In this document: positions 1-64,000 of the stretch, piece by piece | Layout: each line of letters begins with the position of its first letter | Position numbering within the stretch: position 1 is the stretch's first letter | Assembly: GCF_028641065.1 (NCBI RefSeq) | Contig: NC_073379.1 | Span: forward strand, 41,850,001-41,914,000 | Direction of reading: 5' to 3' | DNA from: Leucoraja erinacea | Taxonomy: Eukaryota | DNA length: 64,000 nt | The notes under the pieces: generated by a model | Database searches by the model: none | What the model saw: only the letters and a program-made list of their open reading frames with translations | Told to the model about the DNA's origin: nothing | Translations under genes and position numbers: made by a program

Positions 1-1643
1 TTGTGAGTCTCCATTTTTAATCACTAGATCCAATGATGCCTGTGACTTCATCTGCTAAGCTTTAAAACTTGACCATAAATCACTTCTTAATTTTAAATGC
101 TGCTTACAACCTTCCTCTTTAACCAAGTTTCTGTTCACTCACCCTTGTGTCTCTTCATGCAGTTTTAAGTCACATACTTAAGTTTCTGCAAAATGCATCA
201 GCATGGTCAAAGCTACAACACAAATGCAATTTTGAATTTTGTGTTGACTGCTCAACTGCACATGCATAAAATTTACAAAGTAATTAATTCCATACATGTG
301 GAATGCATGAACCATTTTATGTTTCAAACATATAGATGGATGTTTTTTTAATGTTTACTACATTAAGAAGAAAGACAGTTGTAGATTAAAACAAGAATGT
401 AGTGAGACTGACTGAATTGCTCATTGTGAAAGCTGATGCAAACTAATTGGGACAAATGGCTTACTCCTGTCCTCTGGTATTCCACAGTTTCATGCCCTGT
501 AAGTCCATCCCACTATGTTATTCTTCTCAATATTATTTTGTGTCAACTATTCCTTTGTTTTGTGCTCTTACATTGCATTTATAATTTTTACCATGCTTAC
601 AATTATTAAGTAGCAGACATTTTTGCTCTTTAAACTCGTGATCTTCCTCAATTTCTTCCTAACCTCATAAGAGCAGCCTGAGGAAGGCAGTTAATGTCAT
701 CAAACACCCACAGGAGCCTAGCCACACTATCTTCATGCTGCTACCATTGGGAAGAAGGTACATAGAACATTTATTTCCAGGGTTAAAAAAAAACGTTACC
801 CCATTAATCATCAGGCTCTCTAATCACCTTGCATAATCCTAACCATAATCCTACCTCTGTACCTAACAACTATGAACTTTGTTTCTACCTACTATTAATT
901 TTGTCATTGGATCTAGTGTGCCTCTGAAGCTGCAGCAAATAAGGATTTCAATGTTCCAATTCTTATCCAATGTATTTGACAAATAAACACTCTTAATCTT
1001 GACTCAATCGATTCTGATTTGCAAAATGCATCATAATATTACAACATTCTTTTTAAGTTAATTTCTTATAGAAAGATGAAGTCTCGTAATGATAATCAAT
1101 ATCAGATTCATTTTCACTGAACATTTTAAAAATGAACCGTAGACCACTAGATAGGCACATCAATGAGAGACTCGAATACCTACATATCTTTTATAAAACC
1201 CATGTTATTTTTCTATTCATCCCCATTAGCAGGTGATAGACATTCTCCTTGTTCTTTGCAATTGAACATTCTGGTCACATGCGCCTTTCCTTCAAGCACA
1301 TAATAGAGGTATCATAATAATAAATTACAATGAAGTGGCATTTAGAAAACAAAATCTCATAGCTGCATGTAATCAATAATGATCTTAATTTGCAAAAGAT
1401 AAACAAGAAAACTGTAAGTATAAAATCAAGCATAAATCTGGGGTTTCTTAGGGGAGGGTAGATTATTAGGTTAACACAGCTAAGCTAGCGTGAAAACACA
1501 ATAGCCTAGAATAATTTCTTTCTCCATCAGTTTCAATACTTGAAATGTAAGAATATACTTGAGAAAAGTAGAGCATATTAAATCAGAGATTATGTTAATA
1601 AGAACACTTACAGTGCGTGAAATTTTATTTGTTCTGTCACTAG

Positions 1644-1734
1644 GAGACTTTCCATACCGTTTGAGAGACCGTGAACAACTCAGGAAAAGAAAGCTGGAAG
1701 CACAGGAGCAGAAAAGCTCACAGTGGGTGTTTAA
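1644..1734 (+). CDS. HEMGN: Hemogen internal coding exon (basic/coiled-coil NLS region)
   Basis: Acceptor gttctgtcactAG (1642-1643), donor GTaaga (1735). Encodes xDFPYRLRDREQLRKRKLEAQEQKSSQWVF(K), closely matching the conserved hemogen motif as recalled from human (LRNREQLRKRKAEVHEKETSQWLF). Not in the ORF track because it is short. Confidence 0.88.
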
Positions 1735-2195
1735 GTAAGATGTTTAATGATAACAGAGAGAGGATTAATGATTTACACCCAGACCAAATGTTATTGGGAT
1801 GGAAGTCTGGACTCTCTGTTGTCTGTAAAGAATTCAAGTGAAATAACTCTCAGACAATTCATAACCAATGTGGATTCAAGACCAAACCTGGTCCCAACTT
1901 GACATGGGTGGGATTTATAGATTAATATACTGTCAATGGAATTACAGTAATATTGGTTCCAATGCTGCTTGTTCATTTAACAGCATTTCTTCCCCTTGAT
2001 ATAATATAATGGCAAGCAATATATTTTTAAATTTCAGGCCGTATGAAAATACCCTTCTCCATAAAGTGGGGGGGGGGGGGAACGCAAGAAAATCTGTTTT
2101 TGTAACATCAAAGTACCCATGTTTTATCTGTTCATCTGGCCACAAACAACAGGTCAGGGGATAAAGATTTTTGCCGATCAAGATTGTCATTGAAT

Positions 2196-2495
2196 GGTGG
2201 CGCAGCGGTAGAGTTGCTGCTGCCTTACAGCGCTAGAGGCCCGAGTTCGATCCTGAGTACGATTGCTGCCTGTATGGAGTTTTTTTAGGTTTTCCCTGTC
2301 ATCACGTGGGTTTTCCCCGGGTGCTCCAGTTTCCTCCCACACTCCAAAGATGTACAGGTGTGTAGGTTAATTGGCTTCGGTAAAAACTGTAAATTGTCCC
2401 TAAAGTGTAAGATAGTGCTATTGAACGGGGATCGCAGGTCGGCACGGACTCAGTGGGCTGAAGTGGTAATTTCTACGCTGTACCTCTAAACTAAA
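2196..2495 (+). mobile_element. tRNA-derived V-SINE (HE1/MER6-like)
   Basis: A-box ggtggcgcagcggtagag, B-box gagttcgatcc, V-domain gtgggttttccccgggtgctccagtttcctcccacactccaaaga, tail ctaaactaaa. Confidence 0.85.
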
Positions 2496-2699
2496 TTAAA
2501 AATACATTTCACGAAAGTACATCACATATTTGGTTTACATAACAGAATTTCTGCCTCGTATTCCTTTGAAAGAACACACTTGCAATCTAGTCATGGTTTG
2601 AATATATGTAATTTATATAAGCAAAATTAGAAACTTGCTGAATAACCTCTCTCAGAGATACTTGGTTTACAAAAATGTTAAATCTTTCTTCAGGCATAG

Positions 2700-3950
2700 C
2701 TGTTGAAAGTTTATGTTGATTTATATTTCTTCAGTGTTCGTCCTTTCACCCAGCGTCTTCTCCTAGTTGATCTTGTCCAGGTAACCCGTCTGATTCCCCC
2801 AACCCGATACCCACTAAACTACTGATCATCCAACTTTCCTCTTGGCTGCCATCTAATCTGATACTTTTAGCCGTTAGCTCTCCTCAAGTGCCTTCCTTCT
2901 TTATCTCATCACACCCTTTGAAAAAACGTTGACCCCTCTATCCTCACAAACTCCAGCTCCGTTTTTAACATCTTGTTCCTCGAGGTCCTTGAAACTCCTG
3001 TTGGCTCCCAAATCTGCACCTAATTTTTATAAAATCACCCGTTTAAAGTCATTGGATCAGGATTCTGCCTCTGGTATGTTACTGAAACAGGTCTTATCAA
3101 ATATCAATAACTTCCTAAGTCACTGTGACAAAGGTGATCCATCCCTCCTTGTCCTCTCAACTCTGCACAATCTTTGTTACTGATAATCACACTATTTACT
3201 TCCAACAACTCTCCTCAACATCCAATATGTATAACTAAACCTATCCTGTTCCATTTGTATGTATTCAGCTGTGACCTGTGAAGATTTTGCGCCCTTTCCT
3301 ATTCTTGTCAACATGCTTGTTAATATCTTCTGAAAATACAGTGCCAGCTCCTATTACCTCTCTAGATTTCTCCACTGCATCAAAATTGTCACACTCCTTG
3401 CCTGAGATTCATTCCTAGATCCACAGAAATGTCCTCAAAATAAATATTGAGAAAATCTGAAGTGACGATCAATTTGTTCTTTCAATATAATTCCTGGAAT
3501 CTTATTTCATCCTTCGCCCTAGTAATTTTCTGAAATAGAACCGGACTATTTACAACGTAGGAGTCTCATCTGACCCATGGATGGTATCACATTACACGCA
3601 GGAATGAGCAGCCAACCAAATAACAAAACTATTTCTACCTTTACAACATCACTTAACTGTGATCCTTCCTCAACCAAAACAATCACCACCTTCCTACTTT
3701 TTTCCTTGCATAAAGTTTAGATTGTTCAAAACTCTGTTACCCGTGTCACAATTTGCACTAACGTGACTTACATGGGCTTTCACATTGCTAACTTACATGG
3801 GCTCTCAGTTAACTAACACTTTAAATTTAATATTCTTATGTACGTTTATAAGATCCTGAAAGGGCTTGCCCTCACCTACCTCTGTAACTTGTTTCAGCAC
3901 CACCAATCCGTGAAATAATTGCACTGCCCCATTCCTAAATTCTGAACATA
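2700..3950 (+). mobile_element. Old degenerate LINE (L2-like) remnant
   Basis: C/T-rich decayed ORF2-like sequence with no intact ORF; family assignment is by resemblance only. Confidence 0.4.
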
Positions 3951-4067
3951 TATTATCTTGTATGGTCATGTCTTGTGACATATTCTTCCCATGGATTCTT
4001 TTTAGATCAATAATTAGTTAAATTGAATTGAGCCATAGTTTGTGCAATAATAAACCAGTAAATACTG

Positions 4068-4114
4068 GGGGGGGGGGGGGGGGGGGGGGGGGGGGTACTG
4101 GGGGGGGGGGGGGG
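4068..4114. repeat. Poly-G tracts
   Basis: Two G homopolymers separated by tact. Confidence 0.9.
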
Positions 4115-4295
4115 AACACAACTCCAAGGACCACATGAAATATCAGTTTTTTATTTTTGATTAAACAATAAAACTTTGACTGGGAATACTAGTCGCGCAA
4201 GTAGAATCTACACTTTCATTCATTTTGCATTTGGAATGATGCACGCCATTTTCAAAATGGTTATAAATCTATTGACCAATTGGATTTGCTAATGG

Positions 4296-5825
4296 AAGAT
4301 AGACACAAAATGCTGGAGTAACTCAGCGGGACAGGCAGCATCTCTGGAGTTTCGGGTCGAGGTCCTTCTTCGGACCGATGTCAGGGGAGTGGGCGGTACA
4401 GAGATAAAATGTGGTCGGAGACAGTAAGACTGGTGGGAGAACTGGGAAGGGGGAGGGCATGGAAAGAGAGGGAAAGCAAGGGCTACTTGAAGCTAGAGAA
4501 ATCAATGCTCATACCACTGGGGTGTAAGCTGCCCAAGCGAAATATGAAGTGTTGTTCCTCCAATTTGTGCTGGGCCTCACTCTGACAATGGAGGACACCG
4601 AGGGCAGAAAGGTCTGTGTATGAATGGTAAGGAGAATTGAAGTGTCCAGCAACCAGGAGATCAGGTTGGTTCATGCGGGCTGAGCTGTTTTACGCGAAAT
4701 GATCACCCAGTCTGCGTTTGGTCTCGCCGATGTACAAGAGCCCACATCTTGAACAATGGAACCTCAGCTAAACCGGAATGGACTGTCTGAGTCCCTGACA
4801 GAGTCGAGGGAGGAGGTATTGTATCATCTACAGTTGCAGGGGAAGGTACCTGGGGAGGGGGTGGTTTGGGTGGGAAGGGATGAGTTAACCAGGGAGTTGC
4901 GGAGGGAACAGTCTCTGCGGAAGGTGGAAAGGGGTGGAGATGGGAATATGTGGCTAGTGGTGGGGTGCCATTGGAGGTGGCGGCAATTTTGGAGAATTAT
5001 GTATTGTGAACGACGGCTGATGAGGTGGAAGGCGAGGATTAGGGGGACCCTGTTGCAACTAAGGGAAGGGGGAACAAGGGTGGAGCTGCAGGGTACCATG
5101 GAGACATCAGTGAGGGCCTCACCTATGATGGGAGAGGGAAACCCCCGTTCCCTAAAGAATGAGGAAATCTCAGATGTTCTAGTATGGAACACCTCATCTT
5201 GGGCGCAGATGCGGCATAGAAAGAACAATTGGGAGTAGGGGGAATAGAGTCTTTGCAGGAAGCAGGGTGCTAATAAGTGTAGTTGACATAGTTGTGGGAG
5301 TCAGTGGGCTTGTAATGGATGTCAACAGCCTATTTCTTGTAATGGAGATTGTGAGATCAAGAAAGGGGAGGGAGGTGTTGGAGATGGTCCACGTAAATTT
5401 GAGTGCAGGATGAAAATTGATGGTGAAGTTGATGAAGTCCAGGAGTTCTGCACTGACCTTTCTGTCCTGGGCCTCCTCCATTGTCAGAGTGAGGCCCAGC
5501 ACTAATTGGAGGAACAACACCTCATATTTTGCTTGGGCAGCTATGGTGATATGAACATCGACTTCACTAACTTCAAGTAGCCCTTGCTTTCCCTCTCTCT
5601 CCATCCTCCATCCCCCCCCCCCCCCCCCCCCCCCACCAATCTTACTGTCTCCGACTACATTTTATCTCTGTGCTGCCCACTTCAGACTGATGTTAGGGGA
5701 GAAGGGTCTCGACATGAAACGTCACCCATTCCTTCTCTCCAGAGATGCTGCCTGTCCCACTGAGATACTCCAGCATCTATCTGTGTCCATCTCGATTTAA
5801 ACAAGCAGCTGCAGTTCTTTCCTAC
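4296..5825. mobile_element. Penelope-like element with inverted structure and perfect 14-bp TSD
   Basis: TSD GGATTTGCTAATGG at 4282-4295 and 5826-5839. Minus-strand RT/GIY-YIG fragments (NFHPALKFTWTIS, FFRERGFP, LEEQHFIFRLGSLHPSGM), a + strand copy of the C-terminus at ~5450-5580, and terminal modules at both ends in inverted orientation. Confidence 0.88.
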
Positions 5826-5856
5826 GGATTTGCTAATGGGATGAGTTGATAAGTGA

Positions 5857-6177
5857 AGGCCCTGTCCCACTTTCCCGAGTTACTCACGAAAACTCCCGAG
5901 TTTTCCCCTTGATTCGAACTCGGAGAATTATGGTAATAGCCATTCGTAGGTACTCCGGACTATTTTTTTTTACTTGTGGACATTTTTCAACATGGCGAAA
6001 AAACCGTCCCAACTTATCCGATGCCCCGAGTTCCTACAGTTAGCATTACGAGCCGCTACGAAACATCTACAGACTCCTACGGGCTCACTACTGGCATTAC
6101 CCGACATTCCCCAAGTTTGAATCAAGAGGAAAACTCGGGAGAGTTTGTGAGTAACTCGGGAAAGTGGGACAGGGCCT
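5857..6177. mobile_element. PIF/Harbinger-type MITE
   Basis: TIRs AGGCCCTGTCCCACTTTCCCGAGTTACTCAC / GTGAGTAACTCGGGAAAGTGGGACAGGGCCT flanked by TGA / TAA (3-bp TSD, one mismatch). Confidence 0.85.
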
Positions 6178-6544
6178 TAACATGATAGTGGTGGAAAAGG
6201 ATGAATGTATAAATTATTGAAATAGGACAAACAAAAAAAAATATATATAGATGTTTGCAATTGGGTGGAAGAAAATCTGTTTGGCAAGAAATGCCTGAAA
6301 CAAGTTTAGTTTGTACAGTGATTAAAGTAACACTTAAAATAGTTTGAGTTTTTCCAATTAGTTGGATCTTATGGATACTGAAAGTTGATACATATGTTTA
6401 GTGGAGTTTTTCCCAGCAAATGAAAATATTAAATTTTGCTAAATTCTAATAAAACAAGGAAACAAAAGAACTGTTCCTTATTAATGTTAGTTTCAATTAA
6501 ATGTATCACAATTATATATTCTGATTAAGTTATATCTGCTTAAA

Positions 6545-6990
6545 GGTTCAAGTTCAAGTGAGTTTATTGTCATGTGTCCCTGATAGGACAATGAAATTCT
6601 TGCTTTGCTTCAGCACAACAGAACATAGTAGGCATTGACTACAAAACAGATCAGTGTGTCCATATACCTACCATCATATAAATATATACACACATGAATA
6701 AATAAACTGATAAAGTGCAAATAACAGATAATGGGCTATTAATGTTCAGAGTTTTGTCCGAGCCAAGTTTAATAGCCTGATGGCTGTGGGGAAGTAGCTA
6801 TTCCTGAACCTGGTAGTGGGGAGATGAGTGTGTGACCAGGGTGGTGTTGGTCCTTGATGATACTGCCAGCCTTTGAGGCAGTGACTGCGATAGATCCCCT
6901 CGATGGAAAGGGGGGGGGGGTCCAGAGCCGATGATGGACTGGGCAGTGTTTATTACTTTTTGTAGTCTTTTCCTCTCCAGGGCACTCAAG
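6545..6990 (-). mobile_element. Rex1/Babar-like LINE 3' fragment
   Basis: ORF pieces SALERKRLQKVINTAQSIIG and KAGSIIKDQHHPGHTL; 3' tail with aataaa and (cttgaa)n on the minus strand. Confidence 0.7.
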
Positions 6991-8053
6991 TTTAGAAACA
7001 GTAGTCATCATGTTCACCTTTTATTCAGAATTTTGGCAGGTTTCTTTGGAGTTTGGTGCTTGCATTGAACTCAGATGCTATTTTCATGGAATTCTTACTT
7101 AACATGATATTACTCCACACCTAACCTCACAATTCTAGCATAAATAAGCAAATAAATTCCACCGTGTACCTCAACCTTGTTGAGTGCAACACAATTTAAG
7201 TACTATTGATGATTTCATGATAATACTTAAGTACTATTCAATGAATTAAATCCATTTGAGACATCCATCATCCTCCACGTAGATCCTCCTTTATGTTTTT
7301 GTTTTCAGTGTTCACATGCACCATGATCTTCACTGAATATATCCTCAGGACTCCATCCCCTTTATCGTCAAGCATCTGAATGCCTCTTTGCTCAGTCCCA
7401 GCACAATCCTATTTCCAAACACTCACTGACTCTAGCGAGATCCTAGCATCATTTACCTGAATCTGTCTCTAAACCTCAAACATTCTGCTTTTCTCTCTGA
7501 ATCCAGAAGCCTTTGCAGAGGGGTTATGACCTCAGACACAATAGAACTTCACTGTTGAAAGCCACCCATAAAACAGTACAAGTACCACATGTTCCTCTGC
7601 CCTCTTATTCAAAATGCAGAGAAGGAAGCCATTTGATCCATTGAGTATGCCGGCTCTCAGAGCAATTAACTTCTCTAACTTCAAGTAGCCCTTGCTTTCC
7701 CTCTCTCTCCATCCCCTCCCCTTCCCAGTTTTCCCACCGACCAGCATATTCTGGGGATGTGAGAAGAAACTATGGCACCCTGACAAAACCCACAGATTCA
7801 GGGAGAATTGGCAAAGTCCAAACTGACAGTACCGGAGGTCAGGTTGCCAGAGCTATGAGATCGCAGCACTACCTGCTCTACCACTGTACCACACTCTCTC
7901 TTCCAATCAAATATTCTAATTATTGTCAACAAATCTTTCTTTAAGTTTGCTTTTACAGAAAAATGCCATTGTCTGTGCATAGTTTATAATATATTGGTTT
8001 CACCAGCAACAGGATGAAACATAAAAGTATTTTATAATTACATTGATGCACAG

Positions 8054-8331
8054 GGAGAAATCAAAGACAAAAAGAGGAAGAAAGGCAAAAGCTAGTGGAA
8101 CAAGCAGTAAACTTCCCAAGGAACCTGAGCCTGTGCCTGAGCTGGAGCCCAAGCCCGAGCCCGAGTCGAAGCCTGAGCCTGAACCTGTTCTACAGCCAAT
8201 CCTTTTGCAAGAAGAAGAAGAAGAAGCCACAGACAAAGTAGCAGAATTGAGTCTTGAAAGAGAGAAGCTTGCCCCACTGCAGGAAAGTGTAAACCTTTCC
8301 CCAACTGGGGATCTGGCTGCTACTTTAACAG
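8054..8331 (+). CDS. HEMGN: Hemogen coding exon (KRGRK basic motif, Pro/Glu repeat, acidic stretch)
   Basis: Acceptor cacAG (8052-8053), phase 2 compatible with the previous exon (AA+G=Lys). Encodes EKSKTKRGRKAKASGTSSKLPKEPEPVPELEPKPEPESKPEPEPVLQPILLQEEEEEATD...LAATLT; donor acaG|GTactc at 8332. Confidence 0.82.
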
Positions 8332-8422
8332 GTACTCAACATGACCAATTATGCATTACATAGCCTCGTGCGAAGGATTGGGTCCACTTTATTAAACACT
8401 CAATTTAGCGGCAACACGTTAT

Positions 8423-9721
8423 TGATTAGGAACAGTCAACATGGATTTGTGCCTGGAAGGTCATGTTTGACTAATCTTCTTGAATTTTTTGAAGAGGTTA
8501 CTAGGGAAATTGACGAGGGTAAAGCAGTGGATGTTGTCTATATGGACTTTCGTAAGGCCTTTGACAAGGTTCCTCATGGAAGGTTGGTTAAGAAGGTTCA
8601 ACTGTTGGGTATAAATGCAGGAATAGCAAGATGGATTCAACAGTGGCTGAATGGGAGAAGCCAGAGGGTAATGGTGGATGGCTGTTTATCGGGTTGGAGG
8701 CAGGTGACTAGTGGGGTGCCTCAGGGATCTGTGTTGGGTCCTTTGTTGTTTGTCATGTACATCAATGATCTGGATGAAGGTGTGGTAAATTGGATTAGTA
8801 AGTATGCAGATGATACCAAGATAGGGGGTGTTGTGGATAATGAAGAGGATTTCCAAAGTCTACAGAGTGATTTAGGCCATTTGGAAAAATGGGCTGAAAG
8901 ATGGCAGATGGAGTTTAATGCTGATAAATGTGAGGTGCTACACCTTGGCAGGACAAATCAAAATAGGACGTACATGGTAAATGGTAGGGAATTGAAGAAT
9001 ACAGTTGAACAGAGGGATCTGGGTATAACCGTGCATAGTTCCTTGAAAGTGGAATCTCATATAGATAGGGTGGTAAAGAAAGCTTTTTGTATGCTAGCCT
9101 TTATAAATCAGAGCATTGAGTATAGAAGCTGGGATGTAATGTTAAAATTGTACAAGGCATTGGTGAGACCAAATCTGGAGTATGGTGTACAATTTTGGTC
9201 GCCAATTATAGGAAGGATGTCAACAAAATAGAGAGAGTACAGAGGAGATTTACTAGAATGTTGCCTGGGTTTCAACAACTAAGTTACAGAGATAGGTTGA
9301 ATAAGTTAGGTCTTTATTCTCTGGAGCGCAGAAGGTTAAGGGGGGATTTGATAGAGGTCTTTAAAATGATGAGAGGGATAGACAGAGTTGATGTGGACAA
9401 GCTTTTCCCTTTGAGAATGGGGAAGATTCAAACAAGAGGACATGACTTCAGAATTAAGGGACAGAAGTTTAGGGGTAATATGAGAGGGAACTTCTTTACT
9501 CAGAGAGTGGTAGTGGTGTGGAATGAGCTTCCAGTGGAAGTGGTGGAGGCAGGTTCATTGGTATCATTTAAAAATAAATTGGATAGGCATATGGATGAGA
9601 AGGGAATGGAGGGTTATGGTACGAGTGCAGGCAGGTGGGACTAAGGGGAAAAAAAGTTGTTCGGCACGGACTTGTAGGGCCGAGATGGCCTGTTTCCGTG
9701 CTGTGATTGTTATATGGTTAT
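8423..9721 (+). mobile_element. CR1 LINE, 5'-truncated, young (RT domain plus C-terminus, one frameshift)
   Basis: SQHGFVPGRSCLTNL, DFRKAFDKVPH, GVPQGSVLGPLLF, YADDTK; frameshift near 9205; 3' UTR ending in a gttatatggtta tail. Lies in a hemogen intron. Confidence 0.95.
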
Positions 9722-9981
9722 TTCATTCTAAAGACATATTTGCAAGCAAAGTATAAATGTTCCTTAGAAATTATATCAGGATTATAGAAAAACTATGTAG
9801 AATAAAGCTGATAAGAAGCAGTGATGAGCTGTGTACCTCATGAAATATTTAAAATACTGCCTGGTAACCATGACTTCAATGCCTATATTGCTTTTTCACT
9901 TGGGGGGTGGGGGGGGGGGGGGTTGTCATATCTTACCTTAGCAATGAGAATAAAATACTGTATTCTTCAATTTTATTCCAG

Positions 9982-10094
9982 ATGGGCTCGGAGAGAATAC
10001 CCGTGTGAAAATACCAGAGATTGTAGCACTGCAAGTAGAAGATGTGCCTGGTGAAAATCCTCCATTTGAAGAACAAATAGTTTTGTCTATATAA
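9982..10094 (+). CDS. HEMGN: Hemogen probable last coding exon
   Basis: Strong acceptor ttcttcaattttattccAG (9980-9981), phase 1 compatible (G+AT=Asp). Encodes DGLGENTRVKIPEIVALQVEDVPGENPPFEEQIVLSI*, stop TAA 10092-10094. Called from splice signals, phase and acidic composition rather than recognised homology. Confidence 0.7.
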
Positions 10095-10114
10095 AATCGA
10101 CACCACATCTAAAA

Positions 10115-10368
10115 GTTAGACAAAAATGCTGGAGAAACTCAGCGGGTGAGGCAGCATCTATGGAGTGAAGGAAATAGGCAAAGTTTCGGGTCAAGACCCT
10201 TCTTCAGTCTGACCCTAAATGTTGCCAATTTCCTTCTTCAGTCTGAAGAAGTGTCTCGACCCGAAACGTTGCCTATTTCCTTCGCTCAATAGATGCTGCC
10301 TCGCCCGCTGAGTTTCTCCAGCATTTTGGTCTACCTTCGATTTTACAGCATCTGCAGTTCCTTCTTAA
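10115..10368. mobile_element. Fold-back non-autonomous PLE-terminus element with hammerhead-like motif
   Basis: Inverted arms ~10117-10207 and ~10243-10333; TSD ACACCACAT[C/T]TAAAA at 10100-10114 and 10369-10383. Confidence 0.85.
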
Positions 10369-10819
10369 ACACCACATTTAAAAAATCGTTTTGAGTTTTA
10401 TCTGACATTTGTTATTACACAGGGGAGATAACAATACCACTCACCCCCACAGGCCAAAACACTCATTATTAGAAGGTGCAAATTTGCATCCTGCCCTAAT
10501 ATATAGTTTGATACATCAGGGCTTCAATGGATGTTGACATCTTTCTTTAATGTGCCACTTTCTGGGAGGATGTGAAACCAAATCCTGACAATCTCCTGTT
10601 CTTCATGATGCATCGTGCAGAGAAAAACAAGAAATGGAAAAGGCAGTACTTTTAAAGTAAAAGAGAATTAACCCTATAGACAGGAATATTACAAGGAGTA
10701 CTACGGGTACAGACACAGGGCATTCAGGTTAACTGGTCTAAGCATGTTACCATTCCAGAAATACAAAGCAGCTACAGCCATTTAGTCCCTTGTGACTGGT
10801 CAGGTTTTCAATTGGATTA

Positions 10820-11968
10820 CTAGACTAAGTGGGACCCTTTGGGTCCCTGTCACACAGGAGGCTTGGTCCCCCAACGCAATATTCCACCACTCACCCATAG
10901 CCCCCTACTGCACAGGCGCAGCTCATTTCCCCGCACTCTCTCCCCCTCCTCTTCACCCTCACTCTTCATTCCCCTCCCCTCCCCAAATCCCTCCCTCATC
11001 TCTCTCCCTCCCCTTTCTCCTACCCTGCCACTCCCCCCCTCCTACCTCTCTATCCCACACTCCTCACCTATCCTTCCTCACCTCCCCCACTGCTCTCACG
11101 TCCCTCTATTCCCCACTCCCTACCTCCTCCACTTCTCTACCTCTATTCCCCCTCCTCCCCACCTTACCTCTTCTTTTCCCTCTCCTCCTGCCCTCCCTTG
11201 ATCCCTCCCTCACCTCTCCTTTCCCCTATCCTCAGTCACTCACTCCCTCCTCTCCCTTACCCACCTCCCATCTTCTCCCTCTATCCCCTCTCCTTCCCCA
11301 CTCTACCTCCCCAGGATCTCGATGTTGCCGCTCCTCTCCCTTCTTGCATGCCCCGGAGGAATATCAGCCGTCGATGCGGATTCTCAGCTCGGCCCAGGGG
11401 GGGGGGGGGTTCCGGTGGGGGGGAAGGAGGGGAGGGACGGGGGGGGGGGGGGGGGGGGGGAGGAGGGGGGGGTATCAGGGGAAGGGGGAGCAGGAGCCAG
11501 CGAGGGGGGGACCAGAAGGGAAAGGGCTGGAGCTGTAGGGCGTTGCGTTTGGCAATATCGGCGACATCTCCGATTTCGCGCCGGCCCAAGCCGGGCTGGA
11601 CTGCTTCCAATCCCTCTGAAAACTGTGTCCAGTTGGAGACCTCCGTCGGCCACCCGCAGTGTCCCACAGCTCCAGTAAAGACGCGATGGCGCAGGAAGGG
11701 GCGGACCGTCCCGGGGAGTGACAGGAGAAGTGACTAATCTGCGCGGCGCTGACTGGCAGGAGAATCTGCGCATGCGCGTTTAAGATTTTTAAACCTCGCT
11801 AATTTTTACAACATACTACTGATTGGAACAAACCTTAGTGCACTCGCAGCACAGGAGAACGGTGATACCCTAACAAGAAATCGTAGCGCTATCGTGTACC
11901 TTTTTTGCGCAAATAGGAAACCGCGCAAACTGGAAGAGCACAAGATCAGAGTTTTAGTTATGTATAGA
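10820..11968 (-). mobile_element. Non-autonomous Helitron
   Basis: On the minus strand: 5' TCTATACATAAC..., 3' hairpin GGGACCC-AAA-GGGTCCC then acttagtCTAG; inserted between A and T with no TSD. Internal pyrimidine-rich tract (~10930-11310) and G-runs (~11395-11520). Confidence 0.8.
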
Positions 11969-12479
11969 TAGATGGTTCAGCATAAGATTCAGAATCAAGA
12001 GAAAATTCAACGGTCTCCCTACTTACATTGCCTTCAATAAGGGCTTGACTGATTATATGCCTCACCTTTTTTTCCTGAGGCCTCCTATCCTCCGATTCTC
12101 TCCACGTCCAAAAAACATATTCAAGGTCTCCAACTTGAATATATTCAGCCAGAGCTCTCATCAGCTCATTCTAAATGGCTGACCACTGTGACTGTGTGCC
12201 CTGGTTCTAAACTCACCAATGTGAGCAAATAGCTTTTCTGCATTTCCCTGTCAATTTCTTTCAAAATAGATTATTTGTCATCCTATTAAAAATGTACAAG
12301 CTAATCTTGGTTACTTTAGCAACTACTTCATCCTAGGTGTGAAGCTAGTGAATCTATGCTGCAAGACTACAAAACAATTGCAACCTTCTTTACATGCAGA
12401 GCCCAACATTCCACAGTTCTCCAAATGAGCCATCACCAAATTCCTGTATAAGCTTATTAAAACTACTTTACAATAACAT

Positions 12480-13300
12480 CCACTATTGTAGATGATATGG
12501 AAAGTGGTGATGTTGCTAATGTTGAAGGGGATAATTTTAATTTATAGATATTGATCAGCTGGTAAATTTTGTGGAGCAATGGTGGATGGAATTTAGTCTT
12601 GGAAAATGTGAGGTCAAATAACATAAGAACATGCGCCATGAATGGTCGGGCCCAAGAGAGCATTGAGGAACAGACCTTGATGTACAAATCCATTGATTTC
12701 TGTATGTGGCAGGACAGGTAGATGGGGGATACGGATGGCAAAGAAGGCATATGGGATGCTGACTATTAATAGATGCTGCATAAGAGCACAAAGGTCATGG
12801 TACAACTTTAAGACATTAGTTATACCACATATTCTACATTAAGTATGGTGTGCAATTCTGGTTGCCATAGTATAGAATGGATGTTACCGGCAAACCCACA
12901 GGTCTTTGGTATGTTGGAGGAAACCAGATTACAAGAATGAAGCCACGTGGTCGCAGGGAAAACGTGCCAACTCCACATGGGCAGCACCCGAGATCTGGAT
13001 TTAATCTGGGTCTTTTGTGCTGCGAGGCAGCAGTTTTATCTGTTGAGCTGTTGTGCTGCCCAGTGAAGAGTAAAGAGGTTTGAGGGGGATCTGAGGAAAA
13101 TAAAACCATGCAGAATTTGACAACAGGAATGCACAGCCTAAGAAGGTCGTGAAAGCAGGTACACTGACAACATTTAAGTATCTGAACAGCACCTGAATCA
13201 CTAAAACATATAAAGCTATGGAGTAAGTGTAGTAAATATTAATTATAGATGGGTACTTGCTGGTCAACAAGGATGCTAGAAAAGCCTGTTCCATTCTCTA
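12480..13300. mobile_element. Degenerate CR1 (+) interrupted by a V-SINE (-, ~12886-13060)
   Basis: CR1-like tggtgtgcaattctggttgcca and decayed 3' UTR; reverse-complement V-domain/tRNA head in the middle. Confidence 0.55.
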
Positions 13301-14889
13301 CGATTCAATTACGGTTTGCCTTCTTACTTGTTTGCTCTACCTGCATATTTATTTCCTGTGGCTGATGATCAACGTATCAAGATCCATTCTTACACCAATA
13401 TTTATCCACTCACCCAAAGGAAACAAATAAATGTTGAGGATTTTATGGTTAATTTATAATGACCTCAACACTTTTCTTTGGAGTTTAACTGTCAATCACA
13501 ATGTTGAATTTTCCAATGATTAAGTATCCAAAAATCACAGTTGATGTATCTCCATACACATGACTTTGCCCAATTTCCCTGATATTTTTAAGGTACTTTA
13601 GGTATCAGAACTAATTCATGCTGGCTTAATCTTATGTATCAGCATATTCTCGTAATAATTTCTCTCCTGTGTTTTTATCTGTAAACTGATGCATCTCTTC
13701 TCTTCATCTAAATTATTCCATGTGATAGAGAGTTTCACACTCTCACCAGTCTCCGAGTGAAGGAGTTTCTTCTGAATTCCTCATTGGATATATTAGTGAG
13801 AAAGAAAAATGGAAAACAAATACAGTCAACTCCACTTTTTTCCCCCCCAATGTCCTTGGAAATCCACATGACACCTAGTATAATGCACTTGGAAATTATA
13901 CATTTCAGCTTCCTATACAGGCTCCAATTTCAAAGCTGCAAGAAGAGAGCAAAATTCTCACTGACTCAGAAAATGTGGTACAGAGATGCAACAATCTGAT
14001 TAGCAACTGTAAGTGTCTCCCCTTAATGATGTGCAGGATTTACAACACCTTTTCGACAGAAATTCAGAGTTATTTTTGTAAATGTTACAAGGCATTTCCC
14101 AATGAAGTAGTTCACTCTCATCAAATCTTTTATGTTCTGGATCTGACTTGATGACAATGTGATATGTTTTTTACTGTATAGTAGATACGAAAGAAAAGAA
14201 AAAGTAATGTTAAAGGAATGCGAAAATAAAGAAATTATTTACCCCTGCATTTCAATAGATTGTTCATATATTATCCCAGAGGACAACCCAATACTTTATT
14301 TAACATTACCTAAAATATAATATTTCACTTTACTTAATGAAGTGGTACCAATTTCTCTTCCTAATCTTGGATACGTGTATTTACTGGTGATATAAATGAT
14401 AGATTCTAAACCAGTAAATGGAAGCCTTTTGCAGTCATTTAATACAACAGCTGCAACATTTGTCTTGGCAATTGTGGATGCACATGTACCCATGAAGCAT
14501 GGAACCAAACAATATAAATGATACTGTTTTTACCGTACTCAAGTTCAAATAATTCAACGTTTATGACTAAATTTAGCATACTTGACTTAAGCGTGCCTTT
14601 CCATTGCTTTGTTAATATTAATGTCACAGAGCCCGACAAGATAAAGGAGCTGAAATAAGAGCTAAAATTACTGGAAATACTCAGAAGGTTAACCAGCCTC
14701 CATGGATACAGAGAAATCATATCAGCTAGATAACTCTAGATCAGAACAGGTCAAAGATAAAGGGCAATATTTAATGGAATTGCAGGCAGGAAATGAGGGA
14801 CGAGGGAGCAGAAGTAAATAGTTTGTGATAGCATCGATGGCAGATTAAATTGGATTTTAATAAAGGACAGGGAAAGGAAAAAAGACGTT

Positions 14890-16870
14890 GATAGACACAA
14901 AATGTTAGAGTAACACAGCATCTCTGGAGAAAAGGATTAGGTGACATTTCAGTACAAGACCCTTCATCAGACTGACAGTCAGGGAGGGGGACACTAGAGG
15001 TATGGGAAGGTAAAGATTGTGGGCTGTCTGAGGAAAGGTGCAGCCCACATTGTTGACTGAGGACAAGGTGATAACGAGGGGATATGAGCAGTGAAACCAG
15101 CAAGACAACCAGGAAAGAGATGGAATGCAAGGGTTACTTGAAGTTGGAGAAATCAATGTTAATGTCGCTGGGGAGTAAGCTAGCCCAAGCAAAATATGAG
15201 GTGCTGTTCCTCCAAACAGATTGTGGCCTCTGACAGTGGAGGAGGCTCAGGACAGAAAGGTTGGTATGGGAGTGGGAAGGGGATTGGTACTGGGGAAACC
15301 ATGTAGGCCAAGGCGGACTGAGCATAGGTGTTCAGCAAAACGATCGCCCAGTCTACGCTTCGTCTCGCCAATATACAGGAGTACACAGCAAGAACACCGA
15401 ATAGAGTAGGTAGACAAAAGTGCTGGAGAACCTCAGCGAGTGCGGCAGCATCTACTGAGCGAAGGAAATGGGCAACGTTTCAGGCCGAAACCCTTCTTCA
15501 GACCAGGAGTTGAGGGGGGCTTTACCTCCCCCTTCAACTCCATTCAAGGACCCAAGCAGTCGTTCCAGGTGTGACAGAGGCTCATCTGCACCTCCTCCAA
15601 CCTCATCTATTGCATCCGCTGCTCTAGATGTCAGCAGATCTACATCGGTGAGACCAAGCGTAGCCTTGGCGATCGTTTCGCCGAACACCTCCTCTCGGTC
15701 CGCAATAACCAACCTGATCTCCCGGTGGCTCAGCACTTCCCCTCCCATTCTGAATCCGACCTTTCTGTCCTGGGCCTCCTCCATGGCCAAAGTGAGCACC
15801 ACAGGAAATTGGAGGAGCAGCACCTCATATTTCGCTTGGGCAGTTTATACCCCAGCAGCATGAACATTTACTTCTCCAATTTCCGGTTGCCCTTATTGTC
15901 TCCTCCTCTTCTCAGCTCTCCCTCAGCCCTCTGGCTCCTCCTCTTCCTTTCTTCTTCCTTCCCTCCCCCCACATCAGTCTGAAGAAGGGTTTCGGCCCGA
16001 AATGTTGCCAATTTCCTGCCTCACCCGCTGAGTTTCTCCAGCACTTTTGTCTACCTTCAATTTTCCAGCATCTGCAGTTCCTTCTTAAACACCGAATACA
16101 GTAGATTGGGTTGGAGGAAATGCGAGTGAACCTCTGCCTCACCTGAAAGGACTGTCGGGGTCCCTGAATAGCATTGAGTGAGGAGGTGTAGGGACAGGTG
16201 TTGCATCTCCTGCAGTTGCAGGGGAAAGTACCTGGGGAGGGGGTGATTTGGGTGGGGAGGGTTGGAAACCAGGGAGTTTCGGAGGGAACGGAAAGCGGTG
16301 GAGATGGGAAGATGTGACTGGTAGTGGGATCTCATTGCAGGTGAAAATGTCAGAGGTGCTGTATGCAAAGGCTGCTGGGGTGAAAGATGACGACAAGGGG
16401 GACTGCCCCTGGTGTGACTGGGGCAAAGGAAGCAAGTGCCGAGAACACACGTGTGAGAGCATTATCCATGATAAAAGTGGCGAACCCCTGTTCCCAAAAG
16501 AATGAGGACATCTCGGATGTTCCTGTATGTCCTGTGTTGGGCGCAGTTGCGGCAGAGATAGAGGAATTGGGAGTAGAGGATAGAATCTTTGCAGGGTGGG
16601 AAGAAACGTAGTCCCGATAGCTGTGGGACTCAGTAGTTTTGAAATAGTCGTCAGTTGATAGTCTATCTACTGTGATAGAGACAGTGAGATCAAGAACGGG
16701 GAGGGAGGTGTTGGAGATGGTCCAAGTGAATTTGAGAGCAGGATGGAAATTGGTAGTGAGGTTAATGAAGTTCATGAGTTCTTTCTGGGTACAGGAGGTA
16801 GCCTCGATGCAGTCATGAATGTAGCGGATATAGAGTTCCAGGATAAGGCCAGTGTATGCCTGGAGATGGA
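14890..16870 (-). mobile_element. Penelope-like element (host copy) split by a nested PLE
   Basis: Minus-strand NFINLTTNFHPALKFTWTIS, RQRFTRISSNPIYCIRC and LEEQHLIFCLG; terminal module at ~14890-14975; reading continues across the 15410-16087 insertion. Confidence 0.82.
15410..16087 (+). mobile_element. Nested Penelope-like element (inverted 5' module + GIY-YIG fragment + 3' module)
   Basis: TSD AACACCGAATA[G/C]AGTAG at 15393-15409 and 16088-16104; GIY-YIG coding DNA (atctattgcatccgctgc...tacatcggtgagaccaagcg = IYCIRC..YIGETKR). Confidence 0.88.
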
Positions 16871-17533
16871 GACGCTACCACTTTTGAATGGCCTGTGTCC
16901 ATTTTTAAGTTATGTCCTCTTGTTTTGGGATGTATTGGAGAATATAATTTACTTTAGTTAGAGATACAGCATGGAAACAGGCCCTTGGACCCACCAAGTC
17001 TACACTAACCATCTAGCACCCATTAACATAGATTCTCTCTAATCTACCTTTGCAATTCTTTTAATCAACTTGAACATTTCAATTATGTGAAAGGATGAAC
17101 TTTCAAATGTTCACATTCTCCTAATACAATCACTGTGCATTGAAATGAGTTAGCGGCAGGTGCACATGGTGTTAATTGCACTTTAGAATTGTTAACAGTA
17201 CCATATGGTTCTTGCTGCTATCACACATGAAGCACCGTCAGTGCTCCTCTGTTACCAGAGCAACAACCATGAACCATTGGGACTATCTTTATCAGTATTT
17301 CACAGGGAGGCTCCAATTGCACAAAAGATTTGAAAGTTTACAGTACATTCTTCTTGTTTTTAAGTTACCCCACTTAGTTTACACAAGGGATTCACAAGCA
17401 ATTGCCAAAACAGAGAATTCAAGTTCCAAAATATCAAAAGTTGATATCAAATGAAAGTAGCTGTTGACATTTTATTGCATATAGATATGAATCTTATTTT
17501 GTCTTGTTAAAATGCAACTTTTAATTTCATCGC

Positions 17534-17625
17534 CTGAAGAAGGGTCACAACCCGAAACGTCACCTGTCCATTTCCTCTTAAGATGCTACTGACGCGTTGA
17601 GTACTTCCAGGACTTTGTGTTTTGG
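17534..17625 (+). mobile_element. PLE terminal module with intact hammerhead-like core
   Basis: CTGAAGA A GGGT CACA ACCC GAAA CGTC at 17534-17561. Confidence 0.7.
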
Positions 17626-17639
17626 TCTGAATTTCAAAA

Positions 17640-19040
17640 ATGATATCACCTACTTTAGTATCATCTGTAAACGTACTAATCATGTTTTGTACGTTCTCAT
17701 CCAAATAATTAATATAGATGACAAACACCAATCAGCCCAGTACCAATTCTTCAGGCACACACACACAGGCCTCCACTATGAAATACAATCTTCCACCACC
17801 ACCCTCTGTTCCTTACCATGAATCCAATTCTGTATCCAGTTTGCCTGCTCTCCCATATCATCTAACCTTCTAGAGCAACCTACTATGCGGAACTTTAGTC
17901 CATATACACTATGTCTACAGCCCTGCCATTGTTAACATTCTTGGATACTTCAAAAAACTCAATCAAATTTATGAGACATTATCTTCCATGTGCAAAATCA
18001 TGCTGATAATCCCTAATCAAACTATGTCTATCGAAATGCATGTCGACCTTAACCTCAGAATCCTTGAGTAATGTTTCTACACCAAATTCAGAATTACTGG
18101 TCCACATCTATCCAGATTTTCCTTTGCAGCCCTTTTTAAATAGAGACACAACATTATCCATCCTGTAATCATCCAGCACCTCACTCATGTCCAAAGATTC
18201 ATATATCTAAGCCAAGACTCCTGCAATTTTTTCCGTAATTTCCCACAATGCACTTGGATATATCTGATCAGGCCTGGGAATTCTCTCATCATACGTCTTG
18301 GAATATCTAGCGCATCTTTGACTGTAATACAGACTATCCTCAAGACATCTCCACTACTGCCCCAAGTTCCCTAGTCCTCATGTCTTCCTCTGCAGAGGAG
18401 TAATATTCATTGAGGACATTGCCCAATCTCCTGAGGTTCCATGCATAGATAAGGCAAATGGGATGCTGGCCATTATTAAGTGCAGTATAAGAGCACAGAA
18501 GTCATGGTACGACTTTATAAGACGTTGGTTATACCACGCATTCATACAATAAGTATTGTGTGCAATTCTGGTTGCCACAGTATAGAACAGATGTGATTGC
18601 TTCAGCAAAGTACACGACTGATTTACCCTGATGTTGCCAGGTATGGAACAGGCCTCCTCTCTGATTCCCAACAGCTCTCAATTCCCAATCATCCAAAAAC
18701 CTTTTTATTTCCTCTTTAAGTAATCCCCATGTTCTAGTCTCCGCAGCTTTCCATGATAGATAATTCCAAAGATTCACGACCCTCTGTGAGAGGTTTTAAA
18801 TTACTTCCACAATTTTGTAACTAACTACATTCCCTCATTCAATATTCTCACATGTGGATAACTTCTACCCCTTCAAGGATCATGCCCCTTCAAGGATCTT
18901 GAATGCTTCATTAAGATCACCCCTATTCTCCTAAACCCCAAAGAACATGAATCTAATTTCTTTAGCTGCCTTTAACAGGATCACAACCCAACTCCAGCAG
19001 TTATCCTGGCATATCTCTTTTGAACTGCTCTAATGCCAAT
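17640..19040. mobile_element. Cluster of decayed CR1 fragments
   Basis: Minus-strand VIYINYLDENVQNMISTFTDDTKVG; + strand fragment ~18455-18640; minus-strand 3' fragment ~18670-19040 that resumes after the Tc1 element (~20600-21060). Confidence 0.65.
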
Positions 19041-19041
19041 A

Positions 19042-20598
19042 CAGTGTATTCAGAAAGTATTCAGACCCCTTCACTTTTCCCACATTTTGTTACATTACAG
19101 CCTTATTCTAAAATGGATTAATTTTTTTTTTTTAAATCATCAACCTGCACACAATAACCCATAATAATGTGAAAACGGGTATTTTGAAATTTTTGCAAAG
19201 TAATAAAAAAAATATAACTGAAATAACATTTACATAGGTATTCAGAACCTTTACACGAGGCACCTTTGGCAGCGATTACAGCCTCAAGTCTTCATGGGTA
19301 TGACGCTACAAGCCTGGCACACCTGTATTTGGGTCATTTCTCCCATTCTTCTCTGCAGATCCTCTCAAGCTCTGTCAGGTTGGATGGGGAGCGTCGATGT
19401 ACAGCAATTTTCAGGTCCCTCCAGAGATGTTCGATCGGGTTCAAGTCCAGGCTCTGGCTGGGCCTCCAAAGGACATTCACAGACTTGTCACAAAGCCACC
19501 CCTGTGTTGTCTTGGCTATGTGCTTAGGGTCATTGTCCTGTTGGAAGGTGAACCTCCACCCCCATCTGAGGTCCAGAACGCTATGGAGCAGGTTTTAATC
19601 AATGATCGCTCTGTGCTCCCTTAATCTTTCCCTCGATCCTGACTAGTCTCCCAGTTACTGCCGCTGAAAAACATCCCCACAGCATGATGCTACCACCACC
19701 ATGCTTCACCGTAGGTATGGTATTGGCCAGGTGATGAGCAGTGCCTGGTTTCCTCCAGACGTGACGCTTGGCATTCAGGCCAAAGAGTTCAATCTTGGTT
19801 TCATCAGACCAGAGAATTTCCCATGCCTTTTGGCAAACTCCAAGAGGGCTGTCAGGTGCCTTTTACTGAGGAGTGGCTTCCGTCTGGCCACTCTACCATA
19901 AACGCCTGATTGGTGGAGTGCTGCAGATATAGTTGTCATTCTGGAAGGTTCTCCCATCTCCACAGAGGATCTCTGGTGCTCTACCAGTGACCATCGGGTT
20001 CTTGGTCACCTCCTTGACCAAGGCCCTTCTCCCCTGATTGCTCAGTTCTATGAAGAGTCCTGGTGGATTCAAAGTTCTTCCATTTAAGAATGACGGAAGC
20101 CACTGTGTGCTTCGGGACCTGCAATGCTGCAGAAATTGTTTTATACCCATAACCAGATCTGGCTCGACACAATCCTGTCTTGGAGGTCTACGGACAATTC
20201 CTTTGTCTTCATTGCTTGCTTTTTGCTCTGACATGCACTGTCAACTGTGGGGCCTTATAAAGACAGGTGCCTTTCCAAATCATGTCCAATCAATTTAATT
20301 TACCACTGGTGGACTCCAATCAAGTTGTAGAAACAACTCAAGGATAATCAATGGAAACAGGATGAACCTAAGCTCAATTTTGAGTGTCATAGCAAAGGGT
20401 CTGAATACTTATGTAAATGTGATATTTTAGTTATTAAATATCTTACTTTGCAAAAAATTCTAAACACCTGTTTTCGCTTCTTCTTTCTGGGATATTGTGT
20501 TGATGATAAAACATTTTTTTAATCCATTTAAAAATAAGGCTGTAACATAACAAAATGTGGAAAAGGTGAAGGGGTCTAAATACTTTCTGAATGCACTG
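19042..20598 (-). mobile_element. Tc1-like DNA transposon (IR/DR type), defective transposase
   Basis: Long (~210 bp) TIRs starting CAGTG[T/C]ATTCAGAAAGTATT[C/T]AGACCCCTT with an inner direct repeat (~19239, ~20395); TA on the left, CA on the right; minus-strand transposase pieces [54 protein letters not shown]. Confidence 0.93.
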
Positions 20599-21586
20599 CA
20601 TGTGCTTCCTTAAATAAGGAGGAGCAAAGCTGTGTAGAGTAGTCCAGGTGTGGCCTCACTAGTTCCCCCCCCTCCACATTTTTAACAATCCTTATTGTAA
20701 AACTCCAACCTTCTTGCAATAAAGGCCTATAAGCAAATTTGTCTTCCTAATCACTTGTTGCACTTTCATGCTAACCTTTTATGATTCACGCATACGAATA
20801 CATAGATCCTTCTGTACTTCACACCTACAATCTTTCTTCATTTGGATAAGTGTCTGCCTTTAGATTACTCATGCCAAATTAAACGAGCACATACTTTTCC
20901 ACATTATACCCCAAAGGTCAAGTTGTTGCCCATTCATTCACCTTATTTATATCCCATTGAAGAATCCAAATATTCTCATCACAACATGCTGTTCCACTTA
21001 TTTTTGTGCAATTAGCAAATTTGGATACATTATACGATGTTCCCGCCATAAATAATTGAGGGCAAAGAAATGATCCTGAGTCGCAAAAGTAGTTATATAC
21101 GTTCAGCCTGAAAAAAAACTATTTATTCCAAATTTCTGTCTCCTATGTGATAACCATGCTGATCATTATGTCCTCAATTGATAAGAAAGCTACTATTGCA
21201 CGTACAGTATATAACACCCTCTGTAAGTGTGGAGTAAATTCCATTTAAGAATACAACTCTATCTATGCATTGTGACAAGGTGAAATGTTAATTATGTTTT
21301 CTTTTCCACAAATGCTGCCTGACCTGCTAAGAATTTTCTATTTTAGTTTCTATTTCTTTATTCTCCAATTGCATATGGTTCTCCAATGGCACAGTACATC
21401 TTGGCACCTTTGCATTAGTGCCATAAATGGGTCACTATCCTCGGCAGCAGTTGCATTCTTGAGGGGCCTGCATAGCCACGCAATATGTCCTATCCAGTAC
21501 CTATTAAAAGGATTGAATCTCCTTAAGTAGGTATATTGATGCTGGGTAATTGTGTTATTACTGACTCAATATCTTGCTCGCTGTTC

Positions 21587-21896
21587 ATAGAAACATGGAA
21601 ACATAGAAATTAGGTGCAGGAGTAGGCCATTCTGCCCTTCGAGCCTGCACCGCCATTCAATATGATCATGGCTGATCATCCAACTCAGTATCCCGTACCT
21701 GCCTTCTCTCCATACCCTCTGATCCCCTTAGCCACAAGGGCCAGCTCTAACTCCCTCTTAAATATAGCCAATGAACTGTGGCCTCAACTACCTTCTGTGG
21801 CAGAGAGTTCCAAAGATTCACCACTCTCTGTGTGAAAAAAGTTCTCATCTCGGTTTTAAAGGATTTCCCCCTTATCCTTAAGCTGTGACCCCTTGT
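21587..21896 (-). mobile_element. CR1 3' end
   Basis: TRGHSLRIRGKSFKTEMRTFFTQRVVNLWNSLP; (TTTCTATG)n tail. Confidence 0.9.
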
Positions 21897-22540
21897 ACCA
21901 AACAAAAAATGGTCAATGCCCTTTCCATTCAATAGCTTTCTCAACCTTCAGATAGAGCTAGAGAATGGAAATAGGCCTTTCAGCCCACTCGTCCATGCTG
22001 ACCATATTGCCTAACCAAGTTAGTCACATTTGCCTGTGCCTGGACAATATCCCTCCTATGCATCTACCTGTCCAAGTGTTTTGTTGTAATTGTGCCTGTC
22101 TACTACAGATTTAGTGTATCGAACTGTTTTGCTTGAATTCTCCTGTTTGTCATCCAAATGGGTAGACATTGTCTGGTCCATAATGAGTATTGACCTCCCA
22201 CCATCACAGGGATCAACACAAAGTGCTGCCTCAAGAAGCCAGGCAATATCATAAAATATCTGAACCACCCTGGCCATGCTCTCTTCTCACTACTACCATT
22301 TGGAAAGAAAGGACAGGAGCCTGAGAACCGTTACCTCAAGGTTCAAGAACAGCTCCTTCCCATTAACCATCAGGCTCCAGAACCGCACCCACACAATCCT
22401 CACGACAACCCCCTCAACATCAAATTGCTATTTGCTTTGCATCGGCTGTATTACGTACTTCGGTCTGGTTAGGTTACATAGCTGATATTAACTGATAATA
22501 TATTGTACTATTGTTTATTATATATTTAATTGTTGTATTA

Positions 22541-22935
22541 AACATGGAACATAGAAACATAGAAATTAGGTGCAGGAGTAGGCCATTCGGCTCTTCGAGC
22601 CTGCACCGCCATTCAATATGATCATGGCTGATCATCCAACTCAGTATCCCGTACCTGCCTTCTCTCCATACCCCCTGATCCCTTTAGCCACAAGGGCCAC
22701 ATCTAACTCCCTCTTAAATATAGCCAATGAACTGGCCTCAACTACCCTCTGCGGCAGAGAGTTCCAGAGATTCACCACTCTCTGTGTGAAAAAAGTTCTT
22801 CTCATCTCGGTTTTAAAGTATTTCCCCCTTATCCTTAAGCTGTGACCCCTTGTCCTGGACTTCCCTAACATCGGGAACAATCTTCCTGCATCTAGCCTGT
22901 CCAACCCCTTAAGAATTTTGTAAGTTTCTATAAGA
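22541..22935 (-). mobile_element. CR1 3' end (same subfamily as 21587 and 62486)
   Basis: LIETYKILKGLDRLDAGRLFPMLGKSRTRGHSLRIRG...; (TTTCTATG)n tail. Confidence 0.92.
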
Positions 22936-25489
22936 GTTGCAGTAAGTGAGAATTTAATTGCTGCAGTAAGTGAGAATTTAATTGCTCCATTCCAATGCAA
23001 ATGACAATTAAAGACGCTTGACATAAATGATCCTGCATGCTCATTCTGAAAAGTTATTAAAATTTCAACCTTAAACCATCTCTTTCGATCCTGTTTGCAC
23101 ATATCAAATATTAAAGTGCACCCTCATCAGTCCTATTTCGACTTTCACAAATGTACACTGTCCTCCCCAGGACCTCAATTATACCATTTACTTTAGGCAA
23201 CATCTGCATCCATTTCATTTTTCAGGATCTGAGCATAACTGACAAGGCCACCATTGCCATCCTAATTGCTCTTGGAATGTGTGGCTTGTTAGACTATTTT
23301 AAAGGAAATTTAAGAGACAGTCGTATGTACAGTGTGACAGTTGCAACCTGTCATATATTTTTGCTCAGCAACTTCCCCCACATGTTCGCAAACTGCCATT
23401 ATTGCCCTGTTTTCCCTAACACTTGATTACTGCCTTGATACTTCCTCGGCAGTAGATGCCAATCCTTGTGATCAATGTGACATTGGTAGGTTCCTCATGT
23501 TGCTATTGAATAAGGCAAATAACAAGAAGCTTTTTTGTGAACCATCTTGACATGGTATATTATAGTCGACGAACAACAATGGCCAATGCATAAATGTATC
23601 AAAAATCATATCACATGGTACAGATAGTTCTTGAAGATATAAACACATTCAATATATACCATTGTTAGGTTCCCATCCCCCTGACAATCTAATGAAATCT
23701 CTTCCCAGCTGCAATAACAATCCTCTCCACAAGTCCCTGCCCTGTGGAATTGCAAACTGTTTGGATTGTACTGATCCCATCTCCCCAGCACTGGTTCCAA
23801 TGCCACATGATTCAAACATGCTCCCTTCTAAACCATCTGCTAAGCTACACAATCATCTGCAGTTGTGTCCTACTTCCGTGCTTACTGACATGCAGTGTGG
23901 TCATAATTTTGAAATTACTGCCTTTAAGATCCTAATTATTAAACCCTCCAATGTGGATCACACACACTGGTTGTGACCCCTCTCCCATTGGATTGTTCTG
24001 CAGCCACTCAGCGACATCCTGGAACCTGGGACTTGGAAGGCAAACACAGCATTGCAAAATTACATGTATGGCCACTGAGATAGCCTTCCCCAAAATATTG
24101 AATTCCCTATCATTGTGACTTTTCCAACCCCTTCCATGGCACTGTGGTATGCCCTCCCCATATACAGTGCCATGGACTTGACTCAGGCTGTCCTCCTTTG
24201 CAGAACCATTGTTCCCTTCAGTATTAATGTAAGAAAACTTTGATTAAAAACAAGCCAACCAAAGGCACTGAAAAATGGCCAGTCTATAATTCACTTTAAT
24301 CTGGCTCTGAGGTAGGAAGTCAGACAACAGCAAAATGCTTTCCAGGCAGTTCTAATTATATTCGATTGCAAGGTAAATCTTTGAAACTCTGCAATATGCT
24401 ATTACTTTGTGAAGGAGAGTAGGTGGTTCCTCATCAGTGCCCAACAGACTGATTGCACAAAATCTGCTCAACTAATTGGGCTCTGTTTTTCTGCACGATG
24501 TGATGCAATTCAATAAAAATGTACAGCTCTGAAGCAACCTTCACAGTGATTGCCTCAGGTTCAATATTGCTTATAAGGGCAGTCACTCACTCTGTGTATA
24601 GGATGACATGAAGCACATTAATTTGAAAATTCTTGCTGGTTGCTTGTTTGCCAATTGCGCAGAATTGTATATCTCATGTCTTTCTTTTTAAAAAATGGTA
24701 GTCTGATAGTGTCATTTGACAAAGGGCAAAATAAAACATGATAATATTCTCAGAAAGCAAGGGAATATATGGCTTAGCTGGCAACACTATCGACTGTTGG
24801 TAGATTTTTTGTTCAAGCCCCACTCTGGGATGAGCATGAAAATGCAGGTTGACGCATCACTGCGTTACTGTCTGAAATGATGAGCTGCTGAAAATCCCAC
24901 CAAGTAAATTTAAAGGATCCTGTTTCTCTGATCAACATTTATCCGTCAATACTTGGAAACAATGAGGCACGCTATTTACGATGTCACTGTTAGTGAGTCC
25001 TTATAGTACATAAATTGTCTACCATGATTCCCACATTACAGCAGTAACCAAGCACCAAAAATACTTCATTAACTACAAAGGGCCACAAGGTGTCCTGAGA
25101 TCATGTCAGCCGACTGAAATGCCAATTGTTCCCTTGGTCATTTAAGTCCTGTATCACTGACACATCGGAATTGTTTACATTTCTACACCATTTTAATGGC
25201 ACCATTTGTTTATTGTTTTTCGTGCCACTTTGCTCTGCAAGGTCTGAAGTACACAGTGATCTTTAATTCAAGGTTGTAAGATAATATTTCACTATGAATA
25301 GTACTTTAGCTCCCTCTGGAGTATTTGCAAGAACATACACTAAGGCAAGACAACCGAGGTCATTTTTCATGAGTATTTTATAACCGTCCCATTAGAAGCT
25401 ATTATTTTGGTGTATGAATTTTGTGCTTAGTGAGGGAATCTTGTGCTGGCAGTAAAACACCTTACTTTCAGAATTTATTAAATATTCTT

Positions 25490-25845
25490 CTTCTTAGATG
25501 GTCTTTGGGATCGATCACTATTTTCTTTGTCATGCTGACATTGAGGGAAAGGTTGTTGTCTTGACACGAGTTTCTCAATTTCCTTCCTGTACTCTATCCC
25601 TTCATTATTTAATATCCGGCCCACTATAGTGGTGTTGTCTGCAAATTTGTAAAATTGAGTTGGATTTGTATCTGACTACACAGTCATGGTTGTATAAGGA
25701 ATACAAAAATTGCATTATTGCAGATTATCATAGAGAATGATTTGTCACCTATCCTCACTGACTGTGGTCTGTTGGTCTGGAACTTAAGGATCCAGTTGCA
25801 GAAATTTCTGCACCAAGTCGCTGCTCCAGGTTACATGAGTTTGGA
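25490..25845 (-). mobile_element. Rex1/Babar-like RT fragment
   Basis: Reverse complement of gtggtgttgtctgcaaattt reads KFADNTT (FADD-type motif). Confidence 0.5.
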
Positions 25846-26760
25846 ACTCAATTTTACTTGGACCATCTCCGACACCTCCAACTCCTTTCTTGATCTCAGT
25901 CTCCATCACAGGAAATAGTCTATCATCTGATGTCTATTACAAACCCACAGCTATCTCGACTACACTTCATCCCACCCTGCTTCTATCCCTTTCTTCCAAT
26001 TCCTCCATCTATGCCACATCTGCGCATAAGATGAAGTATTCTATACCAGGACATCCAAGATGTACTCATTCTTTAGGGAACGGGGGTTCCCCTCTCCCAT
26101 CATAGACGAGGCCCTCGTTCATGTCTCCTCAGTACCCTGCAGTTCCGCCCTTACTCCCCCTTACCCTAGTCGCAACAGACAGAGTCCCCCTAACCTTTCA
26201 CCCCATCACCTATCATATACAACACATAATTCCACCACTAGCCACATTTTCCCATCTCCATCGCTTTCTGCCTTCTGCAGAGACCGTTCCCTCCGCAACT
26301 CCCTGGTTAACTCATCCCTTCCCACCCAAACTACCCCCACCCCATGTACCTTCCCCTGCAACCGCAGAGGATGCAACACCTGTCCGTATACCTCCTCTCT
26401 TGACTCTGTCCAGGGATCCCGACAGTCCTTTCAGGTTGGGCAGAAGGTAACTTGCACCTCCTCCAAACTCATCTACTGTATCCGTTGTTCAAAATGTGGA
26501 CCCTTATACATCGGGGAGACCAAACACAGACTGTCAGCCCGCCTGAACCTACCCGATCTCCCGGTTGCTAAATACTTTCATTCTCCTTCTCATTCCCACA
26601 CAGACCTTTCTGTCCTAGGTCTCCTCCATTGCCAGAGTGAGGCTGAACACAAATTGGAGGAACAGCATCTCATATTTTGCTTGGGCAGCTTACAGCCAGT
26701 GATATGAATATTGATTTCTCTCACCTCTAATTCCATCTCCCTCTCTCTCTCTCCCTACCC
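25846..26760 (+). mobile_element. Penelope-like element, RT thumb + GIY-YIG endonuclease fragment
   Basis: ORF 26060-26707: FFRERGFP...FPCNRRGCNTC...IYCIRCSKCGPLYIGETK...LEEQHLIFCLGSLQP. Confidence 0.9.
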
Positions 26761-28089
26761 CATCTCCCCCTACCCTCCCAGTCGCAGCCCTGGCCTACAC
26801 TTCCCTGACCCCTAGTCCCCTACAATGATTCCTTCTTCATCTTCCAATCCAACTCATTCTCCACATCTCCCCATCTCTCGATCGCTCCTAGGACTGCCTT
26901 CTGTTGTCAGAGGGACGTCCCCTAGACTACCTTCCCGTTAACATCCCTCAGAAGACACCCACCCTCTAAATTATAGCTAACTGGTGTGTGCTTTAACCCA
27001 AGATCAGGATGAGTCCCTAAACTGGGAATGAGCCATCCACTAGCTTCTATCAAACTAGGTCCGAACACCTTCCCTCTCTGCACTTATGTCTCCCATCCCA
27101 TATCCACTAGTCCTGGCAGTATTCTCGTTCCCAAACCAAATGTTTTTAATCTTACTACTGCAGCCTGTACAAACCACTGTTCTACAATCTCCTCCTTCTC
27201 ACCCGCTCCCCCGTTGAGGAAAGTTCAAAATTCTCGGTCTATTCGGAAATTAGAAGCTATTCACAGGAGACCTTCACTTGACAGATGCACTGTACAGGAC
27301 ATGCCCCCATGGGACAGTTAAAGAGGACCAATTGCCTACCGAATCATGTCAATGTTGAAAATCCGAAGTGCATAAGCCTGTTCTCCTATTCATCTCTCAG
27401 ACAGTCAATCCTGGTCCTAGGTCAGTGTTAACCCTGTACAGGGAGACAAATTGTCTAAAAGATGTCCTAGGTCACCTTCCCCTGCCAGATTGAGGTGCCA
27501 CACCTTCTGCCCCAATATTCAGGGCATCATTCTTCGTTCTCATGGTAATAGGGACAGCTTATTCTGGCTGTATTGTCATATTGAATTTCTCTCACATCAG
27601 GTAACTCCCCTTTCATTTTCTCTATCTCTCTCTCAGTCTACAATTATTGTACTGCCCTGTGCTACTCGTTGAACCAATTTTGCACAAAGTTCTTTTTAGC
27701 ACCACAGCATCTCAACTCTCATTCTCCTCAGCTCCTCGTTTAACTGTATTGCCTTTATTCAGTGGAAAGTTTTTTATTCTCACCAGGTAAACCTTGTAAT
27801 CTTGTGAAAATTTTCGGTTTCATCCCTCTCTCTCGCTATCCTCTCACCTTCCGCTTATCTCACACGGGAATACGCGTTTTCAACAACATACAGGGAGAAT
27901 GCCATCCGCCTTTTGAATTAACGGTGCTTCCTTTACACTGGACTCTTTTTTGCTTTTATTCATTGTTTTTATCTCTCTACATCATCATATATTGATCCCT
28001 TATCCAACCAGTCTGAAGAAGGGTCTCAGAACGGAGTAGGGAGATAAAAGATGTCCGCGGACACTTCCGCTAGTTGGTCCACACAGTTC

Positions 28090-28340
28090 CTAATGGTGCG
28101 CCCAGGGACTCTGTCCAGGCCAGTTAACCTTTAGGAAGAGCAATCTAACTTCTGCAACAGTGACCCTGGGAAGAGGCACACTGGAGTCTGATAGGATAGA
28201 TGTCATTGCCCCATTAAATTCATCAGGTAGAACTGTACTACTAACAGTGATGTTGCTTGACTTCACTTTGCAGCCAATTATAGTATTGAGTCCATGACAT
28301 AGTCTGTAGCTGTCCAAATGCTTATATTGGGTCATGTTTA
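28090..28340 (-). mobile_element. Rex1/Babar-like LINE fragment
   Basis: LPDEFN...VTVAEVRLLFLKVN region that precedes the RT domain in this clade. Confidence 0.5.
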
Positions 28341-29492
28341 CCCTGGTATGGTCTCTTGGCATTCTTGTTCACTTTGGGAAGAGAAAGAGAGTGTTAGAGA
28401 GAAAGGCACTGACGGCTATATGTAATTTTATTCAATTTTATTAATCATCATCATCATCGTTGAAAACATTAGCGACATAGTGGTGCTGGTTTCCAACGGG
28501 AATGGTGACAGATGCACCACACATCTCTGTCCTCCAGTTCCTGCGGACCTCCGCCGCTGGAAGTATAGGATTTTGGTGTGTGCTTTATCATCATTCCTTA
28601 CAGTGCTATGTACGTCAGTGATCGCAACTTCTACTGAAGTGTGGATGGCCGTTGGCTCGCTAGAAGCTCATCCGCCCTGTGACAGGTCTTGTTTTTGGTC
28701 CTGCTGGGGGTCCACAGCCCCCTAACATGGCAAACCAGGTGGGGGAAAGACTGTTTAGACGCCGACTATCCGACCATGGAGCAGGTAGCACGGGATTACA
28801 TGATACTCGTAGAGGCGGGAAAATAAAATTTTATTTTATTAGCCATTTACTAAAGACATTAATCATGAAGACTGAAGAAACATCCTCAAATTTGGCTGCT
28901 TGCTGAAATCAGTATTCATATTATGTGTGCTTCATAAAGACATGCCATGATCCTTACTAACATGTTTGCACCAGAGCCATTCTCAAAGCAGCCCAGCGCC
29001 AAGGAAGCGTTATTACCAAATTCATTTTTCAGGATATTTCATCAAAATGCTGTATCTCACCTCGGATATGTCTCCTGCTGAGGTGAATCTAATCCACAGA
29101 AGTGCAAAGTATTAACTGCAGAGAAGCAGCCAATGTGGACCAATGAGATTGTTGCTTTATATCTTCCTCTCACTGTACTTAGTCTAATTTGATCAGAGTA
29201 TCCTTCTATTCCGAAAGTAACAAAGAAAATGGTAGCTGCTACATATTGGAATTAAAAACAGTTTAACTCGGAAAGGACGATCAGGTTTAACTGTTTAATA
29301 CAGAGGATAATGAAAATTTAGGAAGAAGATAATGCAAAAATGGTCATGGTTGAATTTGGTTGACATTTTAAAGAGGGGGTGCCTGGGACTGAACAGGCAG
29401 ACAGCATTTTTTCCCTTTAGATTAAGAAGTATTTGGTTCACAAAGAAAACCACAGTTGAACCAAGACCTCTCACCCATGTCCACCCTCAACT

Positions 29493-29626
29493 TGTTTAAG
29501 AAGGAACTGCAGATGCTGGAAAATCGAAGGTACACAAAAATGCTGGAGAAACTCAGCGGGTGCAGCAGCATCTATCGAGCGAAGGAAATAGGCAACGTTT
29601 TGGGCCGAAACCCTTCTTCAGACTGA
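29493..29626 (-). mobile_element. Solo PLE terminal module
   Basis: tgtttaagaaggaactgcagatgctgg...gaaacccttcttcagactg; hammerhead-like core with GAAA mutated to AAAA. Confidence 0.8.
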
Positions 29627-30455
29627 AGTTACTGTTATAGTGACGAACCGCATTTTTACAAAATCTAGTGTTGCAATTTTATTCTCCCAAAATTTCACTT
29701 AATTCCCCCCAGATTCTATCAATGCTTATAAACTTGGGGCAATTTACAGCAGCCAATTAACCTACCCATCTGTATATTTTTGGGATGCGAGAGGAGACCA
29801 GGGCACCAAGGGCAAACTTACCCGGTCACGAGATGAATGTGCAAACATCACGCAGACATACATACAATCTAGTCTAGAACTTACCGGTAAATACACAATG
29901 GAAAGAATAGAAACAATTGGTATCCCAACTGTACTTCACTCCATATAGTTCATCTTATTTCTTGAAAAGATCCTAGGATCGTTTGGTTTGTGTGACTCAC
30001 TGTCCATAGAATAAACTTACTAGACCCTATATCACTCATTATTCTTTTTCCTCTGCAACTATACTAAACAGTTTATCTGTAAGCAACAGCTTGAATTTAT
30101 CTGACCTTTTAAACAATAAAATGCTTTAAGACGCTTTGAATTTTGAAAATATTTTTGAGAGCTTTGCGTCTCAACAGTAGAAGGCAGAGTCACCAAATGT
30201 AAATTGATCAAAATCTGCCAACTGTAAGAGATTGTATTCGGAGCACAGAGACTTTACAAGACTGTACAGAATCAGAAAATATTATAAACACTCAGCAGGT
30301 CAAAGCAGCATTAGTGAAGATCGAACAAAGGATCTTCAACTCGAAGCATTAATTTTGTTTCTTTTTTCACAGATGCTGCCTGACCTGCAAGTCATACAGC
30401 ATGGACACAGGCCCTTCCACCCAACTTGCCTATGCCGACCAAGATGCCTCACTTA

Positions 30456-30760
30456 AACCCCTGTCTCACGGTGCGAGTCCACCCACGAGTGATCCCGAGT
30501 TAAAAACAAATCAAACTTGTGGTAATCACGTAGAATTAACGTAGCAGGAACGTCGGAACTCGTGGACGTAACTTAGCGACTCGTAACACTAACGGGCAGG
30601 TACTCGGGAAACTTGTTAACTTGTGAAAAATTTTCAACATGTTGAAAATTTCCACGAGTCAAATTTACTCTTGAAAGAAAAATTTGAAACTTTTAAACTC
30701 GTTGCAATACCATAGTAGCCCATGAGTTTACCGTAGTGACTCGTGAGTAACTCGTGGGTT
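30456..30760. mobile_element. Harbinger-type MITE fragment
   Basis: Starts ttaaACCCCTGTCTCACGG, with internal actcg/cgagt repeats like the 5857 MITE; no right TIR found. Confidence 0.5.
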
Positions 30761-32065
30761 TGGCCTGAGTGCCAGAAGTGAAATGTTGAAGATTAGTCAG
30801 ATCTTAATGGAAAATCTTTAGTGAAGGAGCAAAAAGCACTCACCGGGGATCTGAGAAACAGTGGCAAAAAGACCGAACCATGCGGTGTGGGGAAAGCCGC
30901 ATTGCGAGAGTTAATTTACATAGAAAGATAGAAAATAGGTGCAGGAGGAGGCCACTTGTCCCTTCGAGCCAGCCATTCATTGTGATCATGGCTGATCATC
31001 CACAATCAGTAACCTGTGCCTGCCTTCTCCACATATCACTTGATTCCGTGACTATAAATTAAACTAAACTATACATCTTGTATGTGTGCACTGTGGACGG
31101 CCTGATTCTAATCATGTATAGTCTTTCTGCTGACTGAAGCACGGAAGAAACAAAAACTTCTCACTGTACCTCGGTTTACAGGACAATAAAATAAACAAAA
31201 TATTCATCACAGTGCTGATCTCATGCAGCTGATGATGTGAAATTCAAAATACTGGCACTGTGGCCAGCAGTGGAGTTGCTGCCTTACAGCGCCAGAGACT
31301 GTAGTTCAATCTTGTTGCGTGCACCCAGTCAATGGAAATACTATATATGATTACAATCGAGCCGTCCAGAGTGTACGGATACAGGATAAAGGGAATAACG
31401 TTTATTGAGAGGGAATTGGTGAGCTTGGCTTTTAATTTTGGCGGGAATTATCGCGTTTGCTCGCTGAATTTATCAAAAGTAAGTTAATAATGCCTTACTT
31501 TTGATGAAATTCAGCGAGCAAATGCGATAATTCCCGATAATTTTGGACCTGTAAATATCCACGGCAAATGTCGGCTGTTCACTTCCGCCGGTTTGGCGGC
31601 ACCAGTTCCCTCTTGAATTTACCTTACTTGCTATCTTTTTTTTTCCCTGTAAATCTAGGTAGCTGTGCCTCACGGTCACCCCGACTGGCACAGTAAATTG
31701 CAGCTCACAACCTCGCCGTTTTCTATGTTTTTAACGGGTGGGAAAATGCGTTTTTTCCCATCCACTAACATGTACCGAACCCTCGAGTGTCCTCCACTTG
31801 AGAATTTTGGTCACGTGGGTGCGGATCTACGATCCAGTGACCTTTAGTGAAATCACCCTATACAGTTTAAGTCGCGACGGTGGGACGGCTGCTCTGACGG
31901 ACATACTGGGTGAGTAGAGAGACACACACTACTATCCCTCTGGTCTACGGACCTTGCTGTCGGGGAGGGGGAAAAATAACGTTAATGTTCAATTTAGCTA
32001 ATCTTTTTGTTAGAAGTTTACCAACGTTTTGATAAGAGATAAATTAAGGGAATAAAACAATCTTA

Positions 32066-32272
32066 CTAGACACAAAAAGTTGGAGTAACACAGCCAAGCC
32101 GGCAGCATCTCTGGAGGGAAGGGTCAAAACGTTTTTTCAGTCTGAAGAAGGGACTCGACCAGAAACGTCCCCCGTTCCTTCTCTCCAGAAATGCTGCATG
32201 TTCCGCTGAGTTAATGCAGCATTTTGTGTCTATCTTCGGTGTAAACCAGCATCTGCAGTTTCTCCCGACACA
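32066..32272. mobile_element. Degenerate fold-back PLE-terminus element
   Basis: Inverted arm starting tagacacaaaaag, then a + module with core ctgaagaagggactcgaccagaaacgtc (32142-32169) and tail; another minus module at ~32390-32515. Confidence 0.7.
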
Positions 32273-32641
32273 AAACTGCCTATGCCTTTCAATGATTGAT
32301 GCCAGACCTTGAACAAATGCAGTTCAAATGGAATTTTGAATGCAATTTTGGAAGGATTGTTTCTTGAAACAAACTGCTCTAAAAGTTTGAAGGAAGGAAT
32401 TGCAGATAGTAGTTTAAACCAAAGATAGACACAAAATGATGGACTAACTCAGCTGGTCAGGCAGCATCTCTGGAGAAAAGAAAAAGGTGATGTTTCGGGT
32501 CGAGATCGTTCTTCAAGCTGGATCTTTTTATAGTGTAAAAAATAACTGCATTACATCATTTTTACCATGTGATGATTTTTCCACACGTCGGTAGTCGTTG
32601 TTGGCTCAAGAGTAACTCGGGAGAGGAACTTGGTAACTCAA

Positions 32642-33205
32642 TAGACAATAGACTAGAGGTGCAGGAGTAGGCCATTTGGTCCTTAGAGCCAGCACCACCA
32701 TTCAATGTGATCATAGCTGATCATCCCCAATCAGTACCCCTGCCTTCTCCCCATATCCCCCGACTCCGCTATTTTTAAGAGCCCTATCTAGCTCTCTCTT
32801 GAAAGCGTATAAAGAACCTGCCTCCACCGCCCTCTGAGGCAGAGAATTCCACAGACTCACCACTCTCTGTGAGAAAAAGTGTTTCCACATCTCCGTTCTA
32901 GATGGCTTACTCCTTATTCTTAAACTGTGGCCCCTGGTTCTGGACTCCCCCAACATCAGGAACATGTTTCCCGCCTCTAGCGTGTCCAAGCCCTTAACAA
33001 TCTTATATGTTTCAATGAGATTCCCTCTCATCCTTCTAAACTCCAGAGTGTACAAGCCCAGCTGCTCCATTCTCTCAGCATATGAAAGTCCCGCCATCCT
33101 GACTGATGAAGAAGGACCCCCAGATCCTGTTGTCCTTCCCCATTTCCCAACTTGACACCATTTAGATAGTAATCTGCCTTCCTGTTTTTGCTACCAAAGT
33201 GGATA
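32642..33205 (-). mobile_element. CR1 3' fragment with internal deletion
   Basis: GLSYAERMEQLGLYTLEFRRMRGNLIETYKI...; joined to FGSKNRKADYYLNG. Confidence 0.88.
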
Positions 33206-33999
33206 GAGCAGAGTTGTATAATATTTGATTGCACCCTTCTTCACGGCGGGCTTGTGATCTTTGCTTGTGATGCCTTGACAATTCGAGGGATATAATGGAT
33301 AACAGCCGCCCATTCTCGGACTTGAATCTGAGCTCGAAAAAGCTCCTGGTCACTGGACCTAATGTGTCCCGCAGGCCATATTGTGGAGACCAATCCCTTA
33401 CAAGAACAAAACCCAAAACGTACAGAAGTGTTAAAATTGTCTTTATTATTATGGCAAGAAAAGATCTATTAAAAATAAGTCTAATAACTTTCTAATGTAC
33501 CGACAAACCCAGTTTCCCAATGGCCGTTGATGGGAGAACAGAAAATAACATTCTCACGACAGAATATCGACTGAAAATAATAAAAATATTTTCTCACCTT
33601 TCTTTTTTATTGGGGAACCTAAAGAGTGACAGGTCGGGTCGTTTAGATTTACGATTAGAATACTTGATAGCAGAGCAGTGAGATGGAATTTAGATAAGGA
33701 GCCATGACAGTGTGGGGGAAGCCCAATAAATGCCTCAAAAAATGGCGTCGACGGTCACACACGTGATACTACGCGTTTTTCGAGGAGTGAGTGGTCTATC
33801 TTGCTCCTCTATAATCTTTGCCCACCAGCCCCTGTGTGGGTTAGCGCTGCTCCACTCTGCAGCCCCCGGTGCCACCCAGCCCGTTACCATGGTAACAGAG
33901 ACCGGGGCTGGCCAGAGCCGGGTGACGGAGGGGGCGCCGGCGCCGCGCGTGTCACGTGCCGGGGGGGGGGGGGCGCGCTACAGGATCTTTGCTGGTGTC

Positions 34000-34097
34000 A
34001 TGGCCGCGGCGGGTGGAAGCGGCGGTTGTAGCGCTGTGCGCGCGCCCTGGTTGGTGGAGCAGGCGCGCGCCCTGAGAGCAGAGATGAAGAACTTGAG
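34000..34097 (+). CDS. TRMO: TRMO exon 1
   Basis: gtcATGG Kozak context; MAAAGGSGGCSAVRAPWLVEQARALRAEMKNL(R); donor AG|GTGAGc at 34098, phase 2. Confidence 0.78.
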
Positions 34098-34111
34098 GTG
34101 AGCGACCGTGG

Positions 34112-34490
34112 GCGGCATCTAGTCCCCGGGACCGGCATCAGTGGAGGGCCGTGGAGCGGCGGCATCTAGTCCCCGGTACCGGCACCAGTGGAGGGCCGTG
34201 GAGCGGCGGCGGCGGCATCTAGTCCCCGGGACCGGCACCGGCATCTGTGGAGGGCCGTGGAGCGGCGGCGGCAACTGGTCCCCGGGACCGGCACCGGCAT
34301 CTGTGGAGGGCCGTGGAGCGGCGGCGGCATCTAGTCCCCGGGACCGGCACCGGCACCAGTGGAGGGCCGTGGAGCGGCGGCATCTAGTCCCCGGCACCGG
34401 CACCGTGGAGGGCCGTGGAGCGGCGGCATCTAGTCCCCGGGACCGGCACCAGTGGAGCGGCGGCGGCGGCGGCGGCAACTGGTCCCTGGG
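34112..34490. repeat. GC-rich minisatellite in TRMO intron 1
   Basis: About 7 variable units built from GGCATCTAGTCCCCGGGACCGGCACC(A)GTGGAGGGCCGTGGAGCGGC. Confidence 0.92.
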
Positions 34491-34627
34491 ACCGACCGAC
34501 CGACTGGCTGGCCGTCCACCCGTCCGTCTCCTCCTCCTCACCAATGGCCCAGAGCAGCTGTAGACACTCGTCCGTCTTGTCTTTACAGAGCCCTCTGCCC
34601 ATGTTCCGAACCATTTGCTAGGTAGAT

Positions 34628-34750
34628 GGAGTCTCGACCCGAAACGTCACCTATTCCTTCTCTCCAGAGATGCTGCCTGACCCGCTGAGTTACTCCAGCA
34701 TTTTGAGTCCATCTTTGGTGTAAACCAGCGTTTGCTATTCCTTCCTACAC
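34628..34750 (+). mobile_element. 5'-truncated PLE terminal module
   Basis: gtctcgacccgaaacgtcacctattcc...ccttcctacac; flanks catttgctag / catttggtag (possible TSD). Confidence 0.75.
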
Positions 34751-35149
34751 ATTTGGTAGCCGTTACGATCATGCTGACCTATCGAACAGCAACAACACAA
34801 GCCCTTCGGCCCAACTCCCTCATGCCAACCAAGATGCCTTCTTGAGTAGTTGATTAATTGGCCAATATAATTACTAGAGCACTGAAATTTTTAGCACAAA
34901 CCAACCCTCCTTGGCTTTTGTATCTGTGATCTTACAACTCTTCCATTGGTGTAATGATGGTACAGGTCATAATTAGTGCATATGCTGATATCTAGAAAAA
35001 ATGGAGACAAGATGCTGGAATCTTGAGCAAAAACAAACTGCCGGAGGAACTCGGTATGTCAGACAGCATGCATGGGGAGGGGGAATGACATTTTGGGTCA
35101 GGACCGACCAGGTTTTCTGCCCAATCTCTCCACAGATGATAAAGCTCAA

Positions 35150-35985
35150 AGGTATTTTATTGGTCACATTCACATACACCGAGGTGTAACGAAGTGAAAT
35201 GCTTTTTGCCATTTTGCAGCACACAAAAAAAGAATACAGACATAACACCAATGAGAGTCTTAAACACAAAGAACATCCCCACACAATGGCTCCCACCATG
35301 AGGGAAGGCACAAAGTCCAGTCCCCAACCCCAGTTCACACATAGTCGGGCCTATTGAGGCCTCCACAGTTGCCTCTACGGAGGCCTGATGTTCCTGGCCG
35401 TTCTCGCCGGGTGTGGTGGTGCTCCGGCGTCGGGAGAGTCCTCACGGCGGCATGGGAACCCTCGAACGGCCGCCTCCGTACTGGAGGCCGCGGCTTCCAA
35501 AGCCGACAAGGCCGCGCCGGTTGGAGCTCCACAACTGGTGATCTCGTCGCGAGATCCCAGGCTCCCGGTGTAAAGTTCGGCGCCGCAGCCCGCAGCTGGC
35601 CGCTCCACAGTCCCGCAGCTCCGCGATGTTTTACTGGGCGGTCTCAGCTCACCGCAGCTCCAGCGCGGCGACCCAGGCAAGTCATCGCCGGCTCCACGAT
35701 AGCGCTCCACTGCTGTGACGCTGCCGAAGCCGAGGTTCTGGGCGGTCCGCGACAGGAAACGCCGCTCCAGGCCCACTGGTAGGCCGCGAGGATGGGTCGA
35801 AGCTGCAGCCCGGAGAAAAGCTGCCTCTCCGACCAGGTAGGGACCCTGAAAGGCAGTTTCTCCCTCCCACCACCCACACAAAAAAGTCTAGACCTCCAAA
35901 CAAAACACTTTAACTAACTAAAAATAAAACGGTGAAAAGACAGACAACTGCTGGCAGGGCAGCCGTGCACAGGACAGCGCCCCTC
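35150..35985 (-). mobile_element. GC-rich non-LTR retroposon (SINE-like, family unresolved)
   Basis: Reverse-complement LINE-type tail (tttattggtcacattcacatacac) attached to a CpG-rich body lacking recognisable protein homology. Confidence 0.45.
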
Positions 35986-36439
35986 TGAGTTCCCCAACAC
36001 TTTATTTTTTATCATGAAAAGGGGTTGGTGGGCTGCTTTTCTGTGCTTCACAATGATTGTAAGTGCAACTGTACTGCCCATCACAAATGGAGCAAATCTG
36101 ATGGAGGTGGAGTCCCATTTGCCTATAATTGACCCATATCCGTCTAAACCTCATGTGTAGGAAAGAACTGCAGATGCTGGTTTAAATCAAAGGTAGACAT
36201 AAAATGCTGGAGTAACTCGGCGGGACAGGCAGCATCTCCAGAGAGGAATGGGTGATGTTTCGGGTCACCTCTTTGTTCATGAATCTGTCCAAATGTTTGG
36301 GGTCACTACTTAAAGTGCCAAGGTGTGCAATGGGAGATCTGAAAAGCAACAAAGTGATAAAGCAAATAAAAGTACAAAAAATGCCAGAGAAGCTCAGCAG
36401 AACTGGAAAGAAGACGAATGAAGCTTGTAAAACGGCAGG

Positions 36440-37260
36440 GTCGGTGTGACGTGTCGCATTGTAGGAGGTCGAATGTAAACCAAAAGTATACTGCTAATGT
36501 CAAGACCCTTAACAGCATTGATATACAATGATCTTGCAGTCCAAATCCATAGCTCCCTTAAAGCGGCAACACAGGTAGATAGTATGATAAAGAAGGTGTT
36601 TGGTATGCTTACTTTGAAGGGTCTCGATCTGAAATATCACCTATCCATGGTCTCCAGAGATGTTACATGACCTGCTGAGTTGGTCCAGCCTTTTGTGTCC
36701 TTTTTTTCATTGGCTGAGTGAAAGAGGCAGGGAATCATGTTTTGGAGATTTACAGGGCTATGGTTAAGCTGCATTTGGAGTATTGTCTACAGTTCTTGTT
36801 GCCCCATTACAGGAAGGATGTGGAGGCTGTGGAAAGGTGCAGAGGAGATTTGCCAGAATTATTTCTGGATTAGGAGGCATTTGATGCAGGGAGAGGAGGA
36901 GTTAAGAGGAGACGATGGAAGAAAAGCAATTTATGAGAGGCGTAGACAGACACGGGTAAACATCCATAACATTTTTCCCAGGATGGAAACATCAAATATT
37001 ACAGGACATGGGTATAAGGGGTGAGGAACAGTTTAAAGGAAATGCGTGGGACAAGTTTTTTTTACACAGAAAATGGTGGGTGCCTGGAATGGGATGCCAG
37101 CGATGGCGGTGGAGGCAGATACGATAGTGGCGTGTAGGAGGCTTTTAAATAGGTTTGTGATATACAGGAATGGAGAAATATAATTTAACTTGGTATCATG
37201 TTTGGTGCAGACATGGGTTTGAAAAGCCTGGTCCTCTGCTATTCTGTTATTTGTTCTATG
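36440..37260 (+). mobile_element. Degenerate CR1 with inserted PLE module (~36616-36700)
   Basis: CR1 C-terminal/3' UTR motifs (catttggagtattgt, ttttttacacagaaaatggtgggtgcctggaat). Confidence 0.65.
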
Positions 37261-38307
37261 AGGGAACCAAAGGATCTTTGGAGGGAACTGTCTCTGACAA
37301 GGTAAAACCAGGGTGACTATTGGAAATAGACTGTAAACAGGGTTATCTGATCAATGAAGAATGGACCAGTTAAAGAGAGGGAATGTCAACAAAAGAATGA
37401 GGGAGTTGTGAAATGCAGAGTATTTCAGGCCAGGTTGGGCAAAACCTCCACTTTCAACAGAAAAAATTGAATCAGCCAAGTCGGTATTACAGGATGGTAA
37501 TTGATACAAACCATGAAATCAAAGTTAACTGAAGTTATAAAATTCAATATTGAGTCCAGAAGGCAATATGACCGGAATTGTACCCCATTTTCATCTAAGA
37601 CTTCTGGAGTACCATTGGAGAATGGGGTACTATTCTGGCACATTGCAGGCTACTGGACTCAATGTTGAATTCTACAACTTAAGGTAACTTGATTTATCTG
37701 TATCATTTGTCCATCCTGTGATATTAGTTGAGATTCTTTTCTTCTTTAGCCTCTTTCCAGTTCTGACGAAGGATCTTTAACAGGGATTGAAGAAGGGACA
37801 TGATCCTGTCATTGCCTGTCCATTCCCTCCTGACCTGCTGAGTTCTTCCAGCACTTTGTGTTTCGCTAAACCTTAGGTTCCAGCATCTGCAGACCTGCAG
37901 ATCATTCATCCTCTTTTCCTGTCCTCAAAGCTTGCCTTTTTGAATGAGCATTTTCCCACCTTCCCTAATATCTTTATAGGTTCAGCATCTATGATGGCCT
38001 TCATTTGTTTCAAACGTGCCATTGTAAATGTAAATTGTTTAAAGCTGATAGTGGTGTCCTAAATGCATCCCAAAACCCAAATATGTATTCGAGATCTGTT
38101 GAACGATTGCTGCACAACAGGTGGAATTCAAGATATCTCTTAAACCTGCTGCAAGGTGTTCCCTTTGTTTCATGTACTCTTGTAGTGTTTTGAAAATGAC
38201 ACTGTTGCAAAATATATTTTATAAATATTAGTTGATGCTGTCTCATTAATTCAGTTGCAAATGTTTTGTATCTATTGGTGATACATGATTTTAAATATAT
38301 ATCATAG

Positions 38308-38462
38308 GCAGGAAGTCAACAAGGCTGTTTATGTATATAAGAATTCTATTGAGGATTTACGGACTCTCCTGCATAGTTTGAAAAGGGAACCTATCCAAGA
38401 TGATGTTCCCGTCCAGAATGATGCACCTATCAGAAATCAAACGCCTCTATCTTTGGAGAAAG
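38308..38462 (+). CDS. TRMO: TRMO exon 2
   Basis: Acceptor catAG (38306-38307); (R)QEVNKAVYVYKNSIEDLRTLLHSLKREPIQDDVPVQNDAPIRNQTPLSLEK(G); donor G|GTAAGA at 38463; phases match both neighbours. Confidence 0.8.
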
Positions 38463-39794
38463 GTAAGAAATAATCTTTGCTTAATGCGTTAATTCAAAAA
38501 ATAACCATTGTATTTCTCAGCACAAATTGACACTATTTAATTTCATTAGGTGTTTATTATGGTTTGTAGTATATTTTTAAAGAATTGTTTGGACAACTCA
38601 ATGGTAACAAAGTAAGTCTTTGACATTAAAAATATTTAGATTATTCTCAGCCTGCTAGCCATGACTAATAAGTGAAGCCATTGATGACTGGTAATGGAAA
38701 AACTATTCACTTTATTGTACATTTGACTGAGACTGCTAAATTACTTTTATTTGATCTGCTTGTCTCTGATTTTCAAATACTATATTCAAGAGCAGACCAT
38801 ATGCCAATCATCACTTTATCTTCATCCTTTTTCACTCACATTTTGATGTTACCTAGGCTTAATTATGTCCCTCTGAGGTCTGATGAAAGGACCTACATGC
38901 AAAATGGTAACTGTTTCTCTTCCCACAGGTGCTGTCTAATCTGCATTTCCCATTTTCTGTTTTTATATCATCGGCTATTATATCATTCCAACGTATAGTT
39001 AAACCTGCTGAGTGGTTCCCACCACCTCCCAATTAACTACTCGTTATTTAGAGCATGAGGCTTAATGTGCTGGTGATGACTTTCCTGTCATTTCGACTCA
39101 TTCTTGACTTATTTTACGAATTCCTCTTGCCCCTTCTTGTCTAATTAAAATTTAACTTGCAGCTTTCTGCCTTTCTCCTTTTTGATGAAGTGTCACAGAC
39201 CTCAAATGCTGCTTCAGATTTTGGGCCTTTACTACTTTTATTTTAGACTATTGTCTATGTTACTGCAGTAAGTTTGATTGTTAAAGTATTACTTCTTTGT
39301 ATTTCGATTCGGAACAGTCAGTGCCATGTTAGTATCAGAACAACTTTTTGTACTGTCCTATGCTATTCTGCCAATATTTATGTAAAAAAGGCCTGGCTAA
39401 TTGAGTGCAATGGGATAAAACTATATGCATTAGGTTTGGGTTGGGTTGACGTAGCTTTAAGAAATTCCTTGGTTATGGCTTGAGTTGGAATAGGTAGGAT
39501 CGGCATTTTATTAATAAATGTATTGATCATCAGGACTTTATTTATAAAGTTGTTAATTTATGTATGTACATTGTTACATGTTGGGTGGTATGTTCATATG
39601 CTGGATGCCTAGGGCGAGCCAGGATTCCAAATGGCGATTGTTGGGCATCAAAAAATAAATTCTAAATTTGTGGGCACATGTTAGATTTGGGTAGGTTAAG
39701 CTTGTCATTAGATCATTGATTTTGCAGTTCTAGGTTTAATATATACTCATTGGTGGAAGCCTTTACCAGCTTTGTGTGAAGAAGATCCCAAATA

Positions 39795-41393
39795 CAGGTG
39801 CACAACCTTTTATCCGACGATCCAAATAACGAAAACCTCCGAATAGCGACATTTTTTCAGTCCTTGAATAAAGGTCCTTGAAAACGTTCACCGAGGGCGG
39901 CCCGCAGAGGTGACAGCGGAACCTCCGGTCGGTCCTCGAAGAAAGGGGAACTAAATCCCCATTCATAAAAGAGAAGGTGAGGGTATATTGCGCGGGAGGG
40001 TTAATAATTGACAATATGCTGCTGCCTGCCCGCTGAGTTATAAAGTTCCCACGGTAGACTCACGATACACAGTAGTAGATTGTCGCTCCCTTCAGTTTCA
40101 CCCCACCTACACCCACCCCTCTGCTTCCCTGTGTGTGACCCCTTCCCTCCCCTCTCCAGCTCCCCGCGCATTGCACCGGCGCGGGGGCTTTGCACTGTCT
40201 TCACGCCGGAGCCAGTGCCAGTCACCGGAGACGTCAGGACCAACGGGACACCGACCCCCAGGCCCACTGCAAGCACGGAGAACCCAGAGACCCACAGCCA
40301 GCAGCAGCCCAGCCCCGTTCCAATTCCAGAGGAACACGCTCTCCGCTGTCCCCGTAGGGGCAGAAGGTGATGGCTCGGGCTGTGACGTCTCCGGCCACCC
40401 CCTGTACAGGAGCTGAGACTGGGAACTGTGGGGTTGTTTGCAGTTGCAGAGGGAGGGGGCAAGGGCGGTAAAGTTCCCAGTCTCAGCTCCATTCCAGGGG
40501 GGTGACCGGGGACGTCAGGACCAACGGGACACTGACTGCAAGCACGGAGATCCCAGAGACTCACAGCCAGCAGCAACTCTAGCCCAGCCCCGCTCCAACT
40601 CCAGAGGAACCCGGGTTGCGGATGAGGGGGCGCAGCTCGGGCTGTGGGCGAACTGCCACTTGTCGCTGTAACGGCGCATCGGGGAGCCGGTTCCTGTTGG
40701 TCCTGACGTCTCCGGCCATCCCCCTGGACAGGAGCTGAGAGACGTCAGGACCACCAGAAGCCGCTCCCCGATGCGCCGCTACAGCGACAAGTGGCAGTTC
40801 GCCCACAGCCCGAGCTGCGCCCCCTCATCGGGACACCGACCCCCAGGCCCACTGCAAGCACGGAGATCCCAGAGACTCACAGCCAGCAACAACTCTAGCC
40901 CAGCCCCGCTCCAACTCCAGAGGAACCCGGGTTGCGGATGAGGGGGCGCAGCTCGGGCTGTGGGCGAACTGCCACTTGTCGCCGTAGCGGCCCATCGGGG
41001 AGCGGATTCCTCTGGAGTTGGAGGGACAGGGAGACACAGCGGCTTTTGAGAATGGTGGGCAATCACTTCCAAAGTTCTGCCCACACAGTCAGTACACCTC
41101 TCCTACACTTGTCTCCCGCACTAAGATCATCTCGCAGAGAATGATCCCAGCCTAACCTCCCTATTCTCTCCTATTCTGCAAGAACAAAACTACATTGAAG
41201 ACTCAAACTCGCGATCGAGTAACTGCTGGGATCGAGGCGCTAACTCGCGACCTTGCGGATACGAGCCGAGCACTCTACCACTGAGCCGGCCGTTAAAATC
41301 TACGCTAAAAATCTTCCATTCCGAAAGCCGAAAAATTCTGAATTACGAAAAGTGTCTGGTCCCAAGGCTTTCGGATAAAAGGTTGTGCACCTG
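39795..41393. mobile_element. Non-autonomous Tc1/mariner-superfamily (pogo/Tigger-like) element in TRMO intron 2
   Basis: Perfect 23-bp TIR CAGGTGCACAACCTTTTATCCGA at both ends, TA TSD (39793-39794, 41394-41395); GC-rich interior with direct and inverted duplications, no transposase. Confidence 0.9.
41224..41292 (-). pseudogene. tRNA-like sequence (Thr-CGT-like, disrupted) inside the TcMar element
   Basis: Minus strand CGGCCGGCTCAGTGGTAGAGTGCTCGGCTCGTATCCGCAAGGTCGCGAGTT(AGCGCC)TCGATCCCAGCA: D-arm/A-box and anticodon loop CT-CGT-AT visible; T-arm/B-box interrupted. Confidence 0.55.
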
Positions 41394-41826
41394 TACAACC
41401 AAGAGGGCAAACCCATAATGGTAACTGAATTAGGAAGCCGGAAGAAAAGGGAAAGTTGGAGGAGAGTGTTATTGAAGTTGCATTGACATATTTTTACTGA
41501 ACTTTATAATAAAACTGACAGGGGAATATTATGCCAGAGAATTAGAAAGTCTTCAATTTGTGGAAACTGCACCTGCAGATGCAAGTATAAAATCTTTCAA
41601 TGTAGGATATATGTATTTGAACAACAATAATTGTACTTGCATATCTGGGAATAAATATCTTACTAAGTCACATTTCTCTCGTATATAGCTTTATTGTATT
41701 CAAGTGTGCTTACATTTTAATTCATCTTTTTTGTCTCTCCAGACATGCTGATTAGAAATGTAAATGGTATAATTTCACTGCAACTATGTCATGAAATAAA
41801 ACAAATATATTTTGGTAATTATTCAG

Positions 41827-42001
41827 GAAACATCCAAACTGCACCCATTGGATATATCGAATCGTGCTTTTCTACCAAAAATGGCACACCTCGACAACCA
41901 ACAATTTGTGGTTTATCTCGTGCACGACTTAAAATTAGCAAGACTGTTTTTGCCAATGCAGAGCATTCACTCATGGGCTTGGAGCAATTTTCACATGTCT
42001 G
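41827..42001 (+). CDS. TRMO: TRMO exon 3 (start of TsaA-like domain)
   Basis: GNIQTAPIGYIESCFSTKNGTPRQPTICGLSRARLKISKTVFANAEHSLMGLEQFSHVW, highly similar to human TRMO; donor TG|GTAAGT at 42002. Confidence 0.95.
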
Positions 42002-42367
42002 GTAAGTTGGCTTTAATTGTATAATTGCATATGTGTATGACCTGCATCTTTTAACTTTTGTGAGTGATAATTAAGTTCAATGTTGCAATATGAATTAAAA
42101 TCACTTCCAATTTCTCTAGAGAATTGTTGTTAAGTTCTTTTATTCTTTTGGCTGATTACTCAATTGTGACAAAAGATTAAAAATATTGAGTTTGTTAAAT
42201 TGGCTGGAAATGTTGGCTGTCAGCAAGTTCATTGTATCCAACAGTTTCACTTTGTGCAATCAATTGATTGATTTAATTACTTGTGTAGGAAGGAACTGCA
42301 AAAGGGTCTCGACCCAAAACGTCACCCATTCCTTCTCTCCAGAGATGCTGCTTGTCGTGCTGAGTTA

Positions 42368-43129
42368 TGGGCCTGTCCCACTTAGGTGATTTTTCAGGCG
42401 ACTGCCGACGACAGTCAAATCGTAGCAGGTCACTGAAAAACCGGCGACTGGAATGTCAGAGTGAAACACACACGCATACATACACAAATAGCATCCTTCA
42501 CCAGCCAGTTATGCAGGCGGGGGATAGGGCAAGTGGGGTGAGCGCTGTCTGAGTGAAATTCACGCGGTGAAAGCCAATGTGATACAGACACGATGAACAG
42601 GAAGGTTGGCGCTGTAATTAAGACAGTTAAAGCACAGTGTATAGGAAAGGTCACACAAGTCCTTTAAAAGGGGGGGGGGGGGAAGAAGGAGTGGAGACAA
42701 CTTTTAAGAAGGCAGAGAAAAGAATTGTTCGGCACGGACTTGTAGGGCCGAGATGGCCTGTTTCCGTGCTGTAATTGTTATATGCGGCAGTGCAGCTCGG
42801 CGGACACTAACATTACCGGTCGGTTATCCTTGGTTCTGAAACCTACAGTTTAAGTTTTATTTTTCCAATGAGCCAACAAAATTCACTGGTCAGCACCGGC
42901 GACAACCAACGACCTCCTGGCAACCCACTACCACTGCACCTACTTCACGAGAATTCTTGCTCTGCATGGCATCAAAATTCTGGTCGCCGCGGTGACCAGA
43001 ATGAAGCCGCGACTAGTTAACAGAATGCCGGAACTGCTCACCATCATGCAGGTGAATCCCCAGCAAACTCCGGAGAACATGTGGCGACCTCGTAGTCGCC
43101 TAAAAAGTTGCGTAAGTGGGACAGGCCCA
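42368..43129. mobile_element. PIF/Harbinger-type MITE inserted in a PLE module
   Basis: TIR TGGGCCTGTCCCACTTA / TAAGTGGGACAGGCCCA, TTA TSD (42365-42367, 43130-43132); host module reads tgctgagTTA|ctccagc; contains a CR1 3' tail at ~42720-42784. Confidence 0.92.
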
Positions 43130-44899
43130 TTACTCCAGCTTTTTGTGCCTATCTTTGATATAATTACTTTATAGGTGGACGTAATGACAGATACTTTGCA
43201 TTTCATGCATGTTTGATTTATGCGTTTTTAATATAAAGCACGTTCTTTTAATACCAAAGCTTGATTTATGCGCTGGTATTTTAGGAATAACACGTTCAAA
43301 TTTATTGCTGACAGCATAGTCATGTGTATATTTAATTGACTGTTTATTTAACTATGTGCTGCTTTTCAAGCACGTAATCCCTGCATAAAATGCGTGGTGC
43401 CTGTACAGCAGTAAAACGTTGGCATCAACCAAATTGTCTCTTGGGTTTTCCTTTTTTTTTAATATATCTGATCTTTTCTATTAGGCTTTCCTTTAGTGTA
43501 AAGACTACCAGGTTATGATTCATGCATATCCTGTTACCCTAAAAAGGAGTTGGTGGGCTGCCTTCCATTGTGCTTCATGGTAATTATTACTGCAGTTATA
43601 TTGCCCATCGCGCAAATTTGATAGAATGCAGTAGAGTTATTTATAATAGCATTTATAATAGCATCTCCAGTGTGTTGGTTTCCTTACCTGACATTGCTGA
43701 ACCAGTAGATACAAGGAACTACAGATGCTCATTTACAAAAATCCACAAAGTGCTGGAGTAACTCAGTGGGTCAGGCAGCATCGACATTGTGCTGGAACTT
43801 TGTCTTTGTATAAAGCGCTTATTTTTATTGTTTTAATGAAAAATCAGCAGCCATGTCACCTTATGTGTCATGTTACTATATTTAGCTAATTTAATTTCAT
43901 AACATAGTAATAGGATTGCAAATCACTCCCTCAGAGTTTCCATTCTTGCATTCTCGCCTCAATAATAATTGAAAGTGTACTGTGATCCACAACTCTCCTG
44001 AATTCCCCACTGGACTGATCAATGACAAGCTCTTATTTCTAACTTCCAGTTTTGAATTTCCAAACAGAAAATATTTGATGCATTATGTCTTTTTTTTATC
44101 TTGTGAAACTCTAGAGGGACAACCGCCATTCTTATTCACCCTGTATTTTATAGAGGAAATAACTGCAACAAATTCAACCTTAATGAATGCAAATTGACAG
44201 ATTCTATCTTTTTGAGTTCTATTTATGGAGACAAGAAATCTGTCTAGGACTGCAGGTGTTTAATAAAGCATCTCTACTTTTCAGGTGTACTTGTCAAGAA
44301 ATGAACTCTGCTGATGTTTGCTTCTTATGGTTCATTAACCTACATCGTTATTTTTGGTCGTTTGTCCATCTGCTGCTATATTCCAATGAGCAATGCTGCA
44401 GAAAATAAACAAATCCATTATATTAAATTAGCATTGTCAATCAGATTGTGTAGGGAATGTTTGGAGTTGACAGCAAGGCAGCTAGGCTACTCCACTGTGA
44501 ATTTAACTTTCATATTTAAAGGTTTGAATGTTAACTTTCAGCAAGATAAGAAAAATTTTGAATTATGTTTCGGTTTTAATGCTCTGCACTCCCAGTAGAG
44601 TAGAATGCCGAAAGTAGTAATAAGAACAGCACCACTGCACTGTTTCTTTATCTCAGACCAGTATTCCTTTTTGGTGTTGTTCCCAGCTAGGAGTATCGAA
44701 TTACTGAATATACCTTTTGACTAAAGATCAGAATATAAACAAATTAGGAGAGTCTCTGACTCTCAATCCCATCCTGAAATTCTCCTGGAGAGCAGTGGAA
44801 CCGTGGAAAATCCTTTCTTAGTTTCTTGTCCTGTCAGAAATCTTTCTATAAAGTGATATTGGGAATGGTAAATGTACATTTTAAAACCAGTTACCCAGT

Positions 44900-45392
44900 A
44901 TAGAAAGGGTGTCATTAAAGCTGGAAAAATGGAGAGAAGATTTACGAAGATGTTGCCAAGATTTTGAGGGCCTGAGCTACAGGAAGAGGTTAGGCAGGCA
45001 AGGACTTTATTCCTTGGAGTGCAGTAACCTGAGGGTTGATTTTATAGAGGTCATGAGGGAAATAGAAAGTGAATGCACAGTGTCTTTTATCCAGAGTTAG
45101 GGAATCTAGAACCAGAGGACATAAATTTAAGGTATAGGGGTAAGATAGGATCCTGAGGGGCAACTTTTTCACACAGAGGGTGGTTTGTATAAGGAATGCA
45201 CTGCCAGAGGAGGTAGTTGCGACAGGCACGATAATAATATTTAAAATACATTTGGGCAGGTGCATGAATAGGAAACGTTTAAAGGGTTATGAGCCGAATG
45301 CAACAGATGGGACTAGCATAGATGGGGCATCTTGATCGACATGGGCAAGTTGGGCCACAGGGCCTGTTTCTGTGCTGTATTACTCCATGACT
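44900..45392 (+). mobile_element. CR1 3' fragment
   Basis: EGLSYRKRLGRQGLYSLE; RTRGHKFK; 3' UTR hairpin region. Confidence 0.8.
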
Positions 45393-45579
45393 GATTCCAA
45401 TGCATTAAAAGTATTAAGAAAGACCTATCTTTTCAGAACGGAATACGTGTATATTTTGTTGCAGTAACATACAGAATGTATTATTTTAATGTGTCTTTGG
45501 CTTTCCTTAAAGAATAGAAACATTTTTTCCACAAATTCTATGGCATTTGGGTACAGAATTTGCAAGATTCTTCTGTCAT

Positions 45580-46520
45580 GAGTTGTACTAAACATTCCTC
45601 AGGCTGGATATTGTGTACAGTTTTAGTTTCTACATCAAGAGAGAGCTAGATAGGGCTTTTAAAGATAGCGGAGTCAGGAGATATGGGGAGAAGGCAGGAA
45701 TGGGGTACTGATTGTGGATGATCAGCCATGATCACATTGATTGCCTGTACTGGCTTGAAGGGGCGAATGGCCTACTCCTACACCGATTGTCTATTACAGG
45801 AAGGATGTGGTAGATTAGAAAAGCTCAGAAGAGATTCACCCGGACTTAACTTGTAAGGAGAGGTTGCATGGGCAGGGTTATTCTCACTGGAATCTAGATG
45901 GCTGAAGGGTGACTTTATAATAAATAATAATAATAATATCTTTTATTGTCATTGCACGTCAGTGCAACGAGATTTAGTATGCAGCTTCCAACCGATGTAA
46001 AAGAAGAGTAAAATAAATAAATAAGCTGTGTAACGTGGCCATCCGAGGGAGACAGTCCAGGGGGGATGGGGGGACACTCAGCAGGGCCGGTTCAGAGCCG
46101 CTATAGCACTGGGAATAAAGCTGTTTCTGAGTGGAGGTTCGGGCGTAAAAGGCTTTGTAACGTCTGCCGGAGGAAGTAGTTTATAAAATTGTAAGGGGGC
46201 AAAGATATAATATATAGTCAATCTTTCTCCTGGGGTAGGGCAGTCTAAAACTAGAGGACATTGGTGTAAGGTGAGAGGGGAGAAATTTAAAGGAATCTGA
46301 CGGGCATGTTTATCACACAGAGGGTGTTGAGAACATAGATTGTGCTGCCAGAGGAAACGGCAGAAGGAGGTACAATTGTGAAGTTTAAAATGCCCATGGC
46401 CATTTACTTGGGTCAGAAAGAATTTGAGATATGTGGGCAAATGGGATTAACGTGAACAGGCATCACAGTCAGCATGGATATTTTGTACTGAAGGGCCCAT
46501 TTTTGTGCTGTACAATTCAA
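45580..46520. mobile_element. Nested CR1 / CR1 tail / Rex1-like tail fragments
   Basis: Old + strand CR1 interrupted by a CR1 3' end (~45638-45795) and a minus-strand fragment RNSFIPSAIAALN with (taa)n tail (~45917-46185). Confidence 0.6.
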
Positions 46521-46869
46521 TGATTTATTTAAAGTTAAGTGTTAATGATAGCAATAAATTGGATATGATGGCTACTGTAAAGTATTCAAATTCAAGAGAT
46601 AAAGAGTAAAGCATGAACTCAGTCATTGATGGAACTGATAGGAGGGATTGCTTCTATTTCATGTGTCTCAAGACCACTATGCTTAACTTCAATCTGTGTA
46701 GGAACCATTTTTGTGTTCTGCCATCGATAATCAAAAGTTAAATTGCAGGTCTAGTTCTAGATTCTTTACAATTTCTGTACAAGTTTCTGTAATTTCTTAT
46801 TCCTTTGTTTAAATGTAAATGTTTTATTGCATTTCTAAATTTTAAATATGGAACAATTGATTTATGCAG

Positions 46870-47027
46870 GATTATCTTTGTTTTTCACAAGAATGGGCAT
46901 CAAAGTTGCAAAGCTAAAGTTAAGCCACCTCGGCTGAATGGATTAAAAACTGGAGTATTTTCAACAAGAAGTCCTCACCGCCCCAATGCAATTGGTTTAA
47001 CACTGGGGAAGTTGGATAGGATTGAAG
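46870..47027 (+). CDS. TRMO: TRMO exon 4
   Basis: Acceptor tgcAG (46868-46869); IIFVFHKNGHQSCKAKVKPPRLNGLKTGVFSTRSPHRPNAIGLTLGKLDRIE(G), containing the TsaA/UPF0066 signature GVFSTRSPHRPN; donor G|GTAAG at 47028. Confidence 0.97.
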
Positions 47028-47271
47028 GTAAGCTGCTCTAAAGTTGTTCGATATGTAGGTAGAATGCTTTGCTGCACACGATAAGCCAACTTTATTGAAA
47101 ATAGGAAAAGGAGGGTTAAGAATCTTGCTAGCATCTGCATGAATTTCAAATTAAAGCGGCAGTATCAGAACGTTTACGTCCGAGGGTGGAACTTTTTCTC
47201 AAGGCAGGATACTTCCTGCATGACCAACTATAGTGTTCATAAAATATGAGCAGTCAATAAATCACTAACAT

Positions 47272-47622
47272 AGTGAGTGGTATGAATATTGATTTCTCTC
47301 ATTTCAGGTGGCACCGGCATTCCCTCTTTCGCTATCCCTTCCCCACCCGAGTTGCACTAGCTTCTTATTTTCACCCTACAAACAGCCTGTTTCCTTTATC
47401 ATTGTTACTTTTTTTGCATATCTTTCATTCATTGTTCTTTATCTCTCCACATCACCGTCTATATCTCTCGTCTCCCTTATCCCTAACCAGTCTGAAGAAG
47501 GGTCTCGACCTGAAACGTCATCCATTCTTTCTCTCCAGAGATGCTGCCTGTTCAGCTGAGATACTCCAGCTTTTTGTGTCTATCTTCGGTTTAAACCAGC
47601 ATCTGCAGTTCCTTCTTACACA
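47272..47622 (+). mobile_element. PLE 3' end with complete terminal module
   Basis: SGMNIDFSHF (end of PLE ORF), pyrimidine-rich UTR, core CTGAAGA A GGGT CTCG ACCT GAAA CGTC (47492-47519), tail ending ccttcttacaca. Confidence 0.85.
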
Positions 47623-48035
47623 ACATAGCGACTCCAGCAGGTTAAAATTTCAATGAAAATGTACCGGTTAAGGAATCTGAAAAACAAGCCTATAAATCTT
47701 TTGAAAATTGCTAATGGCCATAAAGGAACAGTGAGAGGTTGGGAGATATTAACATTTTTGATGGGAAATATTAGAAATTTTGTATCTCGCATGCTGAAAC
47801 CACAGGTATTTGGCACCACTGAGATTCATTACTTGTTCCTACTTGTCTTAAAGTGGTGAAAAGCCACAACCTTGTACAGGTGCAGATAGTATAGTGAGGT
47901 TTCTCCATAGAAAGTTCCAGAATACCGACATAACAGTGATGTAATTACAAGTCCGGTTGATCTGGTAATTGTTGGGGGACTTGGATTTAAGACTATTTTC
48001 CAACCTAGCTCACCTGTTGAAGCTGTATCAACAAC

Positions 48036-48505
48036 ATAGAGTCATACAACATAGACACAAGCCCTTCGGCCCAACTCATCGATGCCGACCAAGATGCCCC
48101 ATCTAAGCTAGTCAAATTTGCCCATGTTTGGCACACGTTCTCTTAAACCTTTCCTATCCATTTACTTGTCCAAGTGTCTTTAAAATGCTGTTGCAGTACC
48201 CGCCTCAACGACCTCCTCTGGCAGCTTGTTCCATATACCCACAGCCCTCTGAGTGAAAAAGTTGCCCCTCAGGTTCCTAGTAAATGATGCATCTCTCACT
48301 TTAAACCTATGTCCTCTGCTTCTTGATTCCCCGACCTTGGGTAAGAGTCTCTGTGGGTTCACGCTATCGATTCCCCTCATTTTTAAACACCTTTATAAAA
48401 TCATCCTTCAGCTTCAAGGAATAACATCCTAGCTTAGCCAACTTTTCCATATAGTTTAGGGCCTCAAGTCCTCGCAACGTCCTCGTAAATCTTCTCTGCC
48501 TCTTT
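48036..48505 (-). mobile_element. CR1 3' fragment
   Basis: MRGIDSVN...SRGHRFKVR...GNFFTQRAVGIWNKLPEEVVEAGT. Confidence 0.85.
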
Positions 48506-48794
48506 CTGGCACAATATTTTAGTTCAATATTTTCAATTTAAAAAAAAAAAAATAGATCAAATTGATTCATTCTCTGAATTTTAAATGTTGTGGATAACCA
48601 TGTTAAAAATACTAAATGAATGTGAAATTTTACATGTGTAAGAAGGAACAGCAGATGCTGGTTTAAACCGAAGATAGACACAAAAAGCTGGAGTAACTCA
48701 GCGGGACAGGCAGCATCCCTGGAGATGTTACATGTTAGATGTTACATGAATTTTTACATGTTTGATGTGTAACATATTTCTAAACCTTTCTTAG

Positions 48795-49544
48795 GTGATG
48801 CTCTTTACCTTTCGGGTATTGACATGATACATGGGACCCCAGTACTGGACATTAAACCATATATTCCAGATTATGACACACCTCGGGTTGACCCAATAAA
48901 TAATATAAATGAGTGTCGACTGCATCAAGTGCTCTCTGTGCCAGATGAGCAATGCCAAGGAATAACCAATCCAATCTCTGGGATGGTAACTGAGGAGAGT
49001 GATGATAAGGAATCTATTCCTGTCAAGGTGGCTTCAAAGGTAGCGTGTGATCGTTCTACTGAAGTGCAAGAACATTCTCCAAAGGATGGTATGTGTCCAT
49101 TCAGTAAGATAAAAGGTGAGACAGTGGTTGATGAAGGCAAGATTGCAAAGAAATCACCATCATTCATCGGCAAAACTCCCAAAAAGAAGTATTGTGAACA
49201 TCAACTAAGTGAGAAAGTTGATCGGCCTACTGGAAAAGGGAGTGCTTCTTATGAAAGTATACACAAAACTGTGGAGAAAATCCAAAGTCAACTGGTTCAC
49301 AGTGACATTGTAAGCCACATAACAGAAGAAGACCAGGCAATTTGTTTCAAACCTGAGAAATCCGTGGCGATCAGTCAGATGAAAAAAACAAAGAACGCTG
49401 TTGTTATTTACACGCCTTTGAATAAATTGTCCAATGGTAATATTGCAACGTGGATAAAACAGTCACCCGTGACTTCTTTAGATGTTCGATTCACCCCTCA
49501 TGCGGAAATGGATTTGCAGCAGTTTCAGGCTCCAGGAGGGTCAG
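48795..49544 (+). CDS. TRMO: TRMO exon 5 (large exon)
   Basis: Acceptor ctttcttAG (48793-48794); DALYLSGIDMIHGTPVLDIKPYIPDYD, a variable linker, then IATWIKQSPVTSLDVRFTPHAEMDL; donor caG|GTATGA at 49545. Confidence 0.96.
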
Positions 49545-50999
49545 GTATGAGTAGTGGTGGAGTAACTATTAATGACAAGACTGAATAGTGGAATCCCAAT
49601 CTCTGCTTTCTGACATTTCATTAACTTAACAATGAAACTATCCGATCAGTCGTGACACAGAAGTCTGGTGTTTTGGCCCACCATGCCTCTGTCAGTTCTT
49701 TGGTAAAGTTCTTGGCTCCTTCTCCATTACTTGTGGTCCTGAGATTTTTATTTTGTTTTGTTTCCTTTTTAAGTATCCAATTTGCCTTGGAATGTTACTA
49801 ATCTGTTTCCACCTCCCTTCCGTGTGCCTGTTTAATATGCCATAAATTGTTGAATAAAGTAACTAATTTTCCCACTGATTCCTTTTTCCTGTCACTTTAA
49901 GTTCATACCCTTTGGCTGCAGGCCCTGCTGCCGTGTACTTGTGTTCTGTATCATAACACATCATGATTTTCAAAGACCTATATTAAACCTGTGCATTTCT
50001 TCACTTTTTTCAAATGATTGATGTCCCTGATCCCTCCCATCTCTCCTGCACCTTCTCCCTGATCTTCACATTCTTTCTTTGGGTGCACTGTCCATACCAG
50101 AACCCAGCACTGCAAATGAGATCAAACTAGCGTTTTATAGGATTTAATAGTAACTTTGCATTTCTACTGTATGAATAAGTCTAAAGATCCTGCACGTTTA
50201 AAAGATGAGTACAAATGCACCCATCATAAATCAATGGACTTGCATAGAATTTAAAAAATAATTTAAATTAATCCTAGAATGGAAGATGCAGGAAGAGGGG
50301 ATTAGTACTTTTTAAATTGGGGCAGTTTGCATTTAAGTTGCCAATTATGAACCAAGCACAAATTCTGCACCATTATTTTTCACTTACTATACCAATAACA
50401 GGTTTGTTCACACATGGGATGCTGCATTTTGTGAGCATTAATCTAGATGTCTGAATATTTTTGTTAAAATGAAAATGTATGCATTTTGTTATTTATGAAG
50501 ATTAGTTACTTTTGAATGATGTAGAATACCTTGATCAAACAGCCTTGTGGCATTTGTTAAGTACTTAAGTTGTACTTTATGTGTTGGGTGTGGCTCGTTG
50601 AGTATTTGAGGCAGAAACATATGGGCTCAAGTGCCAGTTTTGAAAATTTAGAATAAAATCTGGGTTGATACAATAGTGGACTGAGGAAGTGCAATGCTGC
50701 TGGAAGTGCTGTCTTTTAGATGAGCTGCAACATTTGAGTCCGCTCTCTCGTGGGGCATAAAAGGCAGAAACAGAGATGATGAGTCCAGCTAATGCTCTGC
50801 TGAAATTACTATCATTGACCTGAAATGTTAATTCTGCGTCGCTTCCCATGGATGCTTTTAGATCTGTTCAACATTTCCAGCGTCTTCCCCCAAACCATCT
50901 GAAACATTTTTTTGTTTTTATAACCCTTTTTATGTTTCTTACATTTGTTTTAATGCCTGACCTCGAGTCTTAAATCTTTCACTTTCTTACCTTTTACAG

Positions 51000-51238
51000 A
51001 TCCAGACAAAGTGACATTGAAATATTTCCACTCTGTAGAGGAAATAAAGTCTGCCATGGTGGCTGTATTATCAGCTGATCCAAGATCTATATATCGAAGG
51101 AAACAGTGCAAGGACATGCTCTTTTACTTCACTTTGGATACTGCCCACGTCACTACTTGGTTTGGAGATGACTTTACTGAAATCTTGAGGATAAAGCCTG
51201 TGAAAGAGGAGCCTGATGTTGGAACAGTCTGCACTTAA
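51000..51238 (+). CDS. TRMO: TRMO exon 6 (last coding exon)
   Basis: Acceptor cttttacAG (50998-50999); DPDKVTLKYFHSVEEIKSAMVAVLSADPRSIYRRKQCKDMLFYFTLDTAHVTTWFGDDFTEILRIKP...CT*. The six exons sum to 1575 nt (524 aa + stop). Confidence 0.96.
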
Positions 51239-51856
51239 ATTCTTCTAGCTTGAGAACATTGCACTTTCTGTAAAATAATAGATCTATGTTAATGATCTTC
51301 CTGTGATCCGCCACGATATTGATCCAGCAATGACTCTAGTTTTTCAACCTGCATTTCCATTATTATTACACTGAAGGCCCCTCATTTTAATCGTGGGATT
51401 ACCATCCAAAGTGACGGTGCTTAAAATATGTTATAAATTAACGTGAAGATCTCGACCTATAATTGACTTCAGACTGGAAACAGTTTGTAACCTAGCCCTA
51501 AAGTCTTCAGTTGAATATAATAATTTATTTTGACAACTCTCATCAACTACTGTGATTGTTTTCATCTTTGGGTCAGGGCCACATTTCTGGCAAAATTGCT
51601 GGTTTCCACCAGTAATTTTAATTTCAAGCCAGTTTAATATCAGTGGTTCGGTTATTTCAGCTGTCAACCTCCCCAGGGATATAACGTGTATATATATGTT
51701 TCCATAAATACGGCATTCGTTAGTGAAACTGAAGGTCTCCAAACCTCTAGGTTATTTTCCCGTTGTTTTTTTTCTGCAATATTCACATTGTTTCATATCC
51801 TGTATTTTAAGTAGTATAGATCATGATGTATAGCCAAAATAATGTGATGAAGCAAA

Positions 51857-51866
51857 AATAAATAAA
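51857..51866 (+). terminator. Probable TRMO polyadenylation signal
   Basis: Overlapping AATAAATAAA about 620 nt after the stop, followed by a GT/T-rich tract (~51894-51925). Confidence 0.6.
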
Positions 51867-52692
51867 TCTTTTTACAAAGAAAAGTATCAGATATGTCCCT
51901 GTCTTTTCTTGCCTTTTCTTGTGATATTTTTCAAGCAGAATTTCACCAAATTATCTAATTTGTACTAGAAAGATTACATTAATTTTGCAATTAAATAACT
52001 CTATACAAGCCAAATTCTGATTATGCTTATGAATTTTATTATTTATCACCCGATTAGATGGTTTTCTGATGTCCCACGTTTTTGCAGCAGAACGCGAGCC
52101 GTGGTGCCCCTTTGGTCATGTGTGAAGCGTTTTTATATTTATTTCTTTTTTTTATTGCTTATATTTTGTGTTTAAGCTTTCCATTGAAATACTTAATAAT
52201 GAATAGATCTTAAAATCATGAAATAAATCTAACTTGCGCACCTATTTTAGCGATGCCTCATTCTGTAATCCCTCATGTCAACGCTATTTATAGCGCTATA
52301 ACAGGGTTTTTGCACTCGTGATTTAAAAAAAAAATTCAAACAACGTGATTATAATGACCCTGGAATGAACTACGGGCCACGTGGTGGTTATGTGCCGACA
52401 TTTTGTAAAGGAGCTTCGAAATTAATAAGTCCCATTTTTCACATTTTGAAAGTATCAAATTTTGGTTGACTTTCACCACAAATTAGCTCAAGGATCATTA
52501 TGTTTTGCAGATAAAGGATGTGCCATATATTAATGTCTGTATGTTCATTCTTCTTTTTCTTTCAAAGTGAATAAAACAAAGCCTGAAGAAATAGTTTGGT
52601 CTGAAAAAGCTTGTTTATTAAAAAAAAACTTTTTCTATTTTTGCCATGCGTGGAGATGGATGCAGGAAAAAAAATAGTTAAGCTTGCGTATA

Positions 52693-55298
52693 CAGTGCCC
52701 TCCATAATAGAGTATAGGTGCAGGAGTAGGCCATTTGGACCTACGAGCCAGCACAACCATTCACTGTGATCATGGCTGATCATCCACAATCAGTCCCCGT
52801 TCCTGCCTTCTCCCCATATCCCTTGACTCTGCAATCTTTAAGAGCTATATCTAACTCTCTTGAAAGCATCCAGAGAATTGGCCTCCACTGCCTTTTGAGG
52901 CAGAGAATTCCACAGATTCACAACTCACTGGGTGACAAAGGTTTTCCTTATCTCCGTTTCGAAAACGGCCTACCACTTATTCTTAAACTGTGGCCCCTGG
53001 TTCTGGACTCCCTCAACGTCGGGAACATGTTTCCTGCCTCTAGCGTTTTCAATCCCTTAATAATCTTATATGTTTCATTAAGATCCCTTCTCATCCTTCT
53101 AAATTCCAGTGTGTACAAGTCCAGTCACTCAATTCTATCAACATATGACAGTCTCGCCATCCTGGGAATTAACCGTGTGAACCTACGCTGCACTCGCTCA
53201 ATAGCAAGAATGTCCTTCCTCAAATTTGGAAACCAAAACTGCACACAATACTCCAGGTGTGGTCTCACTAGGGCCCTGTACAACTGTAGAAGGACCTCTT
53301 TGCTCCTATACTCTTCTTGTTATGAAGGTCAACATGCCATTAACTTTCTTCACTGCCTGCTGTACCTGCATGCTTACTTTCAGTGACTGATGAACAAGGA
53401 CACCCAGATCTTGTACTTCGCCTTTTCCGAACTTGGCACCATTCAGATAATAACCTGCCTTCCTGTTCTTGCCACCAAAGTGGATAACCTCACATTTATA
53501 TGATATGATGATATGCCATTTATTGTCACTATACATGTACAGTACAACTATCCACATTGAACTGCATCTGTCATGCATATGCCCACTCACCCAACCTGTC
53601 CGTCACCCTGCATTCTCATAGCATCCTCCTCACAGTTCACACTGCCACCCAGCTTTTGTGTCATTTGCAAATTTGCCAATGTTACTTTTAATCGCTTCAT
53701 CTAAATCATTAATGTATATTGTAAATAGCTGCGGTCCCAGCACTGAGCCTTGCGGTACCCCACTATTCACTGCCTGCCATTCTGAAAGGGACCCGTTAAT
53801 CCCTACTGTTTGTTTCCTGTCTGCCAATCAATTTTCTATCCATGTCAGTACCCTACCTCCAATCCCATGTGCTCTAATTTTGTTCACTAATCTGCTCTGT
53901 GGGACATTAGCAAAGGCTTTCTGAAAGTCCAGGTATGCTACATCCACTGACTCTTCCTTGTCCATTTCCCTAGTCACATCCTCAAAACATTCCAGCAGAT
54001 TAATCTAGCATGATGTTCCCATCGTAAATCCATGCTGACTCGGACTGATCCTGTTACTGCTAATGTTTGGGACAAAGACCCATCATTTATTTATTTGCCT
54101 CTGTACTCCACAATTTGAGATTTATAATAGAAAAAATCACATGTGGTTAAAGTGCACCTTGTCAGATTTTATTAAAGGACATTTTAATACATTTTGGTTT
54201 CACTTGAGAAACAAGAATACTTGGAGACATCAGCCAAACCTTAGGCTTACCAAAATCAACTGTTTGGAGCATCATTAAGAAGAAAATGAGCACTGGTGAT
54301 GACCACTGTCCGCAGAAGACTTATGAACAGAAATACAGAGGGTACACTGCAAGATGCAAATCACTGGTTAGCTGAAAAAATAGGGTGGCCAGGTTACAGT
54401 TTGCCAAGAAGTACTTAAAAGAGCAACCTCAGTTTTGGAAAAAGGTCTTGTGGACAGATGAGATGAACATTAACTTATATCAGAGTGATGGCAAGAGCAA
54501 AGTATGGAGGAGAGAAGGAATTGCCCAAGTTCCAAAGTATAACACTTCATCTGTGAAACACGGTGGTGAGGGTGTTATGGCCTGGGCATGTATGGCTGCT
54601 GAAGGTACTGGCTCGCCTATCTTCATTGATGATACAACTGCTGATGGAAGTAACAAAATTCATTCTGAAGTGTATAGACGCATCCTATCTGCTCAAGTTC
54701 AAACAAATGGCTCAAAACTCATTGGCTGGCGGTTCATTCTACAGCAAGACAATGATCCCAAACATACTGCTAATGCAATAAAGGAGTCTTTCAAAGCTAA
54801 AAAATGGTAAATTATTGAGTGGCCAAGTCAATCACCCGATCTGAACCCAACTGAGCATGCCTTTTATATGCTGAAGAGAAAACTGAAGGGGACTAGCCCC
54901 CAAAACTAACATAGCGAAAGATGGCTGCAATACAGGCCTGGCAGAGCATCACCAGAGAAGACACCTAGCAACTGGTGATGTCCATGAATCGCAGATTTCA
55001 AGCAGTTATTGCATGCAAAGGATATGCAACAAAATACTAAACATGACTATTTTCTTTCACATGACATTGCTGTGTCCCAAATATTATGGTGCCCTGAAAT
55101 TGGGGGGACTACGTATAAACACTGCTGGAATTTCTACAGGTGAAACCAAAATGTATAAAAATAGCCTTTATTAAAACCTGACAATGTGCACTTTAACCAC
55201 ATGTGATTTTTTTTTTTCTATTACAATCTCAAATTGTGGAGTACAGCGACAAATAAATAAATTATGGGTCTTTGTACCAAACATTATGGAGGGCACGG
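52693..55298 (+). mobile_element. Tc1-like DNA transposon whose left TIR is split by a CR1
   Basis: TA-CAGTGCCCTCCATAAT...[CR1]...GTTTGGGACAAAGACCCAT on the left; ATGGGTCTTTGTACCAAACATTATGGAGGGCACGG-TA on the right; transposase pieces RLQFAKKY, VLWTDE, QQDNDPKHT, WPSQSPDLNP. Confidence 0.92.
52709..54060 (-). mobile_element. CR1 LINE (RT to 3' end) nested in the Tc1 TIR
   Basis: SGVPQGSVLGPQLFTIYINDLD, KFANDTK; flanked by TAAT at 52705-52708 and 54061-54064. Confidence 0.92.
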
Positions 55299-55789
55299 TA
55301 CCTTGTGCCTCTCACCTCTGGGATTACAGTCAATACTCAATTTAGGATGGTGTTTGCCCATTAAAACAATTGTGGATGGTCAATTTGCACTTAAATGCCA
55401 ATTAAATAAATGTTTAATTGATTTTTAATTGGTGGTGGATGTAATGGTTGTTAATAATCTGGAAGTACATCTGTGGTCTATTTATTTTATAATGTGGTCG
55501 GAATGCAGTAGGAAGTGCCAGCAATTCTCCAAATAAACATGAGTATTGCAGTTGGAATACAGAAGTCCAATCTTGTTTGTCAATCCTTGCCAACCATTTC
55601 CTGATTGCACTTTGATGTTGGACTCCAATTGGAAAGTGCCACCAGCAGAAATCTTTTAACATTATGCTAGAGCATTTGTTTGCTGAATCTGGAGCATGCT
55701 CTGGCTGTGTTATATTATGATCTGGTTACCTAGTATTACTGATAATTTATTGTATTGCTGTATATTTATTTGTTGTTATTAGCAGCCTT

Positions 55790-56401
55790 AAGTGTGGGGC
55801 TACCATTGACTCCACAGTCAAAAAGGCTCAACAGAGGATGTGCTTCCTGCGGCAGAACAATCTAACACAGGCAATGATGGTCCAATTCTATACAGCCATT
55901 ATAGAGTCTGTCCTCACCTTCTCCGTCATGGTCTGGTTTTGGTCAGCCGCCAAGCACGACACCCGGAGGCTGCAGCGAATCATCCGATCAGCTGAGAAGG
56001 TTATTGGCTGCAACCTTCCCTCCATTGACGAACAGTACACTGCGAGGGCCAGGAAGCGAGCGGGTAAGATCATCTCTCACCCTGGCCACAAACTCTTTGT
56101 ATCACTTCCCTCTAGAAGGCGACTGCAGACTGTCAAAGCTGCCACAGCCAGACATAAAAACAGCTTTTTTTCCACGAGTAGTAGCTCTATTACATTACCA
56201 AAAATCCGTGGCCTCCTTTTGCTCTGGTATTTTATTTAACTCACATGTTTAATCAATAATGTTTTATTATTAATGTTTAATGTTTTATGTATCATTCTTA
56301 ACTGTCACTATATGTTACGTTGTCACTTGCTGGTGGAGCACCAAGGCAAATTCCTTGTATGTGAATACTTGGCCAATAAACATATTCATTCATTCATTCA
56401 T
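55790..56401 (+). mobile_element. Rex1/Babar-like LINE 3' end
   Basis: KKAQQRMCFLR, FYTAIIESVLTFSVMVWF, RLQRIIRSAEKVIGCNLPSI, ARHKNSFF; aataaa then (attc)n tail. Confidence 0.85.
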
Positions 56402-57509
56402 TATTACACTAATGGACATTGAGCTGCAGCAAGTAAGATTTTGGGGTTCCATTCCCAGTGCATATGACAAATAAACACTCTTAATCTCAGCAGGAAGAGG
56501 ATTCCACTGGCAATATACCATTCATCAATAGTTTACCAACCTGTTCCTTGGTTATGTCTCAGATCAATATTTAGTGGCCTAGTCATTATTTCATTGTTAA
56601 TTTGGTGCATGTTTGCTGTGTGTAAATTAGCTACTCTCCTGTGTTTCAAAACTTTAATTTTAAAAAAAACTAATTGCTGTGAGCTGCTCTGTGATGCCCT
56701 GAGTTGTTAATATACTGTATGGTCGGGTCATTTACGGCATGTGGCTGCTATTAATATGTCAAAGTGATCCACTTAATCACATGGTTTCTTTGCTAAGGAT
56801 CAAATGGCTAAGAAATATGTCAGAAGTCATAGTTTGGTGTTGTTTTTAATGTCAAAATATGGCCACATAGAAAAGGGAGGAAATGATGGACTAAGACTAA
56901 GTAGTGTATTACATATTGCAGGAAGCACAATAGGGAAAATGTTTCAACTATGATTTATAAGAAAAATGCAAAATAGTATTATATTACATGAATTGCTGCC
57001 TTTTCTAGCAACCATGTAAACTGAGGAATTTTAGAATCCAACAAAAGACATTTAAAAATTAAACTGCTGGAGGAACTTGAGCGTCAGGCAGTATCTGTGG
57101 AGGGAAGGGACAGAGGACATCTCAGCTTTGGATCCTTTAGGATCGTCAACAATTTGATCAAGGAAAAGAACAATAAAGTATAAGTGAAAAACATAAGAGC
57201 CTCCTGAAGCATGTGAAAAGGAGAAGGCTGGCGTTGGAGCGGCAGGGACAGTGGTTCCTTAGTGGGAAATTATATAATGAGAAACAAGGAAATGATTGAA
57301 GAATTAAACAAATATTGAGTGTCTTCACTGAGGAAAACACAGAAAGCTGCCCAGAAATAATGGTGAAACAAAGATCCAGTGAAACGAGGAAATGAAAGCA
57401 GTGAGTTAATAATGAAATAATGCCAATGTTTATGAGCCTGTTAGATCTAACGACTTGCATCCCACAGTTTTGAAAGATATTGCACCATTAGTGCCCATTC
57501 TTTAGGTTG

Positions 57510-58280
57510 TCATAGTCATATAGCATGGACACTGCCCCATCTATATTAGTCCCACCTGCCGGGTGTTTGGCCCATGCCCCTCTAGACCTATCCTATCCAT
57601 GTACATGTCCAAATATTTTTTAAACGCAATAGTACCTGCCTCATTTGCCTTGTCTGACAGCTTTCTGCCATATACCTACCACCCTTTGCGTAAAAAAAGT
57701 TACTCCTCCTCTGATCAGTCAGAAGCAGGGTTTCGGCCCAAAACGTTGCCTATTTCCTTCGCTCCATAGATGCTGCTGCACCCACTGAGTTTCTCCAGCA
57801 CTTTTGTCTACCTTCAATTTTCCAGCATCTGCAGTTCCTTCTTAAACACTGCTCCTATTAAATCATTCCCATCACTCAAACCTATGTCCTCTGGTTCTTG
57901 ATTCCCCTACTATGGGTAAAAGACTTATGCATTTACCCTATCTCTTCCTCCCATGATCCTATATACCTCTATAAGACCACCCCTCATCCTCTACGCTCCA
58001 AGGTATAAAGTTCTTGTCTGCTCCACCTCTCCCTATAACTGAGGCCCTCAAGTCCTGGCAACATCATGAATCTTCTCTGCACCCTTTCCAACTTGCATCT
58101 TTCCTATAACAGGGTGAACAAAACCAAACACAATACTCTAAATGTGGACTCACCAATGTCTTGTACAACTGTAACATGACTTCCCAACTTCCATACTCAG
58201 TACTCTGGGTGATGATGGCAATGTGCCAAAAGCCTTCTTGACCACCCTATCTACCTGTGGTGACACTTTCAAGGAAAGGG
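57510..58280 (-). mobile_element. CR1 3' fragment interrupted by a + strand PLE module (~57710-57849)
   Basis: CR1 reverse-complement sequence resumes after cttcttaaacac. Confidence 0.75.
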
Positions 58281-58350
58281 CCAATGTCCTATGTTCTGGT
58301 AATCGATCTTTAAACACCTTTATTTCGCTCTCTCACTCATTCCTTTACTT

Positions 58351-58482
58351 TGTTTAAGAAAGAACTGCAGGTGTTGGAAAAATCAAAGGTAGACAAAAAT
58401 GCTGGAGAAACTCAACGGGTGAGGCAGCATCTATGGAGCGAAGGAATAGGTGGCATTTCGGGTCAAGACCCTTCTTCAGACT
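58351..58482 (-). mobile_element. Solo PLE terminal module
   Basis: Minus strand ctgaagaagggtcttgacccgaaatgcc; full tail. Confidence 0.8.
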
Positions 58483-58930
58483 CATTAACTTTAATTATTT
58501 TTAAAATTTACCTTTTTGCTGAAGACCTTCGTTGTCGATCCTAAAATTTTCTTATATGAATTGTCAACTTTTGTATGATATTAATCCTGTGAAATACTTT
58601 GATAAATTAGATAAATTGCTAAATCTGTTTCATGAGCCATTGGTATTTTTTTCCCTAGTAACCTTTTGGTGTATAACTATCCAGATCAACAGCAGTTTAA
58701 CATAACAATTGTTCTTCAGTGTGAATTTCAAACTCACTGCTCTGAAAAATAATATTCTCATCTACTCAGAACAACCAAGATTTGCACAGCCTATTTTATT
58801 TAAAAGGCAAACACTCAAATTACATGCCATCTTCACAGAGATCTGTGACTTCCCGCCACCTCTAATACATCCCCCCCCCCCATGTATATTTAATTGCTTT
58901 ATCTGTGGAGGATAAGGTCATGCTCAGCTT

Positions 58931-59312
58931 ATAACCATATAATATATAACCATATAACAATTACAGCACGGAAACTGGCCATCTCGGCCCTACAAGTCCG
59001 TGCCGAACAAATTTTTTCCCTTAGTCCCACCTGCCTGCACTCATACCATAACCCTCCATTCCCTTCTCATCCATATGCCTATCCAATTTATTTTTAAATG
59101 ATACCAATGAACCTGCCTTCACCACTTCCACTGGAAGTTCATTCCACACCGCTACCACTCTCTGAGTAAAGAAGTTTCCCCTCATGTTACCCCTAAACTT
59201 CTGTCCCTTAATTCTGAAGTCATGTCCTCTTGTTTGAGTCTTCCCTATTCTCAAAGGGAAAAGCTTGTACACATCAACTCTGTCTACCCTCTCATCATTT
59301 TAAAGACCTCTA
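58931..59312 (-). mobile_element. CR1 3' end, same young subfamily as 8423-9721
   Basis: Nearly identical to ~9350-9720 (KLFPLRIGKTQTRGHDFRIKGQKFRGNMRGNFFTQRVV); (gttatatg)n tail. Confidence 0.93.
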
Positions 59313-60419
59313 CCTCTAGCTTCCTGGCCTCCAGACTATTCCAAGCTGCTGCAGCTGATCTTTACCATTTTTCATAGTCTGCTGCCCACTGGTGTATTAG
59401 AGAGGCCACCATTTGCTTTTCCTTCTATCCAGAAGAGCAGGCGTGAATTTGTGCCTGCATTGAAGATGCTCCCAAAGTTCATTGCTTTAAACTTGTGTCC
59501 TTGCAATGACTGCCCAGGTAATCTCCTGCAAGGAGCAGTTTATTGTAAATCTGCAGGTTCCCTGTTGCTTCCTTACACAAAGAACATGCTTTGACTGGAC
59601 TGTTTTTTACAACCTATCCATGTCCATCCCCTTTCCAGTTGCATTCTCACATCACCATTAATGGATCATTATTAATTTTGTTGCCACATTTCCCTACAAC
59701 TTGATGAGTGTTGTTCTGCTATAATCTGCTATATTTCTCCAAGAGCAAAGATTGCAACTGCATGCTCAATACAGATAACAGTGTGAACTTGAGATACATT
59801 AATAGAGAGCAGCACACTGTGCAATTCAGCACAGCATTAGACAGAAACACTTGACAACACTATTCTGTGAATCTCTCACTTGGATGTCTCTAAAGATCTC
59901 TCCCTGTATGCAACTTTCCGCCAACAATGGTCCATAATATTATTTTAAGGCATTAAAAGGTGGTGAAATAAATTTCAACCCTTCATCTCATTGAGCTGGT
60001 GGAGCAGATGAGGTGTGAATGAACCATTCCCAGAATATTCCTTTCTTTTAAAAAAGATGGGCAATAAAGATCTTTCTCTAAATGACATCTTGCTCAGCCA
60101 AAATGGTCAAGATTAGATATAGGAATTTTTGAAAATCTCAATTTTTAACAAACATCAAATGTGATACATTTCATGGAATAAATTTCAAAATGCCCCCTGT
60201 CCCTTAATCCCAAAGGAATATTTTTAATTTATTGGAACATGATCTGGTTTGCACAATTTCAGAACCACATTATGGAGACCACTTTTGGTCAGTGCCCCTG
60301 AACTTCCGGTTGCCTGCCAATTTATGTGGAGATACACCGTATAAACTGGCCCTTCAGCCCACCAGGTCTGCCTTGACCAGCGACCACCAATGCACTCATT
60401 CTATCGTGTTCAGGAGGGA

Positions 60420-60612
60420 CAATTACAGAAGTCAATTTATGGACAAACCTGCACACCTTTGGAATGTGGGAATAAACCAGTGCACCCTGAGAGAACCCAC
60501 GTGGTCACAGGGAGAAAGTACAAACTCCGTAAAGACAGCACCAGTAGTTGAGATCAAACCCTGGTCTCCAGCTCTGTAAGGCATCAGCTCTGCCTCTGCG
60601 TCATTGTGCTAT
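60420..60612 (-). mobile_element. V-SINE
   Basis: Reverse complement of the V-domain and tRNA head as at 2196. Confidence 0.7.
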
Positions 60613-62484
60613 CACCATACTGCTCCCACTCTGACCTTTATGTCTGTGGCCTCCCGCAGTGGTACATCATGAGCCAACACACCTTATCTTTCACATTTGC
60701 AGCCTTTCTTTTACGTTTACTTGTATACTCTGGTAGGATGCATATATCGTAATCGTGCCAGATGATCTAATGTTACCAACACATTACACAAACAAAGAAA
60801 CATGGCATAGTTTTTCACCTATCAGGGAACCACAGGGAATTTGTATTATTCCACCCACTGCCTTCCCCCAATTATCTGCAGAGACTCAAACCGGAATGTC
60901 AACTATCCCTCTGCTTCTGTAAAAGCTGCTCCACCTGCTGATTTTCTACAGCAGTTTGTATTTTGCTTTCTGCTTGACTAATATTTTTTCATGACTGATT
61001 TTTTTGATGTGATGAAAGGTTTCATCAGTGGCATATTAACTGTTTCACTATTTTACCATTACTATGTCAAATTCTTGGAACTCTCTAACCAAACGATAGT
61101 GGGAGCTCTTCACCCTGCACAGACCAAAATGGTACATTGGTTTACTATTACTTTCTGAAGGGCAGACTGGAAAGGTAAACATATATATTGGCTTCACCTG
61201 CATTGCCATCAGCCTTAATTTAAAAAAATGAATACCACTATTTGTTTGGTCATAAATAAAACTATCAACGTTTAAGAAAACATTTGGACAGGTACATGGA
61301 TAGGACAGGTTTAGAGAGGTATGAGCCAAATGCAGGGAGGTGGGACTAGTGTAGATGGGACATGTTGGTAAGTGTGGGCAAGTTTAGCCGAAGGGCCTCT
61401 TTCCACCCTGTATGACACTGACTCTATGACTCTAACTATTTGCTTAACAAAGCACTTCCCAAAGTCCAGAGTAATGCTAAAAGTAACATAGGCTGACAAT
61501 TGTTCCCATCTTACTTGACTCCACTGAAATTAATTATCTGTTTGAACCGTATGCAAATTGGAAGCTGCTTTTCCTATAATACAACCGTGTCCTTTCACCA
61601 AAAAAAATAGCTACACTTCAAATAGCAACAACCATAATATCAATTTACATACATCTTTTATAAGGCAAAACACACTACAATGCTTCACTGGAGTGTTATC
61701 CACCAAATAAAGATGCTAATAAAGGAATATTAAAGGATTGGATTAAAAGCTAGGTCCAAAGCTAGCCGTTTACGTGGGAAGAGAGGGAAGGAATTTCACA
61801 GCATTAGTATTTGTTCCTGTCGACATGGCTGACAATGGTGGGTCAATTAAATACTGGAATGATCAATAAATCAGATTTAGAGGAGATGGATGAGGGCTTT
61901 AAGACTGAGGAGATTAGAGAGATATTAAAAAGTATTTGAAAACAAAGATAAAAATTGGAACATTGAGACATTGCTTAAGCAGGATCCAAAGTAAAACAAG
62001 CACAAGGCATGATGGTGAACAGAAGCTGTTGCAAAATGACATCACTGCAATAGAGAGTTGGATGATCCCAAATTTGTAAAGGATAGGATGAGGGAGGTTG
62101 GTTTAGAGTGTATTGGAACAGTCAAGTATAAAAGCATGAAAGTTATGGATGAGAGCTTCAGCAACAGATTATCTGAGATGGGTATAGAATCAGGAGATGT
62201 TAAATATAAAGATGGTTGATCTTGGTGATGATTTGAAGCTTGATCTTAGGGTCAAATAGGACAATAGAGATAAACATGCAGGTTGGTTTGAGTGAGGGAT
62301 GAACTCGGTGTCTGGGAAACAACATTGACAGCTTTGGTCTTACAATATTTAATAGAAAACAGTTTGTGCCTATCTAGTCCCGTATGTTGGGCAGTTTAAC
62401 AATTTAAATACAGTGGAAGGGTCAAGAATCTGTACTGAGGTATACGTAGGTGTGCATTTAGTTCATTCTGTTCTGTATAATGTT

Positions 62485-63110
62485 TAGAAACATAGAAACG
62501 TAGAAATTAGGTGCAGGAGTAGGCCATTCGGCCCTTCGAGCCTGCACCGCCATTTAATATGATCATGGCTGATCATCCAACTCAGTATCCTGTACCTGCC
62601 TTCTCTCCCTAGCCCCTGACCCCTTTAGCCACAAGGGCCACATCTAACTCCCTCTTAAATATAGCCAATGAACTGGCCTCAACTACCTTCTGTGACAGAG
62701 AATTCCAGAGATTCACCACTCTCTGTGTGAAAAATGTGTTTCTCATCTCGGTCTTAAAAGATTTCCCCCTTATCCTTAAACTGTGACCCCTTGTTCTGGA
62801 CTTCCCCAACATCGGGAACAATCTTCCTGCATCTAGCCTGTCCAACCCCTTAAGAATTTTGTAAGTTTCTATAAGATCCCCCCTCAATCTTCTAAATTCT
62901 AGCTAGTACAAGCCGAGTCTATCCAGTCTTTTTTCATATGAAAATCCTGACATCCCTGGAATCAGTCTGGTGAATCTTCTCTGTACTCCATCTATGGCAA
63001 GAATGTCTTTCCTCAGATTAGGAGACCAAAACTGTACGCAATACAGGTGTGGTCTCACCAAGACCCTGTACAACTGCAGTAGTACCTCCCTGCTCCTATA
63101 CTCAAATCCT
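62485..63110 (-). mobile_element. CR1 3' fragment
   Basis: GFEYRSREVLLQLYRVLVRPHL...MRGDLIETYKILKG; (TTTCTATG)n tail. Confidence 0.92.
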
Positions 63111-63624
63111 AGTTTTATATAATTTAGGTTTATATAAGGATGTGAACGATGCTTTTTATTGGAACATTTGAATTTGACATGAAAATAAGAAATTGAGACC
63201 AAAGTTGAAACCAAACTCAAAATCATCATGATTTTTTTTCATGTAAAAAAGATGCTTTATAATGCATTGATGTTTCATTTTTTTTACATCAGAGAAGGCT
63301 GTTTTCACTATTAAATAATTCGACGTGATTGAAACTTATGGAGACATTGGAAAATGGCCCTCATGATTATATCTTTTTAACCAGGTACATTTCGGTTTAT
63401 CAACAGCCATTTTATCCATCTTTTAACTTTCCTTGTCTTACCGTAGCACACCTCTTTATAGTTACATAATTATAGATTATTTATAAAATTTGTCTGAGTA
63501 ATGGGAATTAAAATGATGTTACAAACAGTTTTGGTTTGGGATTTTCTTAAATTAAAATAAAAAATAGGCAAAGTATTGTGCAACAGTCAAACCTTATGAA
63601 TCTGAGTTTTCCTGACAAAGTATC

Positions 63625-63818
63625 AGACAGCGTCTCTGGAGAAAAGGAATAGTTGACGTTTCGGATGTGAACCCTTCTTCAGACTGACTGAATACTAAGA
63701 TGGGTTAGACCCGAAACGACACATATTTATTTTCTCCAAAAACGATGCCTGACTCGCTGAGTTTCTTCAGCATGTCGTGTCTACGGTATAAACCAGCATC
63801 CGCAGTTCCTTCTTACAT
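63625..63818. mobile_element. Fold-back PLE-terminus element
   Basis: Minus core CTGAAGA A GGGT TCAC ATCC GAAA CGTC (63655-63682) facing a + arm gacccgaaacgac...cagttccttcttaca. Confidence 0.72.
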
Positions 63819-64000
63819 AAAGTGTCAGATATATTCACTTGACAACCGACAGCCACATTTTAGCCCGTCATTACTTTGAAGCCCCTTGTTAGCCATTTTC
63901 ATTTGCAAATCATTCAAACAGACAGCAAATCATTGTGAGACAGCCGACCGAGTCCGCGCCGACCAGCGGTCACCCGTGGACTAGTTCTATCCTAGACGCT

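Follow-up and report, generated by a model that had tools for sequence, protein, structure and literature searches.

Two-armed Penelope-like insertions with single tails and target site duplications of about 15 bp in the skate Leucoraja erinacea

Penelope-like copies in the window

The window, a stretch of 64,000 nucleotides of Leucoraja erinacea contig NC_073379.1, contains the insertions listed in Table 1. Judged by their sequence, these are dead, 5'-truncated copies of an endonuclease-bearing (EN+) Penelope-like element (PLE) with a linker of the Neptune/Nematis type. With P0005 as query, tblastn aligned three broken copies in which the C-terminal part of the RT is followed colinearly by the EN, with E values as low as 1e-62. 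The GIY-YIG domain gave a Pfam match of E=2e-4 and 22.0 bits, slightly below the cut-off of 22.6, and the frame at 15575-15982 reads IYCIRCSRCQQIYIGET, with His residues later in the frame; a C-terminal GIY-YIG with the CCHH motif, having two Cys between GIY and YIG, was found. Linker motifs are present at 26030-26707 (CNRRGCNTC) and at 15912-16331 (CNCRRCNTC). In the available text of PMC8557442, the CX2-5CxxC linker is common to Neptune and Nematis and absent from Penelope/Poseidon, and membership in the Penelope/Poseidon clade was rejected because the linker is present. The E1 tailless arm contains frameshifts and stops, its 3' end lying 35-36 nt short of the tail end, and no intact ORF was detected within the 64-kb window.

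Table 1. Positions of the Penelope-like copies, their arms and their target site duplications (TSDs) in the window
Feature	Position	Strand	Remarks
E1 left TSD copy	4282..4295		14 bp
E1 tailless arm, 1.15 kb	4296..5449	-	RT C-terminal part, CX4CxxC linker, GIY-YIG, 3' region, pLTR
E1 tailed arm, ~0.38 kb	5446..5825	+	GIY-YIG end, pLTR, tail (3 nt missing at tail end)
E1 right TSD copy	5826..5839		flank comparison
E2 left TSD copy	10100..10114		15 bp
E2 tailless arm	10115..10209	-	pLTR only; predicted hammerhead core 10180-10207
E2 inner junction	10210..10238		short sense pLTR piece and part of hairpin 10233-10251
E2 tailed arm	10239..10368	+	predicted hammerhead core 10243-10270, pLTR, tail
E2 right TSD copy	10369..10383		flank comparison
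E3 host, older one-armed tailless PLE copy	14890..16865	-	3' end 38 nt before tail end
E3 left TSD copy	15393..15409		17 bp; single in paralog at 26473-26489
E3 tailless arm	15410..15503	-	pLTR only
E3 inner junction	15504..15519		14-nt inverted copy (13/14) of right-arm start, a short fold-back
E3 tailed arm	15520..16087	+	GIY-YIG, 3' region, pLTR, tail
E3 right TSD copy	16088..16104		flank comparison
Two-armed pLTR-only element (32067)	32067..32272		left arm tailless (40 nt before tail end), right arm tailed
Two-armed element, opposite orientation (42282)	42268..43169		TSD 42268-42282/43155-43169, 15 bp; tailed arm 18-19 nt (42283-42301); tailless arm 42298-43154, interrupted by later inverted-repeat element (42368-43129)
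One-armed tailed copy (48638)	48623..48761	-	copy 48638-48725, filler 48726-48746; 15-bp TSD 48623-48637/48747-48761
Two-armed element (63624)	63617..63829		11-bp candidate TSD (p=0.003); left-arm end at 72 nt from tail end, an exception to the fixed point

The combination of inverted pLTR, tail of 30-40 nt and TSD is the published PLE layout, as described in the accessible parts of the literature, and is ordinary as a structure. The initial annotation had likened it to Drosophila virilis Penelope, for which the accessible portion of PMC2377424 gives a 34-37-bp repeat and inverted terminal repeats, in agreement with that comparison. With this element, A. vaga Pen2a/Pen2 (PMC3846280) and the general scheme in Fig. 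2 of PMC8557442, the skate copies share a head-to-head inverted 5'-truncated copy, a 30-40-nt tail at a single end, a TSD round the whole unit, junction palindromes, a C-terminal GIY-YIG and a pLTR hammerhead motif. In contrast to these elements, as far as they are covered there, the 64-kb window contains neither a full-length copy nor a partial tandem, the arrangement that places a pLTR in direct orientation ahead of a complete ORF, and many of its copies are pLTR-only. A MITE or DNA fold-back transposon was considered and rejected, given arms asymmetric by ~36 nt, TSDs of 14-17 bp, lengths of 0.2-1.5 kb and junctions unique to each element.

The hammerhead core pattern, a motif predicted from sequence, was matched nine times (0.68 expected), always inside pLTR arms, and an Rfam search at the gathering threshold gave zero hammerhead matches. 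RNA folding of the pLTR-tail was no better than that of shuffles for six sequences (z from -1.17 to +0.67), and the consensus fold reached -4.9 kcal/mol, with a two-sided change in 2 of 17 pairs; since this folding is weak, a structural start signal is not claimed. The family is abundant, 90-108 thousand contigs per contig run matching E2 in public runs. Pattern scans for further copies gave 0 in viral contigs and 0 in prokaryote genomes, the metagenome pattern matches at 12 loci being chance 20-mer matches. Protein-based locus searches detected no related loci in sequence collections, and the exon before E2 gave zero hits at >=0.9 in the ESM Atlas.

Target site duplications and outer ends

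TSDs of 14, 15 and 17 bp had been claimed around E1, E2 and E3, and all three were confirmed by flank comparison, the two copies being identical at 14/14, 14/15 and 16/17 positions, respectively. Under a position constraint, and with 1500 random flank pairs as the null, all null values bar one fell below the score of each of the three (p=0.0013, the smallest value that this test can return). The lone null outlier, with a score of 23, is probably a self-overlapping flank pair. Among 15 elements tested, five showed a strong TSD, including two further 15-bp cases at the 42282 element and the 48638 copy, four a weak one (p 0.003-0.04) and six none; the flank null test detected none for the 32067 element (p=0.69), and flank comparison found none for the E3 host copy. 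The 14-17 bp of the five strong cases contrast with the 8-10 bp given for rotifer elements in the available part of PMC3846280.

The host element of E3 has an uninterrupted paralog; when placed on it, the two E3 flanks share exactly 17 nt (26473-26489), and the 17-mer is single there. Given such an extremely abundant family, and with E3 nested in an older copy, the two arms might be ascribed to separate insertions or DNA repair events side by side, the TSD arising by chance. This explanation is largely refuted both by the single 17-mer in the paralog and by the single TSD that surrounds both arms in four elements (p=0.0013 each). For E2, no orthologous empty site was present among the 15 joints listed, out of 891, from reads of public runs. 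Contigs cross both E2 junctions in organism A, the right one in B and the left one in D, indicating that the insertion is common to them. One RNA run mapped at E2 had zero depth over the flanks.

Measured from the element 3' end, the left arms of E1, E2 and E3 stop at 35, 34 and 35 nt and the right arms at 3, 0 and 0 nt, leaving an unpaired tail of ~32-36 nt, in agreement with the near-constant left-arm start and the right arm longer by ~30-37 nt noted in the initial annotation. The same start had been given for an element at 32066; this element, at 32067, starts 40 nt before the 3' end, a few bases further in. The distances of 22 scored arms from the 3' end are bimodal, with 14 at 0-7 nt, seven at 34-42 nt and one at 72 nt. 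Seven of the eight non-tail ends thus fall within a 9-nt window, a clustering equalled in 2 of 200000 uniform draws; the exception is the left arm of the 63624 element, which was absent from the earlier list. The microhomology ranges of the four TSD-bounded tailless ends are 36-35, 36-34, 37-35 and 37-36 nt, a distance of 36 being common to all, and the spacing remains 36 in both of two sequence types despite a 2-nt indel between their tails. Exactly one tail was found in all six two-armed elements (P ~0.01 under independent choice at each end), and one-armed tailless copies are present at 14890 and 36616. The upstream end site is pyrimidine-rich and the tail end AC-rich. In public runs, loose read ends at E2, of low agreement, peak at the tail end (10371/10372; 809 and 432 reads in X24), with a second peak at the tailless end (10117-10123) that is confounded by the end of the reference there and by a private mismatch at 10116.

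The TSDs of E2 and E3 start with the last 3 and 4 bases of the element, so that the final 3 bases of the E2 tail are shared with its TSD. The overlap between TSD start and element 3' end proposed earlier is above chance at the tail end: exact matches of 0, 3, 4, 1 and 3 nt sum to 11, against a null mean of 2.9 (P=0.002), two of the five ends (E2 and E3) having been chosen in the initial annotation for this very trait. At upstream ends, 12 of the 20 first bases match (null 6.2, P=0.009); taken by itself, the exact microhomology there sums to 6 versus 2.9 and does not reach significance (P=0.10). These end matches may reflect target-RNA pairing or a cleavage preference.

Inner junctions and the origin of the two arms

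The inner junction is different in each of the six two-armed elements of the window, among which two sequence types occur. Hairpins or fold-backs lie at the junctions of E2 (9 bp), 29492 (6 bp), 32067 and E3 (14-nt inverted copy); that of E2, at 10233-10251, is perfect and centred just before the hammerhead core. Arm divergence at non-CpG sites is 4.8% in E2, 4.4% in E3 and 12% in E1, values that do not separate one from two templates. Inner ends cluster from about -8 to +4 of the first C in the hammerhead core. Hammerhead cleavage was rejected as the source of this shared inner end, since the predicted cleavage site is ~25-30 nt further downstream.

The junction hairpins, the nesting of the tailless arm in the tailed arm in four of the six elements and the small divergence of 4-5% at non-CpG sites between the two arms within E2 and within E3 would each fit a single priming at the tail end, after which the cDNA folds back and is copied outward, the endonuclease trimming the hairpin at a site 36 nt before the end. 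In the parts of these papers available, Craig 2021 ascribe the tail to EN-mediated resolution (PMC8557442), and Arkhipova 2013 interpret junction palindromes as self-priming (PMC3846280). However, 832 nt of the E1 tailless arm are missing from the tailed arm, the tail being only on the latter, and the arms of the 42282 element map to ruler positions 117-134 and 11-98 with zero overlap. In these two cases neither arm is therefore a fold-back copy of the other, and such a route cannot yield them. Also against it are the one-armed tailless copies and the RT start at the upstream site, which PMC11167929 reports in vitro for Poseidon of Anolis carolinensis (PAc), and we consider it unlikely.

A much less likely source is a small number of already inverted master copies, transcribed through and retrotransposed whole as a non-autonomous fold-back family, with fixed ends inherited. 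The short arms do have both ends in common, and one high-depth joined form, running from 10371 to 10117 with 16 letters between, was detected in two runs. Such inheritance is at odds with the six different junctions and two sequence types, and with a tailless end that shifts by a few bases and adjoins a different TSD each time. Self-priming of an opposite-strand RNA from a bidirectional pLTR promoter, put forward for the head-to-head arrangement of rotifer Penelope in the available text of PMC3846280, could draw on the junction palindromes of the window; yet both outer ends match start sites on the sense RNA, two target-primed starts on that RNA would give the head-to-head geometry directly, and the non-nested arms are left unexplained, making this route highly improbable.

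Probable twin target-primed reverse transcription

We propose that the two-armed insertions most likely arose by twin target-primed reverse transcription of an endonuclease-bearing PLE, both outer ends being element 3' ends, a reading to which we assign a probability of roughly 0.65. Within the window, the TSDs, the two end classes, the one tail per two-armed element, the two elements with non-nested arms and the junction hairpins are seen directly. The GIY-YIG endonuclease would nick the two strands ~15 bp apart, generating the TSD of 14-17 bp. Reverse transcription of the element RNA would be primed by one nicked end at the AC-rich tail end and by the other nicked end ~36 nt upstream, at a further internal start; pairing of 1-4 nt between target and RNA would probably assist each start. 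Growing toward each other, the two cDNAs would meet head to head and be linked through microhomology, in many cases after a cDNA end has formed a short fold-back. Insertion size would then be set by the extent of each cDNA, many of which may halt near the first hammerhead bases, producing coding-free forms of 0.2-0.25 kb. The initial annotation had attributed the recurrent breakpoint to self-priming and template switching. The breakpoint is indeed fixed, and fold-back or template switching is retained at the inner junction, but the fixed point itself lies where the inverted arm has its outer, 3' end, a position that corresponds to the second RT start site of Frangieh 2024; it is best read as such a start site at the outer end and not as a self-priming point.

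In vitro, Frangieh 2024 (PMC11167929, in the part available) found both target strands cleaved and extended, predicted a dimer and located two internal RT starts, the tail being the sequence between them; this support comes from the Poseidon clade, whereas the skate element carries the Neptune/Nematis linker. As in PAc, two internal 3' end points surround the tail, the distal site is AC-rich, targets are AT-rich and a minimal hammerhead lies upstream. According to the same excerpt, the upstream site of PAc is AC-rich rather than pyrimidine-rich and its starts occur without homology, in contrast to the short target matches of the skate element, whose two-armed insertions, set against PAc, each have one tail. 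Tentatively, an asymmetric protein dimer could nick the target ~15 bp apart and always commit one of the strands to a start at the tail end, the other being committed to a point fixed 36 nt upstream, with this spacing as a physical ruler, with target-RNA pairing of a few bases guiding the starts and coordinated twin priming as the normal route; we hold this extension to be doubtful.

In L1 twin priming, both nicked target strands reportedly prime cDNA (Ostertag and Kazazian, 2001). In L1 5' inversions, the 5' part is turned round and attached through microhomology, all within a single TSD. The second primer of L1 is said to anneal upstream of the first cDNA, at internal positions that vary, giving arms that do not overlap; the skate element has a second start at a fixed position, and its arms in most cases overlap, so that an inverted repeat results.

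The TSDs of ~15 bp, the end matches of 1-4 nt between target and RNA and the strict one-tail asymmetry, based on 4-9 ends, are possibly unreported. Twin priming predicts the opposite of fold-back in features that can be counted, namely nested and non-nested arms, tail number, end matches and tail length against indels, and the ~100,000 matching contigs per run constitute a large natural data set for deciding between them. If coordinated twin priming is true, the asymmetric dimer would have left the strict one-tail rule as its signature in the genome. If that rule and the 36-nt ruler hold, the signature would be tied to the dimer and the two start sites observed in vitro, and the in vitro mechanism would reach a second clade of telomerase-related retroelements.

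Identity and target sites of the insertions

The insertions are a skate member of the Neptune/Nematis-type Penelope-like elements (PLEs), and their architecture is real and already known. The coding remnants comprise the C-terminal part of the reverse transcriptase (RT) and, after it, a GIY-YIG domain that contains two cysteines, and they carry a CX4CxxC linker, the type that in the accessible portion of Craig 2021 (PMC8557442) marks Neptune and Nematis and is absent from Penelope/Poseidon. The coding piece of insertion E3 has its closest proteins in skates, with 81% and 72% for Leucoraja and 70% for Rhinoraja (6 hits were obtained from 54 candidates). A minimal hammerhead core in the repeated arm, of the kind known from the repeated terminal parts (pLTRs) of PLEs (Cervera and de la Pena 2014, as excerpted), was matched nine times within the window versus 0.68 expected. 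The family is very abundant: three runs contributed 90,254, 104,457 and 107,781 contigs that aligned to the 851-bp stretch of insertion E2.

The initial annotation had described insertions E1, E2 and E3 with long target-site duplications (TSDs), and all three were recovered at their positions. Their direct repeats each gave p=0.0013, the floor of a position-constrained test against 1500 random flank pairs, scored identically under the requirement that the repeat directly adjoin both ends (15 elements tested; one null value, 23, above the TSD scores is probably a self-overlapping pair). Two further TSDs reached the same level, four of the 15 elements showed weak TSDs (p 0.003-0.04), and none was detected by this test in six, including the two-armed, pLTR-only element at 32067. 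The empty-site comparison bore out the duplication at E3, which is nested in an older insertion of this element type: on a paralog that lacks the interruption, its two flanks match 26406-26489 and 26473-26533 and share exactly 17 nt, and the 17-mer is therefore truly duplicated. E2 is an old shared insertion, since contigs from three organisms cross one or both of its junctions; no empty allele appeared among the joints listed for contigs aligned to the E2 stretch. If 9982-10094 is a last coding exon, E2 lies a few bases into the 3' UTR.

Coordinates of the insertions, arms and neighbouring features
Feature	Position	TSD	Remark
E1	4296-5825	14/14 identical
E2	10115-10368 (10100-10383 with TSDs)	14/15 identical	hairpin with ~100-bp arms and two hammerhead cores, common to three organisms
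E3	15410-16087	16/17 identical
Further TSD	42268-42282/43155-43169	15 bp
Further TSD	48623-48637/48747-48761	15 bp
Elements with weak TSD	63624, 34621, 47623, 57715	weak
Tailed solo copy	57709-57852	none	within LINE-like repeat; flanks abut on paralog, about 4 nt unmatched
Inner-junction filler	48726-48746		short repeats similar to the neighbouring TSD, as in filler templated during end joining
pLTR arms in inner-end cluster (examples)	10209, 10239, 15503, 29627, 32138, 32521, 57715, 58482, 63687
More divergent pLTR arms	17534, 35028, 37823, 43713, 57065, 60931		excluded from counts
AG acceptor	9980-9981		then open frame to stop at 10092-10094
Small inverted-repeat elements with related ends	42368-43129 and 5853-6181		the first interrupts the 42282 element, with TTA on either side as in PIF/Harbinger-type MITEs
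TRMO (tRNA methyltransferase O) exon	48773-49588		Pfam TrmO_N, E=8e-8; 48635 insertion adjoins it, just upstream
GC-rich tandem repeat	34100-34480		unit ~53-56 nt, inside CpG-rich region with open frame

Two classes of arm ends

Thirty arm regions were located and 22 were scored for end position on the element sense strand. Not scored were six divergent arms, which probably represent a third type whose tail differs, a copy truncated at 28027, and a fragment of an arm that is split. Fourteen of the 22 end 0-7 nt before the element 3' end (two of these are copies used for the ruler, our reference arm sequence), seven end 34-42 nt before it (including an arm of the oppositely oriented 42282 element, raw value 28, after removal of TSD overlap), and one ends 72 nt before it. 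For the four ends lacking the tail and flanked by a strong TSD, the possible breakpoints are 36-35, 36-34, 37-35 and 37-36 nt; 36 fits all, across two sequence types whose tails carry an indel of 2 nt relative to each other. Among the 24 of 1554 loose-end rows listed, the read ends whose consensus is near random (agreement 0.35-0.43) form peaks at the tail end (10371/10372) and at 10117-10123. This fits two end classes shared by many copies, but the reference also ends at the second peak and confounds it.

In runs X1 and X3, high-depth contigs contain tail-to-tail joints of a tailed and a tailless end (10371 to 10117 and 10363 to 10120), separated by 16 or 4-5 letters. The spacer of 16 letters is about the length of one TSD and suggests a composite repeat or amplified arrays of the form element-TSD-element.

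Probable separate copying of the two arms

Both outer ends of the two-armed insertions are element 3' ends, so that on each strand the DNA following the TSD reads as cDNA of the same sense RNA. The tailless arm of E1 is 1155 nt long and lacks the tail, and 832 nt of it are missing from the tailed arm. The two arms of the 42282 element correspond to ruler 117-134 (tailed) and ruler 11-98 (tailless). The arms of these elements cannot be copies of each other, and two separate rounds of copying from an element template are thus needed in at least two of the six two-armed elements. The best account is that of twin target-primed reverse transcription with two fixed start sites, to which we assign a probability of about 0.65. 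The main rival, fold-back followed by trimming by a nuclease, is unlikely: it would copy one arm from the other, which E1 and 42282 do not allow, even though junction hairpins occur in E2 (9 bp) and the 29492 copy (6 bp) and 32067 has a junction of similar kind, each located at the interrupted palindrome that immediately precedes the hammerhead core, and the inner junction of E3 holds a 14-nt inverted copy. Fold-back is real but local, and both processes may contribute.

Exactly one tail was found in all six two-armed elements, a small sample of which three came from the initial annotation; this outcome has a probability of ~1% if start sites are chosen independently. One-armed copies were tailed in 8 cases versus tailless in 2. 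End matches to the target were scored, for each arm end, on the more distant of the two TSD copies, a copy that cannot derive from the element. Tail ends match for 0, 3, 4, 1 and 3 nt (sum 11 vs null mean 2.9), in support of the microhomology proposed earlier (P=0.002, five ends, two chosen for this trait), and the four matching bases of E3 are also present in the paralog. At the upstream site, exact matches were 1, 2, 2 and 1 nt (P=0.10), and 12 of 20 first bases match the target versus a null of 6.2 (P=0.009). A cut-site preference would look the same at the tail end.

Published PLEs, as far as the accessible portions of these sources go, share much of this layout. D. virilis Penelope has a 34-37-bp repeat and variable inverted terminal repeats (Schostak 2008, PMC2377424). 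Arkhipova 2013 (PMC3846280) described an inverted pLTR 37 bp shorter than full pLTRs, a 31-bp tail, 8-10-bp TSDs and one empty allele, and interpreted junction palindromes as self-priming. According to Craig 2021 (PMC8557442), the layout is general for PLEs and the tail, often at a single end only, probably reflects EN-mediated resolution. For anole Poseidon (Frangieh 2024, PMC11167929), cleavage and extension affect both target strands, and the tail is the stretch bounded by two internal RT start sites; a dimer is predicted, and the start site reportedly has no homology to the cut DNA. The accessible portions of PMC8969392, PMC6431247 and bioRxiv 10.64898/2026.07.22.740005 held nothing specific on these points. 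Our literature search (outside the main subscription reviews and Repbase) returned no statement of coupled twin priming, a one-tail rule or 15-bp TSDs for PLEs; the details that are possibly new rest on few ends.

Inner ends and short forms

The inner (5') ends of about 13 arms lie within -8 to +4 of the first hammerhead core base, a range partly bounded by ruler length, and this clustering accounts for the coding-free forms of 0.2-0.25 kb. The clustered inner ends are located ~25-30 nt upstream of the predicted hammerhead cleavage site and may mark the 5' end of the RNA or an RT stop.

What the first reader, a model, noticed from the sequence alone, without database searches (positions are those of the whole stretch)
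4350..63720. Window-wide family of ~130-bp modules carrying a minimal hammerhead-ribozyme-like core
Seen: about 20 copies of a module with consensus cagt-CTGAAGA-A-GGGT-YTCG-RCCC-GAAA-CGT(C/T)-(A/G)CC. Best copies are 10243-10270(+), 15474-15501(-), 15979-16006(+), 17534-17561(+), 47492-47519(+) and 63655-63682(-); degenerate ones include ~4350(-), 5700(+), 14942(-), 28013(+), 29594(-), 32142(+), 34630(+), 36616(+), 42302(+), 57720(+) and 58452(-). The order CUGANGA / helix II / GAAA / NUH is that of a type I hammerhead. Helix II stays paired across variants (GGGU-CUCG-ACCC, GGGU-UUCG-GCCC, GGGU-CACA-ACCC, GGGU-UCAC-AUCC). Helix III is reduced to the loopless palindrome ACGU, so it could only form as a dimer of two motifs. 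Established: Penelope-like elements carry minimal hammerheads with short palindromic helix III in their pLTRs, and an extra A after A9 is tolerated in a viroid (CChMVd) hammerhead. Inference: this is a very high-copy, possibly dimer-dependent self-cleaving module that also moves as a solo, protein-free unit. Caveat: helix I is only 2-3 bp (GU with AC/GC), so activity is uncertain.
Basis: partly seen in the sequence, partly recalled or inferred. Interest (0 to 1): 0.85.

Follow-up and report, generated by a model that had tools for sequence, protein, structure and literature searches.

The report
Penelope retrotransposon tails with hammerhead motif
The repeated ~140-base module is the tail end of a Penelope-like jumping gene of a skate, carrying that group's already published minimal hammerhead-ribozyme motif, and nothing found here shows that it actually cuts itself.

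Summary
The core motif occurs 14 times against 0.03 expected, and a profile finds 27 module copies covering 3,277 bp, 5% of the window.

The module is not a free-standing ribozyme family. It is the 3' terminal segment of a Penelope-like element (PLE). It lies 92-166 nt after remnants of an RT plus C-terminal GIY-YIG ORF. It shows the published PLE insertion signatures: 5' truncation, an optional ~35-nt tail and head-to-head inverted copies.

The motif matches the "min-HHR" of Cervera and de la Pena 2014: an extra nucleotide after A9, a G10.1-C11.1 pair and a loopless palindromic helix III. Helix I, however, is only 0-3 bp.

Nothing supports cleavage:
- No Rfam hammerhead match, even at E<=10.
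- No compensatory changes.
- The core is no better conserved than the rest across copies.
- Competing folds are 2.4-8.6 kcal/mol more stable.
- 0 of 27 copies start at the predicted cut.
- Four raw RNA runs show no pile-up of molecule ends.

This scan has already noted the same family on other DNA of this genome. It is ordinary, and a new member of a known kind.

The parts
4251..4379 (-). PLE tail module, long copy continuous with the ORF remnant upstream; core decayed (3 mismatches); ends at the short 3' end
5683..5831 (+). PLE tail module, inverted partner of the 4251-5514(-) copy; core split by a ~10-nt insertion
10078..10215 (-). Left (inverted) arm of a fold-back insertion; 24-nt motif perfect, but G16.2 is mutated; short 3' end
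10238..10375 (+). Right arm of the fold-back insertion, with tail. The insertion 10116-10369 is flanked by a 15-nt target duplication (10101-10115 and 10370-10384, 13 of 15 identical, read by eye)
14890..14976 (-). PLE tail module after ORF remnant 15414>15137; short 3' end; helix II decayed
15366..15505 (-). PLE tail module; motif complete but with G-U at 10.1-11.1; the only copy with a 3-bp helix I
15973..16097 (+). PLE tail module 92 nt after ORF remnant 15440-15886; 16-nt internal deletion; C15.2 changed to U
17530..17669 (+). Solo module of a divergent subfamily; motif fully intact, loop 2 different, helix I 0 bp
28003..28028 (+). Fragment: PLE 3' UTR plus the start of the motif, cut inside helix II
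29487..29628 (-). Solo module with tail; G12 changed to A
32067..32146 (-). Inverted arm of a head-to-head pair; internal deletion removes helix II
32135..32276 (+). Forward arm of the head-to-head pair, with tail; helix II decayed
32379..32523 (-). Solo module with tail; core decayed
34630..34756 (+). 5'-truncated module starting inside helix II (model column 20)
34997..35105 (-). Old, divergent 5'-truncated module
36150..36267 (-). 5'-truncated module (model column 25), with tail
36616..36705 (+). Divergent module, short 3' end
37782..37892 (+). Old, divergent module; GAAA box lost
42293..42426 (+). Module whose 5' end abuts a ~19-nt inverted piece of the tail; core decayed; 3' part replaced
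43713..43782 (-). 5'-truncated module (model column 59)
47485..47628 (+). Long copy: the end of the PLE ORF (frame from 47273) runs into the module; motif complete with G-U at 10.1-11.1; with tail
48628..48724 (-). 5'-truncated module (model column 52), with tail
57061..57137 (-). Old, divergent module, short 3' end
57713..57851 (+). Module with tail; core decayed (3 mismatches)
58344..58486 (-). Solo module with tail; 24-nt motif perfect, but U16.1 changed to C
60878..60969 (+). Old, divergent module
63546..63689 (-). Arm of a head-to-head pair; motif intact with G10.1-C11.1; helix I 1 bp
63697..63823 (+). Other arm of the head-to-head pair, with tail; core disrupted by an insertion
4486..5514 (-). 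PLE ORF remnant (C-terminal part of the RT through the end of the GIY-YIG endonuclease); the motif core begins 112 nt after its end
5401..5577 (+). PLE endonuclease C-terminal remnant, inverted copy
15137..15414 (-). PLE endonuclease remnant upstream of module 14890-14976
15440..15886 (+). PLE endonuclease remnant upstream of module 15973-16097
15942..16865 (-). PLE RT C-terminal to endonuclease N-terminal remnant
25754..26728 (+). PLE RT C-terminal plus GIY-YIG remnant (query ORF 26060-26707); no recognisable module downstream

Best explanation
The module is the 3' terminal segment (the pseudo-LTR part) of a family of Penelope-like retrotransposons of a skate.

A full unit ends as follows: RT/GIY-YIG ORF, stop, about 90-170 nt of C/T-rich 3' UTR, the minimal hammerhead motif, about 65 nt of body, then an optional ~35-nt tail.

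The PLE reverse transcriptase starts cDNA inside the RNA at one of two sites, which gives the short and long 3' ends. It copies toward the 5' end and often stops early, or the two DNA ends are both used. The genome therefore fills with 5'-truncated tails, tail-only ('solo') copies and head-to-head inverted pairs. These are non-autonomous by-products made by PLE protein in trans. They are not a separate ribozyme-driven element.

The hammerhead-like core is the published PLE 'min-HHR', inherited with the tail. In this family helix I is almost absent, and the purine-rich core can pair with a downstream pyrimidine tract. Efficient self-cleavage is therefore unlikely, and most genomic copies are decayed.

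Shown: copy number, PLE linkage, 3' end types, inverted pairs, motif anatomy, absence of RNA end pile-ups.

Inferred from papers: the internal RT start and the use of both strands as the cause of tails and inverted pairs.
For: Copy number: the motif has 14 hits against 0.03 expected, and there are 27 module copies.

PLE linkage:
- The ORF at 26060-26707 has 2,533 relatives at E<=1e-3. In proteins of 800-950 aa the match sits at the C-terminus.
- 5 of the 6 relatives scanned carry RVT_1 followed by GIY-YIG hits. GIY-YIG passes Pfam's cut-off in P0056 and RVT_1 passes it in P0048.
- The Atlas places the ORF among eukaryotic GIY-YIG clusters at 0.96.
- tblastn maps six ORF remnants in the window. 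Four end 92-166 nt before a module on the same strand, and a fifth long copy is at 47273-47628.

Insertion signatures:
- Two 3' end types about 35 nt apart.
- Three head-to-head pairs with gaps of -12 to 22 bp.
- A 15-nt target duplication around 10116-10369.

Papers:
- Passages of Craig et al. 2021 (PMC8557442) list exactly these features for PLEs: 5' truncation, an inverted 5' copy, a 30-40-bp tail, and an HHR in the pLTR.
- Passages of Frangieh et al. [quoted passage not shown]
- The main text of Cervera and de la Pena 2014 (PMC4209133) defines the min-HHR with the same odd features.
Against: - No full-length element or 5' pLTR lies in the window. All ORF remnants start after about residue 450 of ~900, so 'pLTR' is inferred from the 3' end only.
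- Pfam does not itself call GIY-YIG or RVT_1 in the window's decayed PLE ORF pieces. The assignment rests on their full-length relatives.
- No DNA from other species could be fetched, so homology of the motif to published PLE hammerheads is by position and anatomy, not by alignment.
- One divergent subfamily copy (17530+) keeps 26 of 28 motif positions while 45 of 99 other positions differ from subfamily A (Fisher p=1e-4). This hints that the motif is under selection in master copies, so it may have a function.
Confidence: 0.85

Rival explanations
1. One reading: the module is an active, dimer-dependent self-cleaving hammerhead that also spreads on its own as a protein-free unit.
For: - Both boxes, the extra A, G10.1-C11.1 and the ACGU palindrome are in the subfamily consensus.
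- Published PLE min-HHRs cleave weakly as dimers (PMC4209133).
- The Anolis PLE hammerhead cleaves in vitro, with C3/G8 mutant controls (PMC11167929).
- The motif is much better kept than the rest in the divergent 17530 copy.
- Module RNA is abundant, so two motifs could meet in trans.
Against: - Helix I is 0-3 bp.
- No Rfam hammerhead hit at E<=10.
- 0 of 4 helix II pairs are compensatory, and 452-492 of 500 shuffles score at least as high.
- Core identity is 0.775 against 0.798 for the body.
- The hammerhead fold is 2.4-8.6 kcal/mol above the minimum-energy fold in 4 of 4 copies tested.
- No head-to-tail pair lies closer than 389 bp.
- 0 of 27 copies begin at the predicted cut.
- No place where a fifth of the depth begins or ends in 4 RNA runs at depths of about 1,000-1,400 per strand direction (summed depths of several thousand at single places in tables 3-4).
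- Solo copies have target duplications and 3' ends of PLE type, so they need PLE protein.
Confidence: 0.1
2. The conserved 5' part of the module is kept for a non-cleavage role. It may mark the start of the PLE transcript (an internal promoter with an initiator-like TCAGTC just before the core) and/or be bound by the RT. In that case tail-only copies are full-length copies of a short RNA that runs from the pLTR start site to the internal RT start site.
For: - Among copies with non-PLE upstream flanks, 4 solos (17530+, 29628-, 32523-, 58486-) and the 6 arms of 3 head-to-head pairs begin within about 1-5 nt of the core. Nine others are truncated at scattered deeper points.
- In D. virilis Penelope the pLTR holds the transcription start and a LINE-like internal promoter, and the 3' pLTR alone can drive transcription (PMC2377424 passages; PMC8557442).
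- Hammerhead mutants do not affect insertion in vitro (PMC11167929).
- The match to the initiator consensus is my own recollection, not a tool result.
Against: - No pile-up of read starts at the module start in 4 runs. These are oligo-dT or single-cell libraries that would lose a ~140-nt RNA without a poly(A) tail.
- The start lies in a 7-nt palindrome (CAGTCTG) that could equally cause template switching.
- The profile's left edge was set by me 10 nt before the core, so alignment starts of long copies at columns 3-8 are not evidence.
- In D. virilis the hammerhead lies more than 100 nt after the start site.
Confidence: 0.2
3. Chance resemblance: a retroposon tail that happens to contain CUGANGA, a hairpin and GAAA.
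For: - The box pattern alone (CTGANGA, 5-30 nt, GAAAC) is expected about once per window by chance, and 2 of the 9 hits are outside modules.
- There is no covariation.
- There is no Rfam hit.
Against: - The motif sits in the element class where, according to PMC4209133 and PMC8557442, hammerheads are universal.
- It shares four non-obvious published features: the extra nucleotide, G10.1-C11.1, a palindromic 15.2-16.2, and its position in the terminal repeat upstream of the RT start sites.
Confidence: 0.04
4. The palindromic units (for example 10116-10369) are MITE-like DNA transposons, and the single modules are their halves.
For: Three tight inverted pairs. One has a target duplication.
Against: - The arms are unequal: one arm has the tail and the other has not.
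- The junctions differ between pairs.
- The same sequence follows a PLE ORF in 5 copies.
- 15 nt is long for a DNA-transposon target duplication.
- Inverted 5' copies are a described PLE feature.
Confidence: 0.02

Closest known systems
Minimal hammerhead (min-HHR) of metazoan Penelope-like elements (Cervera and de la Pena 2014, PMC4209133)
   Same: - Type I order.
- No helix III loop.
- Palindromic 15.2-16.2, so that only two motifs together can build helix III.
- An unpaired nucleotide between A9 and 10.1.
- A G10.1-C11.1 pair.
- Located in the PLE terminal repeat.
- Thousands of dispersed single motifs from truncated PLEs, some in opposite strands 100-700 bp apart.
   Different: Helix II here is 4 bp (6-8 bp in the paper's families). 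Helix I is 0-3 bp (4-5 bp in the paper). No within-window covariation was seen, whereas the paper reports families 'full of covariations'.
Drosophila virilis Penelope hammerhead variant (same paper)
   Same: A helix I of only 2 bp. A bulged nucleotide at the 5' end of helix II. Located in the pLTR.
   Different: The fly motif has a 6-bp helix II with a bulge and a small palindromic helix III insertion. It lies after a 75-nt intron, more than 100 nt from the transcription start (PMC2377424).
Poseidon PLE of Anolis carolinensis (Frangieh et al. 2024, PMC11167929)
   Same: The hammerhead lies several tens of nucleotides upstream of two internal RT start sites that bound a 30-40-nt tail: about 85-92 nt after the cut there (from that paper's numbers), about 65 nt (short end) and 100 nt (long end) here. 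RNA-seq there also showed no reads beginning or ending at the hammerhead site.
   Different: In Anolis the ORF starts inside the hammerhead. Here the motif has no ATG and lies 92-166 nt after the stop of the preceding ORF.
Non-LTR retrozymes (Cervera and de la Pena 2020, PMC7229834, search listing only; Li et al. 2026 preprint, abstract and passages)
   Same: Short non-autonomous units with type I hammerheads, proposed to derive from PLE pLTRs. Monomer copies are dispersed.
   Different: Retrozymes are defined by tandem repeats that yield circular RNAs. No tandem array is present here.
Retroposons headed by HDV-like ribozymes
   Same: A very abundant short retroposon carrying a ribozyme motif near its 5' end.
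   Different: Those begin exactly at the predicted cut, with RNA starts reported there. Here the predicted cut is about 30 nt inside the module, and no copy or RNA end maps to it.

Membership tests
Penelope-like element (canonical EN+ PLE) | A single ORF with a reverse transcriptase followed by a C-terminal GIY-YIG endonuclease | tested here: met
   The window ORF pieces align to the C-terminal half of 800-950-aa proteins. 5 of 6 of these scanned carry RVT_1 and then GIY-YIG. Pfam does not call the decayed window pieces themselves.
Penelope-like element (canonical EN+ PLE) | Insertion signatures: strong 5' truncation, an optional 30-40-bp tail, and an adjacent inverted 5'-truncated copy | tested here: met
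   Alignment starts are spread from column 3 to 59. There are two 3' end types about 35 nt apart and three head-to-head pairs. The features are as listed in PMC8557442.
Penelope-like element (canonical EN+ PLE) | pLTR: the same segment repeated at both ends of a full-length unit | not testable with these tools
PLE minimal hammerhead (min-HHR) | Boxes CUGANGA and GAAA, and a U-H cleavage dinucleotide, in type I order | tested here: met
   Present in the consensus. Among 15 aligned copies, CUGANGA is intact in 11, GAAA in 12 and UH in 13.
PLE minimal hammerhead (min-HHR) | [quoted passage not shown] | tested here: met
   An A in 15 of 15 copies.
PLE minimal hammerhead (min-HHR) | G10.1-C11.1 closing pair of helix II | tested here: met
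   10 of 15 copies. The losses are transitions to G-U or decay.
PLE minimal hammerhead (min-HHR) | No helix III loop; palindromic 15.2-16.2 | tested here: met
   ACGU in 9 of 15 copies and in the consensus.
PLE minimal hammerhead (min-HHR) | Helix I of 4-5 bp (2 bp in the D. virilis variant) | tested here: not met
   0-3 contiguous pairs. 7 of 15 copies have 2 or more and 1 of 15 has 3. The outer two positions pair in 2 of 14 and 3 of 14 copies.
PLE minimal hammerhead (min-HHR) | Families with covariation and compensatory changes in the helices | tested here: inconclusive
   0 of 4 helix II pairs have a change on both sides, and the shuffles are as good. There are only 15 copies from about 3 subfamilies, and no other species could be fetched.
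PLE minimal hammerhead (min-HHR) | Self-cleavage, at least as a dimer | not testable with these tools
   Indirect evidence only: no end pile-up in 4 RNA runs, 0 of 27 copies start at the cut, and the hammerhead fold is less stable than alternatives.
Rfam hammerhead families | A match to any curated hammerhead covariance model | tested here: not met
   0 matches at gathering scores. None of the 10 matches at E<=10 is a hammerhead.
Non-LTR retrozyme | Head-to-tail tandem repeats of the hammerhead unit | tested here: not met
   The closest same-strand neighbours are 389 bp apart, and there is no array.
Ribozyme-terminated retroposon (element begins at the cut site) | The 5' end of copies coincides with the predicted cleavage site | tested here: not met
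   The predicted cut is at profile column 38/39. No alignment start lies between columns 26 and 51.

The most novel reading that the evidence does not exclude
The tail-only copies are not random truncations. They are full copies of a short RNA that starts 1-5 nt before the hammerhead core (at an initiator-like site inside the 3' pLTR) and ends at the internal RT start site.

The PLE tail would then be a self-transcribing, SINE-like parasite of its own parent. Its hammerhead core, lacking any helix I in cis, would be kept for a role other than cis-cleavage: promoter or RT recognition, or pairing of two RNAs through ACGU.
Probability: 0.15. Interest if true: 0.45.

Novelty: new member of a known kind. 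Interest (0 to 1): 0.15.

Why it matters
It matters little beyond annotation. It explains about 5% of this window, and by the scan's other notes much of this genome, as Penelope-like tails. It also warns that hammerhead-like cores in such tails are inherited motifs, not evidence of active ribozymes.

Two small points may interest specialists in retroelements:
- This family pares helix I down to 0-3 bp.
- Tail-only and head-to-head copies share a sharp 5' boundary 1-5 nt before the core, not at the predicted cut. This bears on the open question of what the PLE hammerhead is for.

Tried and rejected
**Rfam.** At gathering scores and at E<=10 there was no hammerhead and no HDV-like or other ribozyme. 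The only hits were sub-threshold miRNA and lncRNA models elsewhere.

**Pfam on seven window ORFs.** Nothing was found for the PLE pieces.

**Exact-match search for target duplications.** It was uninformative. One duplication was read by eye.

**Relatives from other species.**
- A metagenome scan with a conserved 17-nt block of the module gave 120 stretches, of which 80 loci were returned. None holds the module by nhmmer, so they are chance matches.
- A viral-contig scan with a PLE protein alignment found no relative.

**RNA folding.** Minimum-energy z-scores were -0.90 to +1.24 for 5 stretches, so the module is not unusually structured. The consensus fold pairs part of the core with the tail, but there are too few changes to judge it.

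**Considered by eye and rejected.**
- A type III hammerhead made from the two arms of a fold-back. The arms are fully complementary, so a plain long hairpin would win.
- An HDV-like fold starting at the module's 5' end. There is no P2, and P1 would be separated from P3 by 15 nt.
- A downstream-promoter-element match to GAAACGUC. The spacing is off by 3.

**Literature.**
- Searches for a description of this skate or shark family found nothing relevant. 'hammerhead ribozyme' + Penelope + shark gave 1 paper, where the word shark only describes the shape. Penelope + Leucoraja gave 1 paper, on a lungfish transcriptome. The library lacks most subscription journals.
- Lunse et al. (RNA Biol.; cited as reference 134 in PMC6765202) was not held. 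I saw only its citation and a review's summary.
- Supplementary figures of PMC4209133, which list vertebrate min-HHR families, were not opened. They may already include cartilaginous fishes.

Full report
**Observation**

CTGAAGANGGGTNNNNRCCCGAAA with up to 3 mismatches has 14 matches. The mean over 100 dinucleotide-preserving shuffles was 0.03, and none of them reached 14.

A profile built from those 14 copies with flanks finds 30 hits at E<0.01. Of these, 27 are at E<1e-5: 13 on + and 14 on -, covering 3,277 bp or 5.1% of the window.

About ten further copies were missed, including a perfect one at 10184-10207(-).

**What the module is**

Five copies (4379-, 5683+, 14976-, 15973+, 47485+) share homologous sequence upstream of the module. 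tblastn with database proteins maps six ORF remnants in the window. Four of them end 92-166 nt before the motif core of a module on the same strand.

The best-preserved remnant is the ORF at 26060-26707.
- It has 2,533 relatives at E<=1e-3 among 1.84 billion representatives. In proteins of 800-950 aa the match lies at the C-terminus.
- Of 6 relatives scanned, 5 carry RVT_1 followed by GIY-YIG hits. GIY-YIG passes Pfam's cut-off in P0056 and RVT_1 passes it in P0048. The others are below cut-off, and the sixth, P0011 (416 aa), has no hit.
- The Atlas search puts the ORF among eukaryotic GIY-YIG clusters at 0.96.
- The closest named relatives are uncharacterized proteins of Hypanus sabinus and Leucoraja erinacea.

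RT followed by a C-terminal GIY-YIG endonuclease is the architecture of canonical Penelope-like elements (abstract of PMC8557442). Pfam did not call the decayed window pieces themselves.

**Insertion anatomy**

The aligned copies show two 3' ends. The short end is about 65 nt after the motif. The long end carries about 35 more nucleotides.

5' ends are spread. Profile starts are at columns 3-8 in 18 copies and at 13, 14, 16, 17, 20, 20, 25, 52 and 59 in the other nine.

Three pairs lie head to head with gaps of -12, 7 and 22 bp. No same-strand pair is closer than 389 bp.

The fold-back at 10116-10369 has one arm without the tail and one arm with it. It is flanked by a 15-nt duplication, 13 of 15 identical, read by eye.

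These are the features that passages of Craig et al. 2021 list for PLEs: heavy 5' truncation, an adjacent inverted 5'-truncated copy, a 30-40-bp tail at one end, and hammerheads in the pLTR. Passages of Frangieh et al. [quoted passage not shown] That explains both end types and, by inference, the inverted pairs.

**The hammerhead motif**

I read the main text of Cervera and de la Pena 2014 through the start of its Methods. It defines a 'min-HHR' for metazoan PLEs with these features:
- no helix III loop;
- a palindromic 15.2-16.2, so that only two motifs together form helix III;
- a conserved nucleotide between 9 and 10.1;
- a conserved G10.1-C11.1 pair;
- helix I of 4-5 bp (2 bp in D. virilis);
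- helix II of 6-8 bp;
- very low activity in vitro, and only as dimers.

I aligned 15 window copies: the 14 plus 14976-. The other 12 lack the motif or most of it. Counts among the 15:

| Feature | Copies with it |
|---|---|
| Extra A after A9 | 15 of 15 |
| CUGANGA box | 11 |
| GAAA box | 12 |
| UH dinucleotide | 13 |
| G10.1-C11.1 | 10 |
| ACGU | 9 |
| Four helix II pairs | 10 |
| Everything together | 4 |
| Everything plus G10.1-C11.1 | 2 (17530+, 63689-) |

Helix I has 0-3 contiguous pairs. So this is the published motif class, with a canonical 4-bp helix II and an extremely short helix I.

**Tests bearing on activity**

- **Rfam.** There were no matches at gathering scores and no hammerhead among the 10 matches at E<=10.
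- **Covariation.** Helix II is 85% paired, but 0 of 4 pairs change on both sides. Of 500 shuffles, 452-492 reach the observed measures. Only the two inner helix I pairs form.
- **Conservation across copies.** Mean identity to consensus is 0.775 for the boxes, 0.804 for the helix II stem, 0.798 for the body and 0.626 for the tail. Many losses are CpG transitions, as expected for dead copies.
- **Conservation between subfamily consensuses.** A against B differs at 3 of 28 motif positions and 7 of 62 body positions. A against the divergent copy 17530+ differs at 2 of 28 motif positions, both in loop 2, against 20 of 61 in the body and 25 of 38 in the tail. Fisher's test on 2/28 against 45/99 gives p=1e-4. 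This is one copy with an uncertain tail alignment, but it is the one result that speaks for constraint on the motif.
- **Thermodynamics.** In 4 of 4 copies the hammerhead-competent fold (-0.4 to -4.5 kcal/mol) is 2.4-8.6 kcal/mol weaker than the minimum-energy fold. In 2 of the 4 (47485+, 58486-) the purines of the core pair with the downstream pyrimidine tract.

**RNA evidence**

No older run is on record as RNA. Four raw-read RNA runs of 2026 carry the same species label: two bulk oligo-dT runs and two single-cell runs. I laid them on 10060-16059, which holds five modules, at 88% likeness.

- Bin-mean depth at the modules of the 10060-10459 stretch is about 1,000-1,400 per strand direction in the bulk runs, with summed depths of several thousand at single places in tables 3-4. 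It is zero or nearly zero in the unique flank at 10460-10659.
- Of the laid reads, 79-94% run on into sequence unlike this locus. The signal is therefore the family as a whole, mostly embedded in longer transcripts.
- The table of places where 5 or more molecules, and a fifth of the local depth, begin or end is empty. This holds at the predicted cuts (10270/10271, 10180/10179, 15474/15473, 16006/16007) and at the module starts.
- Loose ends cluster at the module edges. Those at 10238 have a partly C-rich consensus like the PLE 3' UTR. Those at 10371/10372 have unrelated flanks. Another cluster sits at 10269, where subfamily A reads diverge from this subfamily B copy.
- The threshold and the poly(A)-based libraries would miss a minor cleaved fraction or a short RNA without a poly(A) tail. 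This is absence of support, not proof of inactivity. Frangieh et al. report the same negative result for Anolis.

**An unexplained detail**

Some copies have an upstream flank that is clearly not PLE. Among these, four solos (17530+, 29628-, 32523-, 58486-) and the six arms of the three head-to-head pairs begin within about 1-5 nt of the core. That point lies in a 7-nt palindrome (CAGTCTG).

No copy begins at the predicted cut, which is profile column 38/39. An earlier follow-up of this scan made the same remark on other DNA.

Two readings remain open.
- **An RNA 5' end there.** In D. virilis the pLTR holds the start site and a LINE-like internal promoter, and the 3' pLTR alone can drive transcription. 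Tail-only copies would then be complete copies of a short pLTR transcript.
- **Template switching at the palindrome.** The read data do not show starts there, but they could not have captured such a short RNA.

**Comparison and novelty**

By position, anatomy and context this is a member of the published PLE min-HHR class.

It is not a retrozyme, because there are no tandem arrays. It is not a ribozyme-terminated retroposon, because no copy begins at the predicted cut.

I found no paper in the held library that describes this family in skates or sharks. A 2026 preprint reports PLE-linked retrozymes in one chondrichthyan without naming it in the passages I saw. Supplementary files that might list such families were not opened.

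This scan has already flagged the same family many times in this genome. Two earlier follow-ups reached the same identification. I rate it a new member of a known kind, of low interest.

Noticed in passing
window 10116-10369 and 1644-10094: The fold-back PLE tail insertion lies just after what another first-reader note calls the hemogen stop codon. In the RNA runs used, the unique flank 10460-10659 has depth of zero or nearly zero, so this locus gave no test of the module inside a host 3' UTR.
   Followed up: partly
window 8341-9644; also 22641-23102(-) and 32711-33097(-): There is a LINE-type reverse transcriptase ORF (RVT_1, E=1.3e-27), followed by an ORF whose C-terminal motif recurs in two other ORFs. 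This is a second, unrelated retrotransposon family.
   Followed up: partly
window 48824-49588 (+): A 254-aa ORF begins with a motif (…GTPVLDIKPYIPDYD…) that I recall from TrmO/TsaA-type tRNA methyltransferases. If it is a TRMO exon next to hemogen, that would match the human neighbourhood as I recall it. Neither point was tested.
   Followed up: no
window 54385-54810 (+): The ORF looks like a Tc1/mariner transposase fragment. This is from recollection of the motif and was not scanned.
   Followed up: no
window 40393-40507 and 40647-40803: There are long GC-rich hairpins with sub-threshold matches to miRNA models (best MIR533, 45.4 bits against a gathering score of 80). They lie in a region with overlapping low-complexity ORFs and are probably palindromic repeats.
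   Followed up: no
window 33700-35900: This is the GC-richest stretch of the window: 0.52 in the 32001-36000 bin. It has overlapping Arg/Pro/Gly-rich ORFs on both strands and may be a CpG island or a first exon.
   Followed up: no
modules, e.g. 47488-47628: The purine run of the hammerhead core (GAAGAAGG) is complementary to a pyrimidine tract about 30 nt downstream and to another in the tail. The consensus fold therefore pairs the module's 5' end with its tail. There are too few changes to judge whether this is selected.
   Followed up: partly
window 10060-10459 and 15460-15859: In the two single-cell runs, reads over a + module (10260-10459) and over a + PLE ORF remnant (15460-15659) lie about 3:1 on the - strand. 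The two bulk runs are 1:1. The kit chemistry is unknown, so sense and antisense cannot be assigned.
   Followed up: no
window 26729-26900: The PLE remnant that ends at 26728 is followed by the usual C/T-rich 3' UTR, but there is no recognisable motif or module. The tail seems lost or replaced.
   Followed up: partly

Follow-up and report, generated by a model that had tools for sequence, protein, structure and literature searches.

The window, by which we mean the whole 64-kb stretch of Leucoraja erinacea DNA that was analysed, contains a hemogen-like gene and, shortly behind its last coding exon, a compact insertion that we assign to the terminal repeat of a Penelope-like retroelement (PLE). 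An earlier note on this DNA had named the host gene as hemogen and had placed the start of the element 20 nt past the stop codon. Both statements stand, since proteins named hemogen-like share this last exon, the TAA lies at 10092-10094 and the element begins at 10115. The features of the locus and one longer copy of the same PLE subfamily are:

1646..1734, plus strand: hemogen-like coding exon with the RLRDREQLRKRK motif (translation and proteins P0001-P0003)
8054..8331, plus strand: hemogen-like coding exon with Pro/Glu repeats and an acidic stretch (100% identity to P0001)
9982..10094, plus strand: last coding exon, to TAA (the C-terminus of P0001 equals the translation; a contig of run X1 enters at the acceptor)
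10090..10095, plus strand: TATAAA, a putative weak variant of the poly(A) signal that runs across the stop codon (sequence motif)
10100..10114, no strand: left copy of the target-site duplication, ACACCACATCTAAAA (repeat comparison)
10115..10207, minus strand: inverted, tail-less copy of the PLE terminal repeat (pLTR), the 5' arm of the hairpin (sequence comparison)
10204..10236, plus strand: decayed partial sense module, consisting of CTGA and, with helix II missing, a copy of 10258-10283; the hairpin loop
10238..10337, plus strand: sense pLTR copy, the 3' arm of the hairpin (sequence comparison)
10243..10270, plus strand: minimal type I hammerhead motif with a private helix II change at 10252 and a would-be cut after 10270 (pattern, alignment and fold; descriptor from PMC4209133)
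10338..10371, plus strand: one-sided PLE 'tail' of 31-34 nt, found in sense copies and not in the inverted arm
10369..10383, no strand: right copy of the target-site duplication, its first 3 nt common to the family end (repeat and family comparison)
15408..16091, plus strand: longer copy of the same subfamily, with an inverted module, a GIY-YIG frame (15575-15982), a sense module plus tail and a 17-nt flanking repeat

The hemogen-like gene and its surroundings

A protein labelled Leucoraja erinacea matches exon 8054-8331 with 100% identity, and its cluster mate is named hemogen-like isoform X1. The matching protein and its Amblyraja radiata relative both terminate with exon 9982-10094, and the Rhinoraja protein ends 8 residues earlier, within the same last-exon sequence. 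Pfam gave no match on the hemogen exons except for a low-complexity PARP match below the cut-off. Downstream of the gene and on the same strand, Pfam detects a TrmO domain; in human, TRMO presumably also follows HEMGN. Exon 2 (1646-1734) has a second donor 12 nt upstream, resulting in isoforms of 176 and 172 residues. This pair matches zebrafish hemogen, whose coding sequence is described as spread over four exons, with exon 2 varying by four codons through splicing (PMC6124579), and the two-donor splice choice may date back to jawed vertebrates.

Repeats of other kinds are also present. A LINE-type reverse-transcriptase fragment with a 300-codon open frame (8329-9231) occupies 8332-9720 and starts within ~30 nt of the exon 3 donor. 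Another repeat (10813-11970), with a long C-rich tract and G runs, is found ~430 nt past the element, and reads and contigs of other loci stack on 10814-10860. A GC-rich inverted-repeat cluster at 40409-41009 comprises three copies with 82-nt arms that are 91% complementary, and it gives weak, sub-threshold microRNA-like Rfam scores.

A compact Penelope-like insertion and its relatives

The direct repeats at 10100-10114 and 10369-10383 are identical at 14 of 15 positions, which has a chance probability of ~2e-4 even when a generous 50x50 register search is allowed for; the proposed 15-bp target-site duplication with one mismatch is thus well founded. Because ACA, the first letters of the right duplication, also ends family copies, the right border is given as 10368-10371. 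The element had been described as 254 bp made only of two inverted PLE modules. It does consist of PLE terminal modules, yet a third partial module and a tail are also present: the 25-nt spacer between the arms belongs to a decayed third sense module (10210-10236 against 10258-10283, 88% match), and the tail (10338-10368/10371) is attached to the 3' module only, the inverted arm being without it. On sequence grounds, the element is an extremely 5'-truncated PLE insertion of 254 bases.

The terminal module has 24 matches in the 64-kb window. It is identified as a PLE end because the copy at 15408-16091 carries it, as the sense module 15974-16091, after the GIY-YIG frame. This frame scores slightly below the Pfam cut-off (22.0 against 22.6 bits, E 2e-4), and its closest protein among six database relatives (P0006, 81% identity) carries the reverse transcriptase domain PF00078. 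Visual inspection of frames 15912-16331 and 26030-26707 showed a CxCxxCxxC-type stretch before GIY-YIG, which may be compared with the Zn-finger-like linker motif of Neptune and Nematis. Two annotated skate proteins, P0007 and P0008, fuse PLE endonuclease sequence to the unrelated PF15008 and PF13695, and represent either exonised PLE pieces or gene-model errors.

Seven minus-then-plus module pairs lie within 2 kb of each other, and three of them are compact fold-backs with gaps of 9-25 nt (10113-10371, 32067-32263 and 63624-63817). An adjoining inverted, 5'-truncated copy also occurs at 4291, 15408, 32067 and 63624. Flanking direct repeats of 14-17 nt were found for three of the seven candidates searched, including 4291-5826 (14 nt) and 15408-16091 (17 nt), and no convincing flanking duplication was found for the other four, among them both other compact fold-backs. 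The latter (32067-32263 and 63624-63817) are older PLE ends with arms identical at 44 of 56 positions. The regions 4282-5839 and 15393-16104 are longer PLE insertions with inverted ends and the 14- and 17-nt flanking repeats, the first of them inside a hemogen intron. An inverted module pair (47532-47622 and 48635-48725), 95% complementary over 91 nt and 1012 nt apart, is located immediately upstream of the TRMO exon at 48773 and is likely to form intronic double-stranded RNA. Of the 49,399 contigs that a DNA-sized run of another organism places on the stretch, almost all match the module or other repeats. Contigs and reads of other copies show joints from 10207 to 10241-10253, which suggests that other loci share this fold-back junction.

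Typical of PLEs are incomplete tandem copies, a neighbouring 5'-truncated copy in inverted orientation and a tail of 30-40 bp that is confined to one end (PMC8557442); another study links the tail to two internal starts of reverse transcription and reports AT-rich targets (PMC11167929). The hemogen element resembles the complex insertions of endonuclease-positive (EN+) PLEs in these two sources: it has the same inverted tail-less 5' copy, partial tandem and full tailed terminal copy, the same AT-rich site and a hammerhead in the repeat, while GIY-YIG is carried by longer copies in the window. It differs in that no coding sequence is left and in its site within a host 3' UTR. The term TSD is absent from the text of PMC8557442, so the 15-bp duplication that flanks the hemogen element has no counterpart for comparison there. 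Non-LTR retrozymes are likewise non-coding and PLE-derived and have a type I hammerhead, but they are described as arrays of head-to-tail units that contain two or more complete ribozymes (bioRxiv 10.64898/2026.07.22.740005), whereas the two copies of the hemogen element are inverted and its single sense core is damaged. Classification as a retrozyme was rejected, the element having one sense core and a core-less remnant, and TRF finding no head-to-tail array in 9600-13600. MITEs, which are DNA transposons, have symmetric terminal inverted repeats at both borders and a short duplication; this class was also rejected, in view of the unpaired 3' tail, the 12-15 bp duplication and a module that corresponds to a retroelement end. 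The literature search, made largely in freely readable main texts, returned no report of a PLE or hammerhead in a hemogen UTR, and the main text of PMC10115646 mentions neither Penelope nor hemogen.

The hairpin and its hammerhead motif

The arms 10113-10212 and 10238-10337 form 91 Watson-Crick and 2 G-U pairs among 100, with 7 mismatches. The region 10095-10400 folds at a predicted -167.9 kcal/mol, a stability that was reached by none of 100 shuffles (z -23.9), and the longest unbroken predicted helix has 39 bp. A read-through mRNA would therefore hold a predicted stem of ~100 bp, comparable to inverted Alu pairs. Alu elements are about 300 bp long, and the hemogen stem differs in its predicted length (~100 rather than ~300 bp) and in that both arms come from one insertion. 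The inverted Alu pairs of 3' UTRs share the two inverted copies and a predicted long double-stranded RNA that is open to ADAR, Staufen and retention factors (PMC11263572).

Compared with five other copies of the subfamily, eight changes have arisen after insertion, four in each arm and all one-sided (six mismatches and two wobbles), and a ninth non-standard pair corresponds to the junction. None of the eight is compensatory. The majority line used for this count included both arms themselves (two of seven rows), and the arms share a loop variant that is seen in other copies too. The arm identity (91/100) equals that of two other duplication-flanked copies (74/80 and 65/73) and exceeds that of the other two compact fold-backs (44/56 each), for which age alone can account; the duplication has decayed (1/15) at a rate like that of the arms. 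This pattern is what neutral ageing would give, and these small numbers carry no sign of selection, although weak selection could escape notice with only eight changes.

The earlier note had recognised a sense hammerhead-like core with one helix II mismatch that is sequestered by its antisense arm, and both observations were reproduced. The conserved core nucleotides are complete (CTGAAGA, A and, further on, GAAA, CGT and T within 10243-10270), and the additional nucleotide and palindromic CG typical of minimal hammerheads are also present. The core pattern occurs in 10 of the 24 module matches, and its columns are conserved in a 12-copy alignment. The mismatch sets T10252 opposite C10261. This T is private, as the other 11 of the 12 aligned copies have G, and G also makes up 99.7% of the X1 depth at this position. 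Helix II thus has 4 bp with its second pair broken, and helix I has 2 bp, as in other copies. Helix III requires a dimer, for which there is no intact partner, the upstream remnant being without a core. The predicted unpaired probability is ~0 at 10243-10251 and 10263-10266, and the cleavage-competent fold lies above the minimum by 38.0 kcal/mol in 10095-10400, by 21.7 kcal/mol in a transcript ending at 10275 and by 12.8 kcal/mol when 10213-10275 is folded by itself. Joining the spacer remnant and the sense core into a permuted hammerhead costs 40.8 kcal/mol over the minimum in 10095-10400, and this arrangement was rejected. At E<=1, Rfam gave five matches over the entire window, none of them a hammerhead and none at the element, a result of little weight as these hammerhead variants are minimal. 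The raw runs contain no pile-up of ends at the cut site, at a locus depth too low to count.

Minimal hammerheads of PLE repeats were defined in PMC4209133, which also describes opposite-strand pairs 100-700 bp apart. The hemogen motif has the same CUGAnGA, the extra nucleotide before helix II, G10.1-C11.1, GAAA, the palindromic CG at 15.2-16.2 and paired opposite-strand copies; it differs in its 4-bp helix II with a broken second pair, its 2-bp helix I, the lack of an intact partner and its buried core. The supplementary alignments of that paper may include related fish motifs. A single minimal PLE motif did not cleave and multimers cleaved little (PMC4209133), and a PLE ribozyme from anole needed the protein of the element in vitro, with RNA-seq ends absent at its site (PMC11167929). 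Our models thus predict that the hemogen hammerhead is damaged and unlikely to cut.

Probable transcription across the element and competing explanations

Of 24 listed sequencing runs, 20 contain at least part of the stretch; none is RNA by its record, and several are guessed to be. Four of the 24 (X1, X23, X21 and X20) were compared with 9750-10860. The RNA status of X1 is a guess, but the run behaves as RNA, with zero intron depth and contig joins at the exon-4 acceptor. Its exon-4 contig has 108 non-matching letters before the acceptor and then reaches 10117 at depth 44.8; for the successor contigs, which start at 10088, bin arithmetic implies a summed depth of ~40. A zero-difference contig with locus-private letters covers 10298-10366 (depth 20.9), and another leads from 10342 to past 10860 (depth 8.0). 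A spacer contig (10183-10269, depth 8.6) has 2 differences and 26 non-fitting letters, and no X1 contig spans the whole element or both arms. Contig depth is a poor measure of expression, and with this reservation a large share of hemogen RNA is likely to enter and cross the element, in run X1 alone. X23 covers exon 4 at a depth of ~3-4-fold, has no coverage of 10396-10699, and its ends do not pile up. X21 (raw RNA) and X20 (DNA-sized), both from other organisms, have zero depth on exon 4 at 93% likeness, and none of the runs shows an empty site. The claim of a long double-stranded stem in the hemogen 3' UTR is therefore likely to hold for a large part of transcripts, according to the X1 contigs and the predicted fold.

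A-to-G changes on the element were rejected as evidence of editing because the DNA-sized run X20 has the same changes, which stem from other copies; reads of other copies swamp the element, so that locus-specific A-to-G sites are not separable. The X1 exon-4 contig stops right before A10118, a paired UAG adenosine, and ~40 of its 45 depth continues. An A/non-A branch is favoured here because a poly(A) tail would break the contig one base later. UAG is a preferred ADAR context. Editing and a single-nucleotide polymorphism fit equally, and a heterozygosity of 1.6% is given in PMC10115646.

The signals for 3' end formation agree with the earlier observation that only TATAAA, over the stop codon, and no AATAAA precedes the element: within 9982-13500, the first AATAAA is at 13099, and weaker variants occur at 10498, 10629, 10656 and 10760. 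With the element in place, TATAAA (10090) is set apart from the U-rich sequence 10386-10400. An outer helix (10095-10100 with 10337-10342) that would close this gap is predicted at 0.8-0.99 in two of three folded windows and at 0.31-0.38 in the largest, and folds that contain it also have the TAAA of TATAAA paired.

The readings that compete for this locus differ in what the hairpin does to the mRNA. If most transcripts ended at 10105-10125 via TATAAA, the stem would rarely be made at all; X1 depth is indeed highest on exon 4 and lowest downstream (44.8 and 8.0), and TATAAA precedes the end of the exon-4 contig by 20-25 nt. That contig, however, ends at T10117 without a run of A, its successors carry most of the depth onward, and the private-letter contig without differences still reaches 20.9 on the 3' arm, which leaves early termination unlikely. 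The hairpin could instead alter 3' end formation, either by rejoining TATAAA and the U-rich stretch, with cleavage just past the element, or by masking the signal and causing read-through. Hairpin-guided cleavage at mRNA 3' ends is described in PMC9290270, the geometry of the flanks and the outer helix of two folded windows would suit it, and so would the fall of X1 depth from 20.9 to a mean of 8.0 downstream and the X23 reads on exon 4 with none on 10396-10699. Against this stand the weaker outer helix in the largest window, the pairing of TAAA where that helix forms and the shallow X23 coverage without an end pile-up; moreover, mean contig depth cannot locate an end, and AATATA at 10498 fits equally. 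We consider such an effect decidedly improbable. The stem might also act as a control element: A-to-I editing and the binding of Staufen-type or nuclear-retention factors would then set hemogen mRNA output. Its length and unbroken 39-bp helix, the locus-specific X1 contigs on either side and on the 3' arm, the branch at A10118 and the precedent of inverted Alu pairs (PMC11263572) speak for this, but no arm change is compensatory, inverted module pairs are common in the window, including inside the TRMO gene, no contig crosses both arms, and no A-to-G site can be assigned to the locus, so that this role is quite unlikely.

An RNA-stability switch based on the ribozyme, as the earlier note had inferred, fares worst. 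It would require that editing, a helicase or a protein frees the core from the antisense arm and that the mRNA is then cut at 10270. All conserved core nucleotides are on the sense strand, a PLE hammerhead was assisted by protein in vitro (PMC11167929), and the Clec2d 3' UTR hammerhead reduces reporter output (PMC2950038). The Clec2 ribozymes share with the hemogen motif their place in a vertebrate 3' UTR; they are active ribozymes that mammals have conserved and that reduce reporter output (PMC2950038), whereas the hemogen motif is decayed and sequestered. The privately broken helix II, the 2-bp helix I, the missing dimer partner, the core-less remnant with its costly permuted fold, the 38 kcal/mol penalty (still 12.8 kcal/mol without the 5' arm) and the absence of compensation in the arms all count against a switch, as do the lack of cleavage by monomeric minimal hammerheads (PMC4209133) and of RNA-seq ends at the anole site (PMC11167929). 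A ribozyme switch on hemogen mRNA is thus very unlikely from these models, and cutting at 10270 appears hardly credible.

We are fairly confident that the element is the terminal repeat of an abundant PLE, with an inverted, a partial and a full tailed copy, and most likely a decaying passenger of the 3' UTR whose ribozyme is predicted not to cut. It would have arisen when the PLE GIY-YIG endonuclease nicked AT-rich DNA past the stop codon and reverse transcription halted after ~130 nt. Template switches at TCAG, a route suggested because the junctions share this sequence, may have added the partial and then the inverted copy, and repair would have left the 12-15-bp duplication. Upon read-through of the weak TATAAA, the arms would pair into the ~100-bp stem. 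Like inverted Alu pairs, this stem could undergo editing or binding, which would be a side effect and not a switch shaped by selection. What weighs against a mere passenger is that the element is probably transcribed with the gene in X1, so an effect on the mRNA is possible, selected or not. In sum, this is an ordinary PLE insertion at an interesting place, of a type already known and here in its shortest form.

The boldest version, which we regard as rather improbable, is that a single PLE fold-back split TATAAA from its downstream element and that the edited 100-bp hairpin now sets cleavage and stability of hemogen mRNA, as an elasmobranch counterpart of inverted Alu pairs. The site is convenient for testing this, because long reads could tell it from other copies by its arms, spacer and private mutations. 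Should hemogen output or the choice of the 3' end be under the control of the hairpin, the end of a Penelope element would have been co-opted by a host gene, which would point to PLE fold-backs as an ample source of double-stranded RNA and editing in cartilaginous fish.
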